Under the pieces are notes generated by a model. That model was not told the origin of the DNA. It searched no databases and worked only from the letters and a program-made list of their open reading frames with translations. Shown one piece after another: positions 1-64,000 of a stretch of DNA of 64,000 nucleotides (positions within the stretch are counted from its first letter, which is position 1; each line of letters opens with the position of its first letter). Source of the stretch: Kiritimatiellia bacterium. GTDB lineage: Bacteria > Verrucomicrobiota > Kiritimatiellia > UBA8416 > JABMPJ01. Location of the stretch: contig JASLOA010000041.1 of the NCBI GenBank assembly GCA_030745755.1, positions 6,515-70,514 of the forward strand, in the 5' to 3' direction. The position numbers were made by a program, and so were the translations under genes.

Positions 1-2
1 TG

Positions 3-191
3 GATGAAGTCGCCGCAAGCCGCCCTCCATCGGTCTCTCTTCTCATTGGTCCGGAAGGTGACCTGACCCCCGCCGAAACGGAAGCCGCCACTGCCGTCGG
101 CGCCATCGGTATCAGCATGGGCCCCCTGGTCCTACGCACCGACACCGCCCCTCTCTTTGGCCTGAGTGTCCTGGCCAGCCGTTTGCGCTAA
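3..191 (+). CDS. rsmE: C-terminal fragment of a 16S rRNA (uracil1498-N3)-methyltransferase RsmE-like protein; the 5' end lies outside the window
   Basis: Frame 3 is open from the window edge to TAA at 189-191. The translation LLIGPEGDLTPAETEAATAVGAIGISMGPLVLRTDTAP matches the conserved RsmE C-terminus (LIGPEGGF..E.....G......LG.R.LR.ETA). Confidence 0.55.
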   Translation, partial: DEVAASRPPSVSLLIGPEGDLTPAETEAATAVGAIGISMGPLVLRTDTAPLFGLSVLASRLR

Positions 192-3100
192 CGTTTTGGC
201 GCTGAGGGGAGGAGGCCGGGGAGGGCCATGACGTTTGGTCGTGGGGACTGCAGGTCTTTGCGGATGGCGTTGAAGCGGGCGTCCCTGCCGATAAGGTTCT
301 GGGCTTCGGCGCCGCCCTTGGCGAGGGCGAGCTTGAGCTGGTTGATGGCGCCGGGTTTGTCTCCCGTGCTGAGCTGCATGACGGCCATATCCACGCGCGC
401 CTTCCAGTCGTTCGGAGCCTTCTTGAGATATGTCTCAAGCGCGGGCATGGTTTTGTTCGGTTGCCGGCCCGCCGCGTACATGCGCGCAATGGTCAGGTAG
501 ACGTTCGCCGGTGTGTTGGCGGGCAGCTTGGTACGGCATTGGTCAAGCAGGGCGCCCATCTCCTTGAGGTGTCCGCCCTGCTGGTAGAGCTGTGCTATCT
601 GGAGCTGGTAGTTCGGCGGAAGCCCCTTGTTGCCTGCGATATTGTCCAAGAGCTGCTTGTAGTTGGTCCGCAGCCCGGCCTTGAAGTAGAGACGTGCCAA
701 CTCCAGGGCTTTGCCGATGTCGAGCTTGCCTTGCGGCGCGAGCTTCTGGAGCTCAGCGATCCTGCTGTTCATGCTGTTAATGCTGTTCAGGTGATTCAAG
801 AAGCCCGGGACCTTCTGGTTGTGCGGGTCACGTTGCTGGAAGTCCAGCATGAGATCGCGGGACTCATCGATGCGGCGCTGGCGCAGCAGAACTTCCTGGG
901 TTAGTCGGAAGTTGGCTTCCGGGCTGAGCGGGTAGAGCGTGCGCGCCTGGTGGAAGGCCAACTCGGCATCGTCGAACTTGCCGCGATTGGCATACAGGCC
1001 GGCGATGGCGCTGCGCAGCTTGGAGAATGACTTGCGGGCTACGATGTCGCGACGGAACTTGCTGTCACGGGTGAGACGACGGGTATACCAGTCCCAGAAA
1101 TCCTGGTCGTTGCGAATGGTGGTCGTGTCGAGCGGTGTCTTCTTTGCATTGATCTTCATGATCAGACCGTGGGGAGTGAGATAGGGGTACATCCAGCGGA
1201 TGACATAACTTTCCTCAACGTAGAAGTCATGGCGGTAGTTGTTGTGCTCGAAGATCATCTGGGCCAGGATACCATTGATCTCCATGACGCCCAGCGCGCC
1301 GCTGACCTGCACGCGCCCGTTCTCTATCTTCAAGGCGGCATTCTTGGGGCGTTTACCTGCGTTGACCTCCTCGACGTAGCGCTGGAACGATCGCGCACTG
1401 TCAGGCTCGGCCGGGATCCAGATCTGATCCCCGTACAGGTCACGCGTCACGCTCATGAAGGTGTTGTCCGCCAGGGCGTTCTGCGTAATGAGGTAGACAT
1501 CCTCCCGCACGCGGGCGGAGTAGATCATGTAGGTGGGGACGAATCGTCCGGGGTCCGTGCCGCCGTAGAAGATGGCATTCTGTGTCATCGCGGGCGGAAA
1601 TACCGGGTTGGGAAGAGGCTCCTCATGCGGATCGAGCTCTTCGCTGATGGCCTCGGCCCCGCGTAGCTGGTAGTTGCCGAACTGCCAACCGAAGTCGTGT
1701 CCGTTCTGTTCGGCCCCGCCGTAGGTCCGGATCAGTTCCTTGTTGTAGGCGTTCTCGCGCAGCGGCACGAGGGGCAGGGCACAGGCCACGGCCAGGCTGA
1801 GCCAGACCAGCGGGCGCCCCTTCTTGAAGACGGTGTCGAAGACGGCGAGGCCGCAGATAAGACCGTAGCCGATCCAGAAAGCATAGAGGGCATGCGAGGA
1901 GATGAACTTCACGCGCTGGATGAAGGTGTCCTGGATGTCGCCTTTCGGATTGGCCAGGGCAATCAGCATCAGGCTCATGGCGAGGAATCCGAGCAGCGTG
2001 GCGATGATCCACTTCTGCGTGTGCGGATCGATCGTCATCTGGAACTCGAGTCGGCTGCGACGCATCCAGAGAATGGCGATGGCGGCGACAGTCGGAAGCA
2101 CCATCAGGATCACAATGCCGCCACTCTGTCCGACAATCTCCCAGAGTTGGGCGGCATCCACGGCTGCCCCTGCCTTGCGCAGCGGAGCGGTCACACGTCC
2201 GATACGTGTAGCCAGAATGCCGATAAACCCGAAGTAGGCTCCTATGATTCCCAGCAGTGCGATGCCGATCGTGATGCGCTCGGAGATGGTTGTGGGGACT
2301 TTGCCGCGCAGTTTCTCAATCAGTTCTTCGCCCTGTGTCACAAAGATGGACGCCCCGCCGGCCCCCATAAAGAGAATGATGATACCGATCAGGTACTTGT
2401 CGAGTCGGACCTGGGCCGCGGCCTCCATGCCGATGGCGCCGAAGAGACGCTGCAGAACGACGAGTGCCGTGGCCAGGACGGCCAGGCAGATGGCGGCATA
2501 CATGGCATTGAATCGACGGCCGAACACCTTGACCCGCCATGCCGTGAAGGGGAGGAACCCGATCAGGGCCACTGGCAGGGTAAACTGGCCACGCAGGTCG
2601 GTCAGGTAGGCCCCAAGCTGGTCGATGAACCGGGCCGAGAACATGTCGGCCGGCTTGATGCGCTCATACTGACCGCGTGAGATGGCGTGCTTGAATCCCT
2701 CCCACGTACGCGGGTAGCCCCAGTTCATGGGCGGGTTGCGCAGGTCGGAGACAATCGGCATGTAGATATAGAACCCAATACCGAGTTCCATCAACAGCAG
2801 AGAGATGGCCACGGTGCGGCCGCGCGGAAGCAGGAAGAACGCCAAGAGCAGGATCACGAAATTCCCGACCATGTAGAAGGCGAACGTTTCGTGCGACGGG
2901 TGGATGATGGGCGGCAGAGCGCCTTTGGAGAAGAGCACCTCAAAGATATCACCAATCGAGTCGATGCTGGGCACAGGCTTGGGCAGCGACTCCCAGCGCT
3001 TAATCAGGGCCAGCGCAACCATGTAGGGCGCGCCCGTGATCGCGAAATCACGGAACAGCTTGATGTCGCGCAGGAAGACGGCAAAGACGAGGGGGAGTGC

Positions 3101-3757
3101 GGCAAGGAGAAGTACCTGGTAGTTCGTCAGCCCCAGCCCGAACACGAATGCCGTGAGATAGAGAAACCGGTCACTCGGACGTCGCATCCAGTGGTAGGTG
3201 AGGAGAAATACCCAGACCAGGAAGAAGGCGTTGAGACTGTATACCTCGACAATAACCGACTGGGACCACATGACGGGTGAGAAGGCAAAGAGCAGGCTGG
3301 ACACGACACCGCCGATCCAGCAGATGACATCTTCGGTTTTCTCGCCGGCAGCATGAAGGCTGCCGCGGGAGTCCTTCAGCATTTCGGATCCCGAGCGGCA
3401 GATCAGCATGGCGGTGGCCCCGGTGGCGAGCGCGCCAAAGACAACCGATGCCAGGCCCACACTCCAGGAAGGGTTGGGCTGTCCGCGGAACTGCACGAAC
3501 GAGAAGATGCGCGTGAACAGCCAGCAGATCATGGTCCAGATCGGGTAGCCGGGCGGATGGGGAACGCCGAGTGCATCGGCTGCCACGGCCAGTTCGCCGC
3601 CGTCCTCCAGGGTCACGGTGGGTGCCAGGGTCCAGAGGTAGACCACGAAAGACGCCAGGCAAGCGGTCCAGAACGCACTCCAGTCCAGGCGCCTGAAGAA
3701 TCTCGTCTCCTGCTGTATATCCAAGGAACCGCTCCGTTCAGTAGGTTTCGGCAACAA
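188..3757 (-). CDS. DUF2723-domain polytopic membrane protein (GT-C-like putative glycosyltransferase) with a C-terminal TPR-repeat domain
   Basis: 1189 aa ORF. The N-terminal ~700 aa have many TM helices with DUF2723-type motifs (PPGYPIW, tryptophan-rich loops). The C-terminal ~400 aa contain TPR-like repeats (AQLYQQGGHLKEMGALL, ARMYAAGRQ). It overlaps the rsmE stop by 4 nt. Confidence 0.75.
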   Translation of the reverse strand: MLPKPTERSGSLDIQQETRFFRRLDWSAFWTACLASFVVYLWTLAPTVTLEDGGELAVAADALGVPHPPGYPIWTMICWLFTRIFSFVQFRGQPNPSWSVGLASVVFGALATGATAMLICRSGSEMLKDSRGSLHAAGEKTEDVICWIGGVVSSLLFAFSPVMWSQSVIVEVYSLNAFFLVWVFLLTYHWMRRPSDRFLYLTAFVFGLGLTNYQVLLLAALPLVFAVFLRDIKLFRDFAITGAPYMVALALIKRWESLPKPVPSIDSIGDIFEVLFSKGALPPIIHPSHETFAFYMVGNFVILLLAFFLLPRGRTVAISLLLMELGIGFYIYMPIVSDLRNPPMNWGYPRTWEGFKHAISRGQYERIKPADMFSARFIDQLGAYLTDLRGQFTLPVALIGFLPFTAWRVKVFGRRFNAMYAAICLAVLATALVVLQRLFGAIGMEAAAQVRLDKYLIGIIILFMGAGGASIFVTQGEELIEKLRGKVPTTISERITIGIALLGIIGAYFGFIGILATRIGRVTAPLRKAGAAVDAAQLWEIVGQSGGIVILMVLPTVAAIAILWMRRSRLEFQMTIDPHTQKWIIATLLGFLAMSLMLIALANPKGDIQDTFIQRVKFISSHALYAFWIGYGLICGLAVFDTVFKKGRPLVWLSLAVACALPLVPLRENAYNKELIRTYGGAEQNGHDFGWQFGNYQLRGAEAISEELDPHEEPLPNPVFPPAMTQNAIFYGGTDPGRFVPTYMIYSARVREDVYLITQNALADNTFMSVTRDLYGDQIWIPAEPDSARSFQRYVEEVNAGKRPKNAALKIENGRVQVSGALGVMEINGILAQMIFEHNNYRHDFYVEESYVIRWMYPYLTPHGLIMKINAKKTPLDTTTIRNDQDFWDWYTRRLTRDSKFRRDIVARKSFSKLRSAIAGLYANRGKFDDAELAFHQARTLYPLSPEANFRLTQEVLLRQRRIDESRDLMLDFQQRDPHNQKVPGFLNHLNSINSMNSRIAELQKLAPQGKLDIGKALELARLYFKAGLRTNYKQLLDNIAGNKGLPPNYQLQIAQLYQQGGHLKEMGALLDQCRTKLPANTPANVYLTIARMYAAGRQPNKTMPALETYLKKAPNDWKARVDMAVMQLSTGDKPGAINQLKLALAKGGAEAQNLIGRDARFNAIRKDLQSPRPNVMALPGLLPSAPKR

Positions 3758-3790
3758 ACACTAAAGTATGCCGAAAGGCCACGAGGGGTG

Positions 3791-4720
3791 TCAATGTCGC
3801 AGCAGGCAGATGATCGCCACGGTCAAGCCATAGAGCACGATGTTGACAAGGATAGGGATGTCTGTGAGGAGGATCTTCTCGGGCCGCCCGCCCTCGCTGT
3901 GCCGGTAGACAAGGTCCATGTAGCGAAAGATGCCGAAGATGACAAAGGGGATCGTGAAGCCCAGCGCGGCCGTCCCGAACTTTGCCTCGGTTTCCGGCCA
4001 CAATGTGTAGATTGAATAGCACACGATGGTGGTGGCGGCGATGATGGCAATCAGGAGATCCAACAGGTGGGCGTCGTAGTGCATGAGATTGCGACGATGT
4101 ACCTCAGGTTCCTCGACGCCGGAGAGCAGTTTCTCGTGACGCCGCTTGCAGAGCGCCAGGAACATGGCGAGCAGGAAGGTGCACAGCAGCAGCCAGGGCG
4201 AGATGGTGACATCGTTCAGGACCACGGCCCCGGCAATGGCCCGCATCACGAAGCCCGCGGCAATGATCATGGTATCAAGCAGTGCAATCTGCTTGAGGTA
4301 TATGGTGTAGGCAAGCTGCATGAGAACGTAGCTGCACAGGACAACCGAGAATGGGGCCGACAGGAAATAGGCACCGAGCAATCCCCCGGCCAGGAGTATC
4401 CATCCAAGGATCAGTGCTGTCACCGGCGGGATTCGCCCGGATGCGATGGGGCGGTTGCGCTTGACGGGGTGATGCCTGTCCGCATCGCAGTCGCTCAGAT
4501 CGTTGAAGACATAGACGCCGCTCGATACGATGCAAAAGAGCAGAAACGCCGGTATGACACGATCAAGGTCACGCAGCTCCAGTGGTGTGAGGCGCATACG
4601 ATCCCAGTAGGCGAAGAAGAAGGCGGCGCCCACCAGGCCGTTCTTGGTCCACTGCTGCGGCCGGAGCGCGCGGAGCAGATCAAGGAAGAGCGATGGTCGA
4701 GATGAATCCGTGTTGCTCAT
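3791..4720 (-). CDS. UbiA-family prenyltransferase, decaprenyl-phosphate phosphoribosyltransferase (DPPR synthase)-like
   Basis: The NDLSDCDADRHHPVKRNRPIASG motif (NDxxDxxxD) and about 8 TM helices are present. The likely start is MSNTDSS at 4720, overlapping the upstream GT2 gene stop by 4 nt; the ORF-track start at 4786 would overlap that gene extensively. Confidence 0.75.
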   Translation of the reverse strand: MSNTDSSRPSLFLDLLRALRPQQWTKNGLVGAAFFFAYWDRMRLTPLELRDLDRVIPAFLLFCIVSSGVYVFNDLSDCDADRHHPVKRNRPIASGRIPPVTALILGWILLAGGLLGAYFLSAPFSVVLCSYVLMQLAYTIYLKQIALLDTMIIAAGFVMRAIAGAVVLNDVTISPWLLLCTFLLAMFLALCKRRHEKLLSGVEEPEVHRRNLMHYDAHLLDLLIAIIAATTIVCYSIYTLWPETEAKFGTAALGFTIPFVIFGIFRYMDLVYRHSEGGRPEKILLTDIPILVNIVLYGLTVAIICLLRH

Positions 4721-5454
4721 GATTCGGGGGTGGAGCAGGGTCGGCGCCGGAACCCGTACCGGAACGCCAGTTTCCAAACCAGCCACAGTGCTTCACTGAA
4801 GATGACGCTACTCATCTTCGAGTAGCCGACACGCCGGTCGGCAAACGTGATGGGCACTTCGGCAATGCGGAAGCCCTTCAGCCAGGCCGTGTGTGTCATC
4901 TCGACCTGGAAGGAGTAGCCGTTGGAGATGATCAGGTCAAGATCGATCGCCGCCAGTACGCGCCGGCGATAGCACTTGAAGCCCCCGGTGGGATCCGTGG
5001 CCGGCATGCCCGTGATGATGTGCACGTAGAGTGCGGCGCCCTTGCTGAGCATCAGGCGGCGCAGGGGCCAGTTGGTGATGCGAATGCCGTCCACGTAACG
5101 TGACCCCAGAACCAGGTCCGCATTCTCGGCTGCGGCAATAAAGTGGGGTATTTCGGCTGGATCGTGCGAGAAGTCGGCATCCATTTCGAAGATCAGCTCG
5201 TAGTCGCGCTGAAGGGCCCACTTGAATCCGGTGATATAGGCCCGGCCAAGGCCGGCCTTGCCGGTCTTGTGAATCACGTGGATGCGCTCATCCGCGTCAC
5301 ACAGTTCATCGATGACCTTGCCGGTGCCATCCGGGGAGTTGTCATCCACAAAGAGAATGTCGACATCCGGTTGCACGCTGAAGACCGCTTCGGAGATAGG
5401 CCGAACGTTGTCGCATTCGTCATAGGTCGGAATGATAATGAGGGTGGAGTTCAT
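4717..5454 (-). CDS. GT2-family polyprenol-monophosphate sugar synthase (dolichol-phosphate mannosyltransferase-like)
   Basis: IIPTYDECDN...VDDNSPDGT...FEMDADFSHDP are classic Dpm1/Ppm1 GT-A motifs. The gene is translationally coupled to its neighbours on both sides. Confidence 0.85.
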   Translation of the reverse strand: MNSTLIIIPTYDECDNVRPISEAVFSVQPDVDILFVDDNSPDGTGKVIDELCDADERIHVIHKTGKAGLGRAYITGFKWALQRDYELIFEMDADFSHDPAEIPHFIAAAENADLVLGSRYVDGIRITNWPLRRLMLSKGAALYVHIITGMPATDPTGGFKCYRRRVLAAIDLDLIISNGYSFQVEMTHTAWLKGFRIAEVPITFADRRVGYSKMSSVIFSEALWLVWKLAFRYGFRRRPCSTPES

Positions 5455-6887
5455 GCTCTACTTGCTCTTGCCTTTTTTGCTGCAGGTTTCTCCCGAACGG
5501 AGACATCGCTGTACTCCTTGCCGAACTCACCCACGTAGAGTGCGCGCGGACGGAAGATCCTGTTCTTCTTGAGGTATTCGTGCACACGCGCGGTCCATCC
5601 CGCTACACGACTGACCGCGAAGACGGGTGTAAACATGTTGCGGTGGATGCCCATCGACTTGTAGATAATGCCGGAGTAGAAGTCCACATTCGGGAAGATT
5701 CCCTTCTCCTTGCCCAGCGTTGCCACGACACGCTTCTCCAGTCTGCGCGCGATCCGCAACAACAGGGCGGCATCCTTGTCATGCTTGGCGACATATCCGG
5801 CCAGGGGCCCCAGGATACGGGCGCGCGGATCGTAGGTCTTGTAGACGCGATGACCCATGCCCGTGATCTTCTTCTTGCGGCGCATAGCCTTCTCGAACCA
5901 CTCATCCACGTTATCGGGATGTCCGATTTTCTCAAGCATGACCAGCACGGCTTCGTTGGCGCCACCGTGGAGCGGGCCGCTCAGCGCGGCGATACCGGAG
6001 CCGATCGAAAAGTAGACATCGGACAGGGTCGAGGCTACCACCATCGAGGCAAACGTGCTGGCGTTCATGCCGTGGTCCGCATGGAGGATCAGCGCGATAT
6101 CCATGATGCGCTCCTGTTCCGCGGTGGGACGCTTGCCGGTCATCATGTAGAGGAAATTCGCGGCGTGACCCAGTTCAGGATCGGGCTCTATCGGCAACCG
6201 GTGTTCGCGAACGCGCGCCACGGCAGCCGAAATGGTGGCCAGTCCGGAGATCAGATGAATACAGGCGGCCCGGCCGGCTGCATCTGTGGTGCCGACGGGT
6301 ACTTCGGCAGGCCTCTCGGCCTTGGCCTTCTTGAACTCGTAGATGGCCTTCTCTTCACCCTTCGGCAGCGTTTCCATGGGGATGGAGTCTTCGTCTGCAG
6401 CGATGGCCCGGACCGATTTCGGCCGAGCGGCGTCACTGTCCTGCCACGTGAGACGCTGACGCATCAGGTTGGTGCCCAAGCGGAGACAGGCCATGGGGTG
6501 CATCTGCTCGAGGGGAAATCCCATCAGCATACGCAGGGTGTGGGGAAGGGAGCGTGCGGCCAGCAGTTTGGCCTTGAACGACTCGAGCTGTTTCTCAGTG
6601 GGGAGGCGTCCGTAGAGGAGAAGATAGGAGACCTCCTCAAATGTTGAGTAGGCGCACAGGTCAAAGATGTCATAGCCGCAATAGGTCAGCTCACCCCGCG
6701 TCCCGTTTACGAACCCGATTTTGGTCTCGCAGGCGATGGCGCCTTCTAGGCCGGGGCCCACGGTACAGTCAAGCGGCCAGTTGATACGGCTGATGGTCTT
6801 GGCTTCGGGTGTGTCCTGCGTCTCGCGGCGTGCCTTGCGGGCCGCCTTGAGTACGATTTCGGTGATCTTCTCGGTTTCTCTGTGCAT
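5451..6887 (-). CDS. gltA: citrate synthase
   Basis: HGGANEAVLVMLEKIG and the GMGHRVYKTYDPRA signature are present. I prefer the start at MHRETEK (6887), which has an AGGA upstream; MQMQG at 6938 is an alternative. The stop overlaps the GT2 start by 4 nt. Confidence 0.85.
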   Translation of the reverse strand: MHRETEKITEIVLKAARKARRETQDTPEAKTISRINWPLDCTVGPGLEGAIACETKIGFVNGTRGELTYCGYDIFDLCAYSTFEEVSYLLLYGRLPTEKQLESFKAKLLAARSLPHTLRMLMGFPLEQMHPMACLRLGTNLMRQRLTWQDSDAARPKSVRAIAADEDSIPMETLPKGEEKAIYEFKKAKAERPAEVPVGTTDAAGRAACIHLISGLATISAAVARVREHRLPIEPDPELGHAANFLYMMTGKRPTAEQERIMDIALILHADHGMNASTFASMVVASTLSDVYFSIGSGIAALSGPLHGGANEAVLVMLEKIGHPDNVDEWFEKAMRRKKKITGMGHRVYKTYDPRARILGPLAGYVAKHDKDAALLLRIARRLEKRVVATLGKEKGIFPNVDFYSGIIYKSMGIHRNMFTPVFAVSRVAGWTARVHEYLKKNRIFRPRALYVGEFGKEYSDVSVREKPAAKKARASRA

Positions 6888-6981
6888 AGTGGTTATTCCT
6901 GAAAATGAAACGCTATCACGGGTGCCCTGCATCTGCAACCCAGATGTCGTCAGGCGCCGTCAGGTGTGGGCCGCCAGGCGG

Positions 6982-7986
6982 TCATGTTGCCGTGGCGCCG
7001 GCATCGCCAGGGACCACCTTGCCGTGGGTGGCGATGTAGATCATGTAGACGACTCCGCCAATCAGGCTCCAAAACAGAACGGCGCCGTAGACCAGCAGTG
7101 AGAGTGGAACGGCGCGGGTCTCGGCTACACCGAGTACGCCGAGCAGAAACTTGGCAGCCGCTTCGCGTGTGCCCAGCCCGCCCGGTGTGGCCGGAATCGC
7201 CGCCACGGCGTTGATCACGGGGAAGACGGTGAGGTAGTTCCAGAAGTTCAGTGTGATGTCGAGTGCACGCCCCAGGAAGTAGGCGCATCCCACAAGTAGG
7301 ACGTGGTTGCTGATCGATAGCACCAGGGCTTTGGCCAGGAGGACGGGCTCCTTTATGATGCCGTGGGCCGTGGTGTAGGCTTTCGTAATGATCTTGCCCA
7401 GTGCGGTGCGTTCCTCCAGACGCTTGAAGAAGCTCCAGCGTTCCATCCAGTTGTGACCGAAAGTCATGGCAAGAAATCCGATCATACCACCCAAGAGGCA
7501 GCCGAAGAAAACAAGCGACCAGCGCGTGGCTTCGTGCTCGAGAAAGAAGGGCAGCTTGATCAGCATGATGGTGACAGTGAGAATGACCAGCCCGGCCAGT
7601 CCAATCAGGCGGTCCAGGGCAACGGTCGAAACGGCTTCGGTCTTGTGGCCGGGGATCTCGCGCGTGACGAACCACGCCTTGACCACGTCGCCCCCAGTGG
7701 CTCCGAAGAGGAATGCGTTGAAGAAATGCCCCACAAAGTAGAGTTGCAGTGTTTTGAGTATGGGCAGGTGCAGGCCCCGGGCATCAAGCAACAGCTTCCA
7801 GCGCAGCGTGCAGAGCAGCAGGCAGATCCCGAACCCTCCGATACCGAGCACCAGCATAGGCCACTGCCGTGCCGCGGCCTGGAGGGCTTCGACCATGTCG
7901 GCCTTGTTATCCATCCGCGCAAAGATGAATACGATCAAGCCGATGCCAATCAGTAGCTGAACAAGCGATATAAGTTTCTTCTTCAT
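6982..7986 (-). CDS. UPF0104 / lysylphosphatidylglycerol-synthase-TM-region family membrane protein (flippase-like)
   Basis: 334 aa with 8 predicted TM helices and the TIGR00374-like pattern (..GG.GTREAA...LLGVLG..). Members of this family often sit next to glycosyltransferases. Confidence 0.65.
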   Translation of the reverse strand: MKKKLISLVQLLIGIGLIVFIFARMDNKADMVEALQAAARQWPMLVLGIGGFGICLLLCTLRWKLLLDARGLHLPILKTLQLYFVGHFFNAFLFGATGGDVVKAWFVTREIPGHKTEAVSTVALDRLIGLAGLVILTVTIMLIKLPFFLEHEATRWSLVFFGCLLGGMIGFLAMTFGHNWMERWSFFKRLEERTALGKIITKAYTTAHGIIKEPVLLAKALVLSISNHVLLVGCAYFLGRALDITLNFWNYLTVFPVINAVAAIPATPGGLGTREAAAKFLLGVLGVAETRAVPLSLLVYGAVLFWSLIGGVVYMIYIATHGKVVPGDAGATAT

Positions 7987-7997
7987 GTGAGGTCCTG

Positions 7998-10836
<2,839 letters not shown>

Positions 10837-10845
10837 TGTATATAG

Positions 10846-10877
10846 GGAAGGCTCCCCGACAGATGCTGCCGGGGAGC
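10846..10877. terminator. 9-bp GC stem hairpin (GGCTCCCCG / CGGGGAGCC) between rpsU and the downstream glycan operon; possible attenuator or terminator
   Basis: Seen directly in the sequence. There is no strong U-tract, so it is more likely a partial terminator or processing site than a strict intrinsic terminator. Confidence 0.35.
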
Positions 10878-10904
10878 CCGTTTGAAGTCGTAGTGTAGAA
10901 GCGT

Positions 10905-11087
10905 CTAGGCCTGCGCGGCCCGGGAACGGGCGCGTGCAGATTTCTTGCGCTTCTTCTCGCTTGGTTTCTCAAAGTAGCGGTTCGCGCGAAGCTGCTTCAT
11001 GGTGCCTTCTTTGTCCATGACCTTCTTCAGTCGCTTCAGCGCCTTCTCGACGGGTTCTCCCCGTTTAACTTTTACTTGCATTGCCAT
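10905..11087 (-). CDS. rpsU: 30S ribosomal protein S21
   Basis: MAMQVKVKRGEPVEKALKRLKK...RANRYFEKPSEKKRKK is the classic S21 sequence. Confidence 0.9.
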   Translation of the reverse strand: MAMQVKVKRGEPVEKALKRLKKVMDKEGTMKQLRANRYFEKPSEKKRKKSARARSRAAQA

Positions 11088-11243
11088 AGCTGTTTAGTAT
11101 CACGCTCCCTTCCAGACCAGAACCCTGCTTGCTGTCAAAATGGGTCCTTCGGTCAAAAACGGCCGACATCATGTACACATTCGCCCTGAAGGTCAATAGA
11201 GAACAACGCGCCCGGGCCACACAGTTTTCGATGTGTGATGTAT

Positions 11244-11332
11244 AGGAGATCCCTCGGCTTCGCTCGGGATGACGGTCTCGGAATCACCAGTCTTCTGAGA
11301 ACTTGTCATGCTGAGCTTGTCGAAGCATCTCA
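11244..11332. repeat. MITE/REP-like palindromic element, family 1, copy 1 (arms in reverse-then-forward order)
   Basis: GGAGATCCCTCGGCTTCGCTCGGGATGAC ... TGTCATGCTGAGCTTGTCGAAGCATCTC. Confidence 0.8.
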
Positions 11333-11398
11333 TCTGACCCATTGCGATGGCCTGGGCAACCACCCAAGAAGGGCGAACACTCGTCCTTCGTCCGTTCC

Positions 11399-12703
11399 TT
11401 ACGGCCGGCCTACGGAATGGTAGGTGAAGCCTTGTGCATCCATGGCCTGTGCGTCGAACACGTTGCGGCCGTCCACCACGATGGGACAGCGCATGCTGTC
11501 TTTGAGGGCCGCAAGGTCCAGTTCCCGGATCTCCGGCCAGTCGGTCAGGATCAGGAGCACGTCGGCATCCTTCGCGCACTCGAGCAGATCATCATTGTAA
11601 TCCAGGCCGGGAAACTCCTCGTTGAACTTCTCGCGGGCAATGGGGTCCCACAGGCAGAGTGAGGCCTTCTGTTCCTGGAGCTGCGGAACGAAGTAGAGCG
11701 AGGGAGATTCACGGATGTCATCCGTGCCCGGTTTGAAGGCAAGGCCAAAGATGGCGACGCGCTTGTTCTGCAGCACCCACATCTCCTGCTTGAGTTTGCG
11801 CATGACATGCTCGCGCTGCTGCTTGTTGATGCTCTGTACCTCTTTGAGCAGATCAAGTCTATAGCCGACCTCGTCGCCCATGCGTACAAAGGCATCCACA
11901 TCTTTCGGGAAGCAGGAGCCGCCGTAACCCACGCCGGCCTTCAGGAAATGCTCGCCGATACGGGCATCAAGGCCCATGCCGTGCGCCACCTGCGTGATGT
12001 CCGCGCCGGTCAGTTCACAGATCCGGCTCACGGCGTTGATGAAGGAAATCTTCATGGCCAGGAATGAATTCGAGGCGTGCTTGGTCAGTTCGGCGCTGGC
12101 GATGTCCATCTGCAGGTACTCGCAGCCACTCTTCTCGACGATCGGCGCATAGATCTCGCGCAAGAGATCGCCGGCACGGTCGCTTTCCACACCCACGACC
12201 ACGCGATCGGGCTTGAATGCATCCTTGATGGCTGTGCCTTCGCGCAGGAACTCCGGGTTGGAAGCGATATCGAACGGGATGTCAGCCTTGAGGTACTTGT
12301 TCATAGTCCGCGTGAGCTGCTCGTTCGTATTGACGATCACCGTGCTCTTTTCCACCAGCAGACGGTAGGAGGTCATATGCTCGGCCACTTCACGCCCGAC
12401 GCTTTCAACGTAGGACATGTTGGCCTCGCCCTGGTAGCCCGGGGGGGTGCCGACGGCGATGAAGATGACCTCGGCGAAGGCCGTGCCTTCGGCCACAGAC
12501 GTGGAGAACTTCAGACGGCCGGCTTTGACGTTGGCCAGAACCATCTCTTCGAGGCCCTCTTCATAGATCGGCATGATGCCGCTCTCAAGCTTATCGATCT
12601 TGGAGGTGTCGTTATCAACACAGAGCACGTCATGCCCAATCTCGGCAAACGTAGTTCCTGTGACCAGGCCTACATAGCCGGTTCCAACAATGGTAATCTT
12701 CAT
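11399..12703 (-). CDS. ugd: UDP-glucose 6-dehydrogenase (nucleotide-sugar dehydrogenase)
   Basis: MKITIVGTGYVGLVTG...GGSCFPKD is the hallmark UDP-glucose/GDP-mannose dehydrogenase motif set. Confidence 0.9.
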   Translation of the reverse strand: MKITIVGTGYVGLVTGTTFAEIGHDVLCVDNDTSKIDKLESGIMPIYEEGLEEMVLANVKAGRLKFSTSVAEGTAFAEVIFIAVGTPPGYQGEANMSYVESVGREVAEHMTSYRLLVEKSTVIVNTNEQLTRTMNKYLKADIPFDIASNPEFLREGTAIKDAFKPDRVVVGVESDRAGDLLREIYAPIVEKSGCEYLQMDIASAELTKHASNSFLAMKISFINAVSRICELTGADITQVAHGMGLDARIGEHFLKAGVGYGGSCFPKDVDAFVRMGDEVGYRLDLLKEVQSINKQQREHVMRKLKQEMWVLQNKRVAIFGLAFKPGTDDIRESPSLYFVPQLQEQKASLCLWDPIAREKFNEEFPGLDYNDDLLECAKDADVLLILTDWPEIRELDLAALKDSMRCPIVVDGRNVFDAQAMDAQGFTYHSVGRP

Positions 12704-12791
12704 GGTGTAGTCTTCCTTCTTCGTGTTTCTGTGGACGGCCCGCTCGGAGATCGGGCCCTACCAGCTCTTCGGCGAGGCTGCGTCCTCGGTC

Positions 12792-12823
12792 GGGGTAGGG
12801 CGAGCCGTCCCGGCGAGCCGCGC
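12792..12823. repeat. family-2 GC-rich repeat (GGGGTAGGGCGAGCCGTCCCGGCGAGCCGCGCG), single arm
   Basis: Matches the copies at 14082-14111, 26939-26967 (with an inverted partner at 26882-26908) and the 20642-20670 / 20750-20779 pair. Confidence 0.7.
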
Positions 12824-12837
12824 GTTGGTCAACAAGG

Positions 12838-13806
12838 TTAGCCGTCACCCTCAAGACTATGCTGCCCCAGCACAAGGATGGCGCGCAGCAGGTCAATCAG
12901 CAGGTGGTAGAACGCAAACAGGATGTAGCTGAAGAACGGCAGCAGCACACAGGCCGTGATGAGCCGCAGGGCTGAGATCGCCGCCGTGGGGTCGCCGCTG
13001 CGCATCATGGTGAGCGTGGCCGCGATCAGGGCGATGGAGCCCAGGATGGCGCCTATACCGAACGCCATGGGCACCAATCGCACGATGGTCTTGATCGCGA
13101 GGGACATGATGCCAATCGCTTCTTCACCGGCCCCCACTTCGCCGCCGACATCGATGTTGACCATGGAGGGATGCAGCGCGATATAGGCCACCGCATCGCA
13201 CAGAGCCCATAGCGCCAGGCCCACAAAGAAATAGCCCCAGCCCCCCACGAACCAGTACGTGAAGAACAGGGAGATACCGAGCACCTCGACCAGTAGGGCC
13301 AGGCAGTCCATAAAGGCATCTGAACCAAGTCGGCTGGGAGAGTTGGATAGGAGCCGGTCGCCCGCATCCATAAAGCGACTCGCTGTATACTGGAGAATCA
13401 CGAGCAGCAGGGCCACGCCGATCCCGGCAGGGAACAGGCGCCAGTTGTTCATCTTGAACGCAGCGGTCAATCCCAGGATAACACAGGCCGCCTCTGCCAC
13501 GATGAGGCCCAGGTGCCCGTATTTCACAAGCGAGGTGGCAATGGTGTCGAACATCTCGACCGGGAACACGCGACGCGCCCAGGCAATGACGTCGTCGAGC
13601 ATGTCGACTGCCGCCAGCGGATTGCAGCGATCAGACGCAAAAAACGCGCCCGCCCGGTTGCAGGCTCCGAGGGCCTTCTTCGCAGGGGACTCGCCCTGTT
13701 CGGCTTCAGACTCGGGCGCAGGCTCTTCAGCGGACGCGGCCTCCGGTTCCTGGACCACCGTCGCGTCTTCTTCTATAGGCTCAACAGGTTTGTTCTGCTC
13801 TTCCAT
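12838..13806 (-). CDS. hypothetical integral membrane protein with an acidic, disordered N-terminus
   Basis: 322 aa with GC3-rich codon usage. About 60 aa of E/A/P-rich N-terminus are followed by about 6 TM helices. I recognise no family. Confidence 0.5.
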   Translation of the reverse strand: MEEQNKPVEPIEEDATVVQEPEAASAEEPAPESEAEQGESPAKKALGACNRAGAFFASDRCNPLAAVDMLDDVIAWARRVFPVEMFDTIATSLVKYGHLGLIVAEAACVILGLTAAFKMNNWRLFPAGIGVALLLVILQYTASRFMDAGDRLLSNSPSRLGSDAFMDCLALLVEVLGISLFFTYWFVGGWGYFFVGLALWALCDAVAYIALHPSMVNIDVGGEVGAGEEAIGIMSLAIKTIVRLVPMAFGIGAILGSIALIAATLTMMRSGDPTAAISALRLITACVLLPFFSYILFAFYHLLIDLLRAILVLGQHSLEGDG

Positions 13807-13925
13807 GACGACCTCCTTCTTACATCACACGCCGGAAAGAGTATGCATCAGGGGCTCTGGATGCAAGATGAGAGTGGGGCCGCTCAGCAATTCTCATTTT
13901 GGAAGCATTCGTGCTTTGTCTGATC

Positions 13926-14025
13926 TGTCATTCCGAGCGAAGTCGAGAGCCTGTGCTGAGCTTGCCGAAGTAAATCTCCAGTGTTTTCGATGATCAGGAG
14001 ATCCCTCGGCAAGCTCGGGATGACA
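13926..14025. repeat. family-1 palindromic element, copy 2
   Basis: CTGTCATTCCGAGCGAAGTCGAGAGCC...GGAGATCCCTCGGCAAGCTCGGGATGACA. It shares the GTTTTCGATG spacer with copy 1. Confidence 0.8.
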
Positions 14026-14081
14026 GAACGGCTTGAAGTAGTGCCATAATGAGAATCGCCTGGGGGCCTCTGCGATGTAAA

Positions 14082-14111
14082 GGGGGTAGGGCGAGCGTCC
14101 CCGCGAGCCGC
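14082..14111. repeat. family-2 GC-rich repeat (GGGGGTAGGGCGAGCGTCCCCGCGAGCCGC), single arm
   Basis: Lies next to MITE copy 2 in the same intergenic region. Confidence 0.7.
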
Positions 14112-14116
14112 AAACA

Positions 14117-14527
14117 CTACGGATCCACATTCTCAAGCGCGAGCGACGTGAAATCGATACGGCGATAGTAGCAGTTGCGGGGCTTGCCATTCTGGTTGCT
14201 CGTGTGACAGATCCCGCCCGCGCGGGGACGTACCGTATAGAGGAGTGAGTTCTGCTCACAGTTCACGAATGCCTCAACCAGGTCATAGGTCTGCCCCGAG
14301 GTCGCGCCTTTCTCCCATAACTCATTGCGTGACGTACTCCACAGAACCAGGCTGCGCTTGGTCATCGACTCCTTGAAAGCCAATTCATTGGTGTAGGCCA
14401 CCAGGATCAGCTCCTTCGTATCAGCATGCTGCACCGCAACAGGAATAACATCCGGGCAATTCCCCGCCACCTTCGCCAATTTCGCAAAATCCAGCGTCAA
14501 CGCTGTGCCTTCTTCAAGTTCTTTCAT
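14117..14527 (-). CDS. hisI: phosphoribosyl-AMP cyclohydrolase
   Basis: LILVAYTNELAFKESMTKRSLVLWSTSRNELWEKGATSGQ...GGICHTS matches the HisI core. Start placed at MKELEEG (14527), with a GAAGAGG RBS about 13 nt upstream. Confidence 0.85.
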   Translation of the reverse strand: MKELEEGTALTLDFAKLAKVAGNCPDVIPVAVQHADTKELILVAYTNELAFKESMTKRSLVLWSTSRNELWEKGATSGQTYDLVEAFVNCEQNSLLYTVRPRAGGICHTSNQNGKPRNCYYRRIDFTSLALENVDP

Positions 14528-14705
14528 ATTCTTACACATCCTCTTCTTCGGTACGGCCCCCACCGGCTTGTCCGGTGGGTGAGCAAGACTATCCAGACAA
14601 GAAAGGGTTGTCAAAGCGACTTTGCGGCTGGTGAGTGCGAGGAGAGGACTTGCGGTCAAGACTCGCGCAAATCAGCCGCGTTCTAACCGCTACGATGCAG
14701 TCTTT

Positions 14706-14808
14706 CTTGACAGGATCAACAGGATTAACTGGATGGACAGCGGCCTGCGGCCGCCGGGGCCCTCCGCGCGAAGCGCGGTTATCCTGTTCATCCCGTTGAT
14801 CCTGTCAA
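14706..14808. repeat. long inverted repeat (CTTGACAGGATCAACAGGATTAAC ... GTTATCCTGTTCATCCCGTTGATCCTGTCAA) flanking a GC-rich core hairpin, between lexA stop and hisI start
   Basis: Arms of about 24 and 31 nt; the right arm carries a 9-nt insertion (TCATCCCGT). The central CCGCGCGAAGCGCGG is a hairpin. Confidence 0.6.
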
Positions 14809-14839
14809 AAAAGGGAGTCTTCCCTCTGTCCAAGCTGCC

Positions 14840-15421
14840 TCAATACTTCCTGATCACACTACGCACTACGCCCGCGATTTCGAGCGAATTCTGCGGACGG
14901 ATAGGCTCATACTTGCTGTTGGCCGGATCCAAGCGCACGCCCTGGCGGTCCTTGACGAAGTACTTGATCGTCCACTCGCCATCCACCTGTGCAATCACAA
15001 TGCTGTTCTTGCGCGGTGGAGCGTCCCGTTCAACCAGCACCATATCGCCCGGATGAATGCCAGCATCAATCATCGAATCACCCGTCACACGCAACATAAA
15101 GGTCGATTCCGGCTTCTCAATCAGAAACTCATCCAGTGTGATCGTGTCGAGCAGCTCCTCCTCCGCAGGGGAGGGGAAGCCGGCCTGGACCGTGCCGAGG
15201 AGGCGAATGTTCCCGATGAGCTTGTCCGTGAACGCAATCTTGCGGCCGGTCTTCGTGATATAGCCCAACTCGTCCAGCTTCAGCAGTAGGCTGTGCACGG
15301 CCTGCTTGGAGCGATATCCAAAGAGGGTAAGCATCTCGCTATAGCCCGGCATCCGCTTCTCGCGGAGCACGAACTCCCGTAGGCGACCGACCTTGGTGGC
15401 TATATCTGTCTTGCGTGGCAT
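14840..15421 (-). CDS. lexA: LexA repressor (S24 peptidase)
   Basis: An N-terminal wHTH is followed by the C-terminal S24 motifs ...VTGDSMIDAGIHPGDMVLV...IVIAQVDGEWTIK. Confidence 0.9.
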   Translation of the reverse strand: MPRKTDIATKVGRLREFVLREKRMPGYSEMLTLFGYRSKQAVHSLLLKLDELGYITKTGRKIAFTDKLIGNIRLLGTVQAGFPSPAEEELLDTITLDEFLIEKPESTFMLRVTGDSMIDAGIHPGDMVLVERDAPPRKNSIVIAQVDGEWTIKYFVKDRQGVRLDPANSKYEPIRPQNSLEIAGVVRSVIRKY

Positions 15422-15439
15422 AACGAACGCATGGTGACA

Positions 15440-15453
15440 GAACTATAGTTTTG
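15440..15453. promoter_or_regulatory. candidate LexA operator (Cheo-box-like palindrome AGAACTATAGTTTT) 19 nt upstream of the lexA start codon
   Basis: It matches the GAAC-N4-GTT core of the CGAACRNRYGTTCG consensus in 10 of 14 positions and sits in the lexA promoter region. A second half-site-like CGAACGCATGG lies at 15426-15436. Confidence 0.45.
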
Positions 15454-15529
15454 TGGCAAGGCAGAAGTCCCCTGCTGGTTTCCTGTGCCCAACGCGGCTC
15501 AGGCGCCCGCTCTCCCGCTGAGGCCTTCG

Positions 15530-15919
15530 TCACACGCAGGGGATCTGGGGTAGGTGCTTGAAGTGGTCGTCGCGCGTAAAGAGCATAAGACGGTGTTGGA
15601 TTACGAGGGCCGCGATCCATAGATCGTTCGCGGGAACGGGGGTGCCTTGGCCCCTGAGCTGCGCATAGAGGCGACCATAGTGGAAGGTCGTTTGCTCGTC
15701 GGGCATAAGCATCACGACGCGTGGTCGATCAAGGAAGATACTCAGCACGCGCTCGTTTTGGCTGGCCAGTGTTCCACAGGCAAAGCCCGCCCGCAGTTCA
15801 GCCAAAACCGGCAGAGGCATGAATATCCGGTCGGCGCTCTGAAGGACTTCTCGTGCCTTCGCATCGTCCTCGCAAAAGTCCCTGTAACGGTTTGTGTCAA
15901 TCGCGATCCTCATCGCCAC
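15530..15919 (-). CDS. vapC: PIN-domain toxin VapC (type II toxin-antitoxin)
   Basis: 129 aa opening MAMRIAIDTNRY..., with conserved PIN acidic residues (D8, E42, D104-like). Confidence 0.8.
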   Translation of the reverse strand: MAMRIAIDTNRYRDFCEDDAKAREVLQSADRIFMPLPVLAELRAGFACGTLASQNERVLSIFLDRPRVVMLMPDEQTTFHYGRLYAQLRGQGTPVPANDLWIAALVIQHRLMLFTRDDHFKHLPQIPCV

Positions 15920-16167
15920 ATACTCTCGTCGACTTGACGCATCTCATCAAGGGCTTGTTCGGTCGCCTCATCGCGCACCCACGTGCCTGCCAAATCGTCC
16001 AGATCGTGGTGCAGGGCGGGAAGATCTCCAACGCCGACGCCCTTCTTCAGGGCTTCCAGGGATGCTTCGTTCAGGGTTTGCCCGTACTCGGTCGCCGTTT
16101 CACGCAACTTTGCGTTCAGGCGGTCTGGTACGTTCCTGATGGTATACTGAATCTTCGGCTTCTTCAT
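15910..16167 (-). CDS. vapB: VapB-type antitoxin (ribbon-helix-helix / plasmid-stability-protein-like)
   Basis: 85 aa protein directly upstream of vapC with a 10-nt overlap. The N-terminus KIQYTIRNVPDRLNAKLRETA is typical of RHH/FitA-like antitoxins. Confidence 0.7.
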   Translation of the reverse strand: MKKPKIQYTIRNVPDRLNAKLRETATEYGQTLNEASLEALKKGVGVGDLPALHHDLDDLAGTWVRDEATEQALDEMRQVDESMWR

Positions 16168-16266
16168 GCCTGCACAATATCAAGGCGCTGCCTGCACGTC
16201 AAGCAGGTTTTTGGCCGAGCGATGTGTGTAGTCTGGCGTTGCGGATCTCATTGTCGGCGGCGTCGC

Positions 16267-16452
16267 TCATGCCTTAACTCCAAACTCATCGAGCGCTTCA
16301 AACATCGCCATGATATTGGCGGGGGGAACTTCTGGCAGGATGTTGTGTACTGTGTTGAACACGAAGCCGCCACCGGGAGCGAGGATCTCAAGGCGATCAC
16401 GCACGTGAGCCTTTACCTCTGCCGTAGTGGCGCGGTTCAAGACTGAGCGCAA
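16267..16452 (-). pseudogene. 3'-terminal remnant of a uroporphyrinogen-decarboxylase (URO-D/MtaA)-family gene
   Basis: The 61-aa ORF ...VRDRLEILAPGGGFVFNTVHNILPEVPPANIMAMFEALDEF matches the extreme C-terminus of URO-D-family proteins. No upstream body exists, and a MITE copy lies immediately upstream at 16494-16569. Confidence 0.6.
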
Positions 16453-16493
16453 GTGTTATGCCTCACGTAGAGAGGCATATGAATACACTGTCC

Positions 16494-16569
16494 TGTCATC
16501 CCGAGCTTGTCGAGGGATCTCCAGCGGCTTGCAAGGGTCTGAGATTCCTCGACTTCTCTCGGAATGACA
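16494..16569. repeat. family-1 palindromic element, copy 3
   Basis: TGTCATCCCGAGCTTGTCGAGGGATCTCC-N18-GAGATTCCTCGACTTCTCTCGGAATGACA. Confidence 0.85.
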
Positions 16570-16601
16570 GAGCTCATATCGGTTGACCTGCCGCGCAGGC
16601 C

Positions 16602-19600
16602 TTACATCTCGAAGATGGATTCGATGTCTTCCCAGGACATACTCTTCATGGCCTGTTCGTCGGATTCGACGGTGGCGTCGATGATGGCGCGCTTCTTCTT
16701 CTGGAGGGCCAGCACCTTCTCTTCGACAGTGTCCTCCGTGATGAGCTTGACGCTGTAGACGGTACGCTTCTGTCCGATGCGGTGGGCGCGGTCGGTGGCC
16801 TGGTTCTCGACGGCGGGATTCCACCACGGATCGAAGTGGATCACCATGTCGGCACCGGTCAGGTTGAGGCCGGTGCCGCCGGCTTTGAGGCTGATCAGGA
16901 AGATCGGGATGGCGCGGTTGGTGTTGAACTTCTGTACTTCCTGCATGCGCTCCTTGGTGGAGCCATCAAGGTAGCAGTGTTCGATACCGCGCTCTTTGAG
17001 TTCATCCTGAATGATGTGCAGCATAGAGACAAACTGGCTGAAGATGAGGACACGGTGACCGCCGTCAAGCGCTTCGTCGAGCAACTCGAAACATTGATCG
17101 AGCTTGGCCGAGGGCTGCGCCGGCTTGACCCCGTCGAGCTTGAGCAGGTCGAGATGGCAGCAGGTCTGGCGCAGACGCATGAGCAGCGTCAGAATCTCCA
17201 TGCGGCTCTGGTTGAAGCCCTTCTTCTTGACCATGGACGCGATCTTGCGGCGCGACGATTCGAGTAGCTCTTTGTAGACGGCGGACTGGTCCGGCGAAAG
17301 CTGACAGGTCGAGACGCGCTCGATCTTGGGCGGCAGATCCTTGGCCACGTCGGTCTTGAGCCGGCGCATCAGGAAGGGCTGAAGCTTGCGGCGTAACCGC
17401 TTCTGCGCCGCTTCGGCCTCAAGACCGCCTCGTGCGATGGGCTGCTCATAGAGATGCTTGAAGACGTCATGGGCGCCGAGGTAGCCGGGGATCAGGAAGT
17501 CCATGATCGACCAGAGATCGGATACACTGTTCTCCATGGGCGTACCGGTCAGGACAATACGCTGCCGCGCGCGCAGTCGCTTGGCGGCGATAGCGTTCTG
17601 CGTGGCGCGGTTTTTGATGTGTTGCGCCTCATCGAGGATCAGCGCGGCGAACTCGTGATCGCCATAGTATTCCAGGTCGCGCCGTAGGAGTGCGTAGGAG
17701 GTGATCGCCAGGTCGGCATCTCCCAGTTCGTCCCACAGGTCATGCCGGTCTTTTCCGCTGATCTCCAAAACGGTGAGGTGCGGCGTGAACTTGCGCGCCT
17801 CGGCGGCCCAGTTGCCGACCAGGCTGGTGGGGCATACCACGAGGGCGGGCCTGCCGTCAGACGTCGGGTCAGTGCGGTTGAGCTGTAGCCATGTCAATGC
17901 CTGAAGCGTCTTGCCAAGTCCCATCTCGTCGGCCAGCAGGGCGCCGAACCCATTCTCCTCCATGAAGCGCATCCAGCTCACGCCGGTCTTCTGGTAGGGA
18001 CGCAGGATGCCGTCCAGCGGCGGCTCCAGCGGTACGGGCTCCATCTTGGAGTTGCGGTTGGCTTTGGCGGCCTGCTTGCGCCATTCAGGCTCCGACTCCA
18101 CATCAATCCCGTCGAGCGCATCGAGAGATGACTGAACAAAGGGGGCATAGACGTCACTGACGCGGAAGCAGCCGGGGCGGTCGGTGCCCATACCGCCACA
18201 GTCTTCGAAGACACCGGTCATGGAGTCGACCGCATCGCCGTCGATCAGGAGGTAGCGTCCGTTCTGCTCCACAAAGGACTCGCCCTTGCGCAGGGCACGT
18301 TGGATGTCCAGGGCGGAGATGCTGGCGCCCTGCATATCCTCAAAATCAAAGCTGACATCGAACCAGCCCGCATCGTCGTTGGGCTGAATGTGGGCCACGG
18401 GCGCAATGAAGTCCATGTCATCGAGGAACGACGAGACGCGACCCTCAATATCAATCTTCCATCCGAGCCGACGCAAGGCCGGCATGTGCCCGCCCAGGAA
18501 GTTCATGACCTCGCGCTTGCTCACGATGTGTGTGAGATCATCGCCGACCATCCCCGCAAACCCGGTCGGTCGAAGCTGCTGCAGTGCCATCTGTTCGCGA
18601 GGCCGGTTGCGCACCTCGTAGCGCATCAGGTCGTCGGGGTCGGGCAAGGCGAACCCCGTGCGGGCATCGGGCCTGTCGGCTATGAATTCAAGGCCGTCGT
18701 AGACGGCATACAGCACGGCGGACAGTGATGCGGGTGATCCACTGACCTGCAGGCGGAACGACGGCGTGCCGGGATCCGCGGTGAAGAGGTCCAGCGAGAG
18801 GTCGGACTCCACGACCGTGTGCTCCTGGATCGAAGGAAGCTCGGCCCGGAGAAAGCGCATGACATCCGAACGCGGTACAATGATCGGCTCGAGGTAGATG
18901 GCGTGGTAGGGGCCGGGCAGCACGGAGTCAAGCGGCCAGAAATGACCGCCGCCATGTACCCACCCCTCGCGGCCGTGAACGGCATAGACCGGGAACTCGC
19001 CGGGCTTCAGAAAGGGCAGTTCGGTGTGCGCCAACAGAATCAGCTCGCCGTTCTCGCGGTCGAGATCCATGCGCAGGTGCATGGTCATGGGCGTCTCACC
19101 CACCTGGATGCCCGTGCCGTCGGCGCAATGGATCGGGCGGCCGGCATGCAGGCGGATCACGTTCACGAAATCGGCCAGCTTGAGCTCCATCTCGTGACGG
19201 ACCGGTCCCTCTGCAATGTCCTCCATGACAAAGAGCAGGTTCTCGTCGCGTTTGCTGAAGGTGAAAGGCGTCTCCGTGTTGACCTGGTCGACCGGCACAA
19301 CCTTGCGCCGGATGACCAGGTCGCAGGTGACAGCAACGGAGCCACGCGGAAGGGTCCTGGCCCAGTCGGAGGCAAGCGTGACACGGAAGCCGGCGGGGCT
19401 GGCCCCGGGTGTGTCCGGGCTCACACGCTGGATATAGTCGCCTTCATCGATACTGGCGAGTCGCTCGGCCTGGCGCATCTCAGCCAGGTACTTCGCCTCA
19501 CGGAGCGGGTCGGTGGCGCGCTTGATCAGCATCAGCGCCACGGCAATGACATGCGTACAGATCAGTCCGCGTTCCTTGTTGGTGTAGCAGGGGCACTCGT

Positions 19601-19796
19601 TCTGGACCAGTCCGCCCTTGAGAATCTTGAGAGCCGTTACCAGTTCGCGATTACTGGCAAGGACGCTGCCCCGGATAGTGGGCGCATCAAACTCGGCCTT
19701 GAGCACATTGCCGCTTTCGAGACTGCGTTCGGCATCGCGCACCACGTCTGCACCGGCCCAATCAATGAGCATCTTGCGTGTGAAAGGCAATTTCAT
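16602..19796 (-). CDS. SNF2-family DEAD/DEAH helicase with an N-terminal SWIM zinc finger (YwqA/RapA-like)
   Basis: 1064 aa. It carries a SWIM CxC...CxH motif (NECPCYTNKERGLICTHV), LRPYQKTGVSWM...DEMGLGKT (motifs I/Ia), DEAQHIKN (motif II), LTGTP (III) and the helicase-C QATDRAHRIGQ (VI). Confidence 0.85.
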   Translation of the reverse strand: MKLPFTRKMLIDWAGADVVRDAERSLESGNVLKAEFDAPTIRGSVLASNRELVTALKILKGGLVQNECPCYTNKERGLICTHVIAVALMLIKRATDPLREAKYLAEMRQAERLASIDEGDYIQRVSPDTPGASPAGFRVTLASDWARTLPRGSVAVTCDLVIRRKVVPVDQVNTETPFTFSKRDENLLFVMEDIAEGPVRHEMELKLADFVNVIRLHAGRPIHCADGTGIQVGETPMTMHLRMDLDRENGELILLAHTELPFLKPGEFPVYAVHGREGWVHGGGHFWPLDSVLPGPYHAIYLEPIIVPRSDVMRFLRAELPSIQEHTVVESDLSLDLFTADPGTPSFRLQVSGSPASLSAVLYAVYDGLEFIADRPDARTGFALPDPDDLMRYEVRNRPREQMALQQLRPTGFAGMVGDDLTHIVSKREVMNFLGGHMPALRRLGWKIDIEGRVSSFLDDMDFIAPVAHIQPNDDAGWFDVSFDFEDMQGASISALDIQRALRKGESFVEQNGRYLLIDGDAVDSMTGVFEDCGGMGTDRPGCFRVSDVYAPFVQSSLDALDGIDVESEPEWRKQAAKANRNSKMEPVPLEPPLDGILRPYQKTGVSWMRFMEENGFGALLADEMGLGKTLQALTWLQLNRTDPTSDGRPALVVCPTSLVGNWAAEARKFTPHLTVLEISGKDRHDLWDELGDADLAITSYALLRRDLEYYGDHEFAALILDEAQHIKNRATQNAIAAKRLRARQRIVLTGTPMENSVSDLWSIMDFLIPGYLGAHDVFKHLYEQPIARGGLEAEAAQKRLRRKLQPFLMRRLKTDVAKDLPPKIERVSTCQLSPDQSAVYKELLESSRRKIASMVKKKGFNQSRMEILTLLMRLRQTCCHLDLLKLDGVKPAQPSAKLDQCFELLDEALDGGHRVLIFSQFVSMLHIIQDELKERGIEHCYLDGSTKERMQEVQKFNTNRAIPIFLISLKAGGTGLNLTGADMVIHFDPWWNPAVENQATDRAHRIGQKRTVYSVKLITEDTVEEKVLALQKKKRAIIDATVESDEQAMKSMSWEDIESIFEM

Positions 19797-19914
19797 CTAT
19801 CCGGCGTTTATAGCACAGAGATCCAACGAAAGAAAAGCCCAGAGCGGGGAGGGGAGAAGATTAACCGCGAAAGAGCGCAAGGAACGCAAAGGAAGCATGT
19901 GCGTATGTTGCAGG

Positions 19915-19990
19915 GGAGATGCCTCGACTTCGCTCGGCATGACACGGAACGCTAAGGAATTGTCATCCCGAGCGAAGCCGAGGGATCTCC
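19915..19990. repeat. family-1 palindromic element, copy 4 (arms in reverse-then-forward order)
   Basis: GGAGATGCCTCGACTTCGCTCGGCATGACA-N16-TGTCATCCCGAGCGAAGCCGAGGGATCTCC. Confidence 0.85.
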
Positions 19991-20088
19991 TATGCGACCC
20001 AGGGCTAGAAATTGGGGTACAATTTCCTAATGTGGGTTGAATCAGGGCAGGGGGTGGGGTAGCCTGTTGGAAAGGGAAGGGAACGGCG

Positions 20089-20631
20089 GTGGAGTACGAA
20101 GTTCTTACTTATGGCAATAAGTTGCTGCGACGCAAGGCATCTCCGGTTGAGGAGGTCACGGACGATATCCGTGCGCTGGTGCAGGATATGCTGAAGACGA
20201 TGTACGACTCGGATGGGCTGGGGCTTGCGGCGGCGCAGGTCGGTCGGCCCGAGGCGATCTGTGTGATTGATATTCCTCCCATGCGCGACGAGGAGACCGG
20301 AGCGCCGAAACGCGAGAACCCCGATGTGCGCATGCCGCTGGTCCTGGTGAACCCCCGCATCATCGAGCGTGATGGCGAGCAGGTGGGGTCAGAGGGCTGC
20401 CTCAGTTTTCCCGGTATCTTTGTCAGCGTGAAACGTGCAGAGACAGTGACCGTGTCGTTTCTGGACATGGAGAACGAGTCGCGCACGGTGCGGGCCCGCG
20501 GCCTGCTGGCGCGTGCGATACTGCATGAACTGGACCACCTGCACGGCGTATTGCTGGTCGACCGCATGTCGCCGGTCCAGAAGGTTGCGGTGGCAGGCAA
20601 GCTGAAGCGGCTGCGGAAACAACGGAAGTAG
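20089..20631 (+). CDS. def: peptide deformylase
   Basis: GLGLAAAQVG, EGCLSFPG and HELDHLHG are the three Def motifs. It starts with GTG, and GGGAAGG lies upstream. Confidence 0.9.
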   Translation: MEYEVLTYGNKLLRRKASPVEEVTDDIRALVQDMLKTMYDSDGLGLAAAQVGRPEAICVIDIPPMRDEETGAPKRENPDVRMPLVLVNPRIIERDGEQVGSEGCLSFPGIFVSVKRAETVTVSFLDMENESRTVRARGLLARAILHELDHLHGVLLVDRMSPVQKVAVAGKLKRLRKQRK

Positions 20632-20641
20632 GGGGGGCGGC

Positions 20642-20779
20642 CAGGTAGGGCGTGGCGTCCCGCCGCGCCGTGATCAAGAGATGTGCATGGTTGAGTAAGG
20701 AACGCGCTTAGCTCTGGTCTCTCTCTACCCATGCTCTGCGCCTTGCGCTCGGCGCGGCGAGGACGCCACGCCCTACCTG
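20642..20779. repeat. family-2-related inverted repeat pair (CAGGTAGGGCGTGGCGTCCCGCCGCGCCG ... CGGCGCGGCGAGGACGCCACGCCCTACCTG) about 80 nt apart, between convergent def and parA
   Basis: 29-30 nt arms with near-perfect complementarity, seen directly. Confidence 0.7.
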
Positions 20780-21654
20780 ACTGGGTTGCGCCCGGTGGGG
20801 GCGTTGTCCTCCTCGGGTTGAGGTGCACCAGTGGAGGTCCCGGCGGGGCCGTCCGAACGCGCAACGAATTCATCCGCGAAGGCCTGGTAGGCCTTGGCGC
20901 CACGCGAGTGCTTGTCGTACTCGATGATGGACTGACCGTAGCTGGGTGCTTCGCTGAGGCGGACGTTGCGCGGAATAGTGGTCTCATAGACCGCATCTCC
21001 GAAGTGCTTGCGTACTTCTTCGACGACCTCGCCGGAGAGCCGGGTGCGGCCGTCGAACATGGTCATGAGGATGCCTTCGATCCCGAGCCGGGGATTGGCG
21101 CCGCTGTCGCGTAGCTGGCCGACGATACGCGTCATCACGCTGAGACCTTCCAGCGCGTAGTACTCACACTGCATGGGAATCAGGATTCCGTGGGACGCCG
21201 TCAGCGCGTTCATGGTGAGGATGCCCAGTGCGGGGGGGCAATCCAGCAGCACGAGATGGTAACGCCCTGCCTGGATCAAGGGCTCAAGGGCGCGGTTGAG
21301 GCAATGGAGGTAGTTGCTCTGTCGTGCGACATCCACTTCCGATCCAGCCAGATCCAGCTCGGATGGAATGATGTCCAGGCCCGGCACCATGGTGGGCTGC
21401 AACAGGTCAATCGCGCTGCCATGCCCCAGGAGAGCCCGGTACAGGCTGGCGCCTTCCTGCAGTGGAAGTCCAAGTCCGCTCGTGGCGTTGGCCTGGGGAT
21501 CGAGATCGATCAGCAACACCTGCCAGCCTCGCTGCGCCAGGCAGGCCGCCAGGTTTACCGTGGTGGTGGTCTTGCCGACACCGCCCTTCTGATTGGCGAC
21601 GGCGACGACGCGCGTTGTGATCAAGCTGTTGTCTTGCAATGGTGCTTCACTCAC
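20773..21654 (-). CDS. parA: ParA/Soj-family P-loop ATPase
   Basis: [22 protein letters not shown] is a deviant Walker A, followed by [12 protein letters not shown]. There is a roughly 40 aa P/G-rich C-terminal tail, and no parB is adjacent. Confidence 0.85.
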
Positions 21655-21696
21655 GATCGCTCGGACCTCTCGTTCCTATAGTCTACAGCCTATAGC

Positions 21697-22254
21697 CTAC
21701 TGGCTATCTGTCCCTATCATACCGGTCTCCCGGGCGTAGGCAAAGATGCCGCCGGCACTTACCACGGGGGCTACGTCGCCGATGGGTTTCGTGCTATACA
21801 CCGTGCCGTCACCTGCAGTGAGCGTCCCCGCGCCGATGTCGAGCGTGGCCGCATCACCGGTTTGGAACACGTCGGCCAGTCGGATCTCCGATTCCATGGG
21901 ATAGAGCTCGCCCGTTGCCACGGCGTTGCGGAAGAAGATGCGCGCGTAGGACTCCGCCACGACCGCTTTCACGCCTGCAGCGCCGAGCGCGATGGGGGCG
22001 TGCTCGCGCGAGGAGCCACAGCCGAAGTTGCGCCCCGCGATCACGATCGGGAAAGCGGACTCCATCTGGCCCTCCTCGACGAAGGGCGGACAGGCCTCGG
22101 GCAGACCGATCAGGGCATAGGATCCGAGCTTCTTGTACTCCTCGGGAATCGTCGGCACCAGGTTGAGATACTGCGCCGGGATGATCTGGTCGGTGTCGAT
22201 ATTGTCGCCCACCACGTAAACGGTGCCGGTAATGACTGGGGGTGTGTCGCTCAT
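21697..22254 (-). CDS. leuD: 3-isopropylmalate dehydratase small subunit (aconitase-family swivel domain)
   Basis: VVGDNIDTDQIIP...GRNFGCGSSREHAP. Confidence 0.85.
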   Translation of the reverse strand: MSDTPPVITGTVYVVGDNIDTDQIIPAQYLNLVPTIPEEYKKLGSYALIGLPEACPPFVEEGQMESAFPIVIAGRNFGCGSSREHAPIALGAAGVKAVVAESYARIFFRNAVATGELYPMESEIRLADVFQTGDAATLDIGAGTLTAGDGTVYSTKPIGDVAPVVSAGGIFAYARETGMIGTDSQ

Positions 22255-22266
22255 AGCGTCTGCTCC

Positions 22267-23565
22267 TTAAAGAAATTCGCGGGGGTCGGCAATGTGCCCG
22301 GCCACGGCCGATGCGGCTGCGGTGTAGGGCGAAGCCAGGTAGATCTGGGCCTGCTTCGACCCCATCCGTCCGATAAAGTTGCGGTTGGTTGTGCTGATGA
22401 CGACTTCGTCCGTGTTGGCGCGACCGAACGTGTCGAGCGGTCCACCCAGGCAGGCCGCACAGGAAGGCGGGGCGATGTCCAGGCATCCGGCCTCGGCGAA
22501 GATCTCGACCAGCGATTGACCATCAATCTGCTCACTCATCAGCCCCTCAGCCACCTCCTGGGTCGCCGGGACCAGGAACGTGTCGATGCTGACCTTCTTG
22601 CCCTTCATAACCTGGGCGGCCATCACGAAGTCGGAGATCTTGCCGCCGGTACAGGAGCCGATGTAGGCACGCGTCAGCTTGACGTCGGTCCGGTCGGTCA
22701 CCGCGGCATACTTGTCCGGCAGGTTGGGCTCCGCCACACAGGGCACGAGCTCGGACAAATCGTAGGTGCGATGCTCCTTTACGGGGGAGTCCGGGTCGCT
22801 GGTGACCGGTGTAAAGGGCTTGTCTGTCCGGGCGCGTACGTATGCCTCTGTCTTGCTGTCAGACGCGATGATGCCGTTCTTTCCGCCGGCCTCAATGGCC
22901 ATATTGCAGATGGTCATGCGGTCCTCAATGGTCAGGTCCGCAATGCCGTCGCCATCAAATTCCATGGCACAGTAGGTCGCACCGTCCACGCCGACGTCGC
23001 CGATCGCGCGCAGGATAATATCCTTGGCCGTAACGCCCTTCTGCAGCTTCCCGTTCAGCGTGAAGCGCAGGGTCTCGGGTACTTTGATCAGCAGCTTGCC
23101 GGTGCCCATCACAAACCCCGCATCTGTATTGCCGATACCGGTGGCAAAGGCACCCAGCGCGCCGTGCGTGCAGGTGTGTGAGTCAGTGCCGAAGATCACT
23201 TCGCCGGGGCGGACATGTCCCTCCTGCGGCATGGCCACGTGGCAGACGCCCTTGTAGTTGGATGTGCCGGGATCATAGTAGTAGGGCAGGTCCTGCTCCT
23301 TTACGAACTCGCGCAGGATGTCGATATTGCGGTGCGCCTTGACGTCCTTGGTGAAGATGTAGTGGTCGGGGATAATAACCACACCTTCGCGCGACCAGAC
23401 TTTGGCGTCCTGACCGAACTCACGCTTGAACACGCCGATGGTTCCCGGTCCGCACACGTCGTGCGTCAGCAGGATATCCGCGTTCACCCAGATGTTATCG
23501 CCGGGTTTCACCTCGTCGCGCCCCGCGGCACGAGCGAGGATCTTCTCTGTAATGGTCATGCTCAT
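22267..23565 (-). CDS. leuC: 3-isopropylmalate dehydratase large subunit (archaeal-type short LeuC)
   Basis: 432 aa aconitase-family catalytic domain with cluster-ligating Cys (CTHGALGAF.. / GSCTGGK / SCAACLG). Confidence 0.9.
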   Translation of the reverse strand: MSMTITEKILARAAGRDEVKPGDNIWVNADILLTHDVCGPGTIGVFKREFGQDAKVWSREGVVIIPDHYIFTKDVKAHRNIDILREFVKEQDLPYYYDPGTSNYKGVCHVAMPQEGHVRPGEVIFGTDSHTCTHGALGAFATGIGNTDAGFVMGTGKLLIKVPETLRFTLNGKLQKGVTAKDIILRAIGDVGVDGATYCAMEFDGDGIADLTIEDRMTICNMAIEAGGKNGIIASDSKTEAYVRARTDKPFTPVTSDPDSPVKEHRTYDLSELVPCVAEPNLPDKYAAVTDRTDVKLTRAYIGSCTGGKISDFVMAAQVMKGKKVSIDTFLVPATQEVAEGLMSEQIDGQSLVEIFAEAGCLDIAPPSCAACLGGPLDTFGRANTDEVVISTTNRNFIGRMGSKQAQIYLASPYTAAASAVAGHIADPREFL

Positions 23566-23619
23566 CGTAACGGCTCCCTAGCGTCCTGATCTACAAATGA
23601 GGTCGCGTATGTCATGCTG

Positions 23620-23705
23620 TGTCATCCCGAGCTTGCCGAGGGATCTCCACGGTGCTCGATTGGGCTGAGATTCCTCGACTCCGCTTCGCTCCGCTCGGAA
23701 TGACA
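23620..23705. repeat. family-1 palindromic element, copy 5
   Basis: TGTCATCCCGAGCTTGCCGAGGGATCTCC-N18-GAGATTCCTCGACTCCGCTTCGCTCCGCTCGGAATGACA. The right arm carries a 10-nt internal duplication. Confidence 0.85.
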
Positions 23706-23738
23706 GCTTGCTGTTTGGCGTATCTCCCAATTGCACTT

Positions 23739-24437
23739 CTATTTCCTTCCCCGTACCAGGGAGAAAAAGCGGTCTTCGTAGTCTTCGAAAAGATTATAAC
23801 GCTGCAGGGTGTGCGCCAGTGCCTCGATCAGAGAGGGGTCTCTTGCCGCGGTGGAAAACGCAGCCTCGATCTCATTGCGCACCCCGCGCGGAACGCCGCG
23901 ATCATCTTCAAACATCCGGCGCTTCTGCAGCTCCCGGATATTGGGTGCCGCAGACTGGCGGATCACTTCCCAGAACAGCTTCACCAGGCAGACATCCCAC
24001 GGATCGTCAACGCCCTGTACAACGGCCGTGTGGGTGTGGTCACCCGCTTCCACCTCGCCCTTGATTCGCTCCACGACATTCTTGATGTTGTCTGTGATGA
24101 TGTGCTCGCTGAACGCTTCCTGCTTGAGCGTGTAGCCGTACTGCAGGATGCGGATATCCTGTTCGTGCTGCTTGAGCCAGTTGACATAGTTCTCGGCCTG
24201 CTCGCCGAAGCCCTCCAGAATCGTCTCCGAATAGGCCTCGGGCGTGATGATGTGCGGCTGGTGCGCCTGGATCCGTCCCTCGCGCACGCGGATCTGGTTG
24301 ACCGAGTCCATCATCTCGCTGATGAGGCGGTAATTCAATACGGTCGCCCCGAACGTCTCGAGGTGCCGGCCCGGCATCAGGATAATCTCGGTATTGTTTA
24401 CCGCGTACCAGAAATCAAATGATGTGTTCTCGTTCAC
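23739..24437 (-). CDS. hypothetical protein (no recognisable family)
   Basis: 232 aa ORF with good GC3 bias and proper spacing between dtd and the leuC-proximal MITE. Confidence 0.45.
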   Translation of the reverse strand: MNENTSFDFWYAVNNTEIILMPGRHLETFGATVLNYRLISEMMDSVNQIRVREGRIQAHQPHIITPEAYSETILEGFGEQAENYVNWLKQHEQDIRILQYGYTLKQEAFSEHIITDNIKNVVERIKGEVEAGDHTHTAVVQGVDDPWDVCLVKLFWEVIRQSAAPNIRELQKRRMFEDDRGVPRGVRNEIEAAFSTAARDPSLIEALAHTLQRYNLFEDYEDRFFSLVRGRK

Positions 24438-24505
24438 AGAATCGTTCCCTGCTGCTAAAACCCTAAGTTTATCACGAGGCCTACAGGAATCTACAGCGCA
24501 AAAAG

Positions 24506-24952
24506 CTAGTCGGTACTCAATTCAATGGTCACAGGCCCGTCATTGACGATTTTCACCTGCATCATGGCGCCAAAGCGACCCGTCTGAACACGGTCGGCAC
24601 CCAACTCGGCACGCAGGCTCTCGGTATAGAGCTCGTAGTGCTGTTCGGCCAGCTCCGGCGCCGCCGCGCGGATGAAGCTCGGGCGATTGCCTTTGCGCGT
24701 GTCGGCGTAGAGCGTGAACTGTGATATGACCAGGATGGAGCCCCCGATATCCTGGATAGAGCGGTTCATCTTGCCCGCATCGTCGGCAAAGATGCGCAGG
24801 TTGACCGTCTTGCAGGCCAGGGCGCGGGCCCCTTCCTCCGTGTCGCCTTCACGCACGCCCAGCAAGATGACATAGCCCGGCCCAATGGACCCGATGGTCT
24901 CGCCTTCAACGGTTACACTGCCGCGTGCGGCTCTCTGAATGATTGCTTTCAT
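24506..24952 (-). CDS. dtd: D-aminoacyl-tRNA deacylase
   Basis: MKAIIQRAARGSVTVEG...ILLGV..GD...SQFTLYAD...GNRPSF is canonical Dtd. Start placed at MKAII (24952); the longer ORF-track N-terminus is translation of the structured intergenic element. Confidence 0.85.
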   Translation of the reverse strand: MKAIIQRAARGSVTVEGETIGSIGPGYVILLGVREGDTEEGARALACKTVNLRIFADDAGKMNRSIQDIGGSILVISQFTLYADTRKGNRPSFIRAAAPELAEQHYELYTESLRAELGADRVQTGRFGAMMQVKIVNDGPVTIELSTD

Positions 24953-24963
24953 AGTCGAAAATG

Positions 24964-25163
24964 GCATCATATGAGGCCCCCTGCCGGCTTGTCCGGCAGG
25001 AGCCTGAGCGTGATAGCCAAAGGAGAGTAAACGGAATCCAATGCGGCTGGCAAGGCGCGAGAGGGCGTCCTCCGGTCGCTGCTCGCGCGAGCCAGCCGCG
25101 GGAAGCGGATCTCTGTTCATTGGCTATTAAGCTGGTGCTCCTGCCGGGCGAGTCGGCAGGGGG
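24964..25163. ncRNA. candidate structured RNA with 6S-like architecture: a nested extended hairpin of about 200 nt with a large central bubble
   Basis: Closing helices GCCCCCTGCCGG/CCGGCAGGGGGC, CCGGCAGGAGC/GCTCCTGCCGG and GATAGCCAA/TTGGCTATT are followed by a central bubble of about 22 x 20 nt. Terminal helices GCGGCTGGC/GCCAGCCGC and GCGCGAG/CTCGCGC close on a 20-nt loop. Strand not determined. Confidence 0.4.
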
Positions 25164-25195
25164 CAAGACCGTCAGTCGCCAATGGGAGTGAAAGC

Positions 25196-25810
25196 ATGAA
25201 AAAGAGTGACGCCATATTGCTGCTTGGACCCACCGGGGCGGGCAAGACACCGCTCGGCGAGCGGCTGGCTGAACGCGGGCTCAACGGCCGGCGCTGTGTG
25301 CATTTTGACTTTGGGGCGCAGCTGCGCCAGGTGGTCATACAGGGGTGCCGCGAGCTGTCGGATGACGATGTTGCGCACGTACAGAAAGTTCTGACGCACG
25401 GAGCTCTGCTCGAAGATGATACCTTCTATATCGCCCGAGCGATCCTCGAAGCCTTCATCGCTGAGCATGGGGTGGGGGAGCGGGACCTCGTGGTCCTCAA
25501 CGGTCTTCCCCGTCACGTCGGGCAGGCGCGCGATGTGGCCGAAGTTCTTGACGTGACCATGGTGGTTGCACTGGAGTGCAGCGCCGAGGTCGTCTGCGAG
25601 CGCATTGCCTTGAATAGCGGCGGCGATCGCGCGGAGCGAACGGATGATTCGCTCGAGTACATTGCGCGTAAACTGGAAATCTATGCGGCGCGGACGCATC
25701 CGCTGCTTGACCACTATCGCGTGGAAGGAGTACAACTCCGCCTCGTTCCAGTGGGCGTGACGACAACCCCGGTGGACATTGTGACAATGCTGAGTGAGAT
25801 AAAGGACTAG
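25196..25810 (+). CDS. P-loop nucleoside/nucleotide kinase family protein (adenylate-kinase-like fold)
   Basis: The N-terminal Walker A is ILLLGPTGAGKTPLG. The protein is 204 aa and I recognise no specific family signature beyond the P-loop kinase. Confidence 0.5.
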   Translation: MKKSDAILLLGPTGAGKTPLGERLAERGLNGRRCVHFDFGAQLRQVVIQGCRELSDDDVAHVQKVLTHGALLEDDTFYIARAILEAFIAEHGVGERDLVVLNGLPRHVGQARDVAEVLDVTMVVALECSAEVVCERIALNSGGDRAERTDDSLEYIARKLEIYAARTHPLLDHYRVEGVQLRLVPVGVTTTPVDIVTMLSEIKD

Positions 25811-25825
25811 TCAGCTGCGCTGAAA

Positions 25826-25910
25826 GGGTTCAGGGTTCAGAAGTTCAAGGTTACCGGGCAACACCTGCTCGCCACCGTTCCCAACCTCTGAACCTTGAAC
25901 CTTGAACCCC
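25826..25910. repeat. imperfect palindrome whose arms are 3 tandem GGTTCA(G/A) heptamers (GGGTTCAGGGTTCAGAAGTTCAAGGTT ... AACCTCTGAACCTTGAACCTTGAACCCC)
   Basis: Seen directly between the kinase-like gene stop (25810) and the PPIase start (25989). Confidence 0.6.
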
Positions 25911-25988
25911 AACCATGGCTATCACACAATATCCAAGCGAGATTGTTCGACTCATTTACTCAAAGAACTCACGATTAAGGGGCTAGAT

Positions 25989-26870
25989 ATGCCGATCACG
26001 GTTAATGGTGAAGCGATTCCCGAGCAGGCGGTGCAGTACGAGCTGGATCGACTGGTGCGGTTCTACTCTGAACACATGTCGCCCGATAAGGTTCGCGAGC
26101 AATTCGATGCGTTAAAGGCGCGGGCGAGAGACCAGGCCATCGGCGCCAAGCTGCTGATGAGCGAGGCCGAACGGTTGGACATACGCGTCTCGAAGACGGA
26201 CGTCCAGGAGCGTATCGACGAGATGAAGGAGAACTGCGGTGGTGAAGAGGGATTTACCAAGCAGCTGGTGGACCAGGGCCTCACCGAAGAGATGGTGCGC
26301 GAAGGTGTCACGCGGGGTCGCAAGATGGACCTCCTGGTCGAGAAGATCACCGCAGGTACTCCGGAGCCGACCGATGGAGATATCGAGACTCATTTCGAAG
26401 CGCACAAGGACGAATACACTCGCGCCGACCGCGCGCAAGCGCAGCACATTCTGATTACGGCCGCCTCCGATTCCGATGCGGACAAAGCCACGGCGCGCTC
26501 ACGCATCGACGATCTGCGTTCGCAGGTCGAGGGTGGGACGGATTTCTCTGAACTGGCCGCCGCCCACTCCGATTGCCCGAGCGGTCAGCGCGCCGGCGGC
26601 AGCCTGGGATGGTTCAGTCGCGGCATGATGGTGCCGGAGTTCGACGAGGCCGTGTTCGATATGGAGATCGGCGCGCTCAGCGATGTGATCGAGAGCTCGT
26701 TTGGCTACCACATCATCAGAAAGCTCGGCCAGGAGGAAGGCGGCCCGGCGTCACTGGATGACGCACACGACCAGGTGCGCGACTTCCTGCGCCACGTCAG
26801 CCGCGGCGAAGTAATCTCAGCCTACGTGAATGATCTGAAAGAGAAGGCCACGATCGAGATTACGGATTAG
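25989..26870 (+). CDS. peptidyl-prolyl cis-trans isomerase, parvulin type (SurA/PrsA/PpiD-like)
   Basis: The C-terminal parvulin motif is HILI...FSELAAAHSDCPSGQRAGGSLGWFSRGMMVPEFDEAVF...GYHIIR. Start chosen at MPITVNG (25989), with an AAGGGG RBS 6 nt upstream. Confidence 0.8.
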   Translation: MPITVNGEAIPEQAVQYELDRLVRFYSEHMSPDKVREQFDALKARARDQAIGAKLLMSEAERLDIRVSKTDVQERIDEMKENCGGEEGFTKQLVDQGLTEEMVREGVTRGRKMDLLVEKITAGTPEPTDGDIETHFEAHKDEYTRADRAQAQHILITAASDSDADKATARSRIDDLRSQVEGGTDFSELAAAHSDCPSGQRAGGSLGWFSRGMMVPEFDEAVFDMEIGALSDVIESSFGYHIIRKLGQEEGGPASLDDAHDQVRDFLRHVSRGEVISAYVNDLKEKATIEITD

Positions 26871-26881
26871 CCGTGCTTTAT

Positions 26882-26967
26882 GCGGCTCGCTGGGCAGCTC
26901 GCCCCACCTCGCCGCCTGCAGAGATACGTCGATGATAAGGTAGGGCGAGCTGTCCCCAGCGAGCCGG
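26882..26967. repeat. family-2 inverted repeat pair (GCGGCTCGCTGGGCAGCTCGCCCCACC ... GGTAGGGCGAGCTGTCCCCAGCGAGCCGG) downstream of the PPIase gene
   Basis: About 27-nt arms separated by about 30 nt, complementary except for small indels. Confidence 0.7.
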
Positions 26968-27039
26968 GCATCGTGAATATGCTACGCCTTCAAAAAGGCC
27001 TTTGAAAAGAAGATCAAACCGCTTGATACTGCCGCATCG

Positions 27040-29214
27040 ATGAGAGAGGCGCGTATTACGAATCCGATTCAAGATCCGGCTGTCCACATTGTAGAAGGGC
27101 GACGTATTGTGCTCGCGCCGGGTGTGGAGCGCGATACATGGCTGGATCGCCTGGCGCGCTTGGATGAGAGTCTTGCCGGGGCCAAGCGTGTTCATGCCTC
27201 CCACAGCGCGCTGGTTGATGTCGTTGAATGGGACGGTGTCGCCACGGCGATCAAGCGCGTGCCCTCCCGCACAGCCCTCCAGCACATGGGCGATCGCTAC
27301 CGCGGCAGTCCGGCGCGTCGGGCTCTGGAGTGCGGCATCTACCTGCAACAGCATGGCATTGGCACCCCGCGACCGATCGCGGCCGTGGAGGGTGGTGACG
27401 ATGGTGCTGCGGCGGGCGGACTGCTGGTGACGGAGTGGCTGGGAACGCACGTCTCGTTCAAGGATTGCCTCGTGGCGCTGCTCTCGGAAGGCGGTGAAGC
27501 CCCGGAGATTGTTGCCCTGCTCCGCGTGGTGGCGGAGAGCATCAGAGCTATGCATGAGGCCGGATTCGTCCATCGGGACCTGGGCAACCAGAACATCCTC
27601 GTGTGCCGGGAGGAGGGGCGGTTCCATTCTGTGGCCCTGATCGATCTGAATCGCGGACGGATCCGCCGGAGCGTGTCGCTGCAAGAGCGGGCCTTGGATC
27701 TCTCGCGCATCTATCTGCCGTCTGATCTGCGCCGTATCTTTCAGGAAATCTATTTCGATGCGCCCCCACCCGCTGCGTTCCGGCGCGCCGAGGCCGCTCG
27801 CCGTTTGCGCTTTGCTGTGCACACGGGAACACGCAAATTCCGGCACCCGCTGCGCACATGGCGCAACCGCAACAAGCAGCAGGATGATTACCCGCCACCG
27901 CGTGACCTTTGGATATGGGATCCCCGTTCGGTCCAGGCGGTAGCCGCCCTGCGTGGCAAAGATCGGCGGCGGCTGATGAGCAAGCGTGACTGGCTGGATA
28001 TTCTTCTGGCCTCAGCACGCAGTGCTCTGCCGGTTCAACGTGAGGCAAAGCAACTCTTGGACAACGCATTCCAGGCACCGGTTGAGATGGCCGGGCGGAT
28101 CGGGATCGCGATCAGCGACACCCCCGCGACGGCAACCTTTGAGGATGGCTGCCTCGTGGAGCTGGGCCCGCTTCATGTTCTGGCGCGGTTCTACGCGCAC
28201 CAGTCTGAAGTGGAGTGGAAGGCTACGGCCCGCCGACTGACCCATCTGCATTCGACCGGTCACTCGATCTCACTCGTGCTTGTGCAGAATCGCCGCGCTG
28301 TGAAGGACCTTTCGCGCTGGCGCGCGTTCGTCGCGTTCGTTTTGGAACGGGTGGGCGGCATCGCGACGGACATCCAGGTGGGACAGGCGGTCAATCGCAC
28401 AAAATGGGGCGTCTGGAGTTCGCGTGACTATGCCGGCCTGGTCAGGACTGCGGCCGAAGTCGCGCGCGCCTATCCGGATGTTAAGCTGCTCGGACCCGCC
28501 GTGATTGACTTTGAGCCGCATTACCTGGCGGGCATGCTGGCTGCTCTGCCCGACGGTCTAACCTTGAATGGGGTGGGGCACCTGCTCTACGTGGATCGCC
28601 GCGGCGCGCCGGAGAATCGGCAGGGGCGATACGACACGCTGGGCAAGCTGGCCATCCTGCGCGCCATAGCGCGGCTCGCGCCGCAGACAGACGACCGGTT
28701 GGTGATTACGGAGACCAATTGGCCATTGGCCGATACCGGGATCTGGTCACCCATCTGCTCGCCCTACCTCTATAAGGGGCAGGCGGTTGCCGGCGGAGTC
28801 GATGAGCTGACCTATGGCACCTACATGATTCGTTACCTGCTGATCGCGCTCTGTTCAGGTCTGGCCGAGCGGGTCTGCTGGTGGCGACTCTGTGCGCACG
28901 GGTTTGGGCTGGTTGACGACAAGGACCCCGAACACCCCCGCAAACGTCCGGCCTACGAGATGTTGCTGCACTTCGTCCGTCAGGTCGGCCAGGCCACCTT
29001 CACCCATCGTCCGGATACACCGTCCGGCGTGCATGCCTACAGCTTCAGCGGGGGACCCTCAGGATCGTTCACGATCGCCTATGTCGAAAAGAACGCGGGA
29101 AGCAGGCGGTTGGAGCTGCCGTTCAGGCAGGCGTTGGATGCATGCGGGCGGACGATCGAGTCCTTCGGCGGAGAACTCCCCGCTGACGGCGGGCCGATCT
29201 ACCTCATGGGCTAG
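27040..29214 (+). CDS. lipopolysaccharide kinase (Kdo/WaaP/InaA)-family domain protein fused to a C-terminal TIM-barrel glycoside-hydrolase-like domain
   Basis: The N-terminal ~260 aa carry GFVHRDLGNQNILV...ALIDLNRG, the catalytic-loop / DFG-like pattern of Kdo kinase KdkA/WaaP. The C-terminal ~450 aa include LVITETNWP, a GH5/GH39-like nucleophile context. Total 724 aa. Confidence 0.65.
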   Translation: MREARITNPIQDPAVHIVEGRRIVLAPGVERDTWLDRLARLDESLAGAKRVHASHSALVDVVEWDGVATAIKRVPSRTALQHMGDRYRGSPARRALECGIYLQQHGIGTPRPIAAVEGGDDGAAAGGLLVTEWLGTHVSFKDCLVALLSEGGEAPEIVALLRVVAESIRAMHEAGFVHRDLGNQNILVCREEGRFHSVALIDLNRGRIRRSVSLQERALDLSRIYLPSDLRRIFQEIYFDAPPPAAFRRAEAARRLRFAVHTGTRKFRHPLRTWRNRNKQQDDYPPPRDLWIWDPRSVQAVAALRGKDRRRLMSKRDWLDILLASARSALPVQREAKQLLDNAFQAPVEMAGRIGIAISDTPATATFEDGCLVELGPLHVLARFYAHQSEVEWKATARRLTHLHSTGHSISLVLVQNRRAVKDLSRWRAFVAFVLERVGGIATDIQVGQAVNRTKWGVWSSRDYAGLVRTAAEVARAYPDVKLLGPAVIDFEPHYLAGMLAALPDGLTLNGVGHLLYVDRRGAPENRQGRYDTLGKLAILRAIARLAPQTDDRLVITETNWPLADTGIWSPICSPYLYKGQAVAGGVDELTYGTYMIRYLLIALCSGLAERVCWWRLCAHGFGLVDDKDPEHPRKRPAYEMLLHFVRQVGQATFTHRPDTPSGVHAYSFSGGPSGSFTIAYVEKNAGSRRLELPFRQALDACGRTIESFGGELPADGGPIYLMG

Positions 29215-29255
29215 TGTTGTGCTTCAGAAATCCGCGAAGCAGTTGTCTTCACTAT

Positions 29256-29330
29256 GTCATCCCGAGCGAAGTCGAGGGATCTCCTACTTGTCGAGCAGCA
29301 CGGAGATCCCTCGGCAAGCTCGGGATGACA
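29256..29330. repeat. family-1 palindromic element, copy 6 (near-perfect palindrome)
   Basis: TGTCATCCCGAGCGAAGTCGAGGGATCTCC-N17-GGAGATCCCTCGGCAAGCTCGGGATGACA. Confidence 0.9.
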
Positions 29331-29440
29331 TAATGAAGGTTCTTCATTTGCGAATTTGTCGATCAGTACACTAGTACATCGTTTCGTAGATATCTTTACT
29401 CTGGACGAGGGTATTCTGGATGCACGGGGGCCGCACTCGT

Positions 29441-31234
29441 CTAAGAGACCCCAAACTGCAGATCATGCAGGCGCTTGTAGGTCTGGCTGTTGGCGATCAG
29501 CTCGTCGTGCGTGCCAGTTTCCACGATGTGCCCATCGTCCATCACGAGGATACGGTCGCAGTGCTTGATGGTCGACAGGCGATGCGCAATCGCGAAGACG
29601 GTGCGGCCGGATGTCGCTTCATCCAGGGCCATCTGCACCTGGCGTTCCGACTCCGTATCAAGCGCGCTGGTGGCCTCGTCGAGGACGAGGATCTTCGGGT
29701 TGGTGAGAATCGCCCGCGCGATGGCGATGCGCTGCTTCTGCCCGCCGGAGAGACGTACGCCGTGTTCGCCAATGACCGTCTCGTAGCCTTCCTCCATCAC
29801 GCTGACGAAGTCATGGGCATGGGCGAGGCGGGCAGCGGCCTCCACCTCCCCCATCGAGGCCTCAGCGTTTCCGTAGCGAATGTTGTTGGCGACGGTGTTG
29901 TTGAAGAGGAAGGTGTCCTGTGTGACGAGGCCGATGTGGCCGCGGATCGACGCCATGGTGTAATCACGTACATCTTGCCCGTCCATCAGCAACCGGCCTT
30001 CGCTGACGTCGAAGAATCGCAGCAAGAGACTCACGAGTGTGGTCTTTCCCGATCCCGACGCGCCGACCAGGGCGATCTTCTCGCCCGCCTTCACGTGCAG
30101 ATCGATGTTCCGCAGGACCGTGCTGTCGCCGTAGCGGAATGAGACGTCCTCAAAGACGATATCCTGCGGTGCAGCGGCCATCTCAATGGCTTCCGGGCTG
30201 TCCGTGACGTCGACCGGAGTATCGATCAGCTCGAAGATGCGCTCGGCGGATGCTTGGATGGGCTGCATGTTTACATGCACCTTGCCCAATCGCTTGATCG
30301 GATCGTACAGCAGCACCAGCGCCATGAGAAAGGCGGTGAACTCGTTCCAGGCCATGCCGGACCGGTTGGCGTAGATGAGTGCAAGAGAGATGCCAATCGC
30401 ACTGATGAAGATGATGGCAGGGGCGACGGACGCTTTCGCCGTGATGGCCTTCATGGCAAAACGGAAGTAGGACTGTGCACCCTTCTTGAACCGGGCGGCC
30501 TCGCGCTCCTCTCCGCAGAAGGCTTTGACCACGCGGATACCGTAGAGGGATTCCTGCAACATCACCACCAGGTCGGCCAGGCGCTCCTGGCGCGAACGGG
30601 CCGCACGGCGTGAGCGGCGCCCGAAGGAGAGGATGGGGACCAGGCAGAGCGGAAAGAGGATCACGCTGCACACGGCAAGGATCCAGTCCTCCCAGAAGAC
30701 GTACCCGAGCGTGAAGATCAGCACGAACGGCTGCTTCACCAGGTCACGCAACACGTTGGATGCGCCAAACTGCAGTTGCTCGCTGTCATTAAGCGTACGT
30801 GAGAGCGCTTCCCCCGTAAGGGCCTGACTGTAGTGGCCCACGGAGAGCTGCATAAGGTGATCGATCGCGCGCTTGCGGATGTCGAGCACGACGCGTCCGC
30901 CGACCCACTGAACAAGGTAGACGGCCAGGAATGCACCGATGCCGCGGGCCGCCGCCACGACCAGGAGCAGAACCACAACCACAACCATGGCTGCCGCTGA
31001 CGTCTGTCTCTCGACATCAAGGAAGCGCGGCATCACGTCGCGCACAAGGAAGAGCGCTCCCGCGCTTGACCCCGCGAACACTATGCCGCACAGAATGCCC
31101 GACGCGAGCCGTCCCCAGTAGGGCCGCGCGTACGCCAGGAGACGCCGGTAGACAGAAGATTGAGATGTGTCGGACAAGGTGTTCCTATCTGTAAGCGTGG
31201 ATAGTAGCCCCGGCCTGCGCTGGAAGCAAGACAC
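29441..31234 (-). CDS. msbA: ABC transporter permease/ATP-binding fusion, MsbA-like lipid A / lipid exporter
   Basis: Six-TM ABC exporter domain followed by an NBD with GASGSGKTT, LSGGQKQRIAIARA and ILVLDEATSALD. Confidence 0.85.
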   Translation of the reverse strand: MSCFQRRPGLLSTLTDRNTLSDTSQSSVYRRLLAYARPYWGRLASGILCGIVFAGSSAGALFLVRDVMPRFLDVERQTSAAAMVVVVVLLLVVAAARGIGAFLAVYLVQWVGGRVVLDIRKRAIDHLMQLSVGHYSQALTGEALSRTLNDSEQLQFGASNVLRDLVKQPFVLIFTLGYVFWEDWILAVCSVILFPLCLVPILSFGRRSRRAARSRQERLADLVVMLQESLYGIRVVKAFCGEEREAARFKKGAQSYFRFAMKAITAKASVAPAIIFISAIGISLALIYANRSGMAWNEFTAFLMALVLLYDPIKRLGKVHVNMQPIQASAERIFELIDTPVDVTDSPEAIEMAAAPQDIVFEDVSFRYGDSTVLRNIDLHVKAGEKIALVGASGSGKTTLVSLLLRFFDVSEGRLLMDGQDVRDYTMASIRGHIGLVTQDTFLFNNTVANNIRYGNAEASMGEVEAAARLAHAHDFVSVMEEGYETVIGEHGVRLSGGQKQRIAIARAILTNPKILVLDEATSALDTESERQVQMALDEATSGRTVFAIAHRLSTIKHCDRILVMDDGHIVETGTHDELIANSQTYKRLHDLQFGVS

Positions 31235-31294
31235 GAGGGACGCTATCGAGAGGACCTAGAATCTGGTATCCGTTGCGCACGGAGTTGTGTTAGC

Positions 31295-32866
31295 GTGCAG
31301 CCCATGCAGAGAAAGCGCATCAACCTGGAGCAGGGGTGGCTGTTCCGGCAGCGGGGGAAGAGTGCGGCTGTGACGCTACCCCACTGCTGGAATGTCGACG
31401 ACACCTTTCGCCCGGGCGTGGCCTACTTTCGCGGCAAGGGTTCCTACACCTGCACCTTCAGTCTGCCGGGTCAGCATGATGCCGCGGCAGAGTGGTTTCT
31501 CTGTTCCGAGGGCTTCTATGGCAGGGGCGCGGTGGAAATGAACGGGAAGTCGTTAGGAAGGGTCGACGGTTCCTACCTGGGCTTCTGCATCAACGTGTCA
31601 GAGTCGCTGATGCCGGGATCCGAGAACGTGCTTTCTATCACACTCAACAACAGGCACCACCGTTACATGCTGCCGGGAATCAAGGACCCCGATTTTGTTC
31701 TCTATGGAGGGCTGGCCGGTCGTGTCTGGCTGGAACGCCGGCCGCTGATGAGGTTTGTCGATGACCGCATTCACATTCGCTGCGTCGACGATACGGTCCA
31801 GATTGACTGCGACCTGTGCGGCGTCAACGGGGCAGGGGATGTGAGCGTCTCGTGGCAGATCCTGGACGCGGCAGGGAACGGCATGGCCGAGGCCAGCGCC
31901 GACGCGGCGGGACGAACCACGTTTAGTGGCCTTGCCCGGTTTGACCGTTGGGATGTTGAGTCGCCTACGCTCTACACGGCGCAGGGCGTGCTGTCCGTGG
32001 ACGGGAAACCGGTTGACGAGGTGAGCAGACGGTTTGGCGTGCGTACGATCGAGTTCCGGAGAGGGGAAGGGTTTATCCTTAACGGTCGGCGTGTAGAGAT
32101 TCGCGGCTGCAACCGGCATGAGAGCATGCCCGGTTACGGTTCCGCACTGTCCCCTGACCAGCATCGCGCCGATGCGGAGGCCATCAGGGATATGGGCCTC
32201 AACGCGGTGCGCCTGGCGCACTATCCGCAGCATCCAGCCTTCCTGGACGCGTGCGACGAGATGGGTATCCTGGTTTATGCCGAGATCGCAACCTGGAAGA
32301 GCGTGACGACCGGCGGGTGGTTGGATGCCGCAGAGCGGCAACTGCGCGGCATGATCCTGCGTGATCGCCATCACCCGAGCATCATTCTGTGGGGGCTCGG
32401 CAACGAATCGCGCTCACGACCGGCCTACGAACGATTGGGTGCCGTTGCGCACGAGCTGGACCCGGATCGCTTCACCATCTACGCCGAGAACCATCTCTAT
32501 CGTGCCAAGCGACAGAATGCGCTCAACCTGGTGGATGTCTGGGGCTGCAACTACGAGTTGGATGTGCTCGACGAAGTGGTGGACTACTGCACAACAGGCG
32601 TGGCCCTCGTCAGCGAGTGCTCGAACAGTCCGCACGCCGTCCCGGGCGACGAGGCGATGGAGCAGGACCAGGTGGAACGCATCGCGCGCGACCTCGACAC
32701 CATCGCCGCCCATCCAGCCTGCGCCGGATTCTTCATCTGGTCCTTCCAGGACTACGCCACGCTAAGGAAGAAACGCTACAAACGCCACTGCGGCCTGGTC
32801 GACGCCTGGCGCCAGCCGAAACCGGCAGCCAGGATGCTCAAGGAACGCTTCAAGAACTCCGTCTGA
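31295..32866 (+). CDS. glycoside hydrolase family 2 protein (beta-galactosidase/beta-mannosidase/beta-glucuronidase-like)
   Basis: An N-terminal sugar-binding domain and an Ig-like domain precede a TIM barrel with RLAHYPQHP and WGLGNESR (the acid/base NE of GH2). Confidence 0.75.
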   Translation: MQPMQRKRINLEQGWLFRQRGKSAAVTLPHCWNVDDTFRPGVAYFRGKGSYTCTFSLPGQHDAAAEWFLCSEGFYGRGAVEMNGKSLGRVDGSYLGFCINVSESLMPGSENVLSITLNNRHHRYMLPGIKDPDFVLYGGLAGRVWLERRPLMRFVDDRIHIRCVDDTVQIDCDLCGVNGAGDVSVSWQILDAAGNGMAEASADAAGRTTFSGLARFDRWDVESPTLYTAQGVLSVDGKPVDEVSRRFGVRTIEFRRGEGFILNGRRVEIRGCNRHESMPGYGSALSPDQHRADAEAIRDMGLNAVRLAHYPQHPAFLDACDEMGILVYAEIATWKSVTTGGWLDAAERQLRGMILRDRHHPSIILWGLGNESRSRPAYERLGAVAHELDPDRFTIYAENHLYRAKRQNALNLVDVWGCNYELDVLDEVVDYCTTGVALVSECSNSPHAVPGDEAMEQDQVERIARDLDTIAAHPACAGFFIWSFQDYATLRKKRYKRHCGLVDAWRQPKPAARMLKERFKNSV

Positions 32867-32984
32867 GTTGTAGTCGGCCTGCTTGACCAGAGGAACTCGC
32901 TAAGGGCGACTGCGATCCTCTGCGTCAAGAGATGATTGATGCACGTGTCTGGGCATGTCATACTCTCAACAGTGAGGTGAAACC

Positions 32985-33191
32985 ATGGTGACATTGCATC
33001 CAGAGTATCTCGTTGACGAAGAACAGCACCGGAAGGCTGTGCTGTTGCCTGTTGCGGAGTGGGAACGCATTGTCGAGGAACTGGAACACCTTGACGATAT
33101 TCGCGCATATGATGGCGCGAAGGCCAGATCTCAAGACGCCATCCCTTTTGAACGCGCCGTGCGCGAGATTCAAGAGGGATACGGCGAATGA
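32985..33191 (+). CDS. type II antitoxin (Phd/YefM or RelB-like)
   Basis: 68 aa, acidic, directly upstream of a RelE/ParE toxin with an ATGA overlap. Confidence 0.7.
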   Translation: MVTLHPEYLVDEEQHRKAVLLPVAEWERIVEELEHLDDIRAYDGAKARSQDAIPFERAVREIQEGYGE

Positions 33192-33442
33192 CGTATGCCG
33201 TTGAGATTCTTCGTGCCGCTCAGAAGCAACTCGCTAAGATTGACCGACAGGCACAGGCTCGTGTCATCGATGCGGTCAGGGCACTTGCTGACAATCCTCG
33301 CCCTTCAGGATGTAAGAAGCTCGCCGGACGGCCCGCTTGGCGTATCCGCGTTGGTTCTTACCGGGTGATCTACGAGATTCACGATGGCCGACTTACAGTG
33401 CTGGTTGTCGCTGTCGGTGACCGGAAAGACGTGTATCGCTAG
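33188..33442 (+). CDS. relE: RelE/ParE-family toxin (type II toxin-antitoxin)
   Basis: 84 aa with the ...AWRIRVGSYRVIYEIHDGRLTVLVVAVGDRKDVYR C-terminus typical of RelE/StbE. Confidence 0.8.
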   Translation: MTYAVEILRAAQKQLAKIDRQAQARVIDAVRALADNPRPSGCKKLAGRPAWRIRVGSYRVIYEIHDGRLTVLVVAVGDRKDVYR

Positions 33443-33465
33443 AGCCGCGCGTCCAGCGCGGCTCT
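33441..33465. terminator. perfect hairpin AGAGCCGCGC-GTCCAG-GCGCGGCTCT between convergent relE (+) and a glycosyltransferase-like gene (-)
   Basis: 10-bp GC-rich stem seen directly. It spans both stop codons and is a candidate bidirectional terminator without a clear U-tract. Confidence 0.45.
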
Positions 33466-34528
33466 AGATGCTGCATAGCCACTGGGGCAGATCTGCTGGT
33501 GTCATCATAGGAATGCCCAGGGCCGTGTAAAGATCGGTCATCAGCTTGGGCGGTGCGTCGTGGACCATCAAGGCCACCACCGGCAGGGCTGGGCGGAGCC
33601 ACTTAGTAGTCAGCAGTGTCGACGAGATATCTCCTGCCACCAGGCAGTCGTCATCCAGTAGCGTCAGCAAAACCTCCATGCCGGTTGTCGGTTCCAGGAT
33701 GGCCGTGCCCGGGAAGATCTGCTGCAGGACCTGTCGGTTCGTGATACGCGGATGGGGCTTGATCGCCACCTGCGAAGGCGCGAAGTGATCCAGCAGCGAG
33801 CGGCTGACTGCCTCGTATGTTTGCGGCGCGCCCAGGTAGCTGGCTTCGTGGGGGAGGGTGACGACCAGTTTCACTCCTTGCAGGGCTTCCGCGTACTCCT
33901 CGCCATCCGGGAGCAAGTCCCTCGCCAGTGCCTTGAACTGTGACAGGGAGAAGGGCTCAGGGGCAATTCGCACGAGCTCCTTGGGTTTGAGCAAGGGGTG
34001 CACGTGCTCAGGGAACGCCGCGTAGATCGTCTCTATCCAGTCGGACGCCCCGGTGGTCAGGGCCGGCTTGTACCAGCGGCCGATAAAGAGACGCTTGACC
34101 AGTGGGTCGATGGTGCGGTGGGCAAAGCTGCCCATGGATTTGTGCCCGAAGTAGGTTACGGCACCCTCGTCCATGTAAACGCCCTTTGGCCGGCTGCCGG
34201 CCTGTGACGCCACGTGCATGGCGTACTGGAACTCGAGGCGACGATCGTTGCCGGTAAAGATGCGCGCATCACTTATGTCGGCCAGCTGTGCTTTGATTGT
34301 CTGGAAGCGCGGTCCACGGATACGACGGCTTCCGTGGGCGTCGTGCGGCAGCACAACAACCCGGTTGAAGATGTCTGGGTGCTTTTCTGCAGTCAGGCGG
34401 AATCGATCAGCCATAGCGGCGTCACGTGCCACGATGAGCAACACACGTTCGTGATCCTCACTTTGCAGGGAAATGTTGGCTGCGATAAGAAAATGGAGAG
34501 GAGAGGATACCAGAAAGTAGTCGCTCAC
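33464..34528 (-). CDS. hypothetical GT-B-like glycosyltransferase / capsule-LPS biosynthesis protein (family uncertain)
   Basis: 355 aa. The start is a GTG at 34528, preceded by AGGGAGGG 5 nt upstream. It sits inside an LPS-type cluster; I see no firm family signature beyond a weak resemblance to GT52/KpsS-like proteins. Confidence 0.45.
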   Translation of the reverse strand: MSDYFLVSSPLHFLIAANISLQSEDHERVLLIVARDAAMADRFRLTAEKHPDIFNRVVVLPHDAHGSRRIRGPRFQTIKAQLADISDARIFTGNDRRLEFQYAMHVASQAGSRPKGVYMDEGAVTYFGHKSMGSFAHRTIDPLVKRLFIGRWYKPALTTGASDWIETIYAAFPEHVHPLLKPKELVRIAPEPFSLSQFKALARDLLPDGEEYAEALQGVKLVVTLPHEASYLGAPQTYEAVSRSLLDHFAPSQVAIKPHPRITNRQVLQQIFPGTAILEPTTGMEVLLTLLDDDCLVAGDISSTLLTTKWLRPALPVVALMVHDAPPKLMTDLYTALGIPMMTPADLPQWLCSI

Positions 34529-34538
34529 ATGTCCCTCC

Positions 34539-35573
34539 CTATCCTTGTGGATTGCTGGTGATGGAATCGAACATGTCATCAATCTTTTGTCGTGCCGAAT
34601 CGTTGAAGGCTTTGATCGTGGCTTCAACTGTCGGGTGCCTGTCAATGGCACGCTCAAGACCGTTGTGCAGCGAGGCGTGGTCTCTCTTGTAAAGCAGGTA
34701 GATGTTGCGCGGGAGTCCCACGTCCATGAGTAAGGCCTCGATCTTGCCCGAATTCGAAGGCACGGCAATGAACGGCGTGTTCTGTTGCAAGGCGAAGCAG
34801 AGCGCGTGGTATCGGCCGGTGCAGATGGCGCGCGCGGACGCGATCTGTGCGATCAGCTCCGGAGTGTCGTCTGTTGAGTGGCAGAGCGCTTTGTATCGAG
34901 GAGGGACCGCATCGGGTAGCTGGTTGGAGAGCGAGGGGAGCAGAGTATACTTGAGTCGTTTGAGCCCATCTCGCATACCGCGCGTGTGGTGCAGATGTCT
35001 TGTGAAGAGCGTTATGAAGTCCATGTCCGGGTCGTTCTTGCTCTGGTCCAATGCCCACTCGGTCCAGCTAGTGAATACAGAGTCCGTGCAGACATAGCGG
35101 CCGTTCTCTGTTCTTGGGAATATGGGGTAATCGTAGAACGTGAGATCGGGAGCATAGTCAGCATCTACACCAATGCCGGCCAGGCGCTCCTGGCTGCGGC
35201 GATCACGGACACTGATCGTTGTGCAGCGGTCCAGAACCGGCTTCCAACTCACACTGTCATTGTCTTGCCATGTCGTGTTGATGATGGCGACAGGGCGCGT
35301 AGCTTGCAGCTCCCTGCAGAGACCAAGGAGGCGACGGGCATTACGGCTGTTGTGATGGAGCGAGCCTTCCCCGTTAACGATAACCATCGATGCGGCGTCG
35401 ATCCTTTCCCTGAAGCGACCCAGTTGCGAGGGTTTTGCACTGACAGGGAGAGAGCCCGTGCAGGTCCACCCGCGCGCTGCCATTCCCCGGTGGAGATTCC
35501 GTATAACTGTCAGGCCGCCGTGGTGGTTGTCGTAGCGGGTGTCGTTGACTAGAAAATAGGAAGGGTCTGCCAT
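34539..35573 (-). CDS. polysaccharide pyruvyl transferase family protein (CsaB/WcaK-like), putative
   Basis: The C-terminal motif TGRYHALCFALQQNTPFIAVPSNSGKIEALL resembles the PF04230 core (R.H..I.A.....P.......K). Start chosen at MADPSYF (35573), overlapping the upstream gene's TAA by 1 nt. Confidence 0.55.
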   Translation of the reverse strand: MADPSYFLVNDTRYDNHHGGLTVIRNLHRGMAARGWTCTGSLPVSAKPSQLGRFRERIDAASMVIVNGEGSLHHNSRNARRLLGLCRELQATRPVAIINTTWQDNDSVSWKPVLDRCTTISVRDRRSQERLAGIGVDADYAPDLTFYDYPIFPRTENGRYVCTDSVFTSWTEWALDQSKNDPDMDFITLFTRHLHHTRGMRDGLKRLKYTLLPSLSNQLPDAVPPRYKALCHSTDDTPELIAQIASARAICTGRYHALCFALQQNTPFIAVPSNSGKIEALLMDVGLPRNIYLLYKRDHASLHNGLERAIDRHPTVEATIKAFNDSARQKIDDMFDSITSNPQG

Positions 35574-36472
35574 TACTGCTGTTCCTGGATGCGACGGATC
35601 TTGCTTCGGACCCTGGACGAAACGGTGCCCTGCTTGTAGCGTCCCTTCTGAATGTGGCGGATCTGGTAGACTCCGTCGACCTCCAGGGGGGTTCCCTGGG
35701 TGCCGACTAACCAACGAAACGCGCGATCTTCGTAGCACTTGCACCAGTGGTCGGCCGGCGACTGGTAAACGCGCAGACTGTTGCAGTAGCCGATGGCCCG
35801 GGCGACATCGCCATGGATGATCTGGAACGCGCCTTTAGCGCGGTCGCGTTCATGCAACTCGAACTCGGACGGGTTGATGTCGACGAGTTGGACCGCGTTG
35901 CCATTCTGGAGAATGTCACTGTGCTCCGGGAGCATCGGCGTGGTGCGCTCTTGGCGCGGGTAGACCAGGATATCGTTGCGGCCCTGGAGCTGTTCGGCGA
36001 GGGAGTCGAGGCAGTTGGCATGAAACACGATATCGCAGTCAGTCATCCAGACCCAGTCGGCCTTGGAGGCAAGCGCTGCGCGGTTGCGCCCAATGCCGCG
36101 CCGGAACAGCTCGCCCTCGGGAAGCGGCTGCGGGTTCCACGTGACGTTTGGAATATCGTATCCGGCAATGAAATCAAGCAGCGCGACCGTGGCGAGGTCC
36201 GATTCTGCGTAGAAGATGGTAACGGTAAGCGAGAGCTTGGTGGGGGGGTGGGCGATAAAGGAACTGAGCTGGTAAACCAGCATGCGCGCGTACTGCCAGC
36301 AATGGGTTACAATCTCCAGCGATGGGGTCGCGCCTGACCGGCGACGGCTGGCGGCGGCCGGAATCGGCGCACGGAACCAGGATGCCGGCAACAGCCCACT
36401 GGCCGCCCATCGCATGCCTAAGCCGAGCATACGGTCATACCAGCGCGGTGGATAGAGTGTGGGGGTCGACAT
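35573..36472 (-). CDS. putative GT-A-fold glycosyltransferase (GT2-like), uncharacterised
   Basis: 299 aa with a DxD-like MTDCDIVFH and an N-terminal region VTHCWQYARML typical of GT-A nucleotide-binding cores. Assignment is weak. Confidence 0.45.
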   Translation of the reverse strand: MSTPTLYPPRWYDRMLGLGMRWAASGLLPASWFRAPIPAAASRRRSGATPSLEIVTHCWQYARMLVYQLSSFIAHPPTKLSLTVTIFYAESDLATVALLDFIAGYDIPNVTWNPQPLPEGELFRRGIGRNRAALASKADWVWMTDCDIVFHANCLDSLAEQLQGRNDILVYPRQERTTPMLPEHSDILQNGNAVQLVDINPSEFELHERDRAKGAFQIIHGDVARAIGYCNSLRVYQSPADHWCKCYEDRAFRWLVGTQGTPLEVDGVYQIRHIQKGRYKQGTVSSRVRSKIRRIQEQQ

Positions 36473-36514
36473 GGCCTAAACTATAGGACGGCACGTTGGC
36501 GTTGGCGAGCGAGA

Positions 36515-37216
36515 TCAGCCGTCTGTGGTTAATGAAAGCGCCAACTGCTGTTTCAGGGCGTCGTCCGACCGGCATGTGCATATCAGCGCTTCCAGTTGGG
36601 CGGTTTCGGCCTCGGCATCTTCCGGCACGCAGCCAACGACTGAACAGTGATCTATGATGTAACCTCTAACTTGCTGGCGAATGCAGCTCAAAATCTTGTC
36701 GGGACGCACACCGGAAGCCTGCACGTGCTCCAGCCGGCACCGAAGCTTTGGGCGAAGCTTGAATACGTTCTCCGTAAGGAATCCACACGTGGGCCCGAGA
36801 TCTTCGTCATCACGCTGAAACGCTTCAATAAAGCAGAGACCCAATGGTTGCGGCCCGAGTCCCGCCTGCCACAGTCGGGCATTGACGATCCAGAGCTCGG
36901 CAAGACGTCTTGTGATCGTGGTGGTTAGAGCTCTGTTCCACTCGTCTGAAACATATCGTCCGAGAGCAATGCCGGATTGTGTGTGTATCTTGTCCGAAGG
37001 GCGCGAGGGATGGATGCAATCAATGGAGCCATTCCGCGCGTGGAAGAGCTTGGCTGTCAGGCCGGGCAGGTAGAACATCCAGCAACCGAGTGATGCGTCG
37101 TAGACCTTATCGTCCACTACCGCGCTTCCGTTTCTGGTGTCGAGCGCTAAGCGTCTCAGACGGTAGATTCGAAGCGCCTTCGCCAGTCCGGGTGTGACTG
37201 TTCTCTTGAAGTGCAT
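36515..37216 (-). CDS. diverged lipopolysaccharide-kinase (Kdo/WaaP)-family-like protein, possibly a pseudokinase
   Basis: 233 aa. GVRPDKIL...YIIDHCSVV loosely matches the catalytic loop and DFG-equivalent of Kdo/WaaP kinases, but the His is replaced by Arg. Low confidence. Confidence 0.4.
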   Translation of the reverse strand: MHFKRTVTPGLAKALRIYRLRRLALDTRNGSAVVDDKVYDASLGCWMFYLPGLTAKLFHARNGSIDCIHPSRPSDKIHTQSGIALGRYVSDEWNRALTTTITRRLAELWIVNARLWQAGLGPQPLGLCFIEAFQRDDEDLGPTCGFLTENVFKLRPKLRCRLEHVQASGVRPDKILSCIRQQVRGYIIDHCSVVGCVPEDAEAETAQLEALICTCRSDDALKQQLALSLTTDG

Positions 37217-37327
37217 GATTCATGAAAGCCTAACGCGTCCTGCACCGCTCAATCCACCACAAAAAGACTTAGACTACGCGTCTGGGCCAAGTGTGCTGCT
37301 TGCCACGTGACCTAACCTGCTGGTAGC

Positions 37328-38488
37328 ATGCAAAGCATCGTGAAGGGGCAAACACCTATAGAACGGCTGGCTATCGTCTATCCGAAGGCCATAGGCGATT
37401 TTCTCTTCGTTCTGCCCGCACTCCACACGATCCGTCGGGCTTTCCCGGATACGCATATCACGCTGGTAATCAAACAGAAGCAGGCTCCCCTGGCCGAACC
37501 GCAAAAGGGAGTGCTCTGCGACGCTATTCTCACCCTCGGCGGGGGCATGAGCTGGCGGGAGGTCCGCAAGCAGTTGGCCAGGGCGAAGGTGGATACGGTG
37601 ATCGACATGGTGGGGAACGACCAGTCGGGACTCCTCCTCTCGTGGCGCGGCGGCCGGCGGATTCGTCCGCACCGGACCGACTGCAAGGGGCTGTGTGCCA
37701 TGTACTCGCCCTGGGCGGAGAGCATGCCGCCGTCTGATGCCGGTGTCCATCGCGTTGACGAACTGCTCGCGTTTGCACGTTATCTTGGCGCGGATGATCC
37801 GGTCTACTCGTTTCAGCTTCAACTCCCCGGCCCGGCCGTCGAGGCGAGCGAGCGCATGATCGCCACATACGATTTGAGATCAGGAACCGTCGTGGCGCTC
37901 AACCTCGGTGCCAGCCGTGACACCAAGCGCTGGCCGGCAGCCCACATCAGGACGCTGGTCGAAGGGTTGATCGCCAAGGGGCTGCGCGTCGTGCTGATGG
38001 GGGCGGCGGAGTTCAAGTCGGATGACCATTGGGACCGGCGTACCGTGGAACAACTGCGTGCGGACGGGGTGGTGGATGATTCGAACTGTATCGACCTCGT
38101 CACGGAAGGCAACCTGCCGCCCGACCTGCACCTGCAGCGTGATGCCCACTTTCTGCGCTACGCCAACGTGGCCGAAGTTGTCGTGGGCGACGATACCGGT
38201 GCCCTGCATATCGCCGGGTCGGTCGGCGAGGATGCCAGGCGCAAGACCGTGTCGCTCTTTGGCCCCACGAATTGGGGTCGCTACGCGCCGTACGACCCGT
38301 CGCGGAGCTATCCCGATAACCCGTCCGGCGATTGGAATCGTGTGTTGTGCGCCGATGTGGACTGTCTGCCCAGCGGTACCGAAGAGGCCTGTCACTATTA
38401 CCGCAAGGGATGTGGCCACAAACGGTGCATGCACGAACTGAGTCCGGATCGCGTTCTGGAGTGTGTCATGGATATGGTGAAAGCGTGA
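37328..38488 (+). CDS. GT9-family ADP-heptose:LPS heptosyltransferase with a Cys-rich C-terminal tail
   Basis: IGDFLFVLPALHTIRRAFPD (N-terminal GT9 motif) and GDDTGALHIAGSVG (C-terminal motif) are present. There is a C-terminal extension CADVDCLPSGTEEACHYYRKGCGHKRCMHE. Confidence 0.85.
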   Translation: MQSIVKGQTPIERLAIVYPKAIGDFLFVLPALHTIRRAFPDTHITLVIKQKQAPLAEPQKGVLCDAILTLGGGMSWREVRKQLARAKVDTVIDMVGNDQSGLLLSWRGGRRIRPHRTDCKGLCAMYSPWAESMPPSDAGVHRVDELLAFARYLGADDPVYSFQLQLPGPAVEASERMIATYDLRSGTVVALNLGASRDTKRWPAAHIRTLVEGLIAKGLRVVLMGAAEFKSDDHWDRRTVEQLRADGVVDDSNCIDLVTEGNLPPDLHLQRDAHFLRYANVAEVVVGDDTGALHIAGSVGEDARRKTVSLFGPTNWGRYAPYDPSRSYPDNPSGDWNRVLCADVDCLPSGTEEACHYYRKGCGHKRCMHELSPDRVLECVMDMVKA

Positions 38489-39639
38489 AGAAGAACGAAA
38501 GCGTCCTGGTGGTCTACTCCGGCTGGCTGGGTGATCTCGTCTGGATTTTCCCCGTAATCCGCGCCCTCGGTTCGGCCTACGAGTCGGTTTCGCTGGTGGT
38601 GTCGAAAACCCAGGCCCCGCTGGCCACGGTGCTGGAGAACGGGCTGGTTGACGTCCTCTATATCGATGACTCGTCCAACCGTATGGCCACGGCGCGACAC
38701 GTAAGGCGGGCCGCACGCGCGCGTGGAACCAAGACGTTTATCGATCTGAAGGGACGCGGAAAGACCGGACTCTACATCCCGTGGGGTAGGGGACAGACCG
38801 TTCTGATCCCGCACAAGTCGGATGCTCGGGAGTATATCTTTGCCCGCATGCTGCACCCGTCGGCGGGATGTCTGCCCCCGCGCTCAACCGGTCACATGGT
38901 GGACGCTTACCTGAGCGGACTGGCCGGGCTGGGTATCGAGGATGTCCCCGTGTCGTTTGAGCTCCCCTTCGACACTGCGACGACCGAAGCCGCGGAGGCG
39001 ATTGTGGCGCGTGAGGGATTGCGTGAGCAGAAGAGTATCGCCCTGAATATCGGCTCTGCCCAGTTCAGCAAGATATGGCCGGCCGAGAATTTCCTGCGCC
39101 TGGCCGAGATCCTGGAAAGCGATCTGGACTGCAAGGTCGTGATCATGGGCGCACGTGACTTCAGTCCTAACGACAACTACGATCTGCATACGTCGGAAGC
39201 CATCTTTGAAACGGCAGCGTTCACGAATCTTATTCCGGAAACGACTTTGCCGGTTGACGCCTATCTACTGCAGTCAGGCGCTTTCTCCCTTGTGATCGGA
39301 AACGACAGCTTCGCCGGCCACATGGCCGGGTCCGCGAGCGAAGTGGAGGCAGGAACCGAGGGCGCCGTGCAGGCGGACAACGGTTGCTGGTACAAGGGCA
39401 ATCCGACGCTCTCGCTCTTTGGTCCGACCAACCCGCTGTACTGCCGTCCGTATGACCCGACGGATTCGTTCAACACGGTCGTGATGCCGGAGACCTATCC
39501 GGATATCTGCGTTTACGACCACGAATCGCATATCTGTCCCCACTACGGTGACCGCTACTGTGTGGACCGTGCCCACTGTATGGCGGAGTTGAAGGTCGAA
39601 CAAGTGGTGACCGCCGTGGAGCAGAAACTGGGAGGCTAG
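38485..39639 (+). CDS. GT9-family heptosyltransferase (second tandem paralogue) with a Cys-rich C-terminal tail
   Basis: SGWLGDLVWIFPVIRAL and IGNDSFAGHMAGS are present. The GTG start overlaps the previous gene's stop (GTGA). The C-terminal tail is CRPYDP...CVYDHESHICPHYGDRYCVDRAHC. Confidence 0.85.
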   Translation: MKKNESVLVVYSGWLGDLVWIFPVIRALGSAYESVSLVVSKTQAPLATVLENGLVDVLYIDDSSNRMATARHVRRAARARGTKTFIDLKGRGKTGLYIPWGRGQTVLIPHKSDAREYIFARMLHPSAGCLPPRSTGHMVDAYLSGLAGLGIEDVPVSFELPFDTATTEAAEAIVAREGLREQKSIALNIGSAQFSKIWPAENFLRLAEILESDLDCKVVIMGARDFSPNDNYDLHTSEAIFETAAFTNLIPETTLPVDAYLLQSGAFSLVIGNDSFAGHMAGSASEVEAGTEGAVQADNGCWYKGNPTLSLFGPTNPLYCRPYDPTDSFNTVVMPETYPDICVYDHESHICPHYGDRYCVDRAHCMAELKVEQVVTAVEQKLGG

Positions 39640-39679
39640 TGTTTTTTTGCGCAATCGAACTTTCAAGATGCGTAAGTTC

Positions 39680-39753
39680 TTGTCATTCCGAGCAACGCGA
39701 GGAATCTCATACCCATGTTGGGGAAGAGATCCCTCGGCTTCGCTCGGGATGAC
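39680..39753. repeat. family-1 palindromic element, copy 7
   Basis: TGTCATTCCGAGCAACGCGAGGAATCTC-N17-GAGATCCCTCGGCTTCGCTCGGGATGACA. Confidence 0.85.
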
Positions 39754-39806
39754 AGACGAAGTATTCACCGTGGTTCCTAGACAATACACTGGCGGATAGT
39801 CTAACT

Positions 39807-40817
39807 ATGAATACCGAACTGAATGTTGATGAACTGCTCAACCGGTTGGCATCGGTACGCGTCGGGGTTGTAGGCGATTTCTGCCTGGATGGCTATTGGG
39901 AGCTGGACGGCAGTCTCTCTGAGCGCTCAGTGGAAACGGGTTTGCCGACCCGGTCCGTTCGCAGTCAACGCTACACCCTGGGGGCCGCGGGCAACGTAGC
40001 CGCCAATCTGCGTGCCATGGGCGTGGTAAGCGTGTCGGTCTATGGTGTGACAGGGAGCGACCCCTTCGGCCGCCAGGAGCGCGAGTTGATGCGGGAGCAG
40101 GGAGTGGGTGTCCGCGGACTCGTCGAGCAGGACGAGAACTGGTTGACCCACGTCTTCATCAAACCGTTGGAAGACGGTGTTGAGGCCAGTCGCATTGATT
40201 TCGGCAACGCCAATCGGCTGACGGACGGCGTTGCCCGACGGGTCCTCGAAGAACTGGCGGGTAGCTGTGCCGACCTTGATGTGGTCATCATCAACCAGCA
40301 GGTCACAGGCGGCATCCATGAATCGGAGCTGTTCCAAGACGAGCTGCAGACTCTTATTGCGGCCAATCCCGACAAGCTGTTCCTTCTGGACAGTCGTGAC
40401 ATGTGCCGACGCTATGAGGGCACCATCCGCAAGATCAATGCGTGCGAAGCCATGCGGTTGATGGGAGCCGAGGTGGATCCGCTGGATCCGATCAGCGATG
40501 ACGCTGCCCGCGCCGCCGGTGTAAGGCTCGCGGAGGAGTGGGAGAAGCCGCTTTTTGTGACGCAGGGCAAACGCGGCTGCCTGGTGATCGATGGTGACCG
40601 CGCTGATGTCGTGCCCGCCGTGCCGGACAGGAGCCCCACTGATCCTGTGGGCGCAGGCGACAGTATGGTCGCAGGCATCGCTGCCGCCCTGGCCGCGGGC
40701 CATACGCCCTATGAAGCGGCGGCCTTCGGCAGCCTGGTGGCCGGCGTCACGGTGCAGAAGCTCCACCAGACTGGGACGGCCACGCCCGGCGAGATACGCG
40801 CGATCGCACAGGCGTGA
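39807..40817 (+). CDS. hldA: D-glycero-beta-D-manno-heptose-7-phosphate kinase (HldA / RfaE domain I, PfkB family)
   Basis: VGVVGDFCLDGYWE at the N-terminus and DPVGAGDSMVAGIAAALAAG (PfkB GAGD motif) are present. The gene follows two heptosyltransferases. Confidence 0.8.
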   Translation: MNTELNVDELLNRLASVRVGVVGDFCLDGYWELDGSLSERSVETGLPTRSVRSQRYTLGAAGNVAANLRAMGVVSVSVYGVTGSDPFGRQERELMREQGVGVRGLVEQDENWLTHVFIKPLEDGVEASRIDFGNANRLTDGVARRVLEELAGSCADLDVVIINQQVTGGIHESELFQDELQTLIAANPDKLFLLDSRDMCRRYEGTIRKINACEAMRLMGAEVDPLDPISDDAARAAGVRLAEEWEKPLFVTQGKRGCLVIDGDRADVVPAVPDRSPTDPVGAGDSMVAGIAAALAAGHTPYEAAAFGSLVAGVTVQKLHQTGTATPGEIRAIAQA

Positions 40818-40905
40818 CCCCTCTCCTGTTCCCGATCCCTGGCTGAAAAGGCAGTTGTGTTTCTCTGAAGACGGGCCATAATAATAGGAACCAGAGGTGA
40901 CGTGC

Positions 40906-41397
40906 ATGGGGATGTTGCGCATGAGTTCCAAGCGTGGTTTTACGGTGATCGAGATCATGATTGTGGTCACGATCATTGGCCTGCTGGCCACCCTGGCCGT
41001 TCCGCACTTTCGCAAGATCCGGCGTCGTGCCCGGAACGCGGTCTTCATAAACAATCTGCGCATCCTGAGCGACAGCGTGTTTGAGCAATACGCGATCGAG
41101 AATGGCGGGTACCCTGCCGATGCGCCGCCTGGTGTGATACCCGCGGGCATTCAGCCCTACATGGCCCGTCGGGTTCACTGGGAGGAAGGTACACCCATCG
41201 GAGGACAGTGGAACTGGGATCGGGGTGCGACACGTACCGACAAGATCAACGGAGTCTACGCTTCCATCGAGGCAGTGGGTGTGAGCAGAACCGCCGACCA
41301 GATGCGTGAGTTGGACGGTGAATTTGATGACGGAAATCTCCTGACGGGTATGTTTCGCCAGACGCCGACAGGATACATGCAGATAATGGAACACTAG
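40906..41397 (+). CDS. prepilin-type N-terminal cleavage/methylation domain protein (type II secretion / type IV pilus pseudopilin-like)
   Basis: MGMLRMSSKRG|FTVIEIMIVVTIIGLLATLAVP is a class III signal peptide. The ATG at 40906 has AGAGGTGA 5 nt upstream. Confidence 0.8.
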   Translation: MGMLRMSSKRGFTVIEIMIVVTIIGLLATLAVPHFRKIRRRARNAVFINNLRILSDSVFEQYAIENGGYPADAPPGVIPAGIQPYMARRVHWEEGTPIGGQWNWDRGATRTDKINGVYASIEAVGVSRTADQMRELDGEFDDGNLLTGMFRQTPTGYMQIMEH

Positions 41398-41409
41398 AGC
41401 GAGGAATCC

Positions 41410-41904
41410 ATGAGTCAGCCTTCGCAGCCGCCGGTCAAACGCAGCAACATCTTCAGCAATCCACGCGTACAGTGGCGGATCGTTCTGACGTTTTCCGCCA
41501 TCGCCCTCGTCTTCGCAGCAACGAGCTGGTACGTCAGTTTGGGGGCCATCGATGCCGTGCATAGCGAGGTGGATCGGCTCGACCTGACCTCTATCCAGGA
41601 ACGCGACCTGCATATTATTGCGCGCGAACAGCGGACCGTGCTCAATATCCAGTTGATGATTCAGACGTTTGCCGCCTTCGTGGTTCTCACGATGGCTGCC
41701 GTCGTGCTGTCGCATCACATCGGCGGGCCGCTCCACCAGCTCAGCGCCTACCTGGCTGAGGTCGTGGAAGGAGAAGTGCAGCCCCGGCGCATCGGCTTCC
41801 GTCACCACGACTTCTTCGAGGATTTGCCCGGTCTCTTCAATGCCTTCCAGGCGAAGTTCGGCATCCTCAAGGAAGAGCCCCGTGCTCCCGCCGGGGAGGA
41901 CTAA
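41410..41904 (+). CDS. hypothetical two-TM membrane protein
   Basis: 164 aa with two hydrophobic helices and a C-terminal amphipathic region. It lies 12 nt downstream of the pseudopilin gene and has no recognisable family. Confidence 0.45.
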   Translation: MSQPSQPPVKRSNIFSNPRVQWRIVLTFSAIALVFAATSWYVSLGAIDAVHSEVDRLDLTSIQERDLHIIAREQRTVLNIQLMIQTFAAFVVLTMAAVVLSHHIGGPLHQLSAYLAEVVEGEVQPRRIGFRHHDFFEDLPGLFNAFQAKFGILKEEPRAPAGED

Positions 41905-41938
41905 TGTCAACTTCTACTACTCCCAGGTAGAAATCGCT

Positions 41939-42010
41939 TGTCATTCCGAGCGAAGCGAGGAATCTCAGCTGAAATCAGAACGCTGAGATCCTTCGCTTCG
42001 CTCAGGATGA
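41939..42010. repeat. family-1 palindromic element, copy 8
   Basis: TGTCATTCCGAGCGAAGCGAGGAATCTCAG-N14-CTGAGATCCTTCGCTTCGCTCAGGATGAC. Confidence 0.85.
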
Positions 42011-42079
42011 CCGCATGCATGCATTCATACCGGTGAGTATTGGCGAGTGGTATAGGGGCGCTAGGCCCGCTTGCCAATA

Positions 42080-42976
42080 TCAACGAACGGTTGGTGATGC
42101 CGCAGACAGGGAGTGGGGCAGGGCCGGCGTAGCCGTGTCCTGGGTGCAGACAAATGCGGCGACGCGGTTGGCGTGGTCGTTGATTTCGGGAAGCGGCTTC
42201 TGATTCAGCAGCCCGATGCAGAGGGTGGCTGTGAAGGAGTCTCCTGCACCAACCGTGTTGGTGGCCTCACAAAGAATGCCGGCATGGTCGTCGGTTTCAT
42301 TCTCGGTCACAAGCAGACTGCCTGCAGATCCTCGCGTGTAGGCGATGAGCTGGAGGTCGAACATCTGGCGTAGTGCTGCGATCTGTTCGGGTGCCGTCCC
42401 GTCGATGCCGAACATGTCGGCGAGCACCGGCAACTCCTCATCACTCAGTTTCAGCACGCTAGCATGCGCCAGCGACGCCTCGATGATCTCCTTAGAGAAG
42501 AAATCCTGCCGCAGATTGACGTCAAAGATCTTCAGTGCCTCGTCGCGCATTGCTCCGAGGAACGCGTGAATAGTGCTGCGCGATACGCCATTGCGCTGCG
42601 CCAGCGACCCGAAACAGACCGCGTCGGCTTTGGTCGCCAACGTAATGAGGTCGTTTGTCAGTGGGACGTAATCCCACGCGACGCCTTCACAGATCTCGTA
42701 ACTCGGTTTGCCGCTGTTGAGCGTGACTTGAACCGTTCCGGTCGGATGCTCCTTGTCGATCATCACGAACTCATCCGGCAGGCGTTTTGCCAGCAGCACC
42801 TCGCGAATCTCGACACCCAGTGCATCCGGACCCACGGCACTCACCGGGTACCCGGTCGCGCCGAGCTGATGGCCGTGATAGCTGAAATTTACCGGCGCAC
42901 CCCCAAGACGCTTTCCTTCCGGAAACACATCCCACAGCAGCTCACCAATCCCGGCAACAGTAAAGGGCTCGTACAT
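42080..42976 (-). CDS. PfkB-family carbohydrate kinase (fructokinase/ribokinase-like)
   Basis: GIGELLWDVFPEGKRLGGAPVNF at the N-terminus and NTVGAGDSFTATLCIGLL (GAGD) at the C-terminus. Start chosen at MYEPF (42976); the longer ORF-track N-terminus is a translated MITE. Confidence 0.8.
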   Translation of the reverse strand: MYEPFTVAGIGELLWDVFPEGKRLGGAPVNFSYHGHQLGATGYPVSAVGPDALGVEIREVLLAKRLPDEFVMIDKEHPTGTVQVTLNSGKPSYEICEGVAWDYVPLTNDLITLATKADAVCFGSLAQRNGVSRSTIHAFLGAMRDEALKIFDVNLRQDFFSKEIIEASLAHASVLKLSDEELPVLADMFGIDGTAPEQIAALRQMFDLQLIAYTRGSAGSLLVTENETDDHAGILCEATNTVGAGDSFTATLCIGLLNQKPLPEINDHANRVAAFVCTQDTATPALPHSLSAASPTVR

Positions 42977-43026
42977 ATGAATTACTCTTTGCGGGCTGTT
43001 GCCCAAATCAAAAAGACGCCTGCGGC

Positions 43027-43147
43027 GAGATGTCTCGGCAAGCTCGACATGACAGTTCCTTAGAAAACTCGGTAAGGCAAGACGGGTCATCCCGCCTGCC
43101 CGCCATAGCCCAGCGGGCGACGGCGGGAGCAACGTCGAGGGATCTCC
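43027..43147. repeat. family-1 palindromic element, copy 9, with a ~40-nt GC-rich insertion splitting the forward arm
   Basis: GAGATGTCTCGGCAAGCTCGACATGACA ... GTCATCCCG[CCTGCCCGCCATAGCCCAGCGGGCGACGGCGGGAGCAAC]GTCGAGGGATCTCC. Confidence 0.75.
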
Positions 43148-43165
43148 TTTTGGGCAACACGCCCT

Positions 43166-44194
43166 CTAGTCGAGATCAATGACCACTTTAAGCGTAGTGT
43201 CGGCTTTCTCTTCAATGAACTGATAGGCTGCCTCGTACTGCTCGAATGGGAAATGGCCCGATACGAGCGGCTCGGTGACAATCGATCCATCGGCAATCCA
43301 CGCTACGGCCTGCTCGAAGTCCTCATGGCGGTACATCATTGACCCTCTGACGGTCAACTCGTGCTCGCATACGACCGACATGTCGACTCTGGGCTGTGCC
43401 TCGAACACGCCGATGCTCAGCAACGTTCCGCCCTTTCCGATGTTGGCCACGAGCGCGCTGAGACTGGCCTCGACGCCTGCCACCTCGGCGCCGATATCGA
43501 AGCCATCCGCGCCAAACTCGCGTCTGACGGCATCGACAAACGGCTCCTTGCTCACGTTGCAGGTGGCGCTAATTCCCACCTGCCTTGCCACGTCCAGCCG
43601 GTAGTCGCTGATGTCCGTGATGAGCACTGTCTTTGCGCCGCGACACATGCACGCCTGGGCCACGAAGTTGCCGATCGTTCCAGCACCCGAGACGACCACG
43701 TTCTTGCCGCTCAGATCGCCGCCCGCCTGTCCGGTCGAATGGGCGGCAACGGCCACGGGTTCCACGAATGCGCCCTGCTCCGGCTTGAAGTCGGCGGGTA
43801 AGGCGATGATCTTGTCGGCTTCCGTTACAAAGTAATCCTGCGCGCAGCCCGGCGCTTGGAATCCTCGTACCTTGAGTTCCTCGCAGGCATTATACTGTCC
43901 GCGTCGACAGGGCGGACAGATGCCGCAGACCTCCTGCGGTGTGGCCGTAACCTTGTCGCCTACCTGGATGCCTTCAACGCCATCGCCGACGGTGTCGATC
44001 ACGCCGGCGTACTCGTGCCCCTGGACTAGCGGGTAGGTCACAAACGGGTGTTTGCCGTGGAAGACATGGATGTCCGATCCGCACACGCCGATGCGCTCGA
44101 TCCGGATGCGTACCTGTCCCGGGCCGGGGTGGGGGGCGTCAACGTCGCGGAACTCGATGGTTCCGGGGGCCGTCATTACTGCTTGTCTCATCAC
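43166..44194 (-). CDS. zinc-dependent alcohol/polyol dehydrogenase (MDR family, sorbitol/threonine dehydrogenase-like)
   Basis: GVCGSDIHVFHGKHP, the GHEYAGVI zinc ligands, the CGICPPCRRGQYNAC structural zinc site and GAGTIGNFVAQ Rossmann motif are all present. Confidence 0.85.
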   Translation of the reverse strand: MMRQAVMTAPGTIEFRDVDAPHPGPGQVRIRIERIGVCGSDIHVFHGKHPFVTYPLVQGHEYAGVIDTVGDGVEGIQVGDKVTATPQEVCGICPPCRRGQYNACEELKVRGFQAPGCAQDYFVTEADKIIALPADFKPEQGAFVEPVAVAAHSTGQAGGDLSGKNVVVSGAGTIGNFVAQACMCRGAKTVLITDISDYRLDVARQVGISATCNVSKEPFVDAVRREFGADGFDIGAEVAGVEASLSALVANIGKGGTLLSIGVFEAQPRVDMSVVCEHELTVRGSMMYRHEDFEQAVAWIADGSIVTEPLVSGHFPFEQYEAAYQFIEEKADTTLKVVIDLD

Positions 44195-44211
44195 TGCTCC
44201 TGTTCCATCCG

Positions 44212-45378
44212 CTAACCTCTAAAGGTCGTCTCCAGCTGCACCCTATGATGCTGTTCCCACGATTCCTTGAATGTCGCATAGCCTTCGCGTGTTTCGAACA
44301 CCTGGCTGTCGTCCCAGAGGAGGCGCCAGTCGCCGTCGGCTTCGGGCCAGAGGAAGACCTGGCCCCAGATCAGACGGTTGTTGGCATCGATGCCGGGATG
44401 CTCGGGTGTGCCGTCGCCCGAGATGCGCAGGAGCTGGTCTGGCGAGAGAGTATCGGCAACGGCACAGAAGAGATTGTCACGGATCCAGTCCGAGCGCGTG
44501 GCCATGGCCACAAACCCGCCGCTCTTGTTCATGCGCTGTGCCGCCCACGCCAGGCAGACCTTTGGGGGCGGAACCCCAAGCTCGGCGGCGACGGCCTGTA
44601 TGGTGCGGTCCATCATGTCGGCCCGGTGCTCCTTGAACGTGTCACGTGCCGGTCGGTTGGGTGAACCCAGCGACATGTAGCCGGTACAGACAACGCCTTC
44701 CGATTCGAAATAGCGGCGCAGCTCCGTCTGCTGCATCAGGGGATGCATCTCCATCTGGTTGCAGACGGGACGCTCGTCCTTCGGCACATCGCGCAGGAGG
44801 AGCTTCATGTCTGCCTCGGTATGGTTCGAGGTGCCTATATCGACGATCTTGCCGGCCTTCTTGAGCTTTACAATTTCGGCCCAGGTTTCGAGGAAGGCTT
44901 CGTGGATATAGGGGACGGCATCGGGGTTGCGATGATCGCCCGCGCAGCCCGGGGTATGTACATTGGGCCAGGGCCAGTGGTTCAGGTAGAGATCAATCTT
45001 GTCGACGCCCAGCGCCTGCAACGTACCATCCAGTGCCGGGGCCACGTCCTTCGGGTCCATATGCCCGTTCCAGAGCTTGCCGGTGATGAACAGTTCATCG
45101 GGCGAAGCGATGTAGCCCTCGCGTATGGCCCGGCGTATGGCCTCACCCACGACATCCTCATTCTCGTAGGCCCGGGCCGTATCCAGGTGCCGCCATCCGA
45201 GTCGGATCGCTTCCGCTGTGGCCTCTTCCATGTAGTCCTGCGCCCAGTCCGAATGGAACGTCCCGAACGCCGCCACAGGCATCATGCGTCCACTCGCCAA
45301 TTCCACCTGGTGCACGGACGCCGGGTCCAACGGCTCAATGCTCTTGTCAAAACATACCGGCTCAATCTTCTGTGTCAT
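44212..45378 (-). CDS. aldo/keto reductase family oxidoreductase with a ~80 aa C-terminal extension
   Basis: HLDTARAYENE, GKLWN and the catalytic Tyr/Lys context are present. Start chosen at MTQKIEP (45378), with GAGGAGAG 5 nt upstream. Confidence 0.8.
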   Translation of the reverse strand: MTQKIEPVCFDKSIEPLDPASVHQVELASGRMMPVAAFGTFHSDWAQDYMEEATAEAIRLGWRHLDTARAYENEDVVGEAIRRAIREGYIASPDELFITGKLWNGHMDPKDVAPALDGTLQALGVDKIDLYLNHWPWPNVHTPGCAGDHRNPDAVPYIHEAFLETWAEIVKLKKAGKIVDIGTSNHTEADMKLLLRDVPKDERPVCNQMEMHPLMQQTELRRYFESEGVVCTGYMSLGSPNRPARDTFKEHRADMMDRTIQAVAAELGVPPPKVCLAWAAQRMNKSGGFVAMATRSDWIRDNLFCAVADTLSPDQLLRISGDGTPEHPGIDANNRLIWGQVFLWPEADGDWRLLWDDSQVFETREGYATFKESWEQHHRVQLETTFRG

Positions 45379-45611
45379 ATCACTCTCCTCATGATCTGAA
45401 CGCGCCACTCTACACCCTTCGCACTTACCGCTCAACTTCATCTTTGAAATACCGCGTTCATCCTGTACCCGGTCCCACACCCAAACCAACCGGAATTTCC
45501 ACCCCTCAAAAGCAAACAAAGCGGCGAAGAATCGCCGCTGGCCTCCCCATTGCTGACTTTGCAGACGTGGAGTGAGCTGATACAGTCAGAAGCAAATGGA
45601 GATGTGATCAA

Positions 45612-46595
45612 ATGAGAAAATCGACGGTATGGCTCGTACTGGTGGCCTTGTGCAGTGGAATCTGCGTGACAGACGCGGTCGCCTGTACGAAGCCGGTGTT
45701 CCGCTATGCCCTGGAGCGTTGGCGTGCAGCGCCGTACGGGCTGGCCGTCCTTCACAAGGGGGAACTCGACAGGGCTGCCAGGGACGAGATTTCGTCCATT
45801 GTTCCCGAGGACGCCTACAACTGGTCCGTCGCTTACGGCAACGTTGATGGAGAGCTTCCGGCGGGGGTGATCAAAGCAGCCTGGGATGCCAACCCCGATG
45901 CCGCACGCCTGCCTCTGGGGTTCGTGCAGATACCGCGCGGCGGCGGCACGGAAACGAAGCCTGTCTGGACGGGAACGCTGGATAGCGCCGGTTTGGCCAG
46001 GCTGAAGGCGTTGGTTTACTCGCCCACGGTATTGAGCGTGATTCGCTCGATCTGCAGCGGCGACACCGCCGTCTGGCTGATCCTTGACAGCCCCGACAAG
46101 AAAGCAACCAGGACGTTTACCAAGACGCTTGAGAAGAAGCTCGCTGCTCTGCAGAAGGAGCTCAAGCTCCCTCACGAGTTGGATCCCCTTGATTCCGCGT
46201 ACGATGATGACCTGGCGCCGGGTATCCCGATGAAGCTCGAGTTCTCCATCCAAAATGTTGACCTCAAGGCTCCGGAGACGGCCCTGCTGAACGCGTGCTT
46301 GAGCGCATGGGCTCCCAAGTTGATGTCGATGGAAGAGCCGCTTGCTGTTCCCGTATTCGGTCGCGGCAGAGCCCTGGCGGTCTTTACCCCCGACGAGCTG
46401 ACCGACGAGGTGCTCGCGGAGGTCTGCCAGTTCCTGGTCGGGCCTTGCTCCTGCAAGGTCAAGGCGTTGAATCCCGGGTTTGATCTTGTCATGCCGTTTG
46501 CCTGGGAGCGGGCGCTCTTGGATGAGTCATACGACGTGGATGCCGTCATCAAGAGCCTGGCTACGACCGGCGCAGAGAGCGCTAAAGGAAAATAG
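45612..46595 (+). CDS. hypothetical secreted protein (N-terminal signal peptide), first gene of the 10-gene operon
   Basis: MRKSTVWLVLVALCSGICVTDAVAC is a signal peptide. The protein is 327 aa with no recognisable family, and ends 5 nt before the FtsX-like permease gene. Confidence 0.5.
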   Translation: MRKSTVWLVLVALCSGICVTDAVACTKPVFRYALERWRAAPYGLAVLHKGELDRAARDEISSIVPEDAYNWSVAYGNVDGELPAGVIKAAWDANPDAARLPLGFVQIPRGGGTETKPVWTGTLDSAGLARLKALVYSPTVLSVIRSICSGDTAVWLILDSPDKKATRTFTKTLEKKLAALQKELKLPHELDPLDSAYDDDLAPGIPMKLEFSIQNVDLKAPETALLNACLSAWAPKLMSMEEPLAVPVFGRGRALAVFTPDELTDEVLAEVCQFLVGPCSCKVKALNPGFDLVMPFAWERALLDESYDVDAVIKSLATTGAESAKGK

Positions 46596-46600
46596 CAACG

Positions 46601-47863
46601 GTGAAGGTCAGGATATCCCATCTCTTCTGGCGTGAATTGACGTTCCGTTCTGGCGCGTTCCTGCTTGGCCTCGTCGGGGTTGCCGCCATGGCCGCCTGCC
46701 TCACGGGCGCGCGGGCTTTTCTGAAGGCGCACGATGCCGAAACCGAGAAGCTTACCGGTGCCCTGGAGGAACGCTCCACCGAGCGCATGACAGAATTGCG
46801 CGATGCGGCCAGGAAGTTCTCCAAGAACCTGGGGTTCAACTGCATGTTGCTTCCCCCGAAGCAGCGCCTCGGGGATCTCTACGCCACGGGCCGAAGCACG
46901 CAGTTCTTTGCCGAAGCCGATGTGGCTGCGATGGTCGATGCACAGTCAGCGACCCTGAACCACATGAGGCCGATTCTCCGTGAACGTGTGTCCTGGCCGG
47001 AGCAGCAGCGTGACATCATCCTGGTAGGGGTACGTGGCGAGGTCTACATCAAGGCGCCTCGATGGCAGAAGCCCATCGAAGAGGCCATCGATCACGACAA
47101 GGCGCATCTCGGGTTTGCGCTTGCCCGGGAACTTGAGCTGAAGCCGGGTGGGTCCCTGAAGCTCATGGGCCGTACCTTCACGGTTGAACACATTCTACCG
47201 CAGGCAGGCGGTGAGGATGATATCGCGGTGCGTGTCAGCCTTGAGACCGCGCAGGAGCTTCTCGATAAGCGTAACAAGATCAGTGCTGTGCTGGCACTCA
47301 TGTGCAATTGCGCCAATGGCGACCCGGACATTGTCCGCCGCGAGATGAACAAATACATCCCCGGGATCCAGGTGGTTGATTTCACCGTGCGTGCGCGGGC
47401 GCGCCAGACCGCACGGAGCGCCATTGCGGAGGGGACTGCCGCCGAGGTGAACGATATCAAGGAAAGCCGCGCAGCACTTCGAACGCAGATCGCCGGTTTC
47501 TCCCGCGTGCTCGTGGGACTGGTAACCGTGGGGACCGTGCTGCTTCTCAGCGTGCTGACCCTCAACAATGCCCGCGAAAGACGCGGCGAGGTCGCGATGC
47601 TGCGTGCGCTCGGTGTCCGCGCCTGCGGCATCCTGGGCCTGTTCCTGATGAAAGCACTTCTCGTTGGTGCCGTCGGCGGGATCATCGGCTGCGTCGTCGG
47701 AGCCTTCGGAACCCGGCTGATTGCGGGAGAGGGGGCACGCATCTCGTTGGTCTATGGTGGCGGCGTGTTTGCCGTGACCGTAGGGATTGCCCTTGTTGCT
47801 ACGCTGGTTCCGGCTGCCCGCTCTGCCGCGGAGGATCCGGCCGGGATTCTTAACCAGGAGTAG
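46601..47863 (+). CDS. FtsX-like ABC transporter permease (MacB/LolCE-type: 4 TM with a large periplasmic domain)
   Basis: TM1, then a ~250 aa periplasmic domain containing a coiled-coil stretch, then 3 C-terminal TM helices (..LRALGVRACGILGLFLMKALLVGAVGG..). GTG start. Confidence 0.7.
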   Translation: MKVRISHLFWRELTFRSGAFLLGLVGVAAMAACLTGARAFLKAHDAETEKLTGALEERSTERMTELRDAARKFSKNLGFNCMLLPPKQRLGDLYATGRSTQFFAEADVAAMVDAQSATLNHMRPILRERVSWPEQQRDIILVGVRGEVYIKAPRWQKPIEEAIDHDKAHLGFALARELELKPGGSLKLMGRTFTVEHILPQAGGEDDIAVRVSLETAQELLDKRNKISAVLALMCNCANGDPDIVRREMNKYIPGIQVVDFTVRARARQTARSAIAEGTAAEVNDIKESRAALRTQIAGFSRVLVGLVTVGTVLLLSVLTLNNARERRGEVAMLRALGVRACGILGLFLMKALLVGAVGGIIGCVVGAFGTRLIAGEGARISLVYGGGVFAVTVGIALVATLVPAARSAAEDPAGILNQE

Positions 47864-47865
47864 CT

Positions 47866-49398
47866 ATGCCGAAACGTATTCGAAAGGGTCCCCTCGTCAT
47901 TGGCTGCTCGGCCCTGCTATTCGTGGTGCTGACATTGTTGCTGTTTACGACCGAACCCAAGCCCGCCGCGGACGCTCCGGAAAGCCGTCCGCTTGTTCTC
48001 TTCTGCGCTGCGGGCATGCGTATGCCGATTGAGGAGATCCGCGCTGCGTTCGAAAAGGAGTGCGGCGTCCGGGTCGATGTCCAGTATGGCGGCTCCAACA
48101 CGTTGCTGAACCAGATGCAGATCTCCAAAAAGGCGGATCTCTATCTCGCGGCCGACCGTGCCTACGTCGCCCGGGCCCGCGAGATGGGACTGGTCAGGGA
48201 GATTCTGCCGATCGCACGCATGATGCCTGTGATTGCGGTTCCCGAGGGTAACCCCAAGCGTATCTGGTCCATCGATCATATTCTGAAGCCCGGCGTGAAG
48301 CTGGCCCTCGGCAACCCTGAGCAGGCGGCAATAGGTAAGGCGGCGCGCGATGCACTGGTGCGTTCCGGCCACTGGGAGCAGGTCGAAGCCCTGGCCCGTG
48401 AGAACGGGGTCTTCAAGCCCACTGTTCCCGATGTAGCCAACACGGTGAAGATCGGAAGTGTGGATGCGGGTATCATCTGGTCGGCAACGGCCAGCCAGTT
48501 CGAGGGCATTGACGGGGTCCGTATCCCCGAGTTGGACAGCGCCGCCAGCGTGATCTCGATCGCCGTGGCCGCGGATACCTCGGCATCTGTTGATGCGCTC
48601 AACTTCGCGCGCTACGTCACGGGTGCAAACCGGGGACTGGAAGTGTTCGCGCGATTGGGGTACGAGTCGGTTGATGGCGACCCCTGGGAAGCCAGGACGG
48701 ACATCACGTTCTTCGCCGGGTCTGTCAACCGTCGCGGACTGTCGGAAGCCATCAAGCGTTTTGAAACGCGCGAGGGTGTTCGCGTGAATACCGTGTTCAA
48801 CGGTTGCGGTATCCTGACGGCCCAGATGCGTACGATCCACAGTGATGGCGAGTTTCCCGACGCCTACATGGCGTGCGACCAGTACTATCTCGACGTTGTC
48901 CAGGACCTCTTCGGTGAAGGGACGCAGATTTCTAAGACGCGAATCGTGATCGTGGTTGCGGAAGGGAACCCGAAGCGCATCCAGTCGCTCGAAGACCTGG
49001 CCCGTCCCGGTATTCGACTGGCGGTCGGTCAGCCGGAACAGTGCACGATCGGTGTGCTGTCGCGTCAGCTACTCGAGTCCGTTGGGCTCTACAAGAAGCT
49101 GCTGGAGAACAACGTCGTCACGCAGACGGCGACATCCGCAATGCTTGTGCCGGCCGTGACGACCGGCGCTGCCGATGCCGTGCTTGCCTACCGGACCGAC
49201 ACATTGGCTGAGGCTGACAAGGTTGATGCCATCGGTATCGACTCACCACTCGCCAAGGTCGTCCAGCCGTTTGCGCTTTCCCGCAAGAGTGATCAACACC
49301 TTCTGGGTACGCGTCTTTTTGAGACGATCACCGAAGCCCGGGCCGAGTTCGAAGCCGCTGGCTTCGACTGGCTGCTCGAGGGGGAGTTGATGCCGTGA
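47866..49398 (+). CDS. tandem-duplicated ModA/WtpA-type oxyanion (molybdate/tungstate-like) ABC substrate-binding protein
   Basis: 510 aa with an N-terminal TM/signal anchor. Two consecutive ModA-like lobes start at LVLFCAAGMRMPIEEIRAAFEKECGVRVDVQYGGSNTLLNQ... and ITFFAGSVNRRGLSEAIKRFETREGVRVNTVFNGCGILTAQ..., each with the GxVDAGIIW / ADAVLAYRTD C-lobe motif. Confidence 0.7.
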   Translation: MPKRIRKGPLVIGCSALLFVVLTLLLFTTEPKPAADAPESRPLVLFCAAGMRMPIEEIRAAFEKECGVRVDVQYGGSNTLLNQMQISKKADLYLAADRAYVARAREMGLVREILPIARMMPVIAVPEGNPKRIWSIDHILKPGVKLALGNPEQAAIGKAARDALVRSGHWEQVEALARENGVFKPTVPDVANTVKIGSVDAGIIWSATASQFEGIDGVRIPELDSAASVISIAVAADTSASVDALNFARYVTGANRGLEVFARLGYESVDGDPWEARTDITFFAGSVNRRGLSEAIKRFETREGVRVNTVFNGCGILTAQMRTIHSDGEFPDAYMACDQYYLDVVQDLFGEGTQISKTRIVIVVAEGNPKRIQSLEDLARPGIRLAVGQPEQCTIGVLSRQLLESVGLYKKLLENNVVTQTATSAMLVPAVTTGAADAVLAYRTDTLAEADKVDAIGIDSPLAKVVQPFALSRKSDQHLLGTRLFETITEARAEFEAAGFDWLLEGELMP

Positions 49399-50234
49399 TG
49401 GAACGTCCCCGTTCGGCATGGAAGCCGCCCGGCAAAGGGGCTGACCGCCTCTTTATCGCTGGCATGGCGATCATGCTGGGGGCCTACACGCTGCTCATCC
49501 TGCTCATGCTCGTGGCCGACTTCGCGTATGTCGGGGGCGTTGCGGATGAGGGAGCGTTCCTCACGTCCTTCGTGAAGGCGTTTAAGAGTCCCGAGATTCG
49601 CAGCGCCATGACCCTGACGATGATCTCGTGCACGCTGGCCGCCATTCTTTCGGTCTGGGTCGCCGTTCCGGCAGGCTACCTGCTGTCGCGCTGTACGTTT
49701 CGCGGCAGCCGCTTCATCGACGCGTTGCTGGACATTCCGATTGTGCTGCCGCCGCTCGTGGTGGGGCTGAGTCTCCTGATTCTCTTTCAGTTTCTGCCCG
49801 TTGCGGTTCGTGAAGCCGTCGTCTATGAACGCCCGGCTGTTGTATTGGCCCAGTTTGCTGTCTCCTGCGCCTTTGCCGTGCGCATCATGCGCGCGGCCTT
49901 TGACCAGATCGACGAACGTTGTGCTCTCGTGGCGCAGACCCTGGGATGCTCCCGGCAACAGGCTTTCTTGCGGGTCGAGCTTCCGGAGGCCTGGCCCGGC
50001 GTGCTGACCGCAGCCACGATTGCATGGGCACGCGCCCTGGGTGAGTTCGGGCCGCTGCTCATCTTCGCAGGCGCCACGCGTAACAAGACCGAGGTGCTCT
50101 CCACGACCGTGTTCCTGGAACTGAGCATTGGTGACCTGTCCGCTGCCGTGACCGTCTCGCTTATCATGGTGGCCGCCGCCATCGCCGTCGTGATGACTGC
50201 CCGCACCTGGGGCAGTAGGAATATGAACCTATGA
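49395..50234 (+). CDS. ABC transporter permease, ModB/CysTW family
   Basis: 6 TM helices with the EAA-like loop (..ALGEFGPLLIFAG..). It overlaps the binding-protein gene stop by 4 nt. Confidence 0.8.
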   Translation: MMERPRSAWKPPGKGADRLFIAGMAIMLGAYTLLILLMLVADFAYVGGVADEGAFLTSFVKAFKSPEIRSAMTLTMISCTLAAILSVWVAVPAGYLLSRCTFRGSRFIDALLDIPIVLPPLVVGLSLLILFQFLPVAVREAVVYERPAVVLAQFAVSCAFAVRIMRAAFDQIDERCALVAQTLGCSRQQAFLRVELPEAWPGVLTAATIAWARALGEFGPLLIFAGATRNKTEVLSTTVFLELSIGDLSAAVTVSLIMVAAAIAVVMTARTWGSRNMNL

Positions 50235-50890
50235 TCAAGCTAGAGAACATCCATATGAAGCAGGGCGCCTTTGAGCTCCGTGACCTGACTCTTGAGGTGC
50301 CGCAGGGCGCCTATGCTGTCCTGATGGGGGCATCAGGGGCAGGAAAGACGACGCTTATCGAACTGCTTTGCGGGCTGCGCTTTCCACAGCGTGGACGGGT
50401 CATTATCGGGGGGCGCGATATGACCCATGCCGTTCCCGCGGCACGTGAGGTCGGATACGTTCCCCAGGATGGTGCGCTGTTTAAGACGATGACTGTTCGC
50501 GAGCAGCTGGGCTTTGCGTTGGACCTTCGCCACGTTGCGGGGGACGACGTTGCCCTGCGCGTGCGGGAGATCGCGGAGATGTTGGACATTGCGCACCTGC
50601 TCGACCGCTACCCCAGTGGACTGAGTGGGGGCGAGCGACAGCGGACCGCGCTTGGACGGGCCCTGTCGTTCCGGCCCAAGGTGCTTCTGCTCGATGAGCC
50701 GTTGTGTGCCCTCGACGACGAGACGCGTGAGCGCATCATGAACCTGCTGCGCCAGGTACAGCAGCAGATGGGCGTGACGACCCTGCATGTGACACACAAC
50801 AGGCAGGAGGCCGAGGAATTGGGGACGATGGGGATGAAGATCGCGGAAGGGAAGATCATCCCGCTGGACTTGAGCGGAGGAAACGAATGA
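50231..50890 (+). CDS. ABC transporter ATP-binding protein (ModC/WtpC-like, lacking the C-terminal TOBE domain)
   Basis: GASGAGKTT, LSGGERQRTALGRA and LLLDEPLCALD are present. The protein is 219 aa. Confidence 0.85.
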   Translation: MIKLENIHMKQGAFELRDLTLEVPQGAYAVLMGASGAGKTTLIELLCGLRFPQRGRVIIGGRDMTHAVPAAREVGYVPQDGALFKTMTVREQLGFALDLRHVAGDDVALRVREIAEMLDIAHLLDRYPSGLSGGERQRTALGRALSFRPKVLLLDEPLCALDDETRERIMNLLRQVQQQMGVTTLHVTHNRQEAEELGTMGMKIAEGKIIPLDLSGGNE

Positions 50891-51132
50891 AAGTCGAAGT
50901 GGAATACACGGCGCAACTCAAGGTGAAGACCGGTGTGTCAGCGGATTCGTACGAATTGGACGAGGGCGCCCGGGTTTCCGACTTGATCAAGGCTGTCGCG
51001 GCGCAGCACGACATCGCGGAATTTCTGCCGTCGAGTCTCCTCTGTTTTGTTGGTGGCACCCAGGCGGATGATGATCAATCCCTCTCCGACGGCGACAGCG
51101 TCACGCTCCTCAGCCCAATCTCCGGAGGTTAG
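50887..51132 (+). CDS. MoaD/ThiS-family ubiquitin-like sulfur carrier protein (C-terminal GG)
   Basis: 81 aa beta-grasp-sized protein ending ...DGDSVTLLSPISGG, with 4-nt overlap to the upstream ATPase gene. Confidence 0.8.
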   Translation: MKVEVEYTAQLKVKTGVSADSYELDEGARVSDLIKAVAAQHDIAEFLPSSLLCFVGGTQADDDQSLSDGDSVTLLSPISGG

Positions 51133-51135
51133 GCC

Positions 51136-51903
51136 ATGGAACCTTCTAAGACAACACTGACAGACGGGGAGCGGGCTACCTACGAGTGGCAGCTCGACGT
51201 TCCCGGTTTCGGAGAAGCGGGGCAACAGAAGCTGAAGGATGCCTCCGTTCTCGTGTCGCGTGTCGGAGGCCTTGGCAGCGTGGTGGCCTACGAGCTGGCC
51301 GCTGCCGGGGTAGGGCGCATGGTGCTGGCGCACGCCGGCGACATCAAACACTCCGATCTCAACCGGCAGTTGTTGATGACGCATGATGCGCTTGGGACGG
51401 CCCGCGTGGCGTCGGCGGAGCGGCGACTGCTCGACCTCAATCCACGGCTCGAGATTGTCAAGGTGCCTGAGAATGTATCCGAGGCAAACGCGGCCAGGCT
51501 GGTTGGTGATGTTGATATCATCGTCGACTGCGCCCCTCTATTTGAAGAACGGCTGGCCATGAATCGTGCGGCGGTGGGCCAGGGGAAACCCCTGGTGGAG
51601 TGCGCCATGTACGAGTTGCAGGCGCAGATCACGACCGTGATTCCCGGGGAGACCCCGTGCGTTGCCTGTCTGCATCCCGAGCCCCCGCCTGCCTGGCAAC
51701 GACGCTTTCCGGTCTTTGGCGCCGTCTCGGGGACGGTCGGCTGCCTGGGGGCGATGGAAGCCATCAAGGTGCTTTCGGGGCTTGGTGAGCCCCTGGCAGG
51801 GAGAATGATCACCATGGACATGCGGCATATGAGCTTCCATACCTTGAAGCTCAAGCGTCGCGGTGACTGCGAGGTATGTGGCAACCCTAATGCTGAGACC
51901 TGA
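51136..51903 (+). CDS. ThiF/MoeB/HesA-family E1-like adenylyltransferase
   Basis: VLVSRVGGLGSVVAYELAAAGVGRMVLAHAGDIKHSDLNRQ (Gly-rich ATP motif) plus the CVAC / CEVC zinc CxxC pairs. It begins 3 nt after the MoaD-like stop. Confidence 0.8.
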   Translation: MEPSKTTLTDGERATYEWQLDVPGFGEAGQQKLKDASVLVSRVGGLGSVVAYELAAAGVGRMVLAHAGDIKHSDLNRQLLMTHDALGTARVASAERRLLDLNPRLEIVKVPENVSEANAARLVGDVDIIVDCAPLFEERLAMNRAAVGQGKPLVECAMYELQAQITTVIPGETPCVACLHPEPPPAWQRRFPVFGAVSGTVGCLGAMEAIKVLSGLGEPLAGRMITMDMRHMSFHTLKLKRRGDCEVCGNPNAET

Positions 51904-53008
51904 TCAACAGATTCGATATGCGCGGCACCTCTCGCTTCCCGGGTTCGGGAGCGAAGCGCAGGAGCGGTTGCTTGCCGGTTCTGTGCTGCTCGTGGGAGCC
52001 GGCGGGCTGGGGTCTCCGGCTGCCTTGTACCTGGCCGCGGCCGGGGTGGGGAGGTTGGTGATCGTTGACGATGACCGCGTGGACCTGACGAACCTGCAGC
52101 GCCAGGTTCTGTACAACACCGCAGGCCAAGGAAAGCCGAAAGCGGAATCTGCGCGCGAGGCGCTGACTAGCTTGAATCGGGACGTTGAGGTCGAGGCCGT
52201 CAACGAACGCTTTGCGGAGAAGAACGCGCGCGACCTGGTCCGGTCGTGTGACATCGTTCTTGATGGTGCGGACAACTTCCCTACGCGCTATCTTATCAAT
52301 GATGCCGCCTATCTTGAGAAGCGTCCCGTGGTGCACGGCTCTATTCACCTTTTCGAGGGGCAATGCACCGTGTTCGCTCGCGATAGGGGGCCGTGCTATC
52401 GCTGCCTCTTTCCCAGCCCGCCTCCACCGGGCGCTGTGCCGTCCTGTGCCGAGGCAGGCGTACTGGGTGTCCTGCCCGGGATGATCGGCGTTGCCCAGGC
52501 GACGGAAGCGATCAAGCTGTTGACCGGCCTGGGCGACCCGTTGGTCGGGAAACTCCTCATGTACGATGCCCTGGCGATGCAGTTCCGGACGCTGCAAATC
52601 AAGCGTCGGCCTGAGTGCCCTCTCTGTGGTGATTCCCCGTCCATTACGGAGGCCCAAACCATCGCATTCTCCTGTCCCACTGCCGAAGCCCCCGAGATCG
52701 AGGTGTCAGACCTGCAACCGTTGCAGGCGGAAGAGCAGCCCTGTCACCTCCTCGATGTGCGCGAAGCGCGGGAAGTCGCACTGGGTATGATCCCGGGCAG
52801 CACCCATATTCCGCTTGGCGAGCTCGAGGATCGAATGGCGGAAGTCACCCCCTGGCGGGATGAGCAGGTCATCTGCATTTGCCAGGTGGGGCAGCGCAGC
52901 CTGCGCGCGGCTGCACTGCTGCAACATAATGGATTTGGGCAAGCCGTCAGCCTGCGCGGCGGATACGCGGCTTGGTTGATGACGCAATTAAGGGAGAACG
53001 GATCATGA
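51890..53008 (+). CDS. moeZ: MoeB/MoeZ-type adenylyltransferase with a C-terminal rhodanese domain (sulfurtransferase)
   Basis: IRYARHLSLPGFGSEAQERLLAGSVLLVGAGGLGSPAALYLAAAGVGRLVIVDDDRVDLTNLQRQ, CYRC...CPLC, and the rhodanese active-site loop ICICQVGQRS. Start chosen at the ATG at 51890 (MLRPDQ); a GTG at 51863 is possible. Confidence 0.85.
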   Translation: MLRPDQQIRYARHLSLPGFGSEAQERLLAGSVLLVGAGGLGSPAALYLAAAGVGRLVIVDDDRVDLTNLQRQVLYNTAGQGKPKAESAREALTSLNRDVEVEAVNERFAEKNARDLVRSCDIVLDGADNFPTRYLINDAAYLEKRPVVHGSIHLFEGQCTVFARDRGPCYRCLFPSPPPPGAVPSCAEAGVLGVLPGMIGVAQATEAIKLLTGLGDPLVGKLLMYDALAMQFRTLQIKRRPECPLCGDSPSITEAQTIAFSCPTAEAPEIEVSDLQPLQAEEQPCHLLDVREAREVALGMIPGSTHIPLGELEDRMAEVTPWRDEQVICICQVGQRSLRAAALLQHNGFGQAVSLRGGYAAWLMTQLRENGS

Positions 53009-53445
53009 GCTTCTTTACCGATGTAAGTCCAACCCTGCTTCTTCTCGGTCTCGCTGCCGGGATCCTCAGTTCCATGCTCGGCGTCGGGAGCGGAATCCTG
53101 CTGGTTCCGTCCATGGTGCTGATCTTCGGGCTGGCCCAGAAATCCGCGCAAGGTACGGCACTTGCCGTCATGGTGCCCATGGCCATGGTTGGTGCCATCC
53201 GCTATATCTCGAATCCGGACATTGAGATCAGTTTTGCCCAGGTCGCATTGCTTGTACCCGGGGCGATGATCGGGGCGCTCATCGGGTCGGCCATTGCAGC
53301 CCACGTTCCCAATGAAGTGCTGCGTCGCCTTTTCGCCATCTTCCTGCTGGTTGTGGCCGTGCGGATGCTGCTGCCCAAACGGGGCACCCGGAAGGCGCCT
53401 GCCTCACAACCTGCAGAGCAACTTGCTAATGGAGAACAACAATGA
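53005..53445 (+). CDS. half-size (4-TM) TauE/SafE (TSUP)-family anion exporter
   Basis: 146 aa with LLLGLAAGILSSMLGVGSGILLVP (TSUP Gly-rich motif). ATGA overlap with the moeZ stop. Confidence 0.65.
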   Translation: MSFFTDVSPTLLLLGLAAGILSSMLGVGSGILLVPSMVLIFGLAQKSAQGTALAVMVPMAMVGAIRYISNPDIEISFAQVALLVPGAMIGALIGSAIAAHVPNEVLRRLFAIFLLVVAVRMLLPKRGTRKAPASQPAEQLANGEQQ

Positions 53446-54086
53446 TCGAGCTTAACGATATTTCAAAATCCTACAGATCTGCCCGCGGTACCCCGGTTGA
53501 GGTGCTGAAGGGCATGAGTGTCAGCGTCGAAGCGGGCGAGTTTGTCTCTGTCACCGGGCCGAGCGGTTGTGGCAAGAGTACGTTGCTTCTCATTGCCGGG
53601 AGTCTGCTGCATCCTGACGGCGGCAGTGTGGTCATCGACGGTCGCGATTTCACGGCCATGAACAGCGACGACAAGGCGCATCAGCGTGCAGAGACCATCG
53701 GGTTTGTCTTTCAGCGTTTCCACCTTCTGCCTTACCTGACCGTCCGCGAGAACATCCTGGCCGGTGGGGTGGCGTTGAAGCGTTCCTCCGACGAGGTCAG
53801 CGGGCGTGCCGAGGAATTGATGGAGAAACTGGGGATGGTCCGGCGTGCCGATCACCTTCCGGGGGAATTGAGTGTTGGCGAGATGCAGCGCACGGCGTTG
53901 GCGCGTGCCTTCCTGAATGGTCCGAAGGTGATTCTCGCGGATGAGCCCACCGGGAACCTCGACCCTGAGAATGCCGAGATCGTGATGAAAGCCCTGTCCG
54001 GTTTTGCCGGCGAAGGCGGCGCCGTCCTAATGGTCACGCACCATCCTGCGGATGCCGATCGGGCGGACCGGCAGTTGAAGATGTAG
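53442..54086 (+). CDS. ABC transporter ATP-binding protein, MacB/LolD/FtsE-type (likely partner of the FtsX-like permease at 46601)
   Basis: GPSGCGKST, LSVGEMQRTALARA and ILADEPTGNLD are present. The protein is 214 aa. Confidence 0.85.
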   Translation: MIELNDISKSYRSARGTPVEVLKGMSVSVEAGEFVSVTGPSGCGKSTLLLIAGSLLHPDGGSVVIDGRDFTAMNSDDKAHQRAETIGFVFQRFHLLPYLTVRENILAGGVALKRSSDEVSGRAEELMEKLGMVRRADHLPGELSVGEMQRTALARAFLNGPKVILADEPTGNLDPENAEIVMKALSGFAGEGGAVLMVTHHPADADRADRQLKM

Positions 54087-54304
54087 TATCTACAGAGCAG
54101 GGCCGGTGGAGTTGGTCGTGTAGCCGGTGTAGAAGCGTTCCGGATGGCTCTGGCTTTGCAGGACGTAGACGTAGAAGAAGGTGTGGTTGCTCATGGGTTG
54201 GCTTGCCCGGCTTCGTGTTCCACTTCGTCGTGGCTTGCCGAGTCGTAGTTCGGAGCGCTGGGGTGGCCCGTCTTCGCTTTCGTCGCTACGCTCCGAACGA
54301 AGAC

Positions 54305-54379
54305 TGGCACCCCCTAGGGGAATCGAACCCCTCTTTCCGGGATGAGAACCCGATGTCCTAGCCGATAGACGAAGGGGGC
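54305..54379 (-). tRNA. tRNA-Glu (anticodon CUC), CCA encoded
   Basis: The reverse complement folds as acceptor GCCCCCT/AGGGGGT, D-arm GTC-TATCGGCTAG-GAC, anticodon stem TCGGG/CCCGG with loop TTCTCAT (CTC), T-arm GGGG-TTCGATT-CCCC, then G-CCA. Confidence 0.85.
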
Positions 54380-54584
54380 ACAGCTAGTCAAGAGGCGCGT
54401 AATGTACGGAATCGGTGGGTGGAAGTCAACCCCCCTGTGCCACACCACTGCACTGCAGAAAGATGTGCTCAGGGTGACCGCCGAGGCTGTCTGCAAAGAA
54501 AGATGTGGATTTCTGGCTGGAAACTGGAATAATGCCTAACTGTCAGCAGACTGACGTGTAATAACAGCAAAGGGGGACCTACTC

Positions 54585-55586
54585 ATGATTCGTTACGGAC
54601 TGACTCTTGTGGCTGTCGGGCTTTTTCTACTCCCGGCAGCAGTTCTTGGTCAAACCGAACTCGCCGCTATCATGCGGGACGAGTACGCACTGGGACTGAC
54701 TCCAACGGTACGGAGTGCCGGCATGGGAGGCGGCTACCTGGGTGTGGAAGGGGTTCAGAGCATGAACCCGGCGGCCTTGGCTCGCGCCGGACGGAATGTC
54801 ACGGCTACCTATGGCATCTACAGCCACGACACCGGGCCGGATGCTCATCGCGGCCGCATTGACGCAACGCTTGCTGCACCCAAGATCGGTGGCGCAGCCC
54901 GCCTTATGCTCGACCACGTTTCCAGTGACGGGGCGGACCCCACCATGATTGCCGGTGGCGCGCCCATGGAGTACGACAGCACAACCCTCGGCCTGCAGTA
55001 TGGTCGTGATGTGAGCGACTGCCTGGCCCTCGGCTTTGGTGCCTACCCCTACGAAGAGGCCAACGTGGATGTCACCACCCCGGGCGGCACAATGAGCGGG
55101 GAAGGGATGAGCCAGGTGGGCAGCATCCAGTTCGGCGCGCTGGGACGCCTCTGCGACATGGTAAACGTCGGCGTTCAGGTTATCCACATCATCGACGAGC
55201 TCCAGGTGACGCTTCCTGACGGGACCAAGATGCAAGACGACTTCAAGATCGACTACGTGGCCGCTGGCGTGGCCATCACCCCGTGGGATGGGGGCTTGGT
55301 TGTCGTCGATTACTGGAATGGCGACGTGGACGGCCGGTCCGCGCCGGGTGTCGAATTCGATGCCGACATCGACCGTTGGAACATCGGTGTGGAACAGCGC
55401 GTTCTGGATGCAGTCGACCTGCGCGTGGGCTCAAACAACAGTGGCCTGACCGCCGGATTCACCTGGCGTATGTGCGAAGCAGCGACCCTGGACTACGCCT
55501 ACGTGAGCGAGGCACTGAACGATAAAGCTGACGGCATATTCGGCGAGACCGAGCAGCACACCGTGGCAGTCTCCTGCGCATTCTGA
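54585..55586 (+). CDS. hypothetical outer-membrane beta-barrel protein (signal peptide, C-terminal aromatic residue)
   Basis: MIRYGLTLVAVGLFLLPAAVLGQ signal peptide, an alternating amphipathic pattern, and a C-terminal ...VAVSCAF. Confidence 0.55.
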   Translation: MIRYGLTLVAVGLFLLPAAVLGQTELAAIMRDEYALGLTPTVRSAGMGGGYLGVEGVQSMNPAALARAGRNVTATYGIYSHDTGPDAHRGRIDATLAAPKIGGAARLMLDHVSSDGADPTMIAGGAPMEYDSTTLGLQYGRDVSDCLALGFGAYPYEEANVDVTTPGGTMSGEGMSQVGSIQFGALGRLCDMVNVGVQVIHIIDELQVTLPDGTKMQDDFKIDYVAAGVAITPWDGGLVVVDYWNGDVDGRSAPGVEFDADIDRWNIGVEQRVLDAVDLRVGSNNSGLTAGFTWRMCEAATLDYAYVSEALNDKADGIFGETEQHTVAVSCAF

Positions 55587-55685
55587 GTCATTCCGTCAGC
55601 GTGACGGCTGACCACAGCGGCGCGTTGCGCCTCAGGCAAGCGCGAGTTCAATCGACCGGCACCGCCAGCCGGTCGGTTGGCGTGC

Positions 55686-56594
55686 TCATGAAGTGCCGCG
55701 GCGGTCTCGTGCCTGCTTAAGGAACGCGGCATACTGCGCGCCGGCATGGTAGGAGGAGCGGACGAGTGGGGCGGACTCGCAATAGGTGAAGCCGCGCGAT
55801 AGGGCTTCCTCTTTGAGGTCAGTGAACTCCTCCGGCGTCCAGAACTTCTCGACCGGGGCATGGGTTTTCGTGGGCTGGAGGTATTGTCCCATGTTCATGA
55901 CATCCACATCCACCCCGCGAAGATCATCCATCGACTGAAGGATCTCGTCGCGAGTCTCGCCCAGGCCCAGCATCAGGCTCGACTTAGTCGTGGCTCCGGG
56001 ATCGATCTCTTTGACGATACGCAGGTAGCTGAGCGAGCGGTCGTAGTCCGAACGGGAACGGATGGTCTGAGTGAGACGGCGCACGGTTTCCAGGTTGTGA
56101 CTGTTGACGGCGGGCATGCTGTCGGTGATGATCTTGATAGCCTCGCGATCGCCTAGCATGTCCGAGGCAAGTACTTCAACCGAGCAATCGGGCGAAGCCT
56201 CGCGAATGGCGATGACCGTATCGGCCACAGCCTGCGCACCGCCATCGGGTAGATCGTCGCGGGTGACCATGGTAATCACAACATGCTCCAGGCCCATAGT
56301 CGCGACCGACTCCGCCACACGGCGCGGTTCGTCGGGATCCGGGGCAGGGGGGCGACCGGTGGCCACTGCGCAGAAGCGGCAAGCGCGCGTACAGACTTCA
56401 CCGAGGATCATGAACGTGGCGGTCTTATGCTTGCCCCAGCACTCATGAATGTTGGGACACATAGCCTCCTCGCAGACCGTATGCAGGTTCTGCCCCTTCA
56501 CGAGCTGCTTGATCTCCGAGAACTCCTTGCCACCGGAGAGGCGGACCCTGAGCCAGTCAGGCTTGCGAAGCGGCGGTGTGTTGTTGGCGGGCAT
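55686..56594 (-). CDS. lipA: lipoyl synthase
   Basis: CEEAMCPNIHEC (auxiliary cluster) and CTRACRFCAV (radical-SAM CxxxCxxC). Confidence 0.92.
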   Translation of the reverse strand: MPANNTPPLRKPDWLRVRLSGGKEFSEIKQLVKGQNLHTVCEEAMCPNIHECWGKHKTATFMILGEVCTRACRFCAVATGRPPAPDPDEPRRVAESVATMGLEHVVITMVTRDDLPDGGAQAVADTVIAIREASPDCSVEVLASDMLGDREAIKIITDSMPAVNSHNLETVRRLTQTIRSRSDYDRSLSYLRIVKEIDPGATTKSSLMLGLGETRDEILQSMDDLRGVDVDVMNMGQYLQPTKTHAPVEKFWTPEEFTDLKEEALSRGFTYCESAPLVRSSYHAGAQYAAFLKQARDRRGTS

Positions 56595-56700
56595 GTGTGT
56601 TGGCTCCCATTACGAGGGATGGCGATATTACCACGGGTATCTGGAGTGACTCAATCCCCTAAGAGTTTGGTTTTCGGTCTGAAGCGGGTATCATGAAGGC

Positions 56701-57576
56701 ATGTTTGTTCTTCGAATTGAGTGTACTCGTGGCACTGCCGTTGCCGTGGAGGTGGCGCTGGATGCGCTGGGGGCGGTGGTGACGCGGTGGGATGAGGCGG
56801 ATGATGATTTGGTTCGCTTCGAGGAGTACTTTTGCGACTCGACAGCCGCCAGTGCGCGGGCAGCCCGGATGGAGGCGATACTCGAGCAGTGGTCTTCTGA
56901 CGCGCGGTGTGCCATCGGGGTATCCGAACTGCTCGACCGCGACTGGCAGGAGGCGTGGAAGGCGACGATCCATGCGGCGCGCGTGTCGGAGCGGGTGGTG
57001 GTCAAGCCGTCCTGGGAGGCGTGGGAAGCCCAGCCGGGTGACTGCGTGATCGAGATCGATCCGGGCATGAGCTTCGGGACGGGGCTTCACTTCACCACAC
57101 AGAGCTGTCTGCGCTTTATCGACCGGGTGATGCAGGCGGAGCCGGTCGACCGGTTCTGCGACCTGGGCTGTGGCTCGGGTATTCTCTCGATCGCGGCGGT
57201 CAAGCTGGGCGTTTCTGCGGTGACGGCCTTCGACATTGAGGTGGACGCGGTTCGTATTGCCGATGAGAACTGTGCGCGCAACGGGGTGGGGGCGGCGGTG
57301 ACCGCGACGGCGACTGCACTGGCCGACATCGCGCAGCTCGGTACCTTCCCGCTGGTGGCAGCCAATATCCTGGCGCACGTGTTGCGCGAGGAGATCGGGA
57401 CGATTACGGCGGCCGTTGCGCCGGGCGGTTACCTGATGCTGGCCGGGACCACAGAGAGCGATTTCCCGGAGATCAGATCCCTCTATGAGGCCCGCGGCTT
57501 CCGCCTGGTCACGGATGAGGGTGACGGTGAATGGCACAGCGGTCTCTACAGAAAGAACGAGGGCGGCCCTGTTTAG
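56701..57576 (+). CDS. prmA: ribosomal protein L11 methyltransferase
   Basis: IDPGMSFGTGLHFTTQSCL and DLGCGSGILSIAA are present. Confidence 0.85.
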   Translation: MFVLRIECTRGTAVAVEVALDALGAVVTRWDEADDDLVRFEEYFCDSTAASARAARMEAILEQWSSDARCAIGVSELLDRDWQEAWKATIHAARVSERVVVKPSWEAWEAQPGDCVIEIDPGMSFGTGLHFTTQSCLRFIDRVMQAEPVDRFCDLGCGSGILSIAAVKLGVSAVTAFDIEVDAVRIADENCARNGVGAAVTATATALADIAQLGTFPLVAANILAHVLREEIGTITAAVAPGGYLMLAGTTESDFPEIRSLYEARGFRLVTDEGDGEWHSGLYRKNEGGPV

Positions 57577-57586
57577 AGCCGCCCTC
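57559..57586. terminator. hairpin GAGGGCGGC-N10-GCCGCCCTC between convergent prmA and pckG
   Basis: 9-bp GC stem overlapping the prmA stop; candidate bidirectional terminator. Confidence 0.45.
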
Positions 57587-57612
57587 GCAGTAACCGTTAC
57601 CGGTCAGCCATT

Positions 57613-59490
57613 CTACAGATCGAACGGGCTGATGTAGTCGCCCTTCTCGGCCTGCAGGGCCTCGAGGCGCTTACGCTCGCCAGCCATCTCATCGGTCCAC
57701 GTCTGCGGTGTATCGTCGATCGTGGCGTAGATGGTGGCCATGCGGTCGTGCTTGGCCAGGAGCTCGGGGATACGAATCGTGAACTGGTCAACGTAGTCCT
57801 GTTCCGTGTAGTCCTCGCCACGCACTTCCTTGAAGAGGCGCTTGAGGTCCTCGAACTTCGGGATCCTGCCGCAGCCGGCCTCAAGGGCCTCGGCTTCGCC
57901 ATGAATACGGAGTTCCATCCACTTGATCCAGACCGACTTGTCCAGCTTGCCGTTGAGGAACTGACCGTCCTTCTTAATGAAGTAGTTGGTTCCGAACACC
58001 TGCGGACGCTTGATGTCCTTGGCGAAGTCCAGGTTGTTCTGGATGTAGCGACCCACGCTCATGGAGAGGAAGTCCATGTTGGACATCACGTTCCAGGTCC
58101 GGACACCTTCCTGGCCGATCGTGGCCGCGGTGGTTTCGGATTCGAGCGTGGCGCCCATCGTGCAGATACCGTGTTCCCAGCTATAGGCTTCACGGACAGG
58201 CACGTTCGTGTCGCTGTCACGGCCACCATAGATGATACCACCGATCGGGAGCCCTTCGGGGTTGTCCCAATCCGGATCCGCATTCTCAAGATCGCTCATC
58301 TGTACGGTGTAGCGGGCGTTCTTATGGCTGCAGGTGGAAACGCGCCCGTCGGGGCCTTCCATGCCTTCAGTCCACTGACCACAGTAGTTCTCGCCCTCGG
58401 CGGGCACCTCACCGGTCATTCCGATCCAGTAGGGCTTGCCATCCTTAACGAGCACGTTGCCGAACACAACTTCGCCGGGCTTTGTCAGCACGTCCCAGAT
58501 AACCGGGTCGTCGTCCTGGTTGACGTCGGTGATGATGCCGAAGATGCCGTTCTCGACGTTAGCCGCACGGAACTCGCCGTCGATGACCTTGAAGTAGGCG
58601 AGGTCATCACCCACGATGTTCTCGCCGGGGATCATGGCCGTGGCGGTCTTGCCACAAGCACTCGGGAAGGCGCCGGCCAGGTAGGTCTTGCGACCATTGG
58701 GGCCGTTGCTGCGCATGATGAACATATGCTCGGCCAGCCAGCCTTCGCGGTCTGCCTTGCGAATGGCCAGACGCAGGGAGAGCTTCTTGAGCCCGACGGT
58801 GTTGCCGGCATACTGCGTGTTGACGCTGAGCGTGGTGTTCTGGGTGTAGTCCATGTACACGCGGTTCAGCTCGTAGTTCTTCGAAGTCTTACGCTCGTCG
58901 ACCTCGCCCGTGGCGTGACGGTATTTGAAGAACTCGAAGTTCTCGTGGCTGGCGCTCTGGCGCTTGAACTCCTCGTAGCCGCGGCGGTAGAGCAGGTCTT
59001 CGCTGTGGCAGACGTAGGCGGAGTCGGTGATCTGCAGGCACGGAATCGCAAAGGTGGAGTTCGTGGTGCCGAGGCAGAAGAAGCGCACCAGCATCTTGCG
59101 GCCCTTGTAGGCGCCACGCTGGAGATTCTCCATCTCTGCGATACCCTCGTCGCGAGACATCTGGTTGAGCTTCTTATCGAGATCAACGCCCTCGGGGACG
59201 AGGTACTTGGTAACGTCCTTCTTGCGGGCCTGGTCGAAGTAGCCGTCCCAATGGACCGTGTGGCCTTCTGTGTTCAGCGGAATCTCTTCGTTCTGGTCGA
59301 TCGCCAACTGGCGGCAGTAGGCCACGTCCTCGTCGGAATCGTCGCCGACCCAGACGGAGTCCGGCTCGCATAGTGCGATCGCGTGCGCGATGAAGTCACA
59401 GACGTCGCTGTTATCGATAGCGGCGAGCTTCTGGAAGCTCTCGTCACTCATTTTGCTCTGCAGCAGAGCTTTGCTGTCACTCATGGTCAT
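57613..59490 (-). CDS. pckG: phosphoenolpyruvate carboxykinase (GTP)
   Basis: 625 aa with AFPSACGKT (kinase-1a), the PGENIVGDD context and the overall length of GTP-PEPCK. Confidence 0.9.
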   Translation of the reverse strand: MTMSDSKALLQSKMSDESFQKLAAIDNSDVCDFIAHAIALCEPDSVWVGDDSDEDVAYCRQLAIDQNEEIPLNTEGHTVHWDGYFDQARKKDVTKYLVPEGVDLDKKLNQMSRDEGIAEMENLQRGAYKGRKMLVRFFCLGTTNSTFAIPCLQITDSAYVCHSEDLLYRRGYEEFKRQSASHENFEFFKYRHATGEVDERKTSKNYELNRVYMDYTQNTTLSVNTQYAGNTVGLKKLSLRLAIRKADREGWLAEHMFIMRSNGPNGRKTYLAGAFPSACGKTATAMIPGENIVGDDLAYFKVIDGEFRAANVENGIFGIITDVNQDDDPVIWDVLTKPGEVVFGNVLVKDGKPYWIGMTGEVPAEGENYCGQWTEGMEGPDGRVSTCSHKNARYTVQMSDLENADPDWDNPEGLPIGGIIYGGRDSDTNVPVREAYSWEHGICTMGATLESETTAATIGQEGVRTWNVMSNMDFLSMSVGRYIQNNLDFAKDIKRPQVFGTNYFIKKDGQFLNGKLDKSVWIKWMELRIHGEAEALEAGCGRIPKFEDLKRLFKEVRGEDYTEQDYVDQFTIRIPELLAKHDRMATIYATIDDTPQTWTDEMAGERKRLEALQAEKGDYISPFDL

Positions 59491-59677
59491 GGCCCCTTAT
59501 GTATATGTTTCCCCTCACTCGACAAAAGGCGGTCGCTGTTAACAGACTAAACGCCCGCAGAAGCGCGGCATTAAGCCATATCGTGGCCCTTGTTGCAAGT
59601 CCGAAAGAAGCCCCTTTTTTGGTTTGATTGCCGAGAGCCGCAACGTATGCTGGAGTTACCAAGCAGGAAGGTGAGAC

Positions 59678-60187
59678 ATGAAACGGATAATAGCGCTGGG
59701 TGTGGGTCTGATGGTTGTGGCTTCGACTGCAATGGCGGCGCAGCCGCTGATGGTGCAGGGGGTCCGTGAAATTGGCGTCAGCGGCATGCTGGATGATAAC
59801 GGTGAACACCTTGGGCTCACGCTCAATGGCCGTTTGGGCTATTTCGCCGTGGATGGCATTGAAGCGGGCGTTCGGGGCGGGGTCGCGCTGCGAGGCAGTG
59901 GCAGCCGCAACGTTACGGTCGGCGTGTTCTCTGAGTACAACTTCGATATTGGCGGTTCGCTGGTTCCTCATGCAGGACTGGGACTTGGCCTGGGGTGGTC
60001 CGATATCGGGACGAAGCACGACAGTTATGTTCAGATTGAGGCGTGGGGTGGAGCCAAGTACTTCTTCATCGACTATGCCGCATTCGGACTGGACGCGTGT
60101 CTGCTATACGCCACCGAAGATGTCTACAACGGCTACGATGATCCGATCGACTGGATCCTGCGCCTCAACACACGCTGGTTTTTTTAG
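59678..60187 (+). CDS. small outer-membrane beta-barrel protein (OmpW/OmpA-like 8-strand type)
   Basis: MKRIIALGVGLMVVASTAMAAQP signal peptide, Gly/aromatic-rich alternating strands, and a C-terminal ...NTRWFF. Confidence 0.55.
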   Translation: MKRIIALGVGLMVVASTAMAAQPLMVQGVREIGVSGMLDDNGEHLGLTLNGRLGYFAVDGIEAGVRGGVALRGSGSRNVTVGVFSEYNFDIGGSLVPHAGLGLGLGWSDIGTKHDSYVQIEAWGGAKYFFIDYAAFGLDACLLYATEDVYNGYDDPIDWILRLNTRWFF

Positions 60188-60214
60188 CCGATCATGCGTG
60201 AGCGAGAGCTGGTA

Positions 60215-60245
60215 GGGCCCGCTGCGGAGAGCGGGCCCGGCCGAT
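60215..60245. terminator. hairpin GGGCCCGCT-GCGGAG-AGCGGGCCC between convergent OMP (+) and porin-fragment (-) genes
   Basis: Perfect 9-bp GC stem seen directly. Confidence 0.5.
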
Positions 60246-60261
60246 CCTTCTCGGACAAACG

Positions 60262-61089
60262 CTAGAACGTCAGTCCTGCCTGGACCGAGATGCGCTCCAC
60301 GTCACTGGCGCGCGGGTTGTCGGCACCATCATCGGCCTGGTAGTTGGCATACTTGGCGATGAGAGTCAGGCGATCATTGCATTTCTTGGTTGCCACGACG
60401 TCAATCTCGTCACCGTACGAGATGCTGCCTTCATCCGACTGGAAGTCGTGGTAGACGATCTTGATGGCGGGCATGAAGTCCTTCGGGCACTTCACGTTGA
60501 TGTAGGCGTAGGTGTCCTGGAGTCCGGCTGCCGGGGCGGTCAGAAAGACATCGGCCCAGCCATTGAATTTGTGGCCGGTGGCCAGGGGCGTGCGGAACTG
60601 GCTCCCGTTGTCACTGCCGAGCAGTTCATACCCCGCACCAATGCCGATGTTCTCAAGGCCTGCCGAGAGGTCGGCCATGATGTACTCGGCATCATAGTCC
60701 ACGCCGGCTGACGTGCCGTCGTTATCGCTCTGGCGAGCGTACCCAAGCTGAAGCCCGGTCTTGACGCCGCTCTCAAGGGTGTGCCCTATCTGGCCACTGA
60801 TGCCGTAGGTGTCGCTCGAGTTGGCCTCACCAACTGCGCCGGGCCCCAGGTCGAGCAGGTAGGCGTAGGCTGTGGCCGTGAAGTGATCACAGGGCGAGAA
60901 GGCAAGATTCACGAGGTGTGAGTCCGAATCATAGGTGGCAGCATTCCCCGCAGCGCCCTCGGGTTCAGAGCCGTTGGCCTGCCCAAAGATGCGGCGTACG
61001 GAATCGATGTAAGCATAGCTCAGCTTCAAGCCGGCTACTTCAGGCGCGTCGACGCGAACGGCGTCGTAGGTCTGCTCATTTCTGTGGGT
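60262..61089 (-). pseudogene. 5'-truncated porin-like outer-membrane beta-barrel gene (no signal peptide, no ATG; frame open to a stop at 61090)
   Basis: The translation ends ...RISVQAGLTF, a C-terminal Phe beta-signal. The annotated start is TTG at 61029 and the frame continues upstream (THRNEQTYDAVRVDAPEVAGLK...) until it meets the purF-fragment junction. Confidence 0.5.
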
Positions 61090-61792
61090 CTACTACGGCT
61101 ACCCGGCTTCACACTACGAGGGCATCAATGTGGAAGACTCGCGCAACCGCTGTGGAGCCGCCCTGGCCAGGAACGACAACTACGAGGTCGATATCGTGGC
61201 GGGGATTCCCGATTCCGGTACGGCCCATGCCATCGGCTATGCCATCGAGGCAGGTGTGCCGTACCGTCGGCCGTTCGTGAAATATACCCCCACGTGGCCG
61301 CGCAGTTTCATGCCCCAGGTGCAGGAGATTCGCGATCTCGTGGCACGCATGAAGCTGATCCCCATTCCTGAGCTGATCAAGGGCCAACGCCTGCTGTTCT
61401 GCGAGGATTCGATCGTACGTGGCACGCAACTGCAGGATATTGTGCAGCGCGTCTTCGACTACGGGGCCAGGGAGGTCCACATGCGGCCGGCCTGTCCGCC
61501 GCTGGTTTACGGGTGCAAGTATCTCAACTTCTCGCGTTCGCGCTCGATTCTTGATCTCGCCACGCGCAAGGCCATTCGCGAGATAGAGGGCAGTGAGAAT
61601 ACGGACAAGCCTGAGGTCTACGCGGACTGCACCACACCTGAGTATGCGGAGATGATTGAGCGGATCCGGGTCCGCCTCAGACTTTCATCGCTGCAGTTCC
61701 AGAAGCTGGATGACCTCGTGGACGCGATTGGCCTGCCCAAGAAGAAGCTCTGCACCTATTGCTGGGATGGGTGTGAAGGCTGCAAGAAGTAG
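61070..61792 (+). pseudogene. purF: amidophosphoribosyltransferase (purF) C-terminal PRTase-domain fragment lacking the N-terminal glutaminase domain
   Basis: In-frame from the stop at 61067-61069: VCSFLWVYYGYPASHYEGINVEDSRN...DIVAGIPDSGTAHAIGYA...LLFCEDSIVRGTQ...CKYLNF...CTYCWDGC matches the PurF region from the FEYVYFARPDS motif to the C-terminal Cys cluster. About 250 aa of the N-terminal Ntn domain are absent. Confidence 0.7.
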
Positions 61793-61849
61793 TTGGACCG
61801 CTTGACAGCTTCTCCCTTCGGCGTATACTGAAGGTCGGAGGCAGGCATC

Positions 61850-63856
61850 ATGGTGCGGTGGTTGGCGGACAGAATTCGCGCGTCGTTGGCAGTGCGACTT
61901 GCACTGCTAACCGGCGGGCTGCTGTCGTTAGCGGCGGCGATGACCGGCATCATCCTTTTCACCACTGGCCGTCAATTGCTTCAGGATCAGATCCGCTCAA
62001 GTCTGACGGGGATGGCATGCGCCCGCGCGGCGGAGATTGCCGGTGTCGTTGAGCAGGATTATGAGCGCACCGCGCTGATTGCATCACGTACGCGTTTGCG
62101 TGAATACCTGGTCAATGTGAACAGTGGCATTGACGTTGAAGCCAACCGGGCCCGGATGAAGCGTATTCTGACGGACGCAATCGAGTCTGTAGATGCTATT
62201 CACTATACGGAGGTGCTGGATACAGAGCACACACGCATCGTGGAGGCCGGCGAGCATGTGGGTCGCAGTGGCCCTGCTCCTGTGTCTCTTTGCCGGGCCG
62301 GCCAGGAGGACTTCATACATGGGGACTGGTACCTCCTCGAGGGTCTGTTGCACTGCGACGTGTATGGCCCGCTGGTGAACCCTCTCTCCGGGGAAGACGA
62401 GGTCATAGGCGTCATTCGCACCACCTTCAGCGTTGAGCGCATCCTCTACATTCTGGCGGACTACACGGGGCTGGGGGAGACGGGCGAGTTAGTGCTTGGG
62501 CTGCAGGAGGGTGGACGAATCGTGACGTTGGGGCCGCGCCGCCATGATACGAAGAAGGACCTCAAGCGCGACCTCCCCGAAAGGCCGGGCGAAGGTGTGG
62601 CACTGCGTCGTGCGGCAGTGGGAGCGCGCGGGTTCCTGGAAGACTACCTGGATTACCGGGGCGTCCGTACACTGGCAGCCTACATGGCTGCACCGGCGGG
62701 TAACTACTTCCTGGTGGCCAAGATTGACCGCGCAGAGGCCCTGGCTCCCGTCAACCGTTTGGCCGTGCTGGGCGGGCTGACAGGCGTGGCTATTATTCTG
62801 TTTGGACTGGTGTGTTCGGTGTGGTTTGCACGGGTCCTGGTGCGTCCGGTCCGTGCACTGGACCGCGCTACCCAGGTACTTGCCGATGGGAATTTTGCGC
62901 ATCGCGTCCCGCTGTTCGGGACCGACGAGATCGGTCGTCTTGCGCAGTCGTTCAACAACATGGTCAGACGGATCAAGGAAATCACCGCCTCGCGTGATGA
63001 ATTGAACCGCGAGATCCAAGAGCGTAAGCGTGCTGAGGAGAGACTGGAAGACAGGAATCTGTCCATGAGGGAGGATCTCGACATGGCGCGGGACATCCAG
63101 GCGGCCCTCCTCCCGCGCAAGCAGATCGCGTTTCGCAGCAGTACTGTGGGTGGGCAGAACGTCTTGAACTTCGCTCATTTCTACCGCCCCTCCCTGGCGC
63201 TGGGCGGCGACTTTTTCCAGGTGATTCCGCTTTCGGACCACTCCGCCGCCGCCATCGTGTGTGATGTCATGGGGCACGGGGTTCGCTCCGCACTGGTGAC
63301 GGCCATCTTTCGCGGGATGCTGGAGGGACGCCGCCAGGACCTGGGCGATCCTGCGCAAGTGCTGTGCCGGCTGAATCGCGGCCTGATGACGGTACTCTCC
63401 CAGCCTGAGCAGTTCACGTTGGTGTCCGCTGCGTGCCTCGTCTTTGACCTGCGCCTGGCGCGCGCAGCCTGCGCCAATGCCGGGCATCCGTCTCCCTATG
63501 TGATCAACGGTGCGACCGGTAGCGTTTCGCCGCTGGGACCGGATGGTGATGGCGTGGGACCGGCACTTGGCACGGACCCGAATCCGTTCTACGAGGTCAG
63601 CTACCACAGCATGCGCGAAGATGACCGGTTCTTGCTCTACACGGATGGGCTGTTTGAGGTATCTCCCCCGGGGCGCGATGAGTTTCTCGGGCAGGAGAGG
63701 TTCGTTGATATGATCAAGAAGCATGCGGCGGAACCGCTGCAGGAGATGATCGATGGCCTTGTGCGTGAACTGGAAACGTACCGGGGCGGGGCGGAGTTCG
63801 ATGACGATCTCTGCCTGCTGGGAGTTGAGCTGGGATCGCTCAAAGCGGAGATCTAA
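61850..63856 (+). CDS. membrane sensor with HAMP domain and a C-terminal PP2C/SpoIIE-type serine phosphatase domain (RsbU-like)
   Basis: An N-terminal TM is followed by a ~280 aa extracytoplasmic sensor (Cache-like), a second TM and HAMP (..RPVRALDRATQVLADGNFAHRVP..). The SpoIIE motifs GGDFFQVIPL...AIVCDVMGHGVRSALV...LYTDGLFE follow. Confidence 0.8.
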   Translation: MVRWLADRIRASLAVRLALLTGGLLSLAAAMTGIILFTTGRQLLQDQIRSSLTGMACARAAEIAGVVEQDYERTALIASRTRLREYLVNVNSGIDVEANRARMKRILTDAIESVDAIHYTEVLDTEHTRIVEAGEHVGRSGPAPVSLCRAGQEDFIHGDWYLLEGLLHCDVYGPLVNPLSGEDEVIGVIRTTFSVERILYILADYTGLGETGELVLGLQEGGRIVTLGPRRHDTKKDLKRDLPERPGEGVALRRAAVGARGFLEDYLDYRGVRTLAAYMAAPAGNYFLVAKIDRAEALAPVNRLAVLGGLTGVAIILFGLVCSVWFARVLVRPVRALDRATQVLADGNFAHRVPLFGTDEIGRLAQSFNNMVRRIKEITASRDELNREIQERKRAEERLEDRNLSMREDLDMARDIQAALLPRKQIAFRSSTVGGQNVLNFAHFYRPSLALGGDFFQVIPLSDHSAAAIVCDVMGHGVRSALVTAIFRGMLEGRRQDLGDPAQVLCRLNRGLMTVLSQPEQFTLVSAACLVFDLRLARAACANAGHPSPYVINGATGSVSPLGPDGDGVGPALGTDPNPFYEVSYHSMREDDRFLLYTDGLFEVSPPGRDEFLGQERFVDMIKKHAAEPLQEMIDGLVRELETYRGGAEFDDDLCLLGVELGSLKAEI

Positions 63857-64000
63857 TGGCTGAGTCATCTGTACAGGTGTGCGTAGGTGATCAAGAGGCC
63901 GTGATCAAGGCCTGCGGACGTATGACGTTCGTGGAAGCGCATCCGCTTCGCAAGTTCTGCGTGCGCATGATGAAGCAGGGCGTGAAGCGCTACATCATAA
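63856..64000 (+). CDS. STAS-domain anti-sigma-factor antagonist (RsbV/SpoIIAA-like); the 3' end lies outside the window
   Basis: MAESSVQVCVGDQEAVIKACGRMTFVEAHPLRKF. The ATG overlaps the phosphatase TAA by 1 nt. Confidence 0.65.
   Translation, partial: MAESSVQVCVGDQEAVIKACGRMTFVEAHPLRKFCVRMMKQGVKRYII

What the first reader, a model, noticed from the sequence alone, without database searches (positions are those of the whole stretch)
11244..43147. A family of about 80-nt palindromic MITE/REP-like elements (core GTCATCCCGAGCGAAGTCGAGGGATCTCC) in at least 9 intergenic copies
Nine copies lie at 11244, 13926, 16494, 19915, 23620, 29256, 39680, 41939 and 43027, each in an intergenic gap. Each consists of the 29-nt core and its reverse complement separated by 14-18 nt, and can form a roughly 30-bp hairpin. 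Both arm orders occur (forward then reverse, and reverse then forward). Copies differ by compensatory substitutions on both arms (CCC/GGG versus TCC/GGA variants), which suggests selection on the structure. Copies 1 and 2 share the loop motif GTTTTCGATG. When translated they yield spurious peptides such as VIPSEAEGS, HSERSRGIS and IPRQARDD, which produce false ORFs in the six-frame track. Nine copies in 64 kb extrapolates to hundreds per genome. Such elements may act as terminators, mRNA stabilisers or recombination hotspots, and they mark the boundaries of the accessory cassettes here (vapBC/SNF2, the LPS cluster, the sugar-kinase block).
Basis: seen in the sequence. Interest (0 to 1): 0.6.

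Follow-up and report, generated by a model that had tools for sequence, protein, structure and literature searches.

The report
Ssn-type hairpin repeats, in pairs
The nine intergenic repeat pairs are real, and they are a new example of a known system: REP-like hairpin repeats that a 2025 study showed to be the single-stranded-DNA recognition sites of small GIY-YIG (Ssn) nucleases.

Summary
Observation confirmed. The window holds 18 copies of a 27-28-nt unit, (T/C)GTCAT-NNN-GAGC-loop-CGA-N'N'N'-ATCTC, arranged as 9 inverted pairs, all intergenic.

The interpretation needs correcting. The compensatory changes lie inside each unit, in its own 5-bp stem: 17 of 18 units pair perfectly, using six triplet types. 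They do not lie between the two arms, and 8 of 9 pairs combine units with different stems.

The same unit occurs in many phyla. In 122 distinct copies the three free stem positions are 98% paired.

The only gene family that recurs next to the unit is a ~95-aa single-domain GIY-YIG nuclease. Units are 10-fold enriched within 200 nt of such genes. A homologue in Azospirillum is flanked by canonical NTS-like repeats.

This matches the Ssn/SRM system (Chenal 2025) and the CGTC/TGTC-tagged REPs (Di Nocera 2013). The window's subtype is not matched by the published SRM search string.

No ssn gene lies in the ~79 kb of the contig I could read, so the cognate nuclease in this genome is inferred. I found no support for a terminator role, for a RAYT partner, or for classical MITE features.

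Verdict: new member of a known kind, modest interest.

The parts
11246..11273 (-). Unit L1a GTCAT-CCC-GAGCGAAGCCGA-GGG-ATCTC (pair 1, R>F)
11305..11331 (+). Unit L1b GTCAT-GCT-GAGCTTGTCGA-AGC-ATCTC (pair 1)
13927..13978 (+). Unit L2a, composite: the 5' part of a TCC-type unit fused to the 3' part of a GCT-type unit (pair 2, F>R)
13998..14024 (-). Unit L2b GTCAT-CCC-GAGCTTGCCGA-GGG-ATCTC (pair 2)
16495..16521 (+). Unit L3a, CCC/GGG stem, TTGT loop (pair 3, F>R)
16541..16568 (-). Unit L3b, TCC/GGA stem (pair 3)
19916..19943 (-). Unit L4a, GCC/GGC stem (pair 4, R>F, between the divergent SNF2 and def starts)
19962..19989 (+). Unit L4b, CCC/GGG stem (pair 4)
23621..23647 (+). Unit L5a, CCC/GGG stem (pair 5, F>R)
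23667..23704 (-). Unit L5b, TCC/GGA stem, loop expanded to GAGCGGAGCGAAGCGGAGTCGA (pair 5)
29256..29283 (+).
29303..29329 (-). Unit L6b, CCC/GGG stem, TTGC loop (pair 6; the only pair whose two units share a stem)
39682..39708 (+). Unit L7a, TCC/GGA stem, AACG loop (pair 7, F>R)
39726..39753 (-). Unit L7b, CCC/GGG stem (pair 7)
41940..41966 (+). Unit L8a, TCC/GGA stem, symmetric interior GAGCGAAGCGA (pair 8, F>R)
41985..42011 (-). Unit L8b, CCT/AGG stem (pair 8)
43027..43053 (-). Unit L9a, GTC/GAC stem (pair 9, R>F)
43086..43146 (+). Unit L9b, CCC/GGG stem, with a unique 38-nt GC-rich hairpin inserted in the loop (pair 9)

Best explanation
Each ~28-nt unit is an Ssn-related hairpin motif: an NTS-like repeat of the CGTC/TGTC-tagged REP super-family.

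How it is built. On single-stranded DNA the unit folds into a short hairpin. The stem is A-T, T-A plus three freely varying Watson-Crick pairs. Inside it are invariant GA/(C)GA mismatches and a GC-GAA-GC or TTG-type cap. An invariant GTC sits 5' of the stem and an invariant C sits 3' of it.

How it most likely works. By analogy with N. meningitidis SsnA, a small single-domain GIY-YIG nuclease encoded elsewhere in the genome binds this hairpin on one strand only and nicks the ssDNA a few nucleotides upstream of GTC. Because the units sit in inverted pairs, each strand carries one cleavable site at every locus. In F>R pairs the two predicted cuts fall at the outer borders of the pair.

What is shown and what is inferred. 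The unit hairpin, its pan-bacterial conservation and its association with the nuclease gene family are shown here. Binding and cleavage, and the presence of the nuclease in this genome, are inferred. The biological outcome is open: restriction of incoming ssDNA, modulation of recombination, or selfish spread of a unit-ssn-unit cassette and its gene-less derivatives.
For: (1) Unit anatomy in all 18 copies: GTCAT, GAG(C), CGA and ATCTC are invariant. 17 of 18 have a perfect complementary triplet, and six triplet types occur.

(2) Unbiased covariation. In 122 distinct copies the free stem positions are 98% paired, with 151 double-sided changes. None of 500 shuffles reaches this, and slid controls pair only 26-47%.

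(3) The two units of a pair usually have different stems: 8 of 9 here, and 24 of 39 elsewhere.

(4) Clustering of all ORFs within 400 nt of units in ~120 loci gave one recurrent small family, a 93-99-aa protein with only a GIY-YIG domain.

(5) Reverse test. In 80 metagenome loci encoding relatives of that protein, units occur at 1.71 per kb within 200 nt of the gene and 0.17 per kb elsewhere. 28 loci have a unit next to the gene and 12 have one on both sides. Several of these units are identical to window units.

(6) Bridge to the published family. A homologue in Azospirillum lipoferum (E 6e-13) lies between sufB and sufC. It is flanked on both sides by pairs of CGTCATCCCCGCGAAGGCGGGGATCCAG, which matches the published SRM search string.

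(7) Literature. Ssn nucleases (cd10448, ~94 aa) bind such hairpins as ssDNA only and cut upstream. The three nucleotides 5' of the palindrome are crucial for cleavage, and the C just 3' of it is crucial for binding. 71% of ssnA homologues have such motifs nearby (PMC11893778). CGTC/TGTC-tagged REPs have stems that start with AT, occur as dimers and have no transposase partner (PMC3733652).
Against: No GIY-YIG gene is present in the window or in the ~15 kb of extra contig I read. The cognate nuclease of this genome is therefore not demonstrated.

The published degenerate SRM string matches none of the 18 units. They fail at the non-Watson-Crick interior.

With nearest-neighbour DNA parameters the single unit folds weakly (-2.5 to -2.7 kcal/mol, z about 0). 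A pair folds strongly as one long hairpin (-20 to -31 kcal/mol, z -4 to -9), which would mask the unit hairpins.

No biochemical data exist for this subtype. Only 35% of the homologue loci carry a strict window-type unit nearby.
Confidence: 0.72

Rival explanations
1. REP/REPIN elements mobilised by a RAYT, a REP-associated Y1 (IS200-like) tyrosine transposase, as in Pseudomonas and E. coli.
For: The architecture is the same: short imperfect palindromes in inverted pairs, intergenic and in many copies (PMC3116915 abstract). An IS200-like Y1 gene lies 1.4 kb beyond the window's right end.
Against: That Y1 gene is flanked by a different repeat (GGCAAGCCCGTGGGGGGG...), not by the units, and that repeat is absent from the window. 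No Y1 transposase recurs next to units in ~120 loci. The units lack the GTAG head. Di Nocera et al. found no transposase linked to CGTC/TGTC-tagged repeats.
Confidence: 0.05
2. The elements act mainly at the RNA level. The ~30-bp hairpin formed by a transcribed pair would serve as a terminator, a 3'-end stabiliser or an RNase III site.
For: 8 of 9 pairs lie downstream of at least one gene's 3' end. Pairs fold into very stable long hairpins. An SRM pair also follows the orthologue of the 232-aa gene (window 23739-24437) in two Udaeobacter species.
Against: No T/U tract follows any pair, and the terminator scan picks up none. One pair sits between divergent starts. Conservation and covariation act on the unit stem, and the two units of a pair usually differ, which weakens the long hairpin. 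There is no Rfam family; the only matches are far below the gathering thresholds. SsnA does not bind RNA. An RNA role could still be a side effect.
Confidence: 0.1
3. Classical MITEs: deletion derivatives of a DDE-type insertion sequence with terminal inverted repeats and target-site duplications.
For: Size is 72-74 nt with terminal inverted symmetry (TGTCAT...ATGACA).
Against: There are no target-site duplications at any of the six F>R pairs. No DDE transposase recurs nearby. The reversed R>F arrangement also occurs. Single units are common in other genomes.
Confidence: 0.03
4. Orphan relics. The units are Ssn-type repeats by descent, but this genome has lost the nuclease, so they now persist without a dedicated function.
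For: No ssn gene lies in the ~79 kb examined. 19% of genomes with more than 200 SRMs lack a homologue (PMC11893778). The spacers within pairs are fully diverged.
Against: 17 of 18 units keep a perfect stem and all invariant positions. That argues for ongoing constraint or recent copying.
Confidence: 0.08

Closest known systems
NTS / Ssn-related motifs (SRM) with SsnA GIY-YIG ssDNA nucleases (Chenal et al. 2025, Nat Commun 16:2388, PMC11893778)
   Same: The layout is the same: (C/T)GTC head, a palindrome starting with AT, and a C right after the palindrome. Units are directional, intergenic, clustered and present in many copies. Identical units flank single-domain ~95-aa GIY-YIG genes, often on both sides. 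The protein is homologous to one flanked by canonical SRMs in Azospirillum.
   Different: The interior is not a Watson-Crick stem; it is GAGC-loop-(Y)CGA with G/A mismatches. As a result the published search string HGTCWYN(0-2)YYVSBRH... matches 0 of 18 units. The tail is CTC(C), not CYRG. Units here are almost always in inverted pairs with a 17-19-nt spacer. No ssn gene has been seen yet in this genome. No biochemistry exists for this subtype.
CGTC-tagged REPs, including Neisseria dRS3 and Rickettsia RPE-4/6 (Di Nocera et al. 2013, BMC Genomics 14:522, PMC3733652)
   Same: The CGTC tag is often TGTC. Stems begin with complementary AT. There is a short unpaired tail. Units are mostly organised as dimers, are found in several phyla, and are not linked to tyrosine transposases.
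   Different: The described families have 8-9-bp perfect stems, 4-5-nt loops and a CCA tail. Here there are only 5 Watson-Crick pairs plus a conserved non-canonical interior, and the tail is CTC. The consensus figures of that paper could not be read, so identity with one of its four families is untested.
REP / REPIN / BIME with RAYT (Bertels & Rainey 2011, PMC3116915; Nunvar 2010; Ton-Hoang 2012)
   Same: The logic is the same: short hairpin repeats in inverted doublets, intergenic, with the presumed cognate nuclease gene itself flanked by the repeats.
   Different: The head motif is different (no GTAG). The partner enzyme is different: GIY-YIG rather than an HUH/Y1 transposase. This exact unit is spread over many phyla, whereas REPIN-RAYT systems are described as vertically inherited within lineages (abstracts).

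Membership tests
Ssn-related motif (SRM/NTS-like) repeats | Conserved (H)GTC immediately 5' of the palindrome (needed for cleavage) | tested here: met
   GTC is present in 18/18 units. The preceding base is T in 15, C in 1 and G in 2, so H is met in 16/18.
Ssn-related motif (SRM/NTS-like) repeats | Hairpin-forming palindrome starting with AT, with a conserved C right after it (needed for binding) | tested here: met
   AT...AT followed by C in 18/18 units. The stem triplets are complementary in 17/18. Covariation was confirmed in 122 distinct copies from other genomes.
Ssn-related motif (SRM/NTS-like) repeats | Match to the published degenerate search sequence HGTCWYN(0-2)YYVSBRHN(0-5)WNVSBRGN(0-2)RNCYNB | tested here: not met
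   0 hits in the window against 0.6 expected by chance. Positive-control NTS sequences match. The units fail at the A/G mismatches of the interior.
Ssn-related motif (SRM/NTS-like) repeats | Spatial association of the motif with genes for single-domain cd10448-type GIY-YIG proteins | tested here: met
   This was tested in other genomes. Enrichment within 200 nt of the gene is 10-fold, 28/80 loci have a unit next to the gene, and 12/80 have one on both sides. Unit-gene-unit cassettes occur in L014, L134, L137, L151 and L194. The protein has only PF01541, is 93-99 aa, and has Tyr6/Tyr17 equivalents. The CDD cd10448 assignment itself could not be run.
Ssn-related motif (SRM/NTS-like) repeats | A cognate ssn gene in the same genome | not testable with these tools
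   None in the window, in the 5.3 kb to the left or in the 10 kb to the right.
Ssn-related motif (SRM/NTS-like) repeats | Strand-specific binding and cleavage as ssDNA, with no activity on dsDNA or RNA | not testable with these tools
   This needs biochemistry.
CGTC-tagged REPs (Di Nocera 2013) | CGTC/TGTC tag, stem starting with AT, dimer organisation, no transposase association | tested here: met
CGTC-tagged REPs (Di Nocera 2013) | 8-9-bp complementary stem, 4-5-nt loop, CCA-like tail | tested here: not met
   There are 5 Watson-Crick pairs, then GA/(C)GA, then a 2-bp cap. The tail is CTC(C).
REP/REPIN-RAYT | RAYT (Y1 transposase) gene flanked by the same repeats; GTAG head | tested here: not met
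   The only Y1-like gene nearby has different flanking repeats. No Y1 family recurs next to units. The head is GTC, not GTAG.
Intrinsic (Rho-independent) terminator | GC-rich hairpin followed by a T/U tract | tested here: not met
   None of the pairs is called by the terminator scan, and the sequences following them have no T run.
MITE (TIR transposon derivative) | Target-site duplication and a related autonomous IS | tested here: not met
   The flanks of the six F>R pairs share no direct repeat. No DDE transposase is associated.

The most novel reading that the evidence does not exclude
The window-type unit defines a distinct subclass of Ssn-related hairpins spanning many phyla. It has invariant GTCAT..GAGC-loop-CGA..ATCTC, a free 3-bp stem and a non-Watson-Crick interior, and the published search string misses it. 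Its fixed-spacer inverted pairs would be the gene-less derivatives of unit-ssn-unit cassettes. On this reading a GIY-YIG ssDNA nuclease drives a REPIN/RAYT-like mobile system that has crossed phylum boundaries. The cassette inserted between sufB and sufC in Azospirillum fits this picture.
Probability: 0.2. Interest if true: 0.7.

Novelty: new member of a known kind. Interest (0 to 1): 0.3.

Why it matters
This places an unannotated MAG repeat family, and look-alike units in many phyla, in the recently discovered Ssn/SRM system. It also shows that the published SRM search string under-detects at least one widespread subtype.

The subtype offers a natural specificity series: invariant contacts combined with freely covarying stem pairs. 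That could guide work on Ssn target recognition and on ssDNA-cutting tools.

The unit-gene-unit cassettes and the gene-less pairs give concrete material for testing whether Ssn elements are mobile.

For annotation, the units explain spurious small ORFs and assembly breaks.

Tried and rejected
- Rfam. At gathering thresholds only a tRNA was found. A permissive E-value scan of one pair and of the L014 cassette gave only sub-threshold generic hairpin (miRNA-like) hits.
- RAYT partner: rejected.
- MITE/TSD: rejected.
- Intrinsic terminators: rejected.
- Literature search by the unit's sequence found only unrelated primers. Searches for GIY-YIG plus palindromic repeats, and for YhbQ/COG2827, returned nothing relevant to bacterial repeats.
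- My first label 'YhbQ/UPF0213-like' for the GIY-YIG protein was dropped. The PDB hit to UPF0213 protein BH0048 is only E 0.0024.
- Strain polymorphism or empty sites: the three other assemblies of this locus match the window (100%, 100% and 99.996% identity, the last with one mismatch), so they gave no information.
- Supplementary files of both key papers held no usable sequences.
- A first look-up of the 1189-aa ORF failed because the called start differs.
- The weak profile hit at 33202-33225 is coding sequence, not a unit.
- The loop insertion in unit L9b is unique in the window.

Full report
**Observation**

With up to 3 mismatches it hits 5 times against 0.00 expected, and a looser 16-mer hits 11 times against 1.05 expected. 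A profile built from the clear copies finds 18 units that form 9 inverted pairs, exactly at the nine reported positions. No further copy exists in the window. A weak hit at 33202-33225 lies inside a RelE/ParE-like ORF.

Written in one orientation, all 18 units read (T/C)GTCAT-NNN-GAG(C)-loop-CGA-N'N'N'-ATCTC. Six pairs have the GTCAT heads outside (F>R) and three have them inside (R>F).

The F>R pairs are 72-74 nt long. The exceptions are one with an expanded loop (84 nt) and one with a composite first unit (98 nt). The spacer between ATCTC and GAGAT is 17-19 nt, and the spacer sequences are unrelated to one another. No target-site duplication is present.

All pairs are intergenic: six between co-directional genes, two between convergent genes and one between divergent genes (gene calls and Pfam).

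**Source**

The window is contig JASLLN010000006.1 of MAG GCA_030747025.1, with window position = record position - 6450. The best protein matches among the fetched genomes are to Chthoniobacterales/Udaeobacter at 40-55% identity, which weakly suggests a PVC/Verrucomicrobiota affiliation.

Reading 5.3 kb to the left adds two more pairs, and reading 10 kb to the right adds none. That makes 11 pairs in about 79 kb. They are clustered, with none after window position 43.2 kb.

A short-read contig of the same strain spans window 16494-19977, so its two ends fall within pairs 3 and 4. This is as expected for a multi-copy repeat.

**Which structure is conserved**

The unit is itself an imperfect palindrome. 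In 17 of 18 window units the two triplets are perfectly complementary. Six triplet types occur: CCC, TCC, GCT, GCC, CCT and GTC. In 8 of 9 pairs the two units carry different triplets.

An unbiased test left the triplets free. The hits include isolates such as Hymenobacter, Chryseobacterium, Algoriphagus and a cyanobacterium. They also include MAGs of Verrucomicrobiota, Bacteroidota, Clostridia, Dehalococcoidia, Gemmatimonadota, Latescibacterota and several proteobacterial groups.

In 122 distinct copies the three free stem positions are 98% paired, with 151 double-sided changes. None of 500 shuffles reaches this, and slid controls pair only 26-47%. Where a partner unit was found, 24 of 39 pairs combine different stems.

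Thermodynamics points the other way. Nearest-neighbour DNA parameters give the lone unit only -2.5 to -2.7 kcal/mol (z about 0), whereas a pair folds as one long hairpin of -20 to -31 kcal/mol. From my own knowledge, tandem sheared G·A pairs and the d(GCGAAGC) mini-hairpin are more stable than such models predict. That is not a tool result.

I conclude that selection acts on the unit hairpin and its invariant bases, which is the signature of a protein recognition site. The long hairpin is a by-product of the inverted arrangement.

**What goes with the unit**

I clustered all ORFs within 400 nt of units in about 120 loci. This gave one recurrent small family, a 93-99-aa protein whose only Pfam domain is GIY-YIG. 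No tyrosine transposase family appeared. In L014 the gene lies exactly between a forward and a reverse unit.

The reverse test used 80 metagenome loci encoding relatives of this protein. Window-type units occur at 1.71 per kb within 200 nt of the gene and 0.17 per kb elsewhere. 28 loci have a unit next to the gene and 12 have one on both sides. Several of these units are identical to window units.

**Literature**

Two papers cover this.

- Di Nocera et al. 2013 defined 'CGTC-tagged' REPs. The tag is often TGTC, stems begin with AT, the repeats occur in dimers in several phyla, they include Neisseria dRS3, and they are explicitly not linked to transposases.
- Chenal et al. 2025 showed that the NTS repeat (CGTCATTCCCGCGMAVGCGGGAATCYRG) and related 'SRM' hairpins are the targets of SsnA. 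SsnA is a 94-aa single-domain GIY-YIG protein (cd10448). It binds the hairpin only as ssDNA, on one strand, and cuts a few nucleotides upstream.
- In that study the three bases 5' of the palindrome were critical for cleavage, and the C just after it was critical for binding. 71% of homologues have SRMs nearby. In N. meningitidis the system lowers transformation by NTS-bearing DNA. Mobility of NTS-ssnA-NTS was only hypothesised.

The window units share the GTC head, the AT-initiated palindrome and the 3' C.

As a bridge, a homologue of the unit-associated protein in Azospirillum lipoferum (E 6e-13) sits between sufB and sufC. It is flanked on both sides by pairs of CGTCATCCCCGCGAAGGCGGGGATCCAG, which matches the published search string. 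S. meliloti and Spirosoma homologues carry further variants.

**Where it differs**

The published degenerate SRM string matches none of the 18 units (0 hits against 0.6 expected by chance, and positive controls match). The conserved interior has G/A mismatches where the string expects a stem. Among the 80 homologue loci, 28 carry window-type units near the gene and only 4 carry string-matching motifs. The window type is therefore a widespread subtype of the known class that current searches miss.

**What is not shown**

No GIY-YIG gene lies in the window or in the extra 15 kb, and the rest of the genome could not be read. Binding and cleavage are inferred by homology.

A Y1/IS200-like gene just outside the window is flanked by a different G-rich repeat, which argues against a RAYT partner.

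The pairs lack T-tails and are not called as terminators. Rfam has no matching family.

The flanking genes are largely housekeeping genes, so the 'accessory cassette boundary' idea is not supported.

**Verdict**

This is a real, well-defined repeat family. It is a new member of a known kind, of modest interest. The open and more interesting possibility is that the pairs and the unit-ssn-unit cassettes form a GIY-YIG-driven mobile system.

Noticed in passing
L209 13300-14760 (equivalent to window 65150-66610, just outside the window): A 314-aa IS200/Y1_Tnp-like gene is flanked on both sides by tandem copies of a different G-rich repeat (GGCAAGCCCGTGGGGGGGC...). This looks like a RAYT/TIRYT-type element with its own repeat family. 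That repeat is absent from the window.
   Followed up: partly
window 16495-16568, 23621-23704, 29256-29329, 39682-39753, 41940-42011, 13927-14024: In all six F>R pairs the spacer between the two tails is 17-19 nt, yet the six spacer sequences are unrelated. In other genomes spacers range from 3 to 68 nt. A constraint on length without a constraint on sequence is unexplained.
   Followed up: partly
window 43095-43123 (inside unit L9b): A unique 38-nt GC-rich hairpin (-17 kcal/mol as DNA) replaces the loop of one unit, while the unit's head, stem and tail stay intact. Other copies show loop expansions by CGGAG/CGAAG-like repeats (L5b, and many units in other genomes).
   Followed up: partly
window 13927-13978: Unit L2a is a chimera: the 5' part of a TCC-stem unit is joined to the 3' part of a GCT-stem unit resembling L1b. 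This suggests recombination or nested insertion between units.
   Followed up: no
window 23618-23739; L013 1811-2500; L053 5300-5925: A pair lies 30-60 nt downstream of the orthologous 232-aa hypothetical gene both in this MAG and in two Udaeobacter species, although the gene on the other side differs. Between the two Udaeobacter species the units are conserved while the spacer has fully diverged.
   Followed up: partly
L004 (= window 16494-19977): A Logan short-read contig of the same strain begins and ends within the repeat pairs that flank the SNF2 gene. The repeats break assemblies.
   Followed up: no
L211 1379-1887 (Azospirillum lipoferum 4B plasmid AZO_p3): A GIY-YIG (ssn-like) gene with SRM pairs on both sides is inserted between sufB and sufC of an otherwise contiguous suf operon. 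This is consistent with a mobile cassette.
   Followed up: partly
window 15530-16167 and 32986-33443: Two toxin-antitoxin pairs are present. One is VapB-like/PIN (vapBC), next to a LexA-like S24 peptidase gene (14840-15421). The other is a RelE/ParE-like pair. A 57-aa URO-D fragment (16267-16440) next to pair 3 looks like a gene remnant.
   Followed up: no
L210 16072-16143 and 18108-18214 (equivalent to window -617..-688 and -2672..-2732): Two further pairs lie just left of the window. One is between an RNA methyltransferase gene and dnaJ. The other is between the divergent grpE and a glycosyltransferase gene.
   Followed up: yes
L005-L009 (IMG/VR contigs): The same unit occurs in five stretches on four contigs classified as viral. 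One of these contigs carries several units.
   Followed up: no

Follow-up and report, generated by a model that had tools for sequence, protein, structure and literature searches.

Why are a MoaD-like sulfur carrier and two E1-like proteins encoded among the genes of two ABC transporters and a half-size TauE protein, and do these genes belong together? The question was raised by a ten-gene cluster in a 64,000-nucleotide stretch of DNA from a Kiritimatiellia bacterium (hereafter the window), and was followed up by profile matching, fold comparison, residue alignment and gene-neighbourhood analysis.

Structure of the ten-gene operon

An ORF check of the region 45612-54086 returned ten co-directional plus-strand ORFs, each where a sequence-only reading had placed it, and all ten of its family calls held in the Pfam/NCBIfam profile matches and hydropathy profiles:

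45612..46595, +, g1: secreted 327 aa protein with a tandem thioredoxin fold; signal peptide, no family match
46601..47863, +, g2: FtsX/MacB/LolC-type ABC permease (PF02687, 51 bits; weak LolC/E matches)
47866..49398, +, g3: membrane-anchored binding protein of tandem ModA fold, with two SBP_bac_11/ModA-like halves after the N-terminal anchor
49398..50234, +, g4: ModB/NifC-like importer permease (PF00528; alternative GTG start at 49395)
50231..50890, +, g5: importer ABC ATPase, 219 aa, no TOBE domain; ABC_tran the only domain-family match above the Pfam cutoff
50887..51132, +, g6: 81 aa ThiS/MoaD-fold protein ending in ...SPISGG before the stop (PF02597, 38 bits)
51136..51903, +, g7: E1-like (ThiF-fold) protein, apparently degenerate (PF00899, 179 bits)
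51890..53008, +, g8: MoeB/MoeZ-type adenylyltransferase fused to an active-type rhodanese (NF006444, 452.3 against a cutoff of 449)
53005..53445, +, g9: half-size TauE/SafE (TSUP) membrane protein (PF01925, 89.7 bits)
53442..54086, +, g10: LolD/MacB-type ABC ATPase, partner of g2 (LolD 185 bits, MacB 184.6 bits)
about 54194..54219, +: terminator-like hairpin with a T-rich tail (weak evidence, consensus scan only)

The genes were as tightly packed as had been described. With the most plausible starts (ATG at 49398 for g4, 51890 for g8 and 53005 for g9), the junctions from g1 to g10 measured +5, +2, -1, -4, -4, +3, -14, -4 and -4 nt, in agreement with the genes publicly called for the source contig (GCA_030747025.1). 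A consensus scan of the plus strand found neither a terminator-like nor a sigma-70-like site inside the cluster, and the hairpin listed above was the first of its kind 3' of g10. The ten genes form a single operon-like unit, as had been proposed, and their order is kept in two relatives (see below). The flanking genes are unrelated to the cluster, with AKR/ADH/PfkB genes on the minus strand upstream and tRNA-Glu, lipA, prmA and PEPCK downstream.

The sequence-only reading had further held that this is neither a molybdenum cofactor (Moco) nor a thiamine locus. In agreement with this, a Pfam scan of about 50 larger ORFs of the window (mostly at least 180 aa, so that moaC- or moaE-sized ORFs were not systematically covered) detected no moa, moe, mog or thi gene. 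Neither a Moco, TPP or SAM riboswitch nor a mod regulator, a JAMM protease or an acceptor enzyme was present at the locus.

Importer, carrier and E1-like proteins

The products of g3, g4 and g5 make up the three parts of a binding-protein-dependent importer, and in family, sequence and fold they match ModA/B/C, WtpA/B/C and the NifC-like porter best. Inspection of the g3 pockets, which the sequence-only reading had proposed, revealed two unlike halves. The pocket of half 1 (about residues 39-272) is neutral as in ModA, with an invariant Ser39-equivalent and small neutral residues around it, whereas half 2 (about residues 273-510) carries C314, C337 and C393 at the positions of ModA Ser39, Ala58 and Val123. 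The modA cutoff was passed by the whole of g3 and by half 1, and half 2 fell under it; the tandem ModA fold was thus borne out, but a simple duplication was not. Sulfate/thiosulfate binding-protein models gave at most 27 bits with g3, and in the fold comparison the sulfate binders SubI and Sbp were almost as close to it as ModA, so that the fold scores leave Mo/W binders and sulfate binders unseparated. In public annotation, g3 is a molybdate-binding protein. For g4 the scores were 176 bits with TIGR01581 (NifC-like), 145 with modB, 99-122 with sulfate CysT/W and 117 with WtpB, and the best NCBIfam matches of g5 were WtpC (223 bits), CysA-type (190) and ModC (161), all of them under the cutoffs. 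Unlike ModABC and WtpABC, the importer has a membrane-anchored tandem as its binding protein and an ATPase without TOBE, and its genes are embedded between g1/FtsX and the ThiS/E1-like genes.

The carrier g6 scored under both MoaD models (30.2 against a cutoff of 66.15, and 32 against 49.5). Its GG terminus was exposed, and was conserved in 12 of 12 orthologs (g6 and 11 others). All motifs expected of a working enzyme were found in g8 (YARH, GAGGLG, DGADN, SCAEAG, two CxxC pairs and the rhodanese loop CQVGQR), which on these motifs is predicted to be the sole canonical adenylyltransferase of the cluster. A different picture was obtained for g7, which is 36% identical to g8. In an alignment to MoeB (1jw9) and ThiF (1zfn), its W18, R42 and P134 replace MoeB R14, G38 and D130, the crossover-loop cysteine (MoeB Cys187) is replaced as well, and the Zn Cys4 site (two CxxC pairs) is kept. 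None of these substitutions varied among 119 members of the family or in any ortholog linked to the module. Judged by what these residues do in ThiF and MoeB (PMC12596934), g7 has lost its ATP/Mg2+ residues and loop cysteine and is predicted to be catalytically degenerate. Of the two E1-like enzymes claimed earlier, g8 therefore stood as canonical, but g7 did not stand as a working E1, its catalytic residues being replaced throughout the family.

Non-catalytic E1-like domains have precedents in the inactive adenylation domains of eukaryotic heterodimeric E1s and in the 'C' proteins of azoline cyclodehydratases. Like them, g7 keeps the E1 fold and loses nucleotide-binding and catalytic residues, which by analogy may imply a binding or scaffold role. 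It differs from them in being stand-alone and MoeB-sized with an intact Zn Cys4 site, and in being paired with a GG-ended ThiS-like protein beside an importer; no literature description of this bacterial clade was found. Its public annotation is 'HesA/MoeB/ThiF' family. HesA, a ThiF/MoeB paralog of nif clusters that is described with a nucleotide-binding domain and is not interchangeable with MoeB, has a phenotype tied to Mo and S handling (PMC6361004) and so offers a precedent for a MoeB-like paralog acting there outside Moco synthesis. The best model of g4 is likewise the NifC-like porter, but no nif genes are present here, and g7 for its part has degenerate motifs.

The nearest known carrier neighbourhoods are those of ThiS/MoaD-E1 class 4e, of the Wolinella HcyS/HcyF type (Iyer, Burroughs and Aravind 2006, PMC1779556), where a GG-ended beta-grasp carrier, an E1-like gene and an anion ABC transporter likewise share one operon. 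Class 4e, however, always comes with JAB, SirA and either sulfate-assimilation or sulfhydrylase enzymes, all absent here, and its E1 has no rhodanese, whereas here one E1-like protein (g7) appears degenerate and the other (g8) carries a rhodanese; g1 and the MacB-type pair are additional. With the MoeZ/CysO, PdtF/PdtH and QbsC/QbsE systems the cluster shares an E1-rhodanese fusion with all catalytic motifs beside a GG-ended carrier, but it has no CysM, PDTC or thioquinolobactin scaffold enzymes or JAMM protease, and g8 is missing from most versions of the module.

Conservation across the PVC superphylum

The sequence-only reading had proposed to examine the neighbourhood across PVC genomes, and this was done on about 90 related loci. 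The usual order was g1, FtsX (g2), ATPase (g10), g3, g4, g5, often the ThiS-like g6, and the E1-like g7, and it was found in Verrucomicrobiota and Planctomycetota (L009, L017, L019, L023, L025, L050, L052, L055, L071 and L079). Where at least 7 kb lay downstream of g1 (43 loci), FtsX followed g1 with the ATPase adjacent to it in 25, the importer trio in 16, the trio with g7 in 12 and all six in 8. L086 has all ten genes in identical order at a g1 identity of only about 55%, which argues that the arrangement is not due to chance, and L094 has them too, with a single gene added among them. This added gene, seen in one locus only, encodes a TonB-receptor Plug protein; it lies between the genes for FtsX and the binding protein, and fits an uptake role. 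The claimed functional link of the transporters to the carrier/E1 genes gains support, since the combination recurs in Kiritimatiellia, Verrucomicrobiota and Planctomycetota.

The neighbourhood comparison upheld the core, but g8 and g9 were missing from most loci; they are rare accessories of 3-4 distinct loci, and their assignment to the module core was abandoned. TauE was found only in L086, L094 and, full-length, L095, having been recruited twice at different positions; g9 covers positions 1-118 of the 237 of the TauE profile, with about four TM segments by hydropathy. Since most loci have no canonical E1, the core does not by itself include thiocarboxylate formation. In seven Verrucomicrobiota loci g7 occurs with no ThiS-like gene. 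Orthologs 73-74% identical to g7 are also found in settings unrelated to the module, flanked by a LarA-N-like protein and an M20 peptidase; g7 may therefore serve PVC bacteria more generally and not be specific to the module. No conserved acceptor enzyme was found downstream of g7 in relatives.

In relatives, g10 orthologs lie directly 3' of the FtsX gene, which identifies g10 as the partner of g2 and confirms the pairing proposed across the operon. As in Type VII ABC systems (MacAB, LolCDE, FtsEX), g2 combines an FtsX domain and a 1+3 arrangement of TM segments with a large periplasmic loop (about 260 aa by hydropathy), and g10 is a LolD/MacB-like ATPase. All LolC/E/D scores, however, were far under the cutoffs, no MacA-type adaptor, TolC, LolA/B partner or amidase activator accompanies the pair, and its constant partner is instead g1. 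FtsX/MacB-type systems are periplasm-facing mechanotransducers and not proven cytoplasm-to-outside exporters, and the earlier view of the pair as an exporter is not supported on this ground.

The g1 protein, with no Pfam or NCBIfam match, belongs to an unannotated family of more than 800 secreted PVC proteins that share a tandem thioredoxin fold and conserve three cysteines (C25, C279 and C281 in g1). Its signal peptide is followed by AC-x-x-PVFRYALERW and later by GPCSCxVKxxNPG.

Candidate functions of the module

Our best guess, a tentative one, is that the module takes up a Mo/W/S-type anion at the cell envelope and couples this to thiocarboxylate chemistry; the substrate would most likely be a tetrahedral member of the Mo/W/S oxyanions, or else a thiophilic compound derived from such an anion. 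The anion would be captured by g3 and imported through g4/g5. In parallel, g6 would be adenylated by g8 and loaded with sulfur from the rhodanese cysteine, giving g6-thiocarboxylate, and g7, presumably unable to adenylate, could serve as a non-catalytic receptor or scaffold for the C-terminal tail of g6 and/or the imported anion, where the sulfur would be passed on. In the periplasm, g1 with g2/g10 might perform ATP-powered work, either on thiols and disulfides or in a handover by a partner in the outer membrane or at the surface, and g9 may move a small sulfur anion such as sulfite left by the rhodanese reaction. We counted in favour of this uptake model the operon structure with its ten-gene order shared by L086 and L094, the core synteny, the g3 pocket residues, the g8 motifs, the GG end of g6, the g7 degeneracy, the Plug protein, the twice-recruited TauE and the HesA precedent. 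Counted against it were the sub-cutoff scores of g3 half 2 (ModA) and g6 (MoaD), the fold scores not separating Mo/W from sulfate, the missing riboswitches and acceptor enzyme, the g7 orthologs in unrelated contexts, the seven loci with g7 and without a ThiS-like gene, and the lack of a canonical E1 in most loci.

Mod and moa/moe genes are often clustered, and the locus could be read as ordinary molybdate uptake plus Moco carrier genes, with g3-g5 as ModABC, g6 as MoaD, g7/g8 as MoeB/MoeZ, g1/g2/g10 as mere neighbours and moaA/C/E elsewhere in the genome. The public annotations of g3 and g7 and the modA and MoeB equivalog cutoffs passed by g3 and g8 agree with this; MoeB is, however, only rarely in one operon with MoaD (PMC1779556). 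We consider this reading unlikely, with g6 far under both MoaD cutoffs, g7 devoid of catalytic residues, cysteine in place of the anion-ligand serine in g3 half 2, the Moco riboswitch absent, and moaA/C/E, mogA and moeA found neither among the larger ORFs scanned in the 64 kb nor among the recurrent families of the related loci; moreover, g1 and the FtsX pair accompany the importer in three phyla and so are not chance neighbours. It is rather improbable that g3-g5 import thiosulfate or sulfate, from which the g8 rhodanese strips sulfane sulfur onto g6 for cysteine, methionine or cofactor synthesis while g9 exports the sulfite by-product. The closeness of SubI and Sbp, the good CysT/W/A scores, the active-type rhodanese loop and the annotation of TauE relatives as sulfite exporters point this way, as do published ThiS/E1 neighbourhoods with sulfate/sulfite ABC transporters or with sulfite transporter genes (PMC1779556). 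Against it stand the low sulfate/thiosulfate binding-protein scores, the rarity of g8 and g9, and the absence of CysM, MetY, sulfite reductase, PAPS/APS enzymes, JAB and SirA, which define the published class (PMC1779556), and it leaves g1, the FtsX pair and the degenerate g7 unexplained.

An equally doubtful proposal starts from g1, which the sequence-only reading had rightly listed as a secreted hypothetical protein, but whose place as anchor of the whole module and whose link to giant proteins it had missed. Relatives show g1 joined to giant secreted beta-propeller/lectin proteins, either by gene coupling or by fusion: PQQ_2 propeller giants reach up to the start of g1 in L087, L089 and L090, a propeller-g1 fusion occurs in L040, a giant-type protein also lies upstream in the close relatives L086 and L094, and g1 comes immediately after an ORF of 750 aa or more in 25 of the 62 loci with enough upstream DNA, although two of those checked were unrelated (GH2 in L086, an FAD oxidoreductase in L088). 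On this proposal g1, which resembles PDI b-b' domains and PDI-related chaperones, and the MacB-type motor would fold, load or operate such surface giants, for which the importer and ThiS/E1-like genes would supply or recycle a small factor. The g1 structural matches are weak (E of 1e-3 or worse), no giant was found among the larger ORFs of the window, so that it would have to be encoded elsewhere in the genome, and no reason is known for an oxyanion-type importer and an E1-like protein. The giant beta-propeller protein is nevertheless the strongest g1 partner in relatives, and the uptake model leaves it unexplained. PDTC and thioquinolobactin are made by MoeZ/MoaD-like pairs and pyoverdine is exported by the MacB-type PvdRT, which would fit a thio-metallophore cycle where g6/g8, with g7, make a thiocarboxylate-type chelator that is secreted by g2/g10 or g9 and returns as a metal complex via an outer-membrane receptor and g3-g5. 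The Plug protein of L094 and the Cys-lined pocket of g3 half 2, which would suit a soft metal complex, speak for such a cycle. It is nonetheless very unlikely: the receptor is confined to that locus, the binding protein and permease are of the oxyanion and not the siderophore class, the conserved E1-like protein appears degenerate, and neither the window nor the relatives contain a scaffold-building enzyme, AMP-ligase or JAMM protease. With no scaffold-building or acceptor enzyme to indicate it, the thio-metabolite pathway suggested earlier found no support, and the earlier scheme of import, thiolation and export is a conjecture.

Whichever substrate the favoured uptake system may carry, the ten-gene set elaborates, in a way specific to Kiritimatiellia, a module that the PVC superphylum shares by conservation, whose core is g1, g2 with g10, g3 with g4/g5, usually g6, and g7, and to which this lineage has added g8 and g9. 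The module appears to be undescribed, as had been suspected, since no published account of the gene combination was found. It combines two transport systems with a small sulfur-carrier-like protein and with an E1-like partner that seems to have lost its catalytic residues.

The ten-gene operon-like cluster and its related module in PVC genomes

Ten plus-strand ORFs were called between 45612 and 54086 of the window. With the most plausible start codons, their successive junctions measured +5, +2, -1, -4, -4, +3, -14, -4 and -4 nt, and these agreed with the public gene calls of assembly GCA_030747025.1 (contig JASLLN010000006). The tight cluster described in the sequence-only reading was thus upheld, and every family assigned there to the ten products was reproduced by Pfam and NCBIfam searches. 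In order, the genes encode a secreted protein (g1), an FtsX permease (g2), a tandem ModA-fold binding protein (g3) followed by a permease (g4) and an ATPase (g5), together the importer trio, a ThiS/MoaD-like protein (g6), a degenerate E1-like protein (g7), a MoeZ-type E1-rhodanese (g8), a half-size TauE (g9) and a LolD/MacB-like ATPase (g10).

The operon and its flanks
Upstream flank, opposite strand: aldo-keto reductase, alcohol dehydrogenase and PfkB kinases, unrelated to the operon
45612-54086, plus strand: g1 to g10
54305-54379, minus strand: tRNA-Glu(CTC), just past the operon
Downstream flank: this tRNA-Glu, lipoyl synthase, PrmA and PEPCK, unrelated to the operon

A consensus scan found no terminator-like or promoter-like site on the plus strand inside g1-g10, and sigma-70 promoter and terminator scans within the operon did no better than shuffled controls; the earliest plus-strand hairpin after g10 was located at 54194. 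The minus strand showed a G+C-rich hairpin with a T-run after it at 45520-45539, in the 92 nt divergent gap between the aldo-keto reductase gene and g1. When the operon region and seven related loci were scanned for riboswitches and RNA families, only tRNAs were obtained, with no Moco, TPP or SAM riboswitch. The roughly 50 other larger ORFs of the window were housekeeping or envelope-polysaccharide genes, and none of them was a moa, moe, mog or thi gene (the systematic scan covering ORFs above moaC and moaE size), in agreement with the earlier view that the locus belongs to neither the Moco nor the thiamine type. Several other features of the window were recorded.

188-3757, minus strand: 1189 aa protein combining TPR repeats with a TMEM260-like protein O-mannosyltransferase domain, in a region with many genes for envelope polysaccharides (GT2, GDP-mannose dehydratase, UDP-glucose dehydrogenase, pyruvyl transferase, GT9)
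12838-13806, 26878-27846, 33464-34768 and 40747-41910, all minus strand: sizeable candidate ORFs matching no Pfam family
54585-55586, plus strand: 333 aa ORF after the tRNA-Glu(CTC), matching no Pfam family and found only in contigs of the same species

More than 816 homologs of g1, all unnamed, were found in Kiritimatiellae, Planctomycetota and Verrucomicrobiota, and a scan of one genome per species yielded 562 loci encoding a g1 relative. The ten window proteins were searched against 80 of these loci, each with 10 kb flanks, and a recurrent order was revealed: g1, FtsX gene (g2), LolD-like ATPase gene (g10), g3, g4, g5, a ThiS-like gene (g6) in some cases, and g7 (for example in loci L009, L017, L019, L023, L025, L050, L052, L055, L071 and L079). 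The module was counted in the 43 loci that had 7 kb or more of sequence past g1: the FtsX and ATPase pair was present in 25, the importer trio in 16, the trio together with g7 in 12 and all six in 8, while g1 stood alone in 9. The ten-gene set is one version of this widespread module. Since g10 adjoins the FtsX gene in the recurrent order, as its ortholog does in those 25 loci, it is the partner of g2, just as had been presumed for these two distant genes; in the lineage of the window, the g3-g9 block has parted them. In one locus (L055), a chromate transporter gene (PF02417; 14451-15632, minus strand) was seen converging on the g7 end.

Checked across PVC genomes, the core order recurred in a share of the loci, and the full ten-gene order was found again in L086 (g1 55% identical) and, with one insertion, in L094, a Kiritimatiellae locus with an otherwise identical operon.

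L094, 4612-6564: TonB-dependent receptor-like Plug-domain gene (650 aa), inserted after the FtsX gene and before the gene for the tandem binding protein

Iterative profiles run on all loci placed the canonical MoeZ (g8) and TauE (g9) only in Kiritimatiellia-type loci, apart from a TauE in a different position in L095. The proposed ten-gene unit stood as a real operon-like set, and its MoeZ and TauE are lineage-specific extras.

Importer, carrier and E1-like proteins

The whole of g3 scored 112.4 bits against the ModA model TIGR01256 (cutoff 62.5), a sum over two halves of which half 1 alone was marginally above the cutoff (69.7 bits) and half 2 alone was below it (47.5 bits). The protein was found to have the class II binding-protein fold of the oxyanion cluster, and to its structural model (pLDDT 89.7) ModA-like, sulfate-binding and WtpA structures were nearly equally close; g4 and g5 gave their top scores with NifC/ModB and WtpC/CysA models, below every cutoff. 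These family scores and near-equal fold matches point to a tetrahedral oxyanion, or something related, as the predicted substrate class of the importer.

In E. coli ModA, the anion is held by Ser12, Ser39, the NH groups of Ala125 and Val152, and Tyr170, and in our alignments to that protein neither half of g3 matched this set. Half 1 carried G50, S77, I156, V190 and W205 at these positions, with the Ser39 equivalent (S77) invariant and its neighbours small and neutral. Half 2 carried V/S, C314, I395, T423 and Y442, and it had C337 where ModA has Ala58 and C393 where it has Val123, so that the Tyr170 equivalent was kept and the Ser39, Ala58 and Val123 positions were occupied by invariant or near-invariant cysteines. 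With such a putatively thiol-lined pocket, g3 is hardly a plain ModA. Its family comprises over 1,000 tandem proteins, annotated everywhere as molybdate-binding; as half 2 is almost certainly not a ModA-type molybdate binder, wide mis-annotation of the family is suggested. In one locus the two halves were encoded by separate genes flanking the permease and ATPase genes; the tandem g3 is therefore a fusion of two distinct binding proteins, or else the split is a fission.

L087, 3056-3952 and 5832-6662: separate genes for the two halves of g3

A 629 aa homolog (P0301) carried an N-terminal 2x[4Fe-4S] ferredoxin domain and a membrane anchor before the tandem binding protein; as a single case, this may be a true fusion or an artefact of gene calling.

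The small protein g6 failed both MoaD models (30.2 against a cutoff of 66.15 for TIGR01682; 32 against 49.5 for TIGR01687) and passed the generic Pfam ThiS family alone (38.2 against 22.5). Its C-terminus reads SPISGG before the stop codon, and the exposed Gly-Gly was present in 12 of 12 orthologs. No MoaE, moaA or moaC partner of g6 was present among the larger window ORFs (scanned systematically above MoaC and MoaE size) or in the recurrent families of the related loci.

In contrast to the sequence-only reading, which had counted two E1 enzymes, canonical motifs were found in g8 only. This protein passed the MoeB model NF006444 (452.3, cutoff 449), was below the cutoff of the MoeZ model NF005902 (362.9 against 647), and possessed all the MoeB/ThiF catalytic motifs with an active-type rhodanese loop of the CxxGxR form (YARH, GAGGLG, DGADN, SCAEAG, CYRC/CPLC and CQVGQR). 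The other protein, g7, matched PF00899 over the full profile length (178.8 bits), with E. coli MoeB and ThiF as its best PDB matches (E about 5e-36) and equally close to it; it was 36% identical to g8 and failed both NCBIfam equivalogs (220.7 against 449 for NF006444; 187.5 against 266 for NF004281). The Zn Cys4 site was retained in the alignment, but the ATP and Mg2+ residues and the loop cysteine were replaced.

MoeB residues and their state in g7 (roles in part general background on E1 enzymes)
Arg14, trans-acting, contacts the ATP gamma-phosphate: Trp18
Gly38, first Gly of the GxGxxG nucleotide loop: Arg42 (in RVGGLG)
Asp130, ATP-phosphate contact and Mg2+ binding: Pro134
Cys187, crossover-loop cysteine: absent

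The substitutions were invariant in 119 family members (70-82% identical across phyla) and were also found in every module-linked ortholog. The roles of MoeB R14 and D130 (R11 and D127 in ThiF) and of the GxGxxG loop in ATP and Mg2+ binding are established (PMC12596934), and given the invariant loss of these residues, the conserved-core E1-like g7 is very likely not an adenylyltransferase. Conceivably, g7 and g8 may form a heterodimeric E1; g7 is without the trans-acting Arg that a partner subunit would need to supply. The ThiS-like gene was missing beside g7 in seven Verrucomicrobiota loci, and in some Planctomycetota contigs the g7 ortholog was found elsewhere, between a LarA-N-like protein and an M20 peptidase.

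L091, 8656-12210, and L093, 8479-12186: contexts of g7 orthologs (73-74% identical) in Symmachiella-like Planctomycetota contigs

The LarA-like protein is of about 430 aa, with a weak match to LarA-N (lactate racemase N-terminal), and in two further loci the same protein was encoded within a few kb of g1-g2-g10 (L008, 8100-9317; L014, 15413-16651).

The envelope components

Members of the g1 family shared a signal peptide, then an Ala-Cys junction followed by VPVFRYALERW, and later in the protein a GPCSCxVKxxNPG motif, with three conserved cysteines in all; a C-terminal membrane anchor was present in most distant members and absent from the window g1. By sequence, g1 had no Pfam or NCBIfam match, Pfam searches of all 24 aligned family members returned a single chance-level DUF match, and the family profile matched no PDB sequence. 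The AlphaFold model was confident (pLDDT 89.8), and Foldseek matched it weakly to multi-thioredoxin proteins, among them ERp57 b-b', Wind/ERp29 and archaeal disulfide oxidoreductases. With the signal peptide and the conserved cysteines, these matches lead us to predict that g1 is secreted, is built as a PDI-like tandem-thioredoxin protein and carries CxC in place of CxxC. Two other assignments were rejected: a lipoprotein, because across the family alignment the residues at -2 and -3 from the conserved Cys did not fit the lipobox consensus, and a sulfatase-type CxPxR motif, because the actual spacing was C-x-x-P-x-x-R.

In many PVC genomes, giant proteins of 1000-1600 aa were encoded directly upstream of g1 and translationally coupled to it. 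They contained a signal peptide, two PQQ-like beta-propellers and usually a lectin-like (Laminin_G_3 or malectin) domain, and many also had a Rossmann/methyltransferase-like domain with a GGFVVHLGCGDG motif. No giant propeller protein was found among the larger ORFs of the window.

Giant protein genes
L040, 6870-11561: fusion to g1
L086, 1916-5182
L087, 6765-10004
L089, 6075-10004
L090, 6329-9997
L094, 1-2203

The permease g2 matched PF02687 (51, cutoff 25.5) and had 1+3 TM segments with a large periplasmic domain. With an FtsX domain, a 4-TM topology and a cognate ATPase, g2/g10 has the features of a type VII ABC transporter, and it failed the models of the named subfamilies (lolCE, 39.5 against 362; LolD, 185 against 308; MacB, 184.6 against 966). 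The TauE/SafE Pfam family was matched by g9 with 89.7 bits (cutoff 32.6) over profile positions 1-118 of 237; at 146 aa and about 4 TM, it falls short of a full two-repeat TauE of about 8 TM. The TauE of L095 was full-length (247 aa).

L095, 3025-3768: full-length TauE gene directly upstream of a g1-like gene

Its N-terminal segment AVPVFRYGMEK resembles the invariant VPVFRYALERW of g1, possibly by coincidence.

Possible function of the module

From the gene anatomy, residue states and synteny, which were observed directly, we infer each of the transfer steps that follow. The model that we tentatively favour has the module acting at the envelope to acquire a Mo/W/S-type anion or a thiophilic derivative of it. 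An anion would be captured by g3 and imported by g4/g5, g6 would be charged to the thiocarboxylate by g8, and g7, without catalysis of its own, may serve as receptor or scaffold to the g6 tail, the anion or both; g1 and the MacB-type pair g2/g10 would work on the periplasmic side, and g9 may move a small sulfur anion. The obvious rival, an ordinary ModABC plus MoaD/MoeB locus, is rather unlikely; the failed MoaD models, the incomplete agreement of g3 with ModA, the degenerate g7 and the conserved association with g1 all weaken it. Assimilation of thiosulfate or sulfate, with export of sulfite, is improbable; no JAMM protease, SirA, sulfate-assimilation or sulfhydrylase enzyme was encoded in the ten genes or their flanks, nor, in relatives, any such gene (with JAB for the protease) beyond g7. 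The genes that follow g7 were compared in ten distant loci; they differed each time, and no conserved sulfur acceptor was among them. A thio-metallophore cycle is very unlikely. Clusters for the thio-metabolites PDTC and thioquinolobactin are defined by scaffold-forming or AMP-ligase enzymes, a JAMM protease, MoeZ and a carrier, whereas the carrier and E1-like genes of the module stand alone, with no scaffold-building or AMP-ligase enzyme beside g6-g8 and no JAMM protease. A service system for the giant propeller proteins, to which g1 is coupled in relatives, is again an improbable account.

We consider it distinctly unlikely, at present, that the PVC superphylum has in this module a kind of trans-envelope system not recognised before, with a repurposed g7 at its centre. 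The former ATP-phosphate site of g7, with the new Arg42, the retained Arg77, Gln78 and Arg90 and no Mg2+-binding Asp, would then hold the imported tetrahedral anion beside the thiocarboxylated Gly-Gly tail of g6, and sulfur would go straight onto the anion to give, for example, a thiolated Mo/W species. Periplasmic handling of the thiophilic form would fall to the Cys-lined half of g3 and to g1 with its three cysteines, perhaps in order to supply the giant beta-propeller proteins.

As the sequence-only reading had supposed, no description of the module was found in the literature. None was found of a degenerate bacterial MoeB/ThiF clade either. The nearest published class, 4e, combines ThiS, JAB, E1 and SirA with sulfate/sulfite ABC transporters and assimilation enzymes (Iyer et al. 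2006; PMC1779556); unlike the module, it is without g1 and the FtsX pair, and it requires genes that the module is missing. HesA is an earlier example of a MoeB-like paralog whose part in handling Mo and S lies outside Moco (PMC6361004). We regard the module as a new variant made of parts that are each of a known type, with a real possibility that the whole represents a new type of system.

Little is understood of the envelope biology of Planctomycetes, Verrucomicrobia, Kiritimatiellia and Lentisphaerae, phyla that abound in the environment and in the gut. Should the module work as one functional system, it would define an unannotated secreted protein family of more than 800 members (g1), a large and highly conserved clade of catalytically degenerate E1-like proteins that still accompany an activatable ubiquitin-fold carrier, a family of over 1,000 'molybdate-binding proteins' in which the second half is almost certainly not a ModA-type molybdate binder, and a new coupling of nutrient uptake to sulfur-carrier chemistry in these four groups. 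The degenerate g7 also touches the general question of how E1 and ubiquitin-like pairs gain non-catalytic roles.

Follow-up and report, generated by a model that had tools for sequence, protein, structure and literature searches.

A PurF-like gene and a porin gene, both truncated, meet at the probable scar of one recent short-repeat deletion in a Kiritimatiellia population

The window analyzed here, a 64-kb stretch of a metagenome-assembled Kiritimatiellia genome, contains two incomplete genes that stand head-to-head and meet at a single short sequence. The gene on the minus strand is the 3′ part of an outer-membrane beta-barrel (porin) gene of the Alginate_exp family, and the gene on the plus strand is the 3′ part of a gene for a paralogue of the amidophosphoribosyltransferase PurF. 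The genes and features of the locus are as follows.

57613-59490, minus strand: GTP-dependent PEP carboxykinase gene, left synteny anchor; intact, order as in relatives
59678-60187, plus strand: gene for a 169-aa predicted outer-membrane protein, left synteny anchor; intact, order as in relatives
60262-61086, minus strand: remnant of the Alginate_exp-family porin gene; 85% identity to residues 158-432 of a 432-aa relative
61067-61069, plus strand: TAG stop that shuts the PurF-like frame just upstream of the junction; lies within porin antisense sequence
61068-61080, no strand: junction AGGTCTGCTCATT, very probably of a deletion; single kept copy of a short direct repeat, with the porin gene (antisense) to the left and the PurF-like gene to the right
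61070-61792, plus strand: remnant of the PurF-like gene; 96% identity to residues 232-470/471 of 470/475-aa relatives
61090-61095, minus strand: two consecutive TAG codons (plus-strand CTACTA) that shut the porin frame just upstream of the junction; lie within PurF-like antisense sequence
61650-61853, no strand: segment polymorphic in the population, replaced by 188 bp of unrelated sequence in the JGI 3300035250 strain
61850-63856, plus strand: HAMP-SpoIIE (PP2C-type) phosphatase gene, right synteny anchor; intact, directly after the PurF-like gene as in relative locus L014

The porin remnant consists of codons 158/159-432 and the stop codon of a 432-aa protein, and it aligns across all 275 of its residues with residues 158/159-432 of full-length, PF13372 (Alginate_exp)-bearing relatives at 84-85% identity. 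It has lost its Shine-Dalgarno site and start codon and, from the protein, the signal peptide and about 130 residues of the mature part. The minus-strand frame is open from 61089, its first usable start is TTG 61029, and the next ATG lies far downstream; NCBI annotates the frame from that TTG as QGH42_11280, a 255-aa "hypothetical protein." The sequence confirms what the initial annotation had said of this ORF, namely that it has neither an ATG nor a signal peptide, starts at TTG 61029, and stays open to 61089.

On its own, the porin remnant gives no Pfam match and stays below the PF13372 gathering score, and its membership in the family is taken from 85% identity to members. The PF13372 match in a full-length relative covers residues 47-171 (37.1 bits, against a gathering score of 25.2), which is the part deleted here. 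The window copy is therefore like the AlgE-like PF13372 family in that its full-length relatives at 84-85% identity match the model and carry an N-terminal signal peptide, and differs from it in lacking residues 1-157, and with them both the signal peptide and everything that the Pfam model recognizes. Judged by inspection (no predictor), the N-terminus of the full-length porins, MFRTGTIMWTALFVLATLTAGPAIA/EG, is a typical Sec signal peptide, so the family is not one that normally does without a signal peptide; the window remnant, which begins at residue 158, has no cleavable Sec signal peptide. Nearly all of the 120 listed porin homologues are ~400-470 aa long; among the handful that fall far below this range are the 255-aa remnant of the window itself and proteins encoded on short contigs. 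With no signal peptide and, as judged from the fold, about one-third of the barrel gone, the remnant would not plausibly be functional. Nothing ties this Kiritimatiellia porin subfamily to alginate.

The PurF-like remnant consists of codons 232-471 and the stop codon, which amounts to the phosphoribosyltransferase (PRTase) domain with its four Fe-S cysteines. It lacks the start codon, the Shine-Dalgarno site, and the entire Ntn-type domain at the N-terminus. The frame opens directly past the TAG at 61067-61069 and ends with the stop at 61790-61792. The remnant starts with VCSFLWVYYGYPASHYEGINV, and its residue 1 pairs with residue 235 of Bacillus subtilis PurF (ICSMEYIYFSRPDSNIDGINV; E = 8e-30); the alignment spans residues 235-404, the PRTase half only. 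This agrees with the earlier description of a purF homologue that begins in frame right after this stop and retains only its PRTase part. TIGR01134 matches the remnant with 120.3 bits (cut-off 350) and at profile positions 234-380 only. Compared with Fe-S PurF of the B. subtilis type (PDB 1AO0, 1GPH; TIGR01134), the remnant keeps the PRPP-binding loop EDSIVRGT, including the acidic pair of the type I PRTase domain (LLFCEDSIVRGTQ aligned with VVMVDDSIVRGTT), and, by alignment, all four 4Fe-4S cysteine ligands, at the equivalents of Cys236 and Cys382 and in a C-terminal CxxC; it differs in lacking the whole N-terminal domain. JGI calls a gene within the remnant from an internal GTG at 61130 (220 aa, "amidophosphoribosyltransferase"), while the NCBI record lists no gene there.

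The intact homologues of this gene differ from canonical Fe-S PurF in the glutaminase half. An intact relative scores 183.7 bits on TIGR01134, below the cut-off of 350. The Ntn nucleophile Cys1 is replaced by Gly or Ser in 79 of 79 intact family members, Arg26 by Leu in 79 of 80, and Asn101 by Val in all 80, and no member has Asp at position 127. All 80 have the four Fe-S cysteines, and the PRPP-binding acidic pair is invariant in the family. On this pattern of residues we classify the gene as a PurF paralogue rather than as canonical purF, and its parent would already have been no glutamine-dependent GPATase. The view that the truncated gene is non-functional as a GPATase stands for the remnant, but the canonical purF parentage that went with it does not, since the intact family already lacks Cys1 and the glutaminase residues.

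Loci of relatives were taken from two sources, contigs with the closest full-length porins and GTDB genomes with the closest PurF-like proteins. The gene order in loci L006-L012 and L013-L015 is PEP carboxykinase (minus strand), 169-aa outer-membrane protein (plus), 432-aa porin (minus), a spacer of ~200 bp, and a 470/475-aa PurF-like protein (plus). The synteny comparison that the initial annotation had proposed thus finds the same flanking genes as in the window, with both genes full length and divergent in five related Kiritimatiellia loci. The spacer between the divergent genes is ~205 bp long and 84% conserved, and each gene has its ATG and a GGGGG-type Shine-Dalgarno site within this intergenic region, which also contains a conserved TTGACC motif. 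Rfam found no riboswitch or known RNA in the relatives' intergenic region, which is deleted in the window, and scans for sigma-70 promoters and terminators in that region and at the window junction gave nothing informative. A search of metagenome contigs with the porin remnant found no intact allele from the same species, its best match being 75% identical in a collection that does not include the window's population, and the ancestral state described below is accordingly that of relatives at 76-86% nucleotide identity.

On the right side of the locus, the PurF-like gene of L014 runs straight into the HAMP-SpoIIE gene, as it does in the window. L006 and L010 had suggested that the window had undergone a second deletion, in which a PfkB/KDG-kinase-like gene was lost from between purF and SpoIIE; this was ruled out by L014 and L015, which also lack the gene after purF, and its presence there is simply variable in the clade. 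Gene order at the locus also varies within the clade, as the purF and porin genes are convergent rather than divergent in L016 and L093.

By blastn, window positions 60002-61080 are colinear with the porin side of each relative and positions 61068/61073-61785 with the purF side. In the window, these two stretches share 8-13 nt, and one contiguous block of 1380-1389 bp is absent from it relative to the relatives. Of the lost segment, ~480 nt are 5′ coding sequence of the porin gene and ~690 nt are 5′ coding sequence of the PurF-like gene, with the intergenic region between them. Two genes had been described as truncated at one point, and both truncations do map to one contiguous 1.38-kb segment in the relatives, far beyond chance. 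The junction placed at 61030-61132 is likewise real, but that span is merely the gap between the gene calls, and the true junction is at 61068-61080, since homology reaches it. Each base of 61040-61110 can be assigned to one parent gene or the other, with no filler DNA, mobile element, or inverted repeat, and no fusion ORF is formed, as the antisense stops of each partner shut both frames.

The junction was compared at base level with five relatives (L006, L010, L013, L014, and L015). All five carry the same motif, AG(G/A)T(C/T)TGCTC(G/A)TT, in direct orientation at both breakpoints, and the window has one copy. In the relatives, the sequence at the porin-side breakpoint is GTAGGTCTGCTCGTTCTGG, the minus strand of which codes for ..NEQTY.. 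(codons 160-164), and that at the purF-side breakpoint is GCAG(A/G)T(C/T)TGCTC(A/G)TTCCTGTGG, which codes on the plus strand for Q(I/V)CSFLW, Q(I/V)CSF being codons 231-235. The window junction sequence is GTAGGTCTGCTCATTTCTGTGG. Exact repeat runs in the relatives are ~5 nt (L006 and L013), 7 nt (L010), 9 nt (L015), and 11 nt (L014); in the window's ancestor the repeat would have been at most 13 nt long, its exact length being uncertain. A repeat search on the relatives' sequences gave only the largest chance repeats, and the microhomology was read from the alignments instead. By our estimate, the chance that random breakpoints share at least 11 bases is ~1e-6 to 1e-5 (4^-11, or ~2.4e-7, per register).

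These comparisons make it very probable that the junction is the scar of one recent ~1.38-kb chromosomal deletion in a Kiritimatiellia population. We favor a deletion over an inversion or insertion because the flanks are colinear, a single block is missing, and a direct repeat stands at both ends. The initial annotation had allowed for an inversion, deletion, or insertion breakpoint or for a chimeric join; the deletion is retained on the strength of the colinear flanks and the direct repeat, inversion and insertion are not, and the chimera is excluded by the seven assemblies discussed below. In the ancestor, the porin gene (minus) and the PurF-like gene (plus) would have been divergently transcribed from the conserved ~205 bp intergenic region, with a direct repeat of up to 13 nt, AGGTCTGCTCATT, present by chance in both genes. 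Slipped mispairing, or some other RecA-independent illegitimate recombination between the copies, may then have excised everything between them, with one repeat copy staying behind. The outcome would be two promoterless, start-less pseudogene remnants in head-to-head orientation, presumably no longer expressed.

A junction of this kind classically marks a deletion between short direct repeats, by slipped mispairing or other microhomology-mediated illegitimate recombination, and RecA-independent spontaneous deletions between short direct repeats were classically described for lacI of Escherichia coli. The Kiritimatiellia junction is like the lacI-type deletions in that one block is gone, the endpoints lie in a direct repeat of 9-13 nt, and one copy is kept. 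It differs from them in that the ancestral allele is known from sister species only, with a repeat length deduced from these, and in that the deletion here spans a divergent promoter region and would have inactivated two genes at once.

The remnants show little decay. In three-way comparisons, the changes unique to each branch of the PurF-like remnant (nonsynonymous/synonymous) were 3/40 for the window, 5/31 for L006, and 4/37 for L010, and those of the porin remnant were 12/37, 18/29, and 24/40, respectively. The 515 remnant codons contain zero stops and zero frameshifts. Because both remnants show few nonsynonymous changes and no stops, the deletion appears to be recent, and young relative to the divergence of the sister species; on the assumption that the remnants evolved neutrally from then on, we roughly estimate that no more than a few per cent at the end of the branch would post-date the deletion. 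Low dN/dS of the remnants would be equally expected under continued selection on them. Since the porin remnant is implausible as a functional gene and nevertheless shows the same pattern as the PurF remnant, recency rather than retained function is the economical explanation for both.

A co-occurring strain provides a further indication. In JGI 3300035250, which is otherwise 99.95-100% identical to the window, the 188-bp replacement of positions 61650-61853 opens with a (ATGTGGGT)n-like octamer array; it takes away the 46 C-terminal codons of the purF remnant, and with them the CxxC Fe-S ligands, as well as the spacer and the ATG of the next gene. That a strain of the same population has replaced the last 46 codons supports the view that the PurF-like remnant is dispensable.

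Retained function could be imagined most readily for the PRTase-only remnant, as a working gene read from the internal GTG at 61130 whose product is a stand-alone, ammonia-using phosphoribosyltransferase. A GAGGG lies 7 nt upstream of this GTG, JGI calls its 220-aa gene there, and the 240-codon frame is intact with the low ratio of nonsynonymous to synonymous changes given above. The N-domain of the family has no Cys1, Arg26, or Asn101, so the lost domain would have been catalytically dead anyway, and E. coli PurF without Cys1 still uses ammonia, Cys1 mutants retaining NH3-dependent activity (PMC3261824, citing Mei and Zalkin 1989). Against this, in every relative the GTG and its GAGGG simply form part of conserved coding sequence (YEGINV), the conserved upstream region, Shine-Dalgarno site, and start codon have been lost, and the scan of the window junction found no sigma-70-like promoter. 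The N-domain is also strongly constrained in the relatives (dN/dS 0.057) and is thus not dispensable baggage, the co-occurring strain lacks the C-terminal 46 residues with two of the Fe-S ligands, and recency covers the equally undecayed porin remnant, which is judged nonfunctional, as well as this one. We therefore consider it improbable that the PRTase half works as a gene, and equally improbable that it is expressed from GTG 61130, for example for ammonia-dependent phosphoribosylamine synthesis or another PRPP-dependent reaction. If it did work, the lineage would be a natural domain-deletion experiment on a widespread and highly conserved PurF-like family.

A recent deletion that left two pseudogenes is also preferred over an inversion or translocation, under which the missing 5′ ends and the intergenic region would persist elsewhere in the genome. 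The variable gene order at the locus in the clade (the convergent genes of L016 and L093) lends this idea some plausibility, but the flanks are colinear and the one contiguous missing block is bounded by a direct and not an inverted repeat. Searching the 64-kb window by tblastn with the full-length proteins recovered the remnants only. A database search with the deleted PurF N-domain returned nothing above 87% identity, which is weak evidence, as the search returned partial proteins only and also missed the known 470-aa relatives. Taken together, a displaced segment is very unlikely, somewhat more so than a working PRTase.

That the source is a metagenome-assembled genome, and that two genes cut at one point resemble contig ends, raises the question of an assembly artefact, in the form of a chimeric join or of two contig ends, each with a partial gene, that were strung together. 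Three pipelines have yielded seven independent assemblies in which the 25-mer across the junction is the same: JGI 3300035204, 3300035205, and 3300035250, NCBI GCA_030747025.1, and the Logan assemblies of SRR25584951, SRR25584962, and SRR25584963. The 255-aa porin remnant also occurs under three NCBI protein accessions. The window matches positions ~6451-70450 of JASLLN010000006.1 (147,275 bp, GCA_030747025.1), so that the junction lies inside a 147-kb contig, far from its ends. Assembler k-mers are much longer than 13 nt, and the shared repeat of at most 13 nt should be too short for a graph mis-join. Two Logan contigs do end at 61649, where the population is truly polymorphic, but 570 bp away they pass the junction unbroken; this speaks against an intact allele being present alongside at an appreciable frequency. 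With the junction 100% identical in all seven assemblies, which come from at least six samples or runs, an artefact is hardly credible, and the deletion appears to be fixed, or nearly so, in the sampled population.

Equally hard to credit is the proposal that neither ORF is truncated and each belongs to a family that is short by nature (a PRTase on its own, and a porin lacking a signal peptide), for which the open frames are the one argument: the PurF-like family is uniformly of full size, with 79 of 79 genomic homologues that could be read to their ends being 466-484 aa long and starting M(G/S)G(F/L)FGV, nearly all of the listed porin homologues fall in the size range given above, and homology in both remnants reaches the first codon past the junction.

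One small deletion that turns two genes into pseudogenes is an ordinary kind of gene loss, and its consequences here are mainly for annotation. Pipelines still call both pseudogenes as proteins (the 255-aa protein of NCBI and the 220-aa protein of JGI), and a metabolic reconstruction of this MAG should count neither remnant. In biological terms, both an AlgE-like outer-membrane channel and a PurF paralogue would have been given up recently by this Kiritimatiellia population.

Of greater use is an incidental lead, a paralogue family that is highly conserved across many phyla, lacks the glutaminase catalytic residues, and co-occurs with canonical PurF. Its members are 65-96% identical and are found in Kiritimatiellia, Lentisphaerae, Planctomycetota, Hydrogenedentota, Spirochaetota, Gemmatimonadota, Latescibacterota, and others, and the N-domain is under strong constraint, with the dN/dS of 0.057 noted for the relatives. 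We found nothing specific in the literature on a Cys-less PurF paralogue family; by analogy with the E. coli enzyme, an ammonia-dependent or regulatory role would be a reasonable guess. Across 80 genomes, the family has no conserved neighborhood beyond close relatives, save for an adjacent Cys-bearing PurF-type gene in 6 loci. In one of these, L017 of a Lentisphaerales MAG, the gene adjoining the paralogue is a canonical PurF with every catalytic motif, so that loss of the paralogue need not mean purine auxotrophy. In the remaining five, which are planctomycete-type loci, the paralogue is adjoined by a second, Cys-bearing PurF-type gene.

The truncated PurF-like gene of the window belongs to a widespread family of proteins of about 470 aa, with identities of 65-96% over many phyla. 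The glutaminase catalytic residues are missing from this family (Cys1 is replaced by Gly or Ser, Arg26 by Leu and Asn101 by Val, and Asp127 is lost); the PRPP site is kept, as are all four Fe-S cysteines. Scores against TIGR01134, the PurF equivalog profile, fall below its cut-off. No literature on this Cys-less PurF-like family was found. Protein homologue searches that took the PurF-like sequence as query yielded partial proteins only (at most 420 aa) and missed 470-aa relatives that are known from contigs, so negative results from these searches should be read cautiously. The features concerned, in the window and in the comparison loci, are as follows.

Window 61070-61792 (+): PurF-like remnant
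L006, undeleted relative, 6389-7801 (-): PurF-like gene
L010, undeleted relative, 6371-7798 (-): PurF-like gene
L013-L092, further comparison loci: PurF-like gene
L006 5288-6376 (-): PfkB-family kinase, 362 aa
L010 5286-6374 (-): PfkB-family kinase, 362 aa
Window 61793-61849: PfkB-family kinase absent
L017, L038, L039, L042, L050-L052 and L090: loci with a PurF-type neighbour of the PurF-like gene

In the Lentisphaerales MAG (L017), the gene directly adjoining the Cys-less paralogue encodes a canonical PurF (2382-3974, +), with the Cys nucleophile and the QHRGQ, AHNGN and DDSIVRGTT motifs. Several planctomycete-type loci likewise contain a second PurF-type gene with the Cys adjoining the PurF-like gene. 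From this adjacency, the Cys-less paralogue and its Cys-bearing PurF-type neighbour may be functionally linked or may form a heteromer.

Both remnants have been handled as genes in public annotations (window 60262-61029 and 61130-61792). The porin remnant is named "hypothetical protein QGH42_11280" at NCBI (255 aa; MDP6631078.1, MDP6810034.1 and MDP7024805.1), and the purF remnant is named "amidophosphoribosyltransferase" at JGI (220 or 216 aa).

The kinase that follows the PurF-like gene in L006 and L010 resembles 2-keto-3-deoxygluconate kinase. A loss of this gene specific to the window was rejected, since it is also missing after the PurF-like gene in the undeleted relatives L014 and L015; in L014, as in the window, the PurF-like gene is followed straight away by SpoIIE. 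The presence of the kinase at this locus is variable. In two more distant relatives (L016 6001-9093 and L093 2935-4458), the PurF-like gene and the porin gene converge, with purF followed by porin, rather than diverge; more than one rearrangement of gene order has therefore occurred here within the clade.

The 204 bp at window 61650-61853 are polymorphic in the population, with 188 unrelated bp in their place in a near-identical strain (L174 2188-2375). This replacement starts with an octamer repeated about 6 times (CACATACC, as read on the locus strand). It gives the HAMP-SpoIIE gene a different start codon and different upstream sequence (667 aa versus 668).

A 314-aa protein (L001 13581-14525), encoded downstream of SpoIIE, STAS and DUF1638 genes at about 1.5 kb past the window's right end, has a weak match to Y1_Tnp, the IS200/IS605-type or REP-associated tyrosine transposase; L006 contains a 296-aa protein of the Y1_Tnp family, likewise downstream of SpoIIE and STAS genes. 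Within the window, a tRNA gene lies at 54308-54379 (-) (Rfam RF00005, 51.6 bits), and a tRNA of equal score is found at L010 13969-14040.
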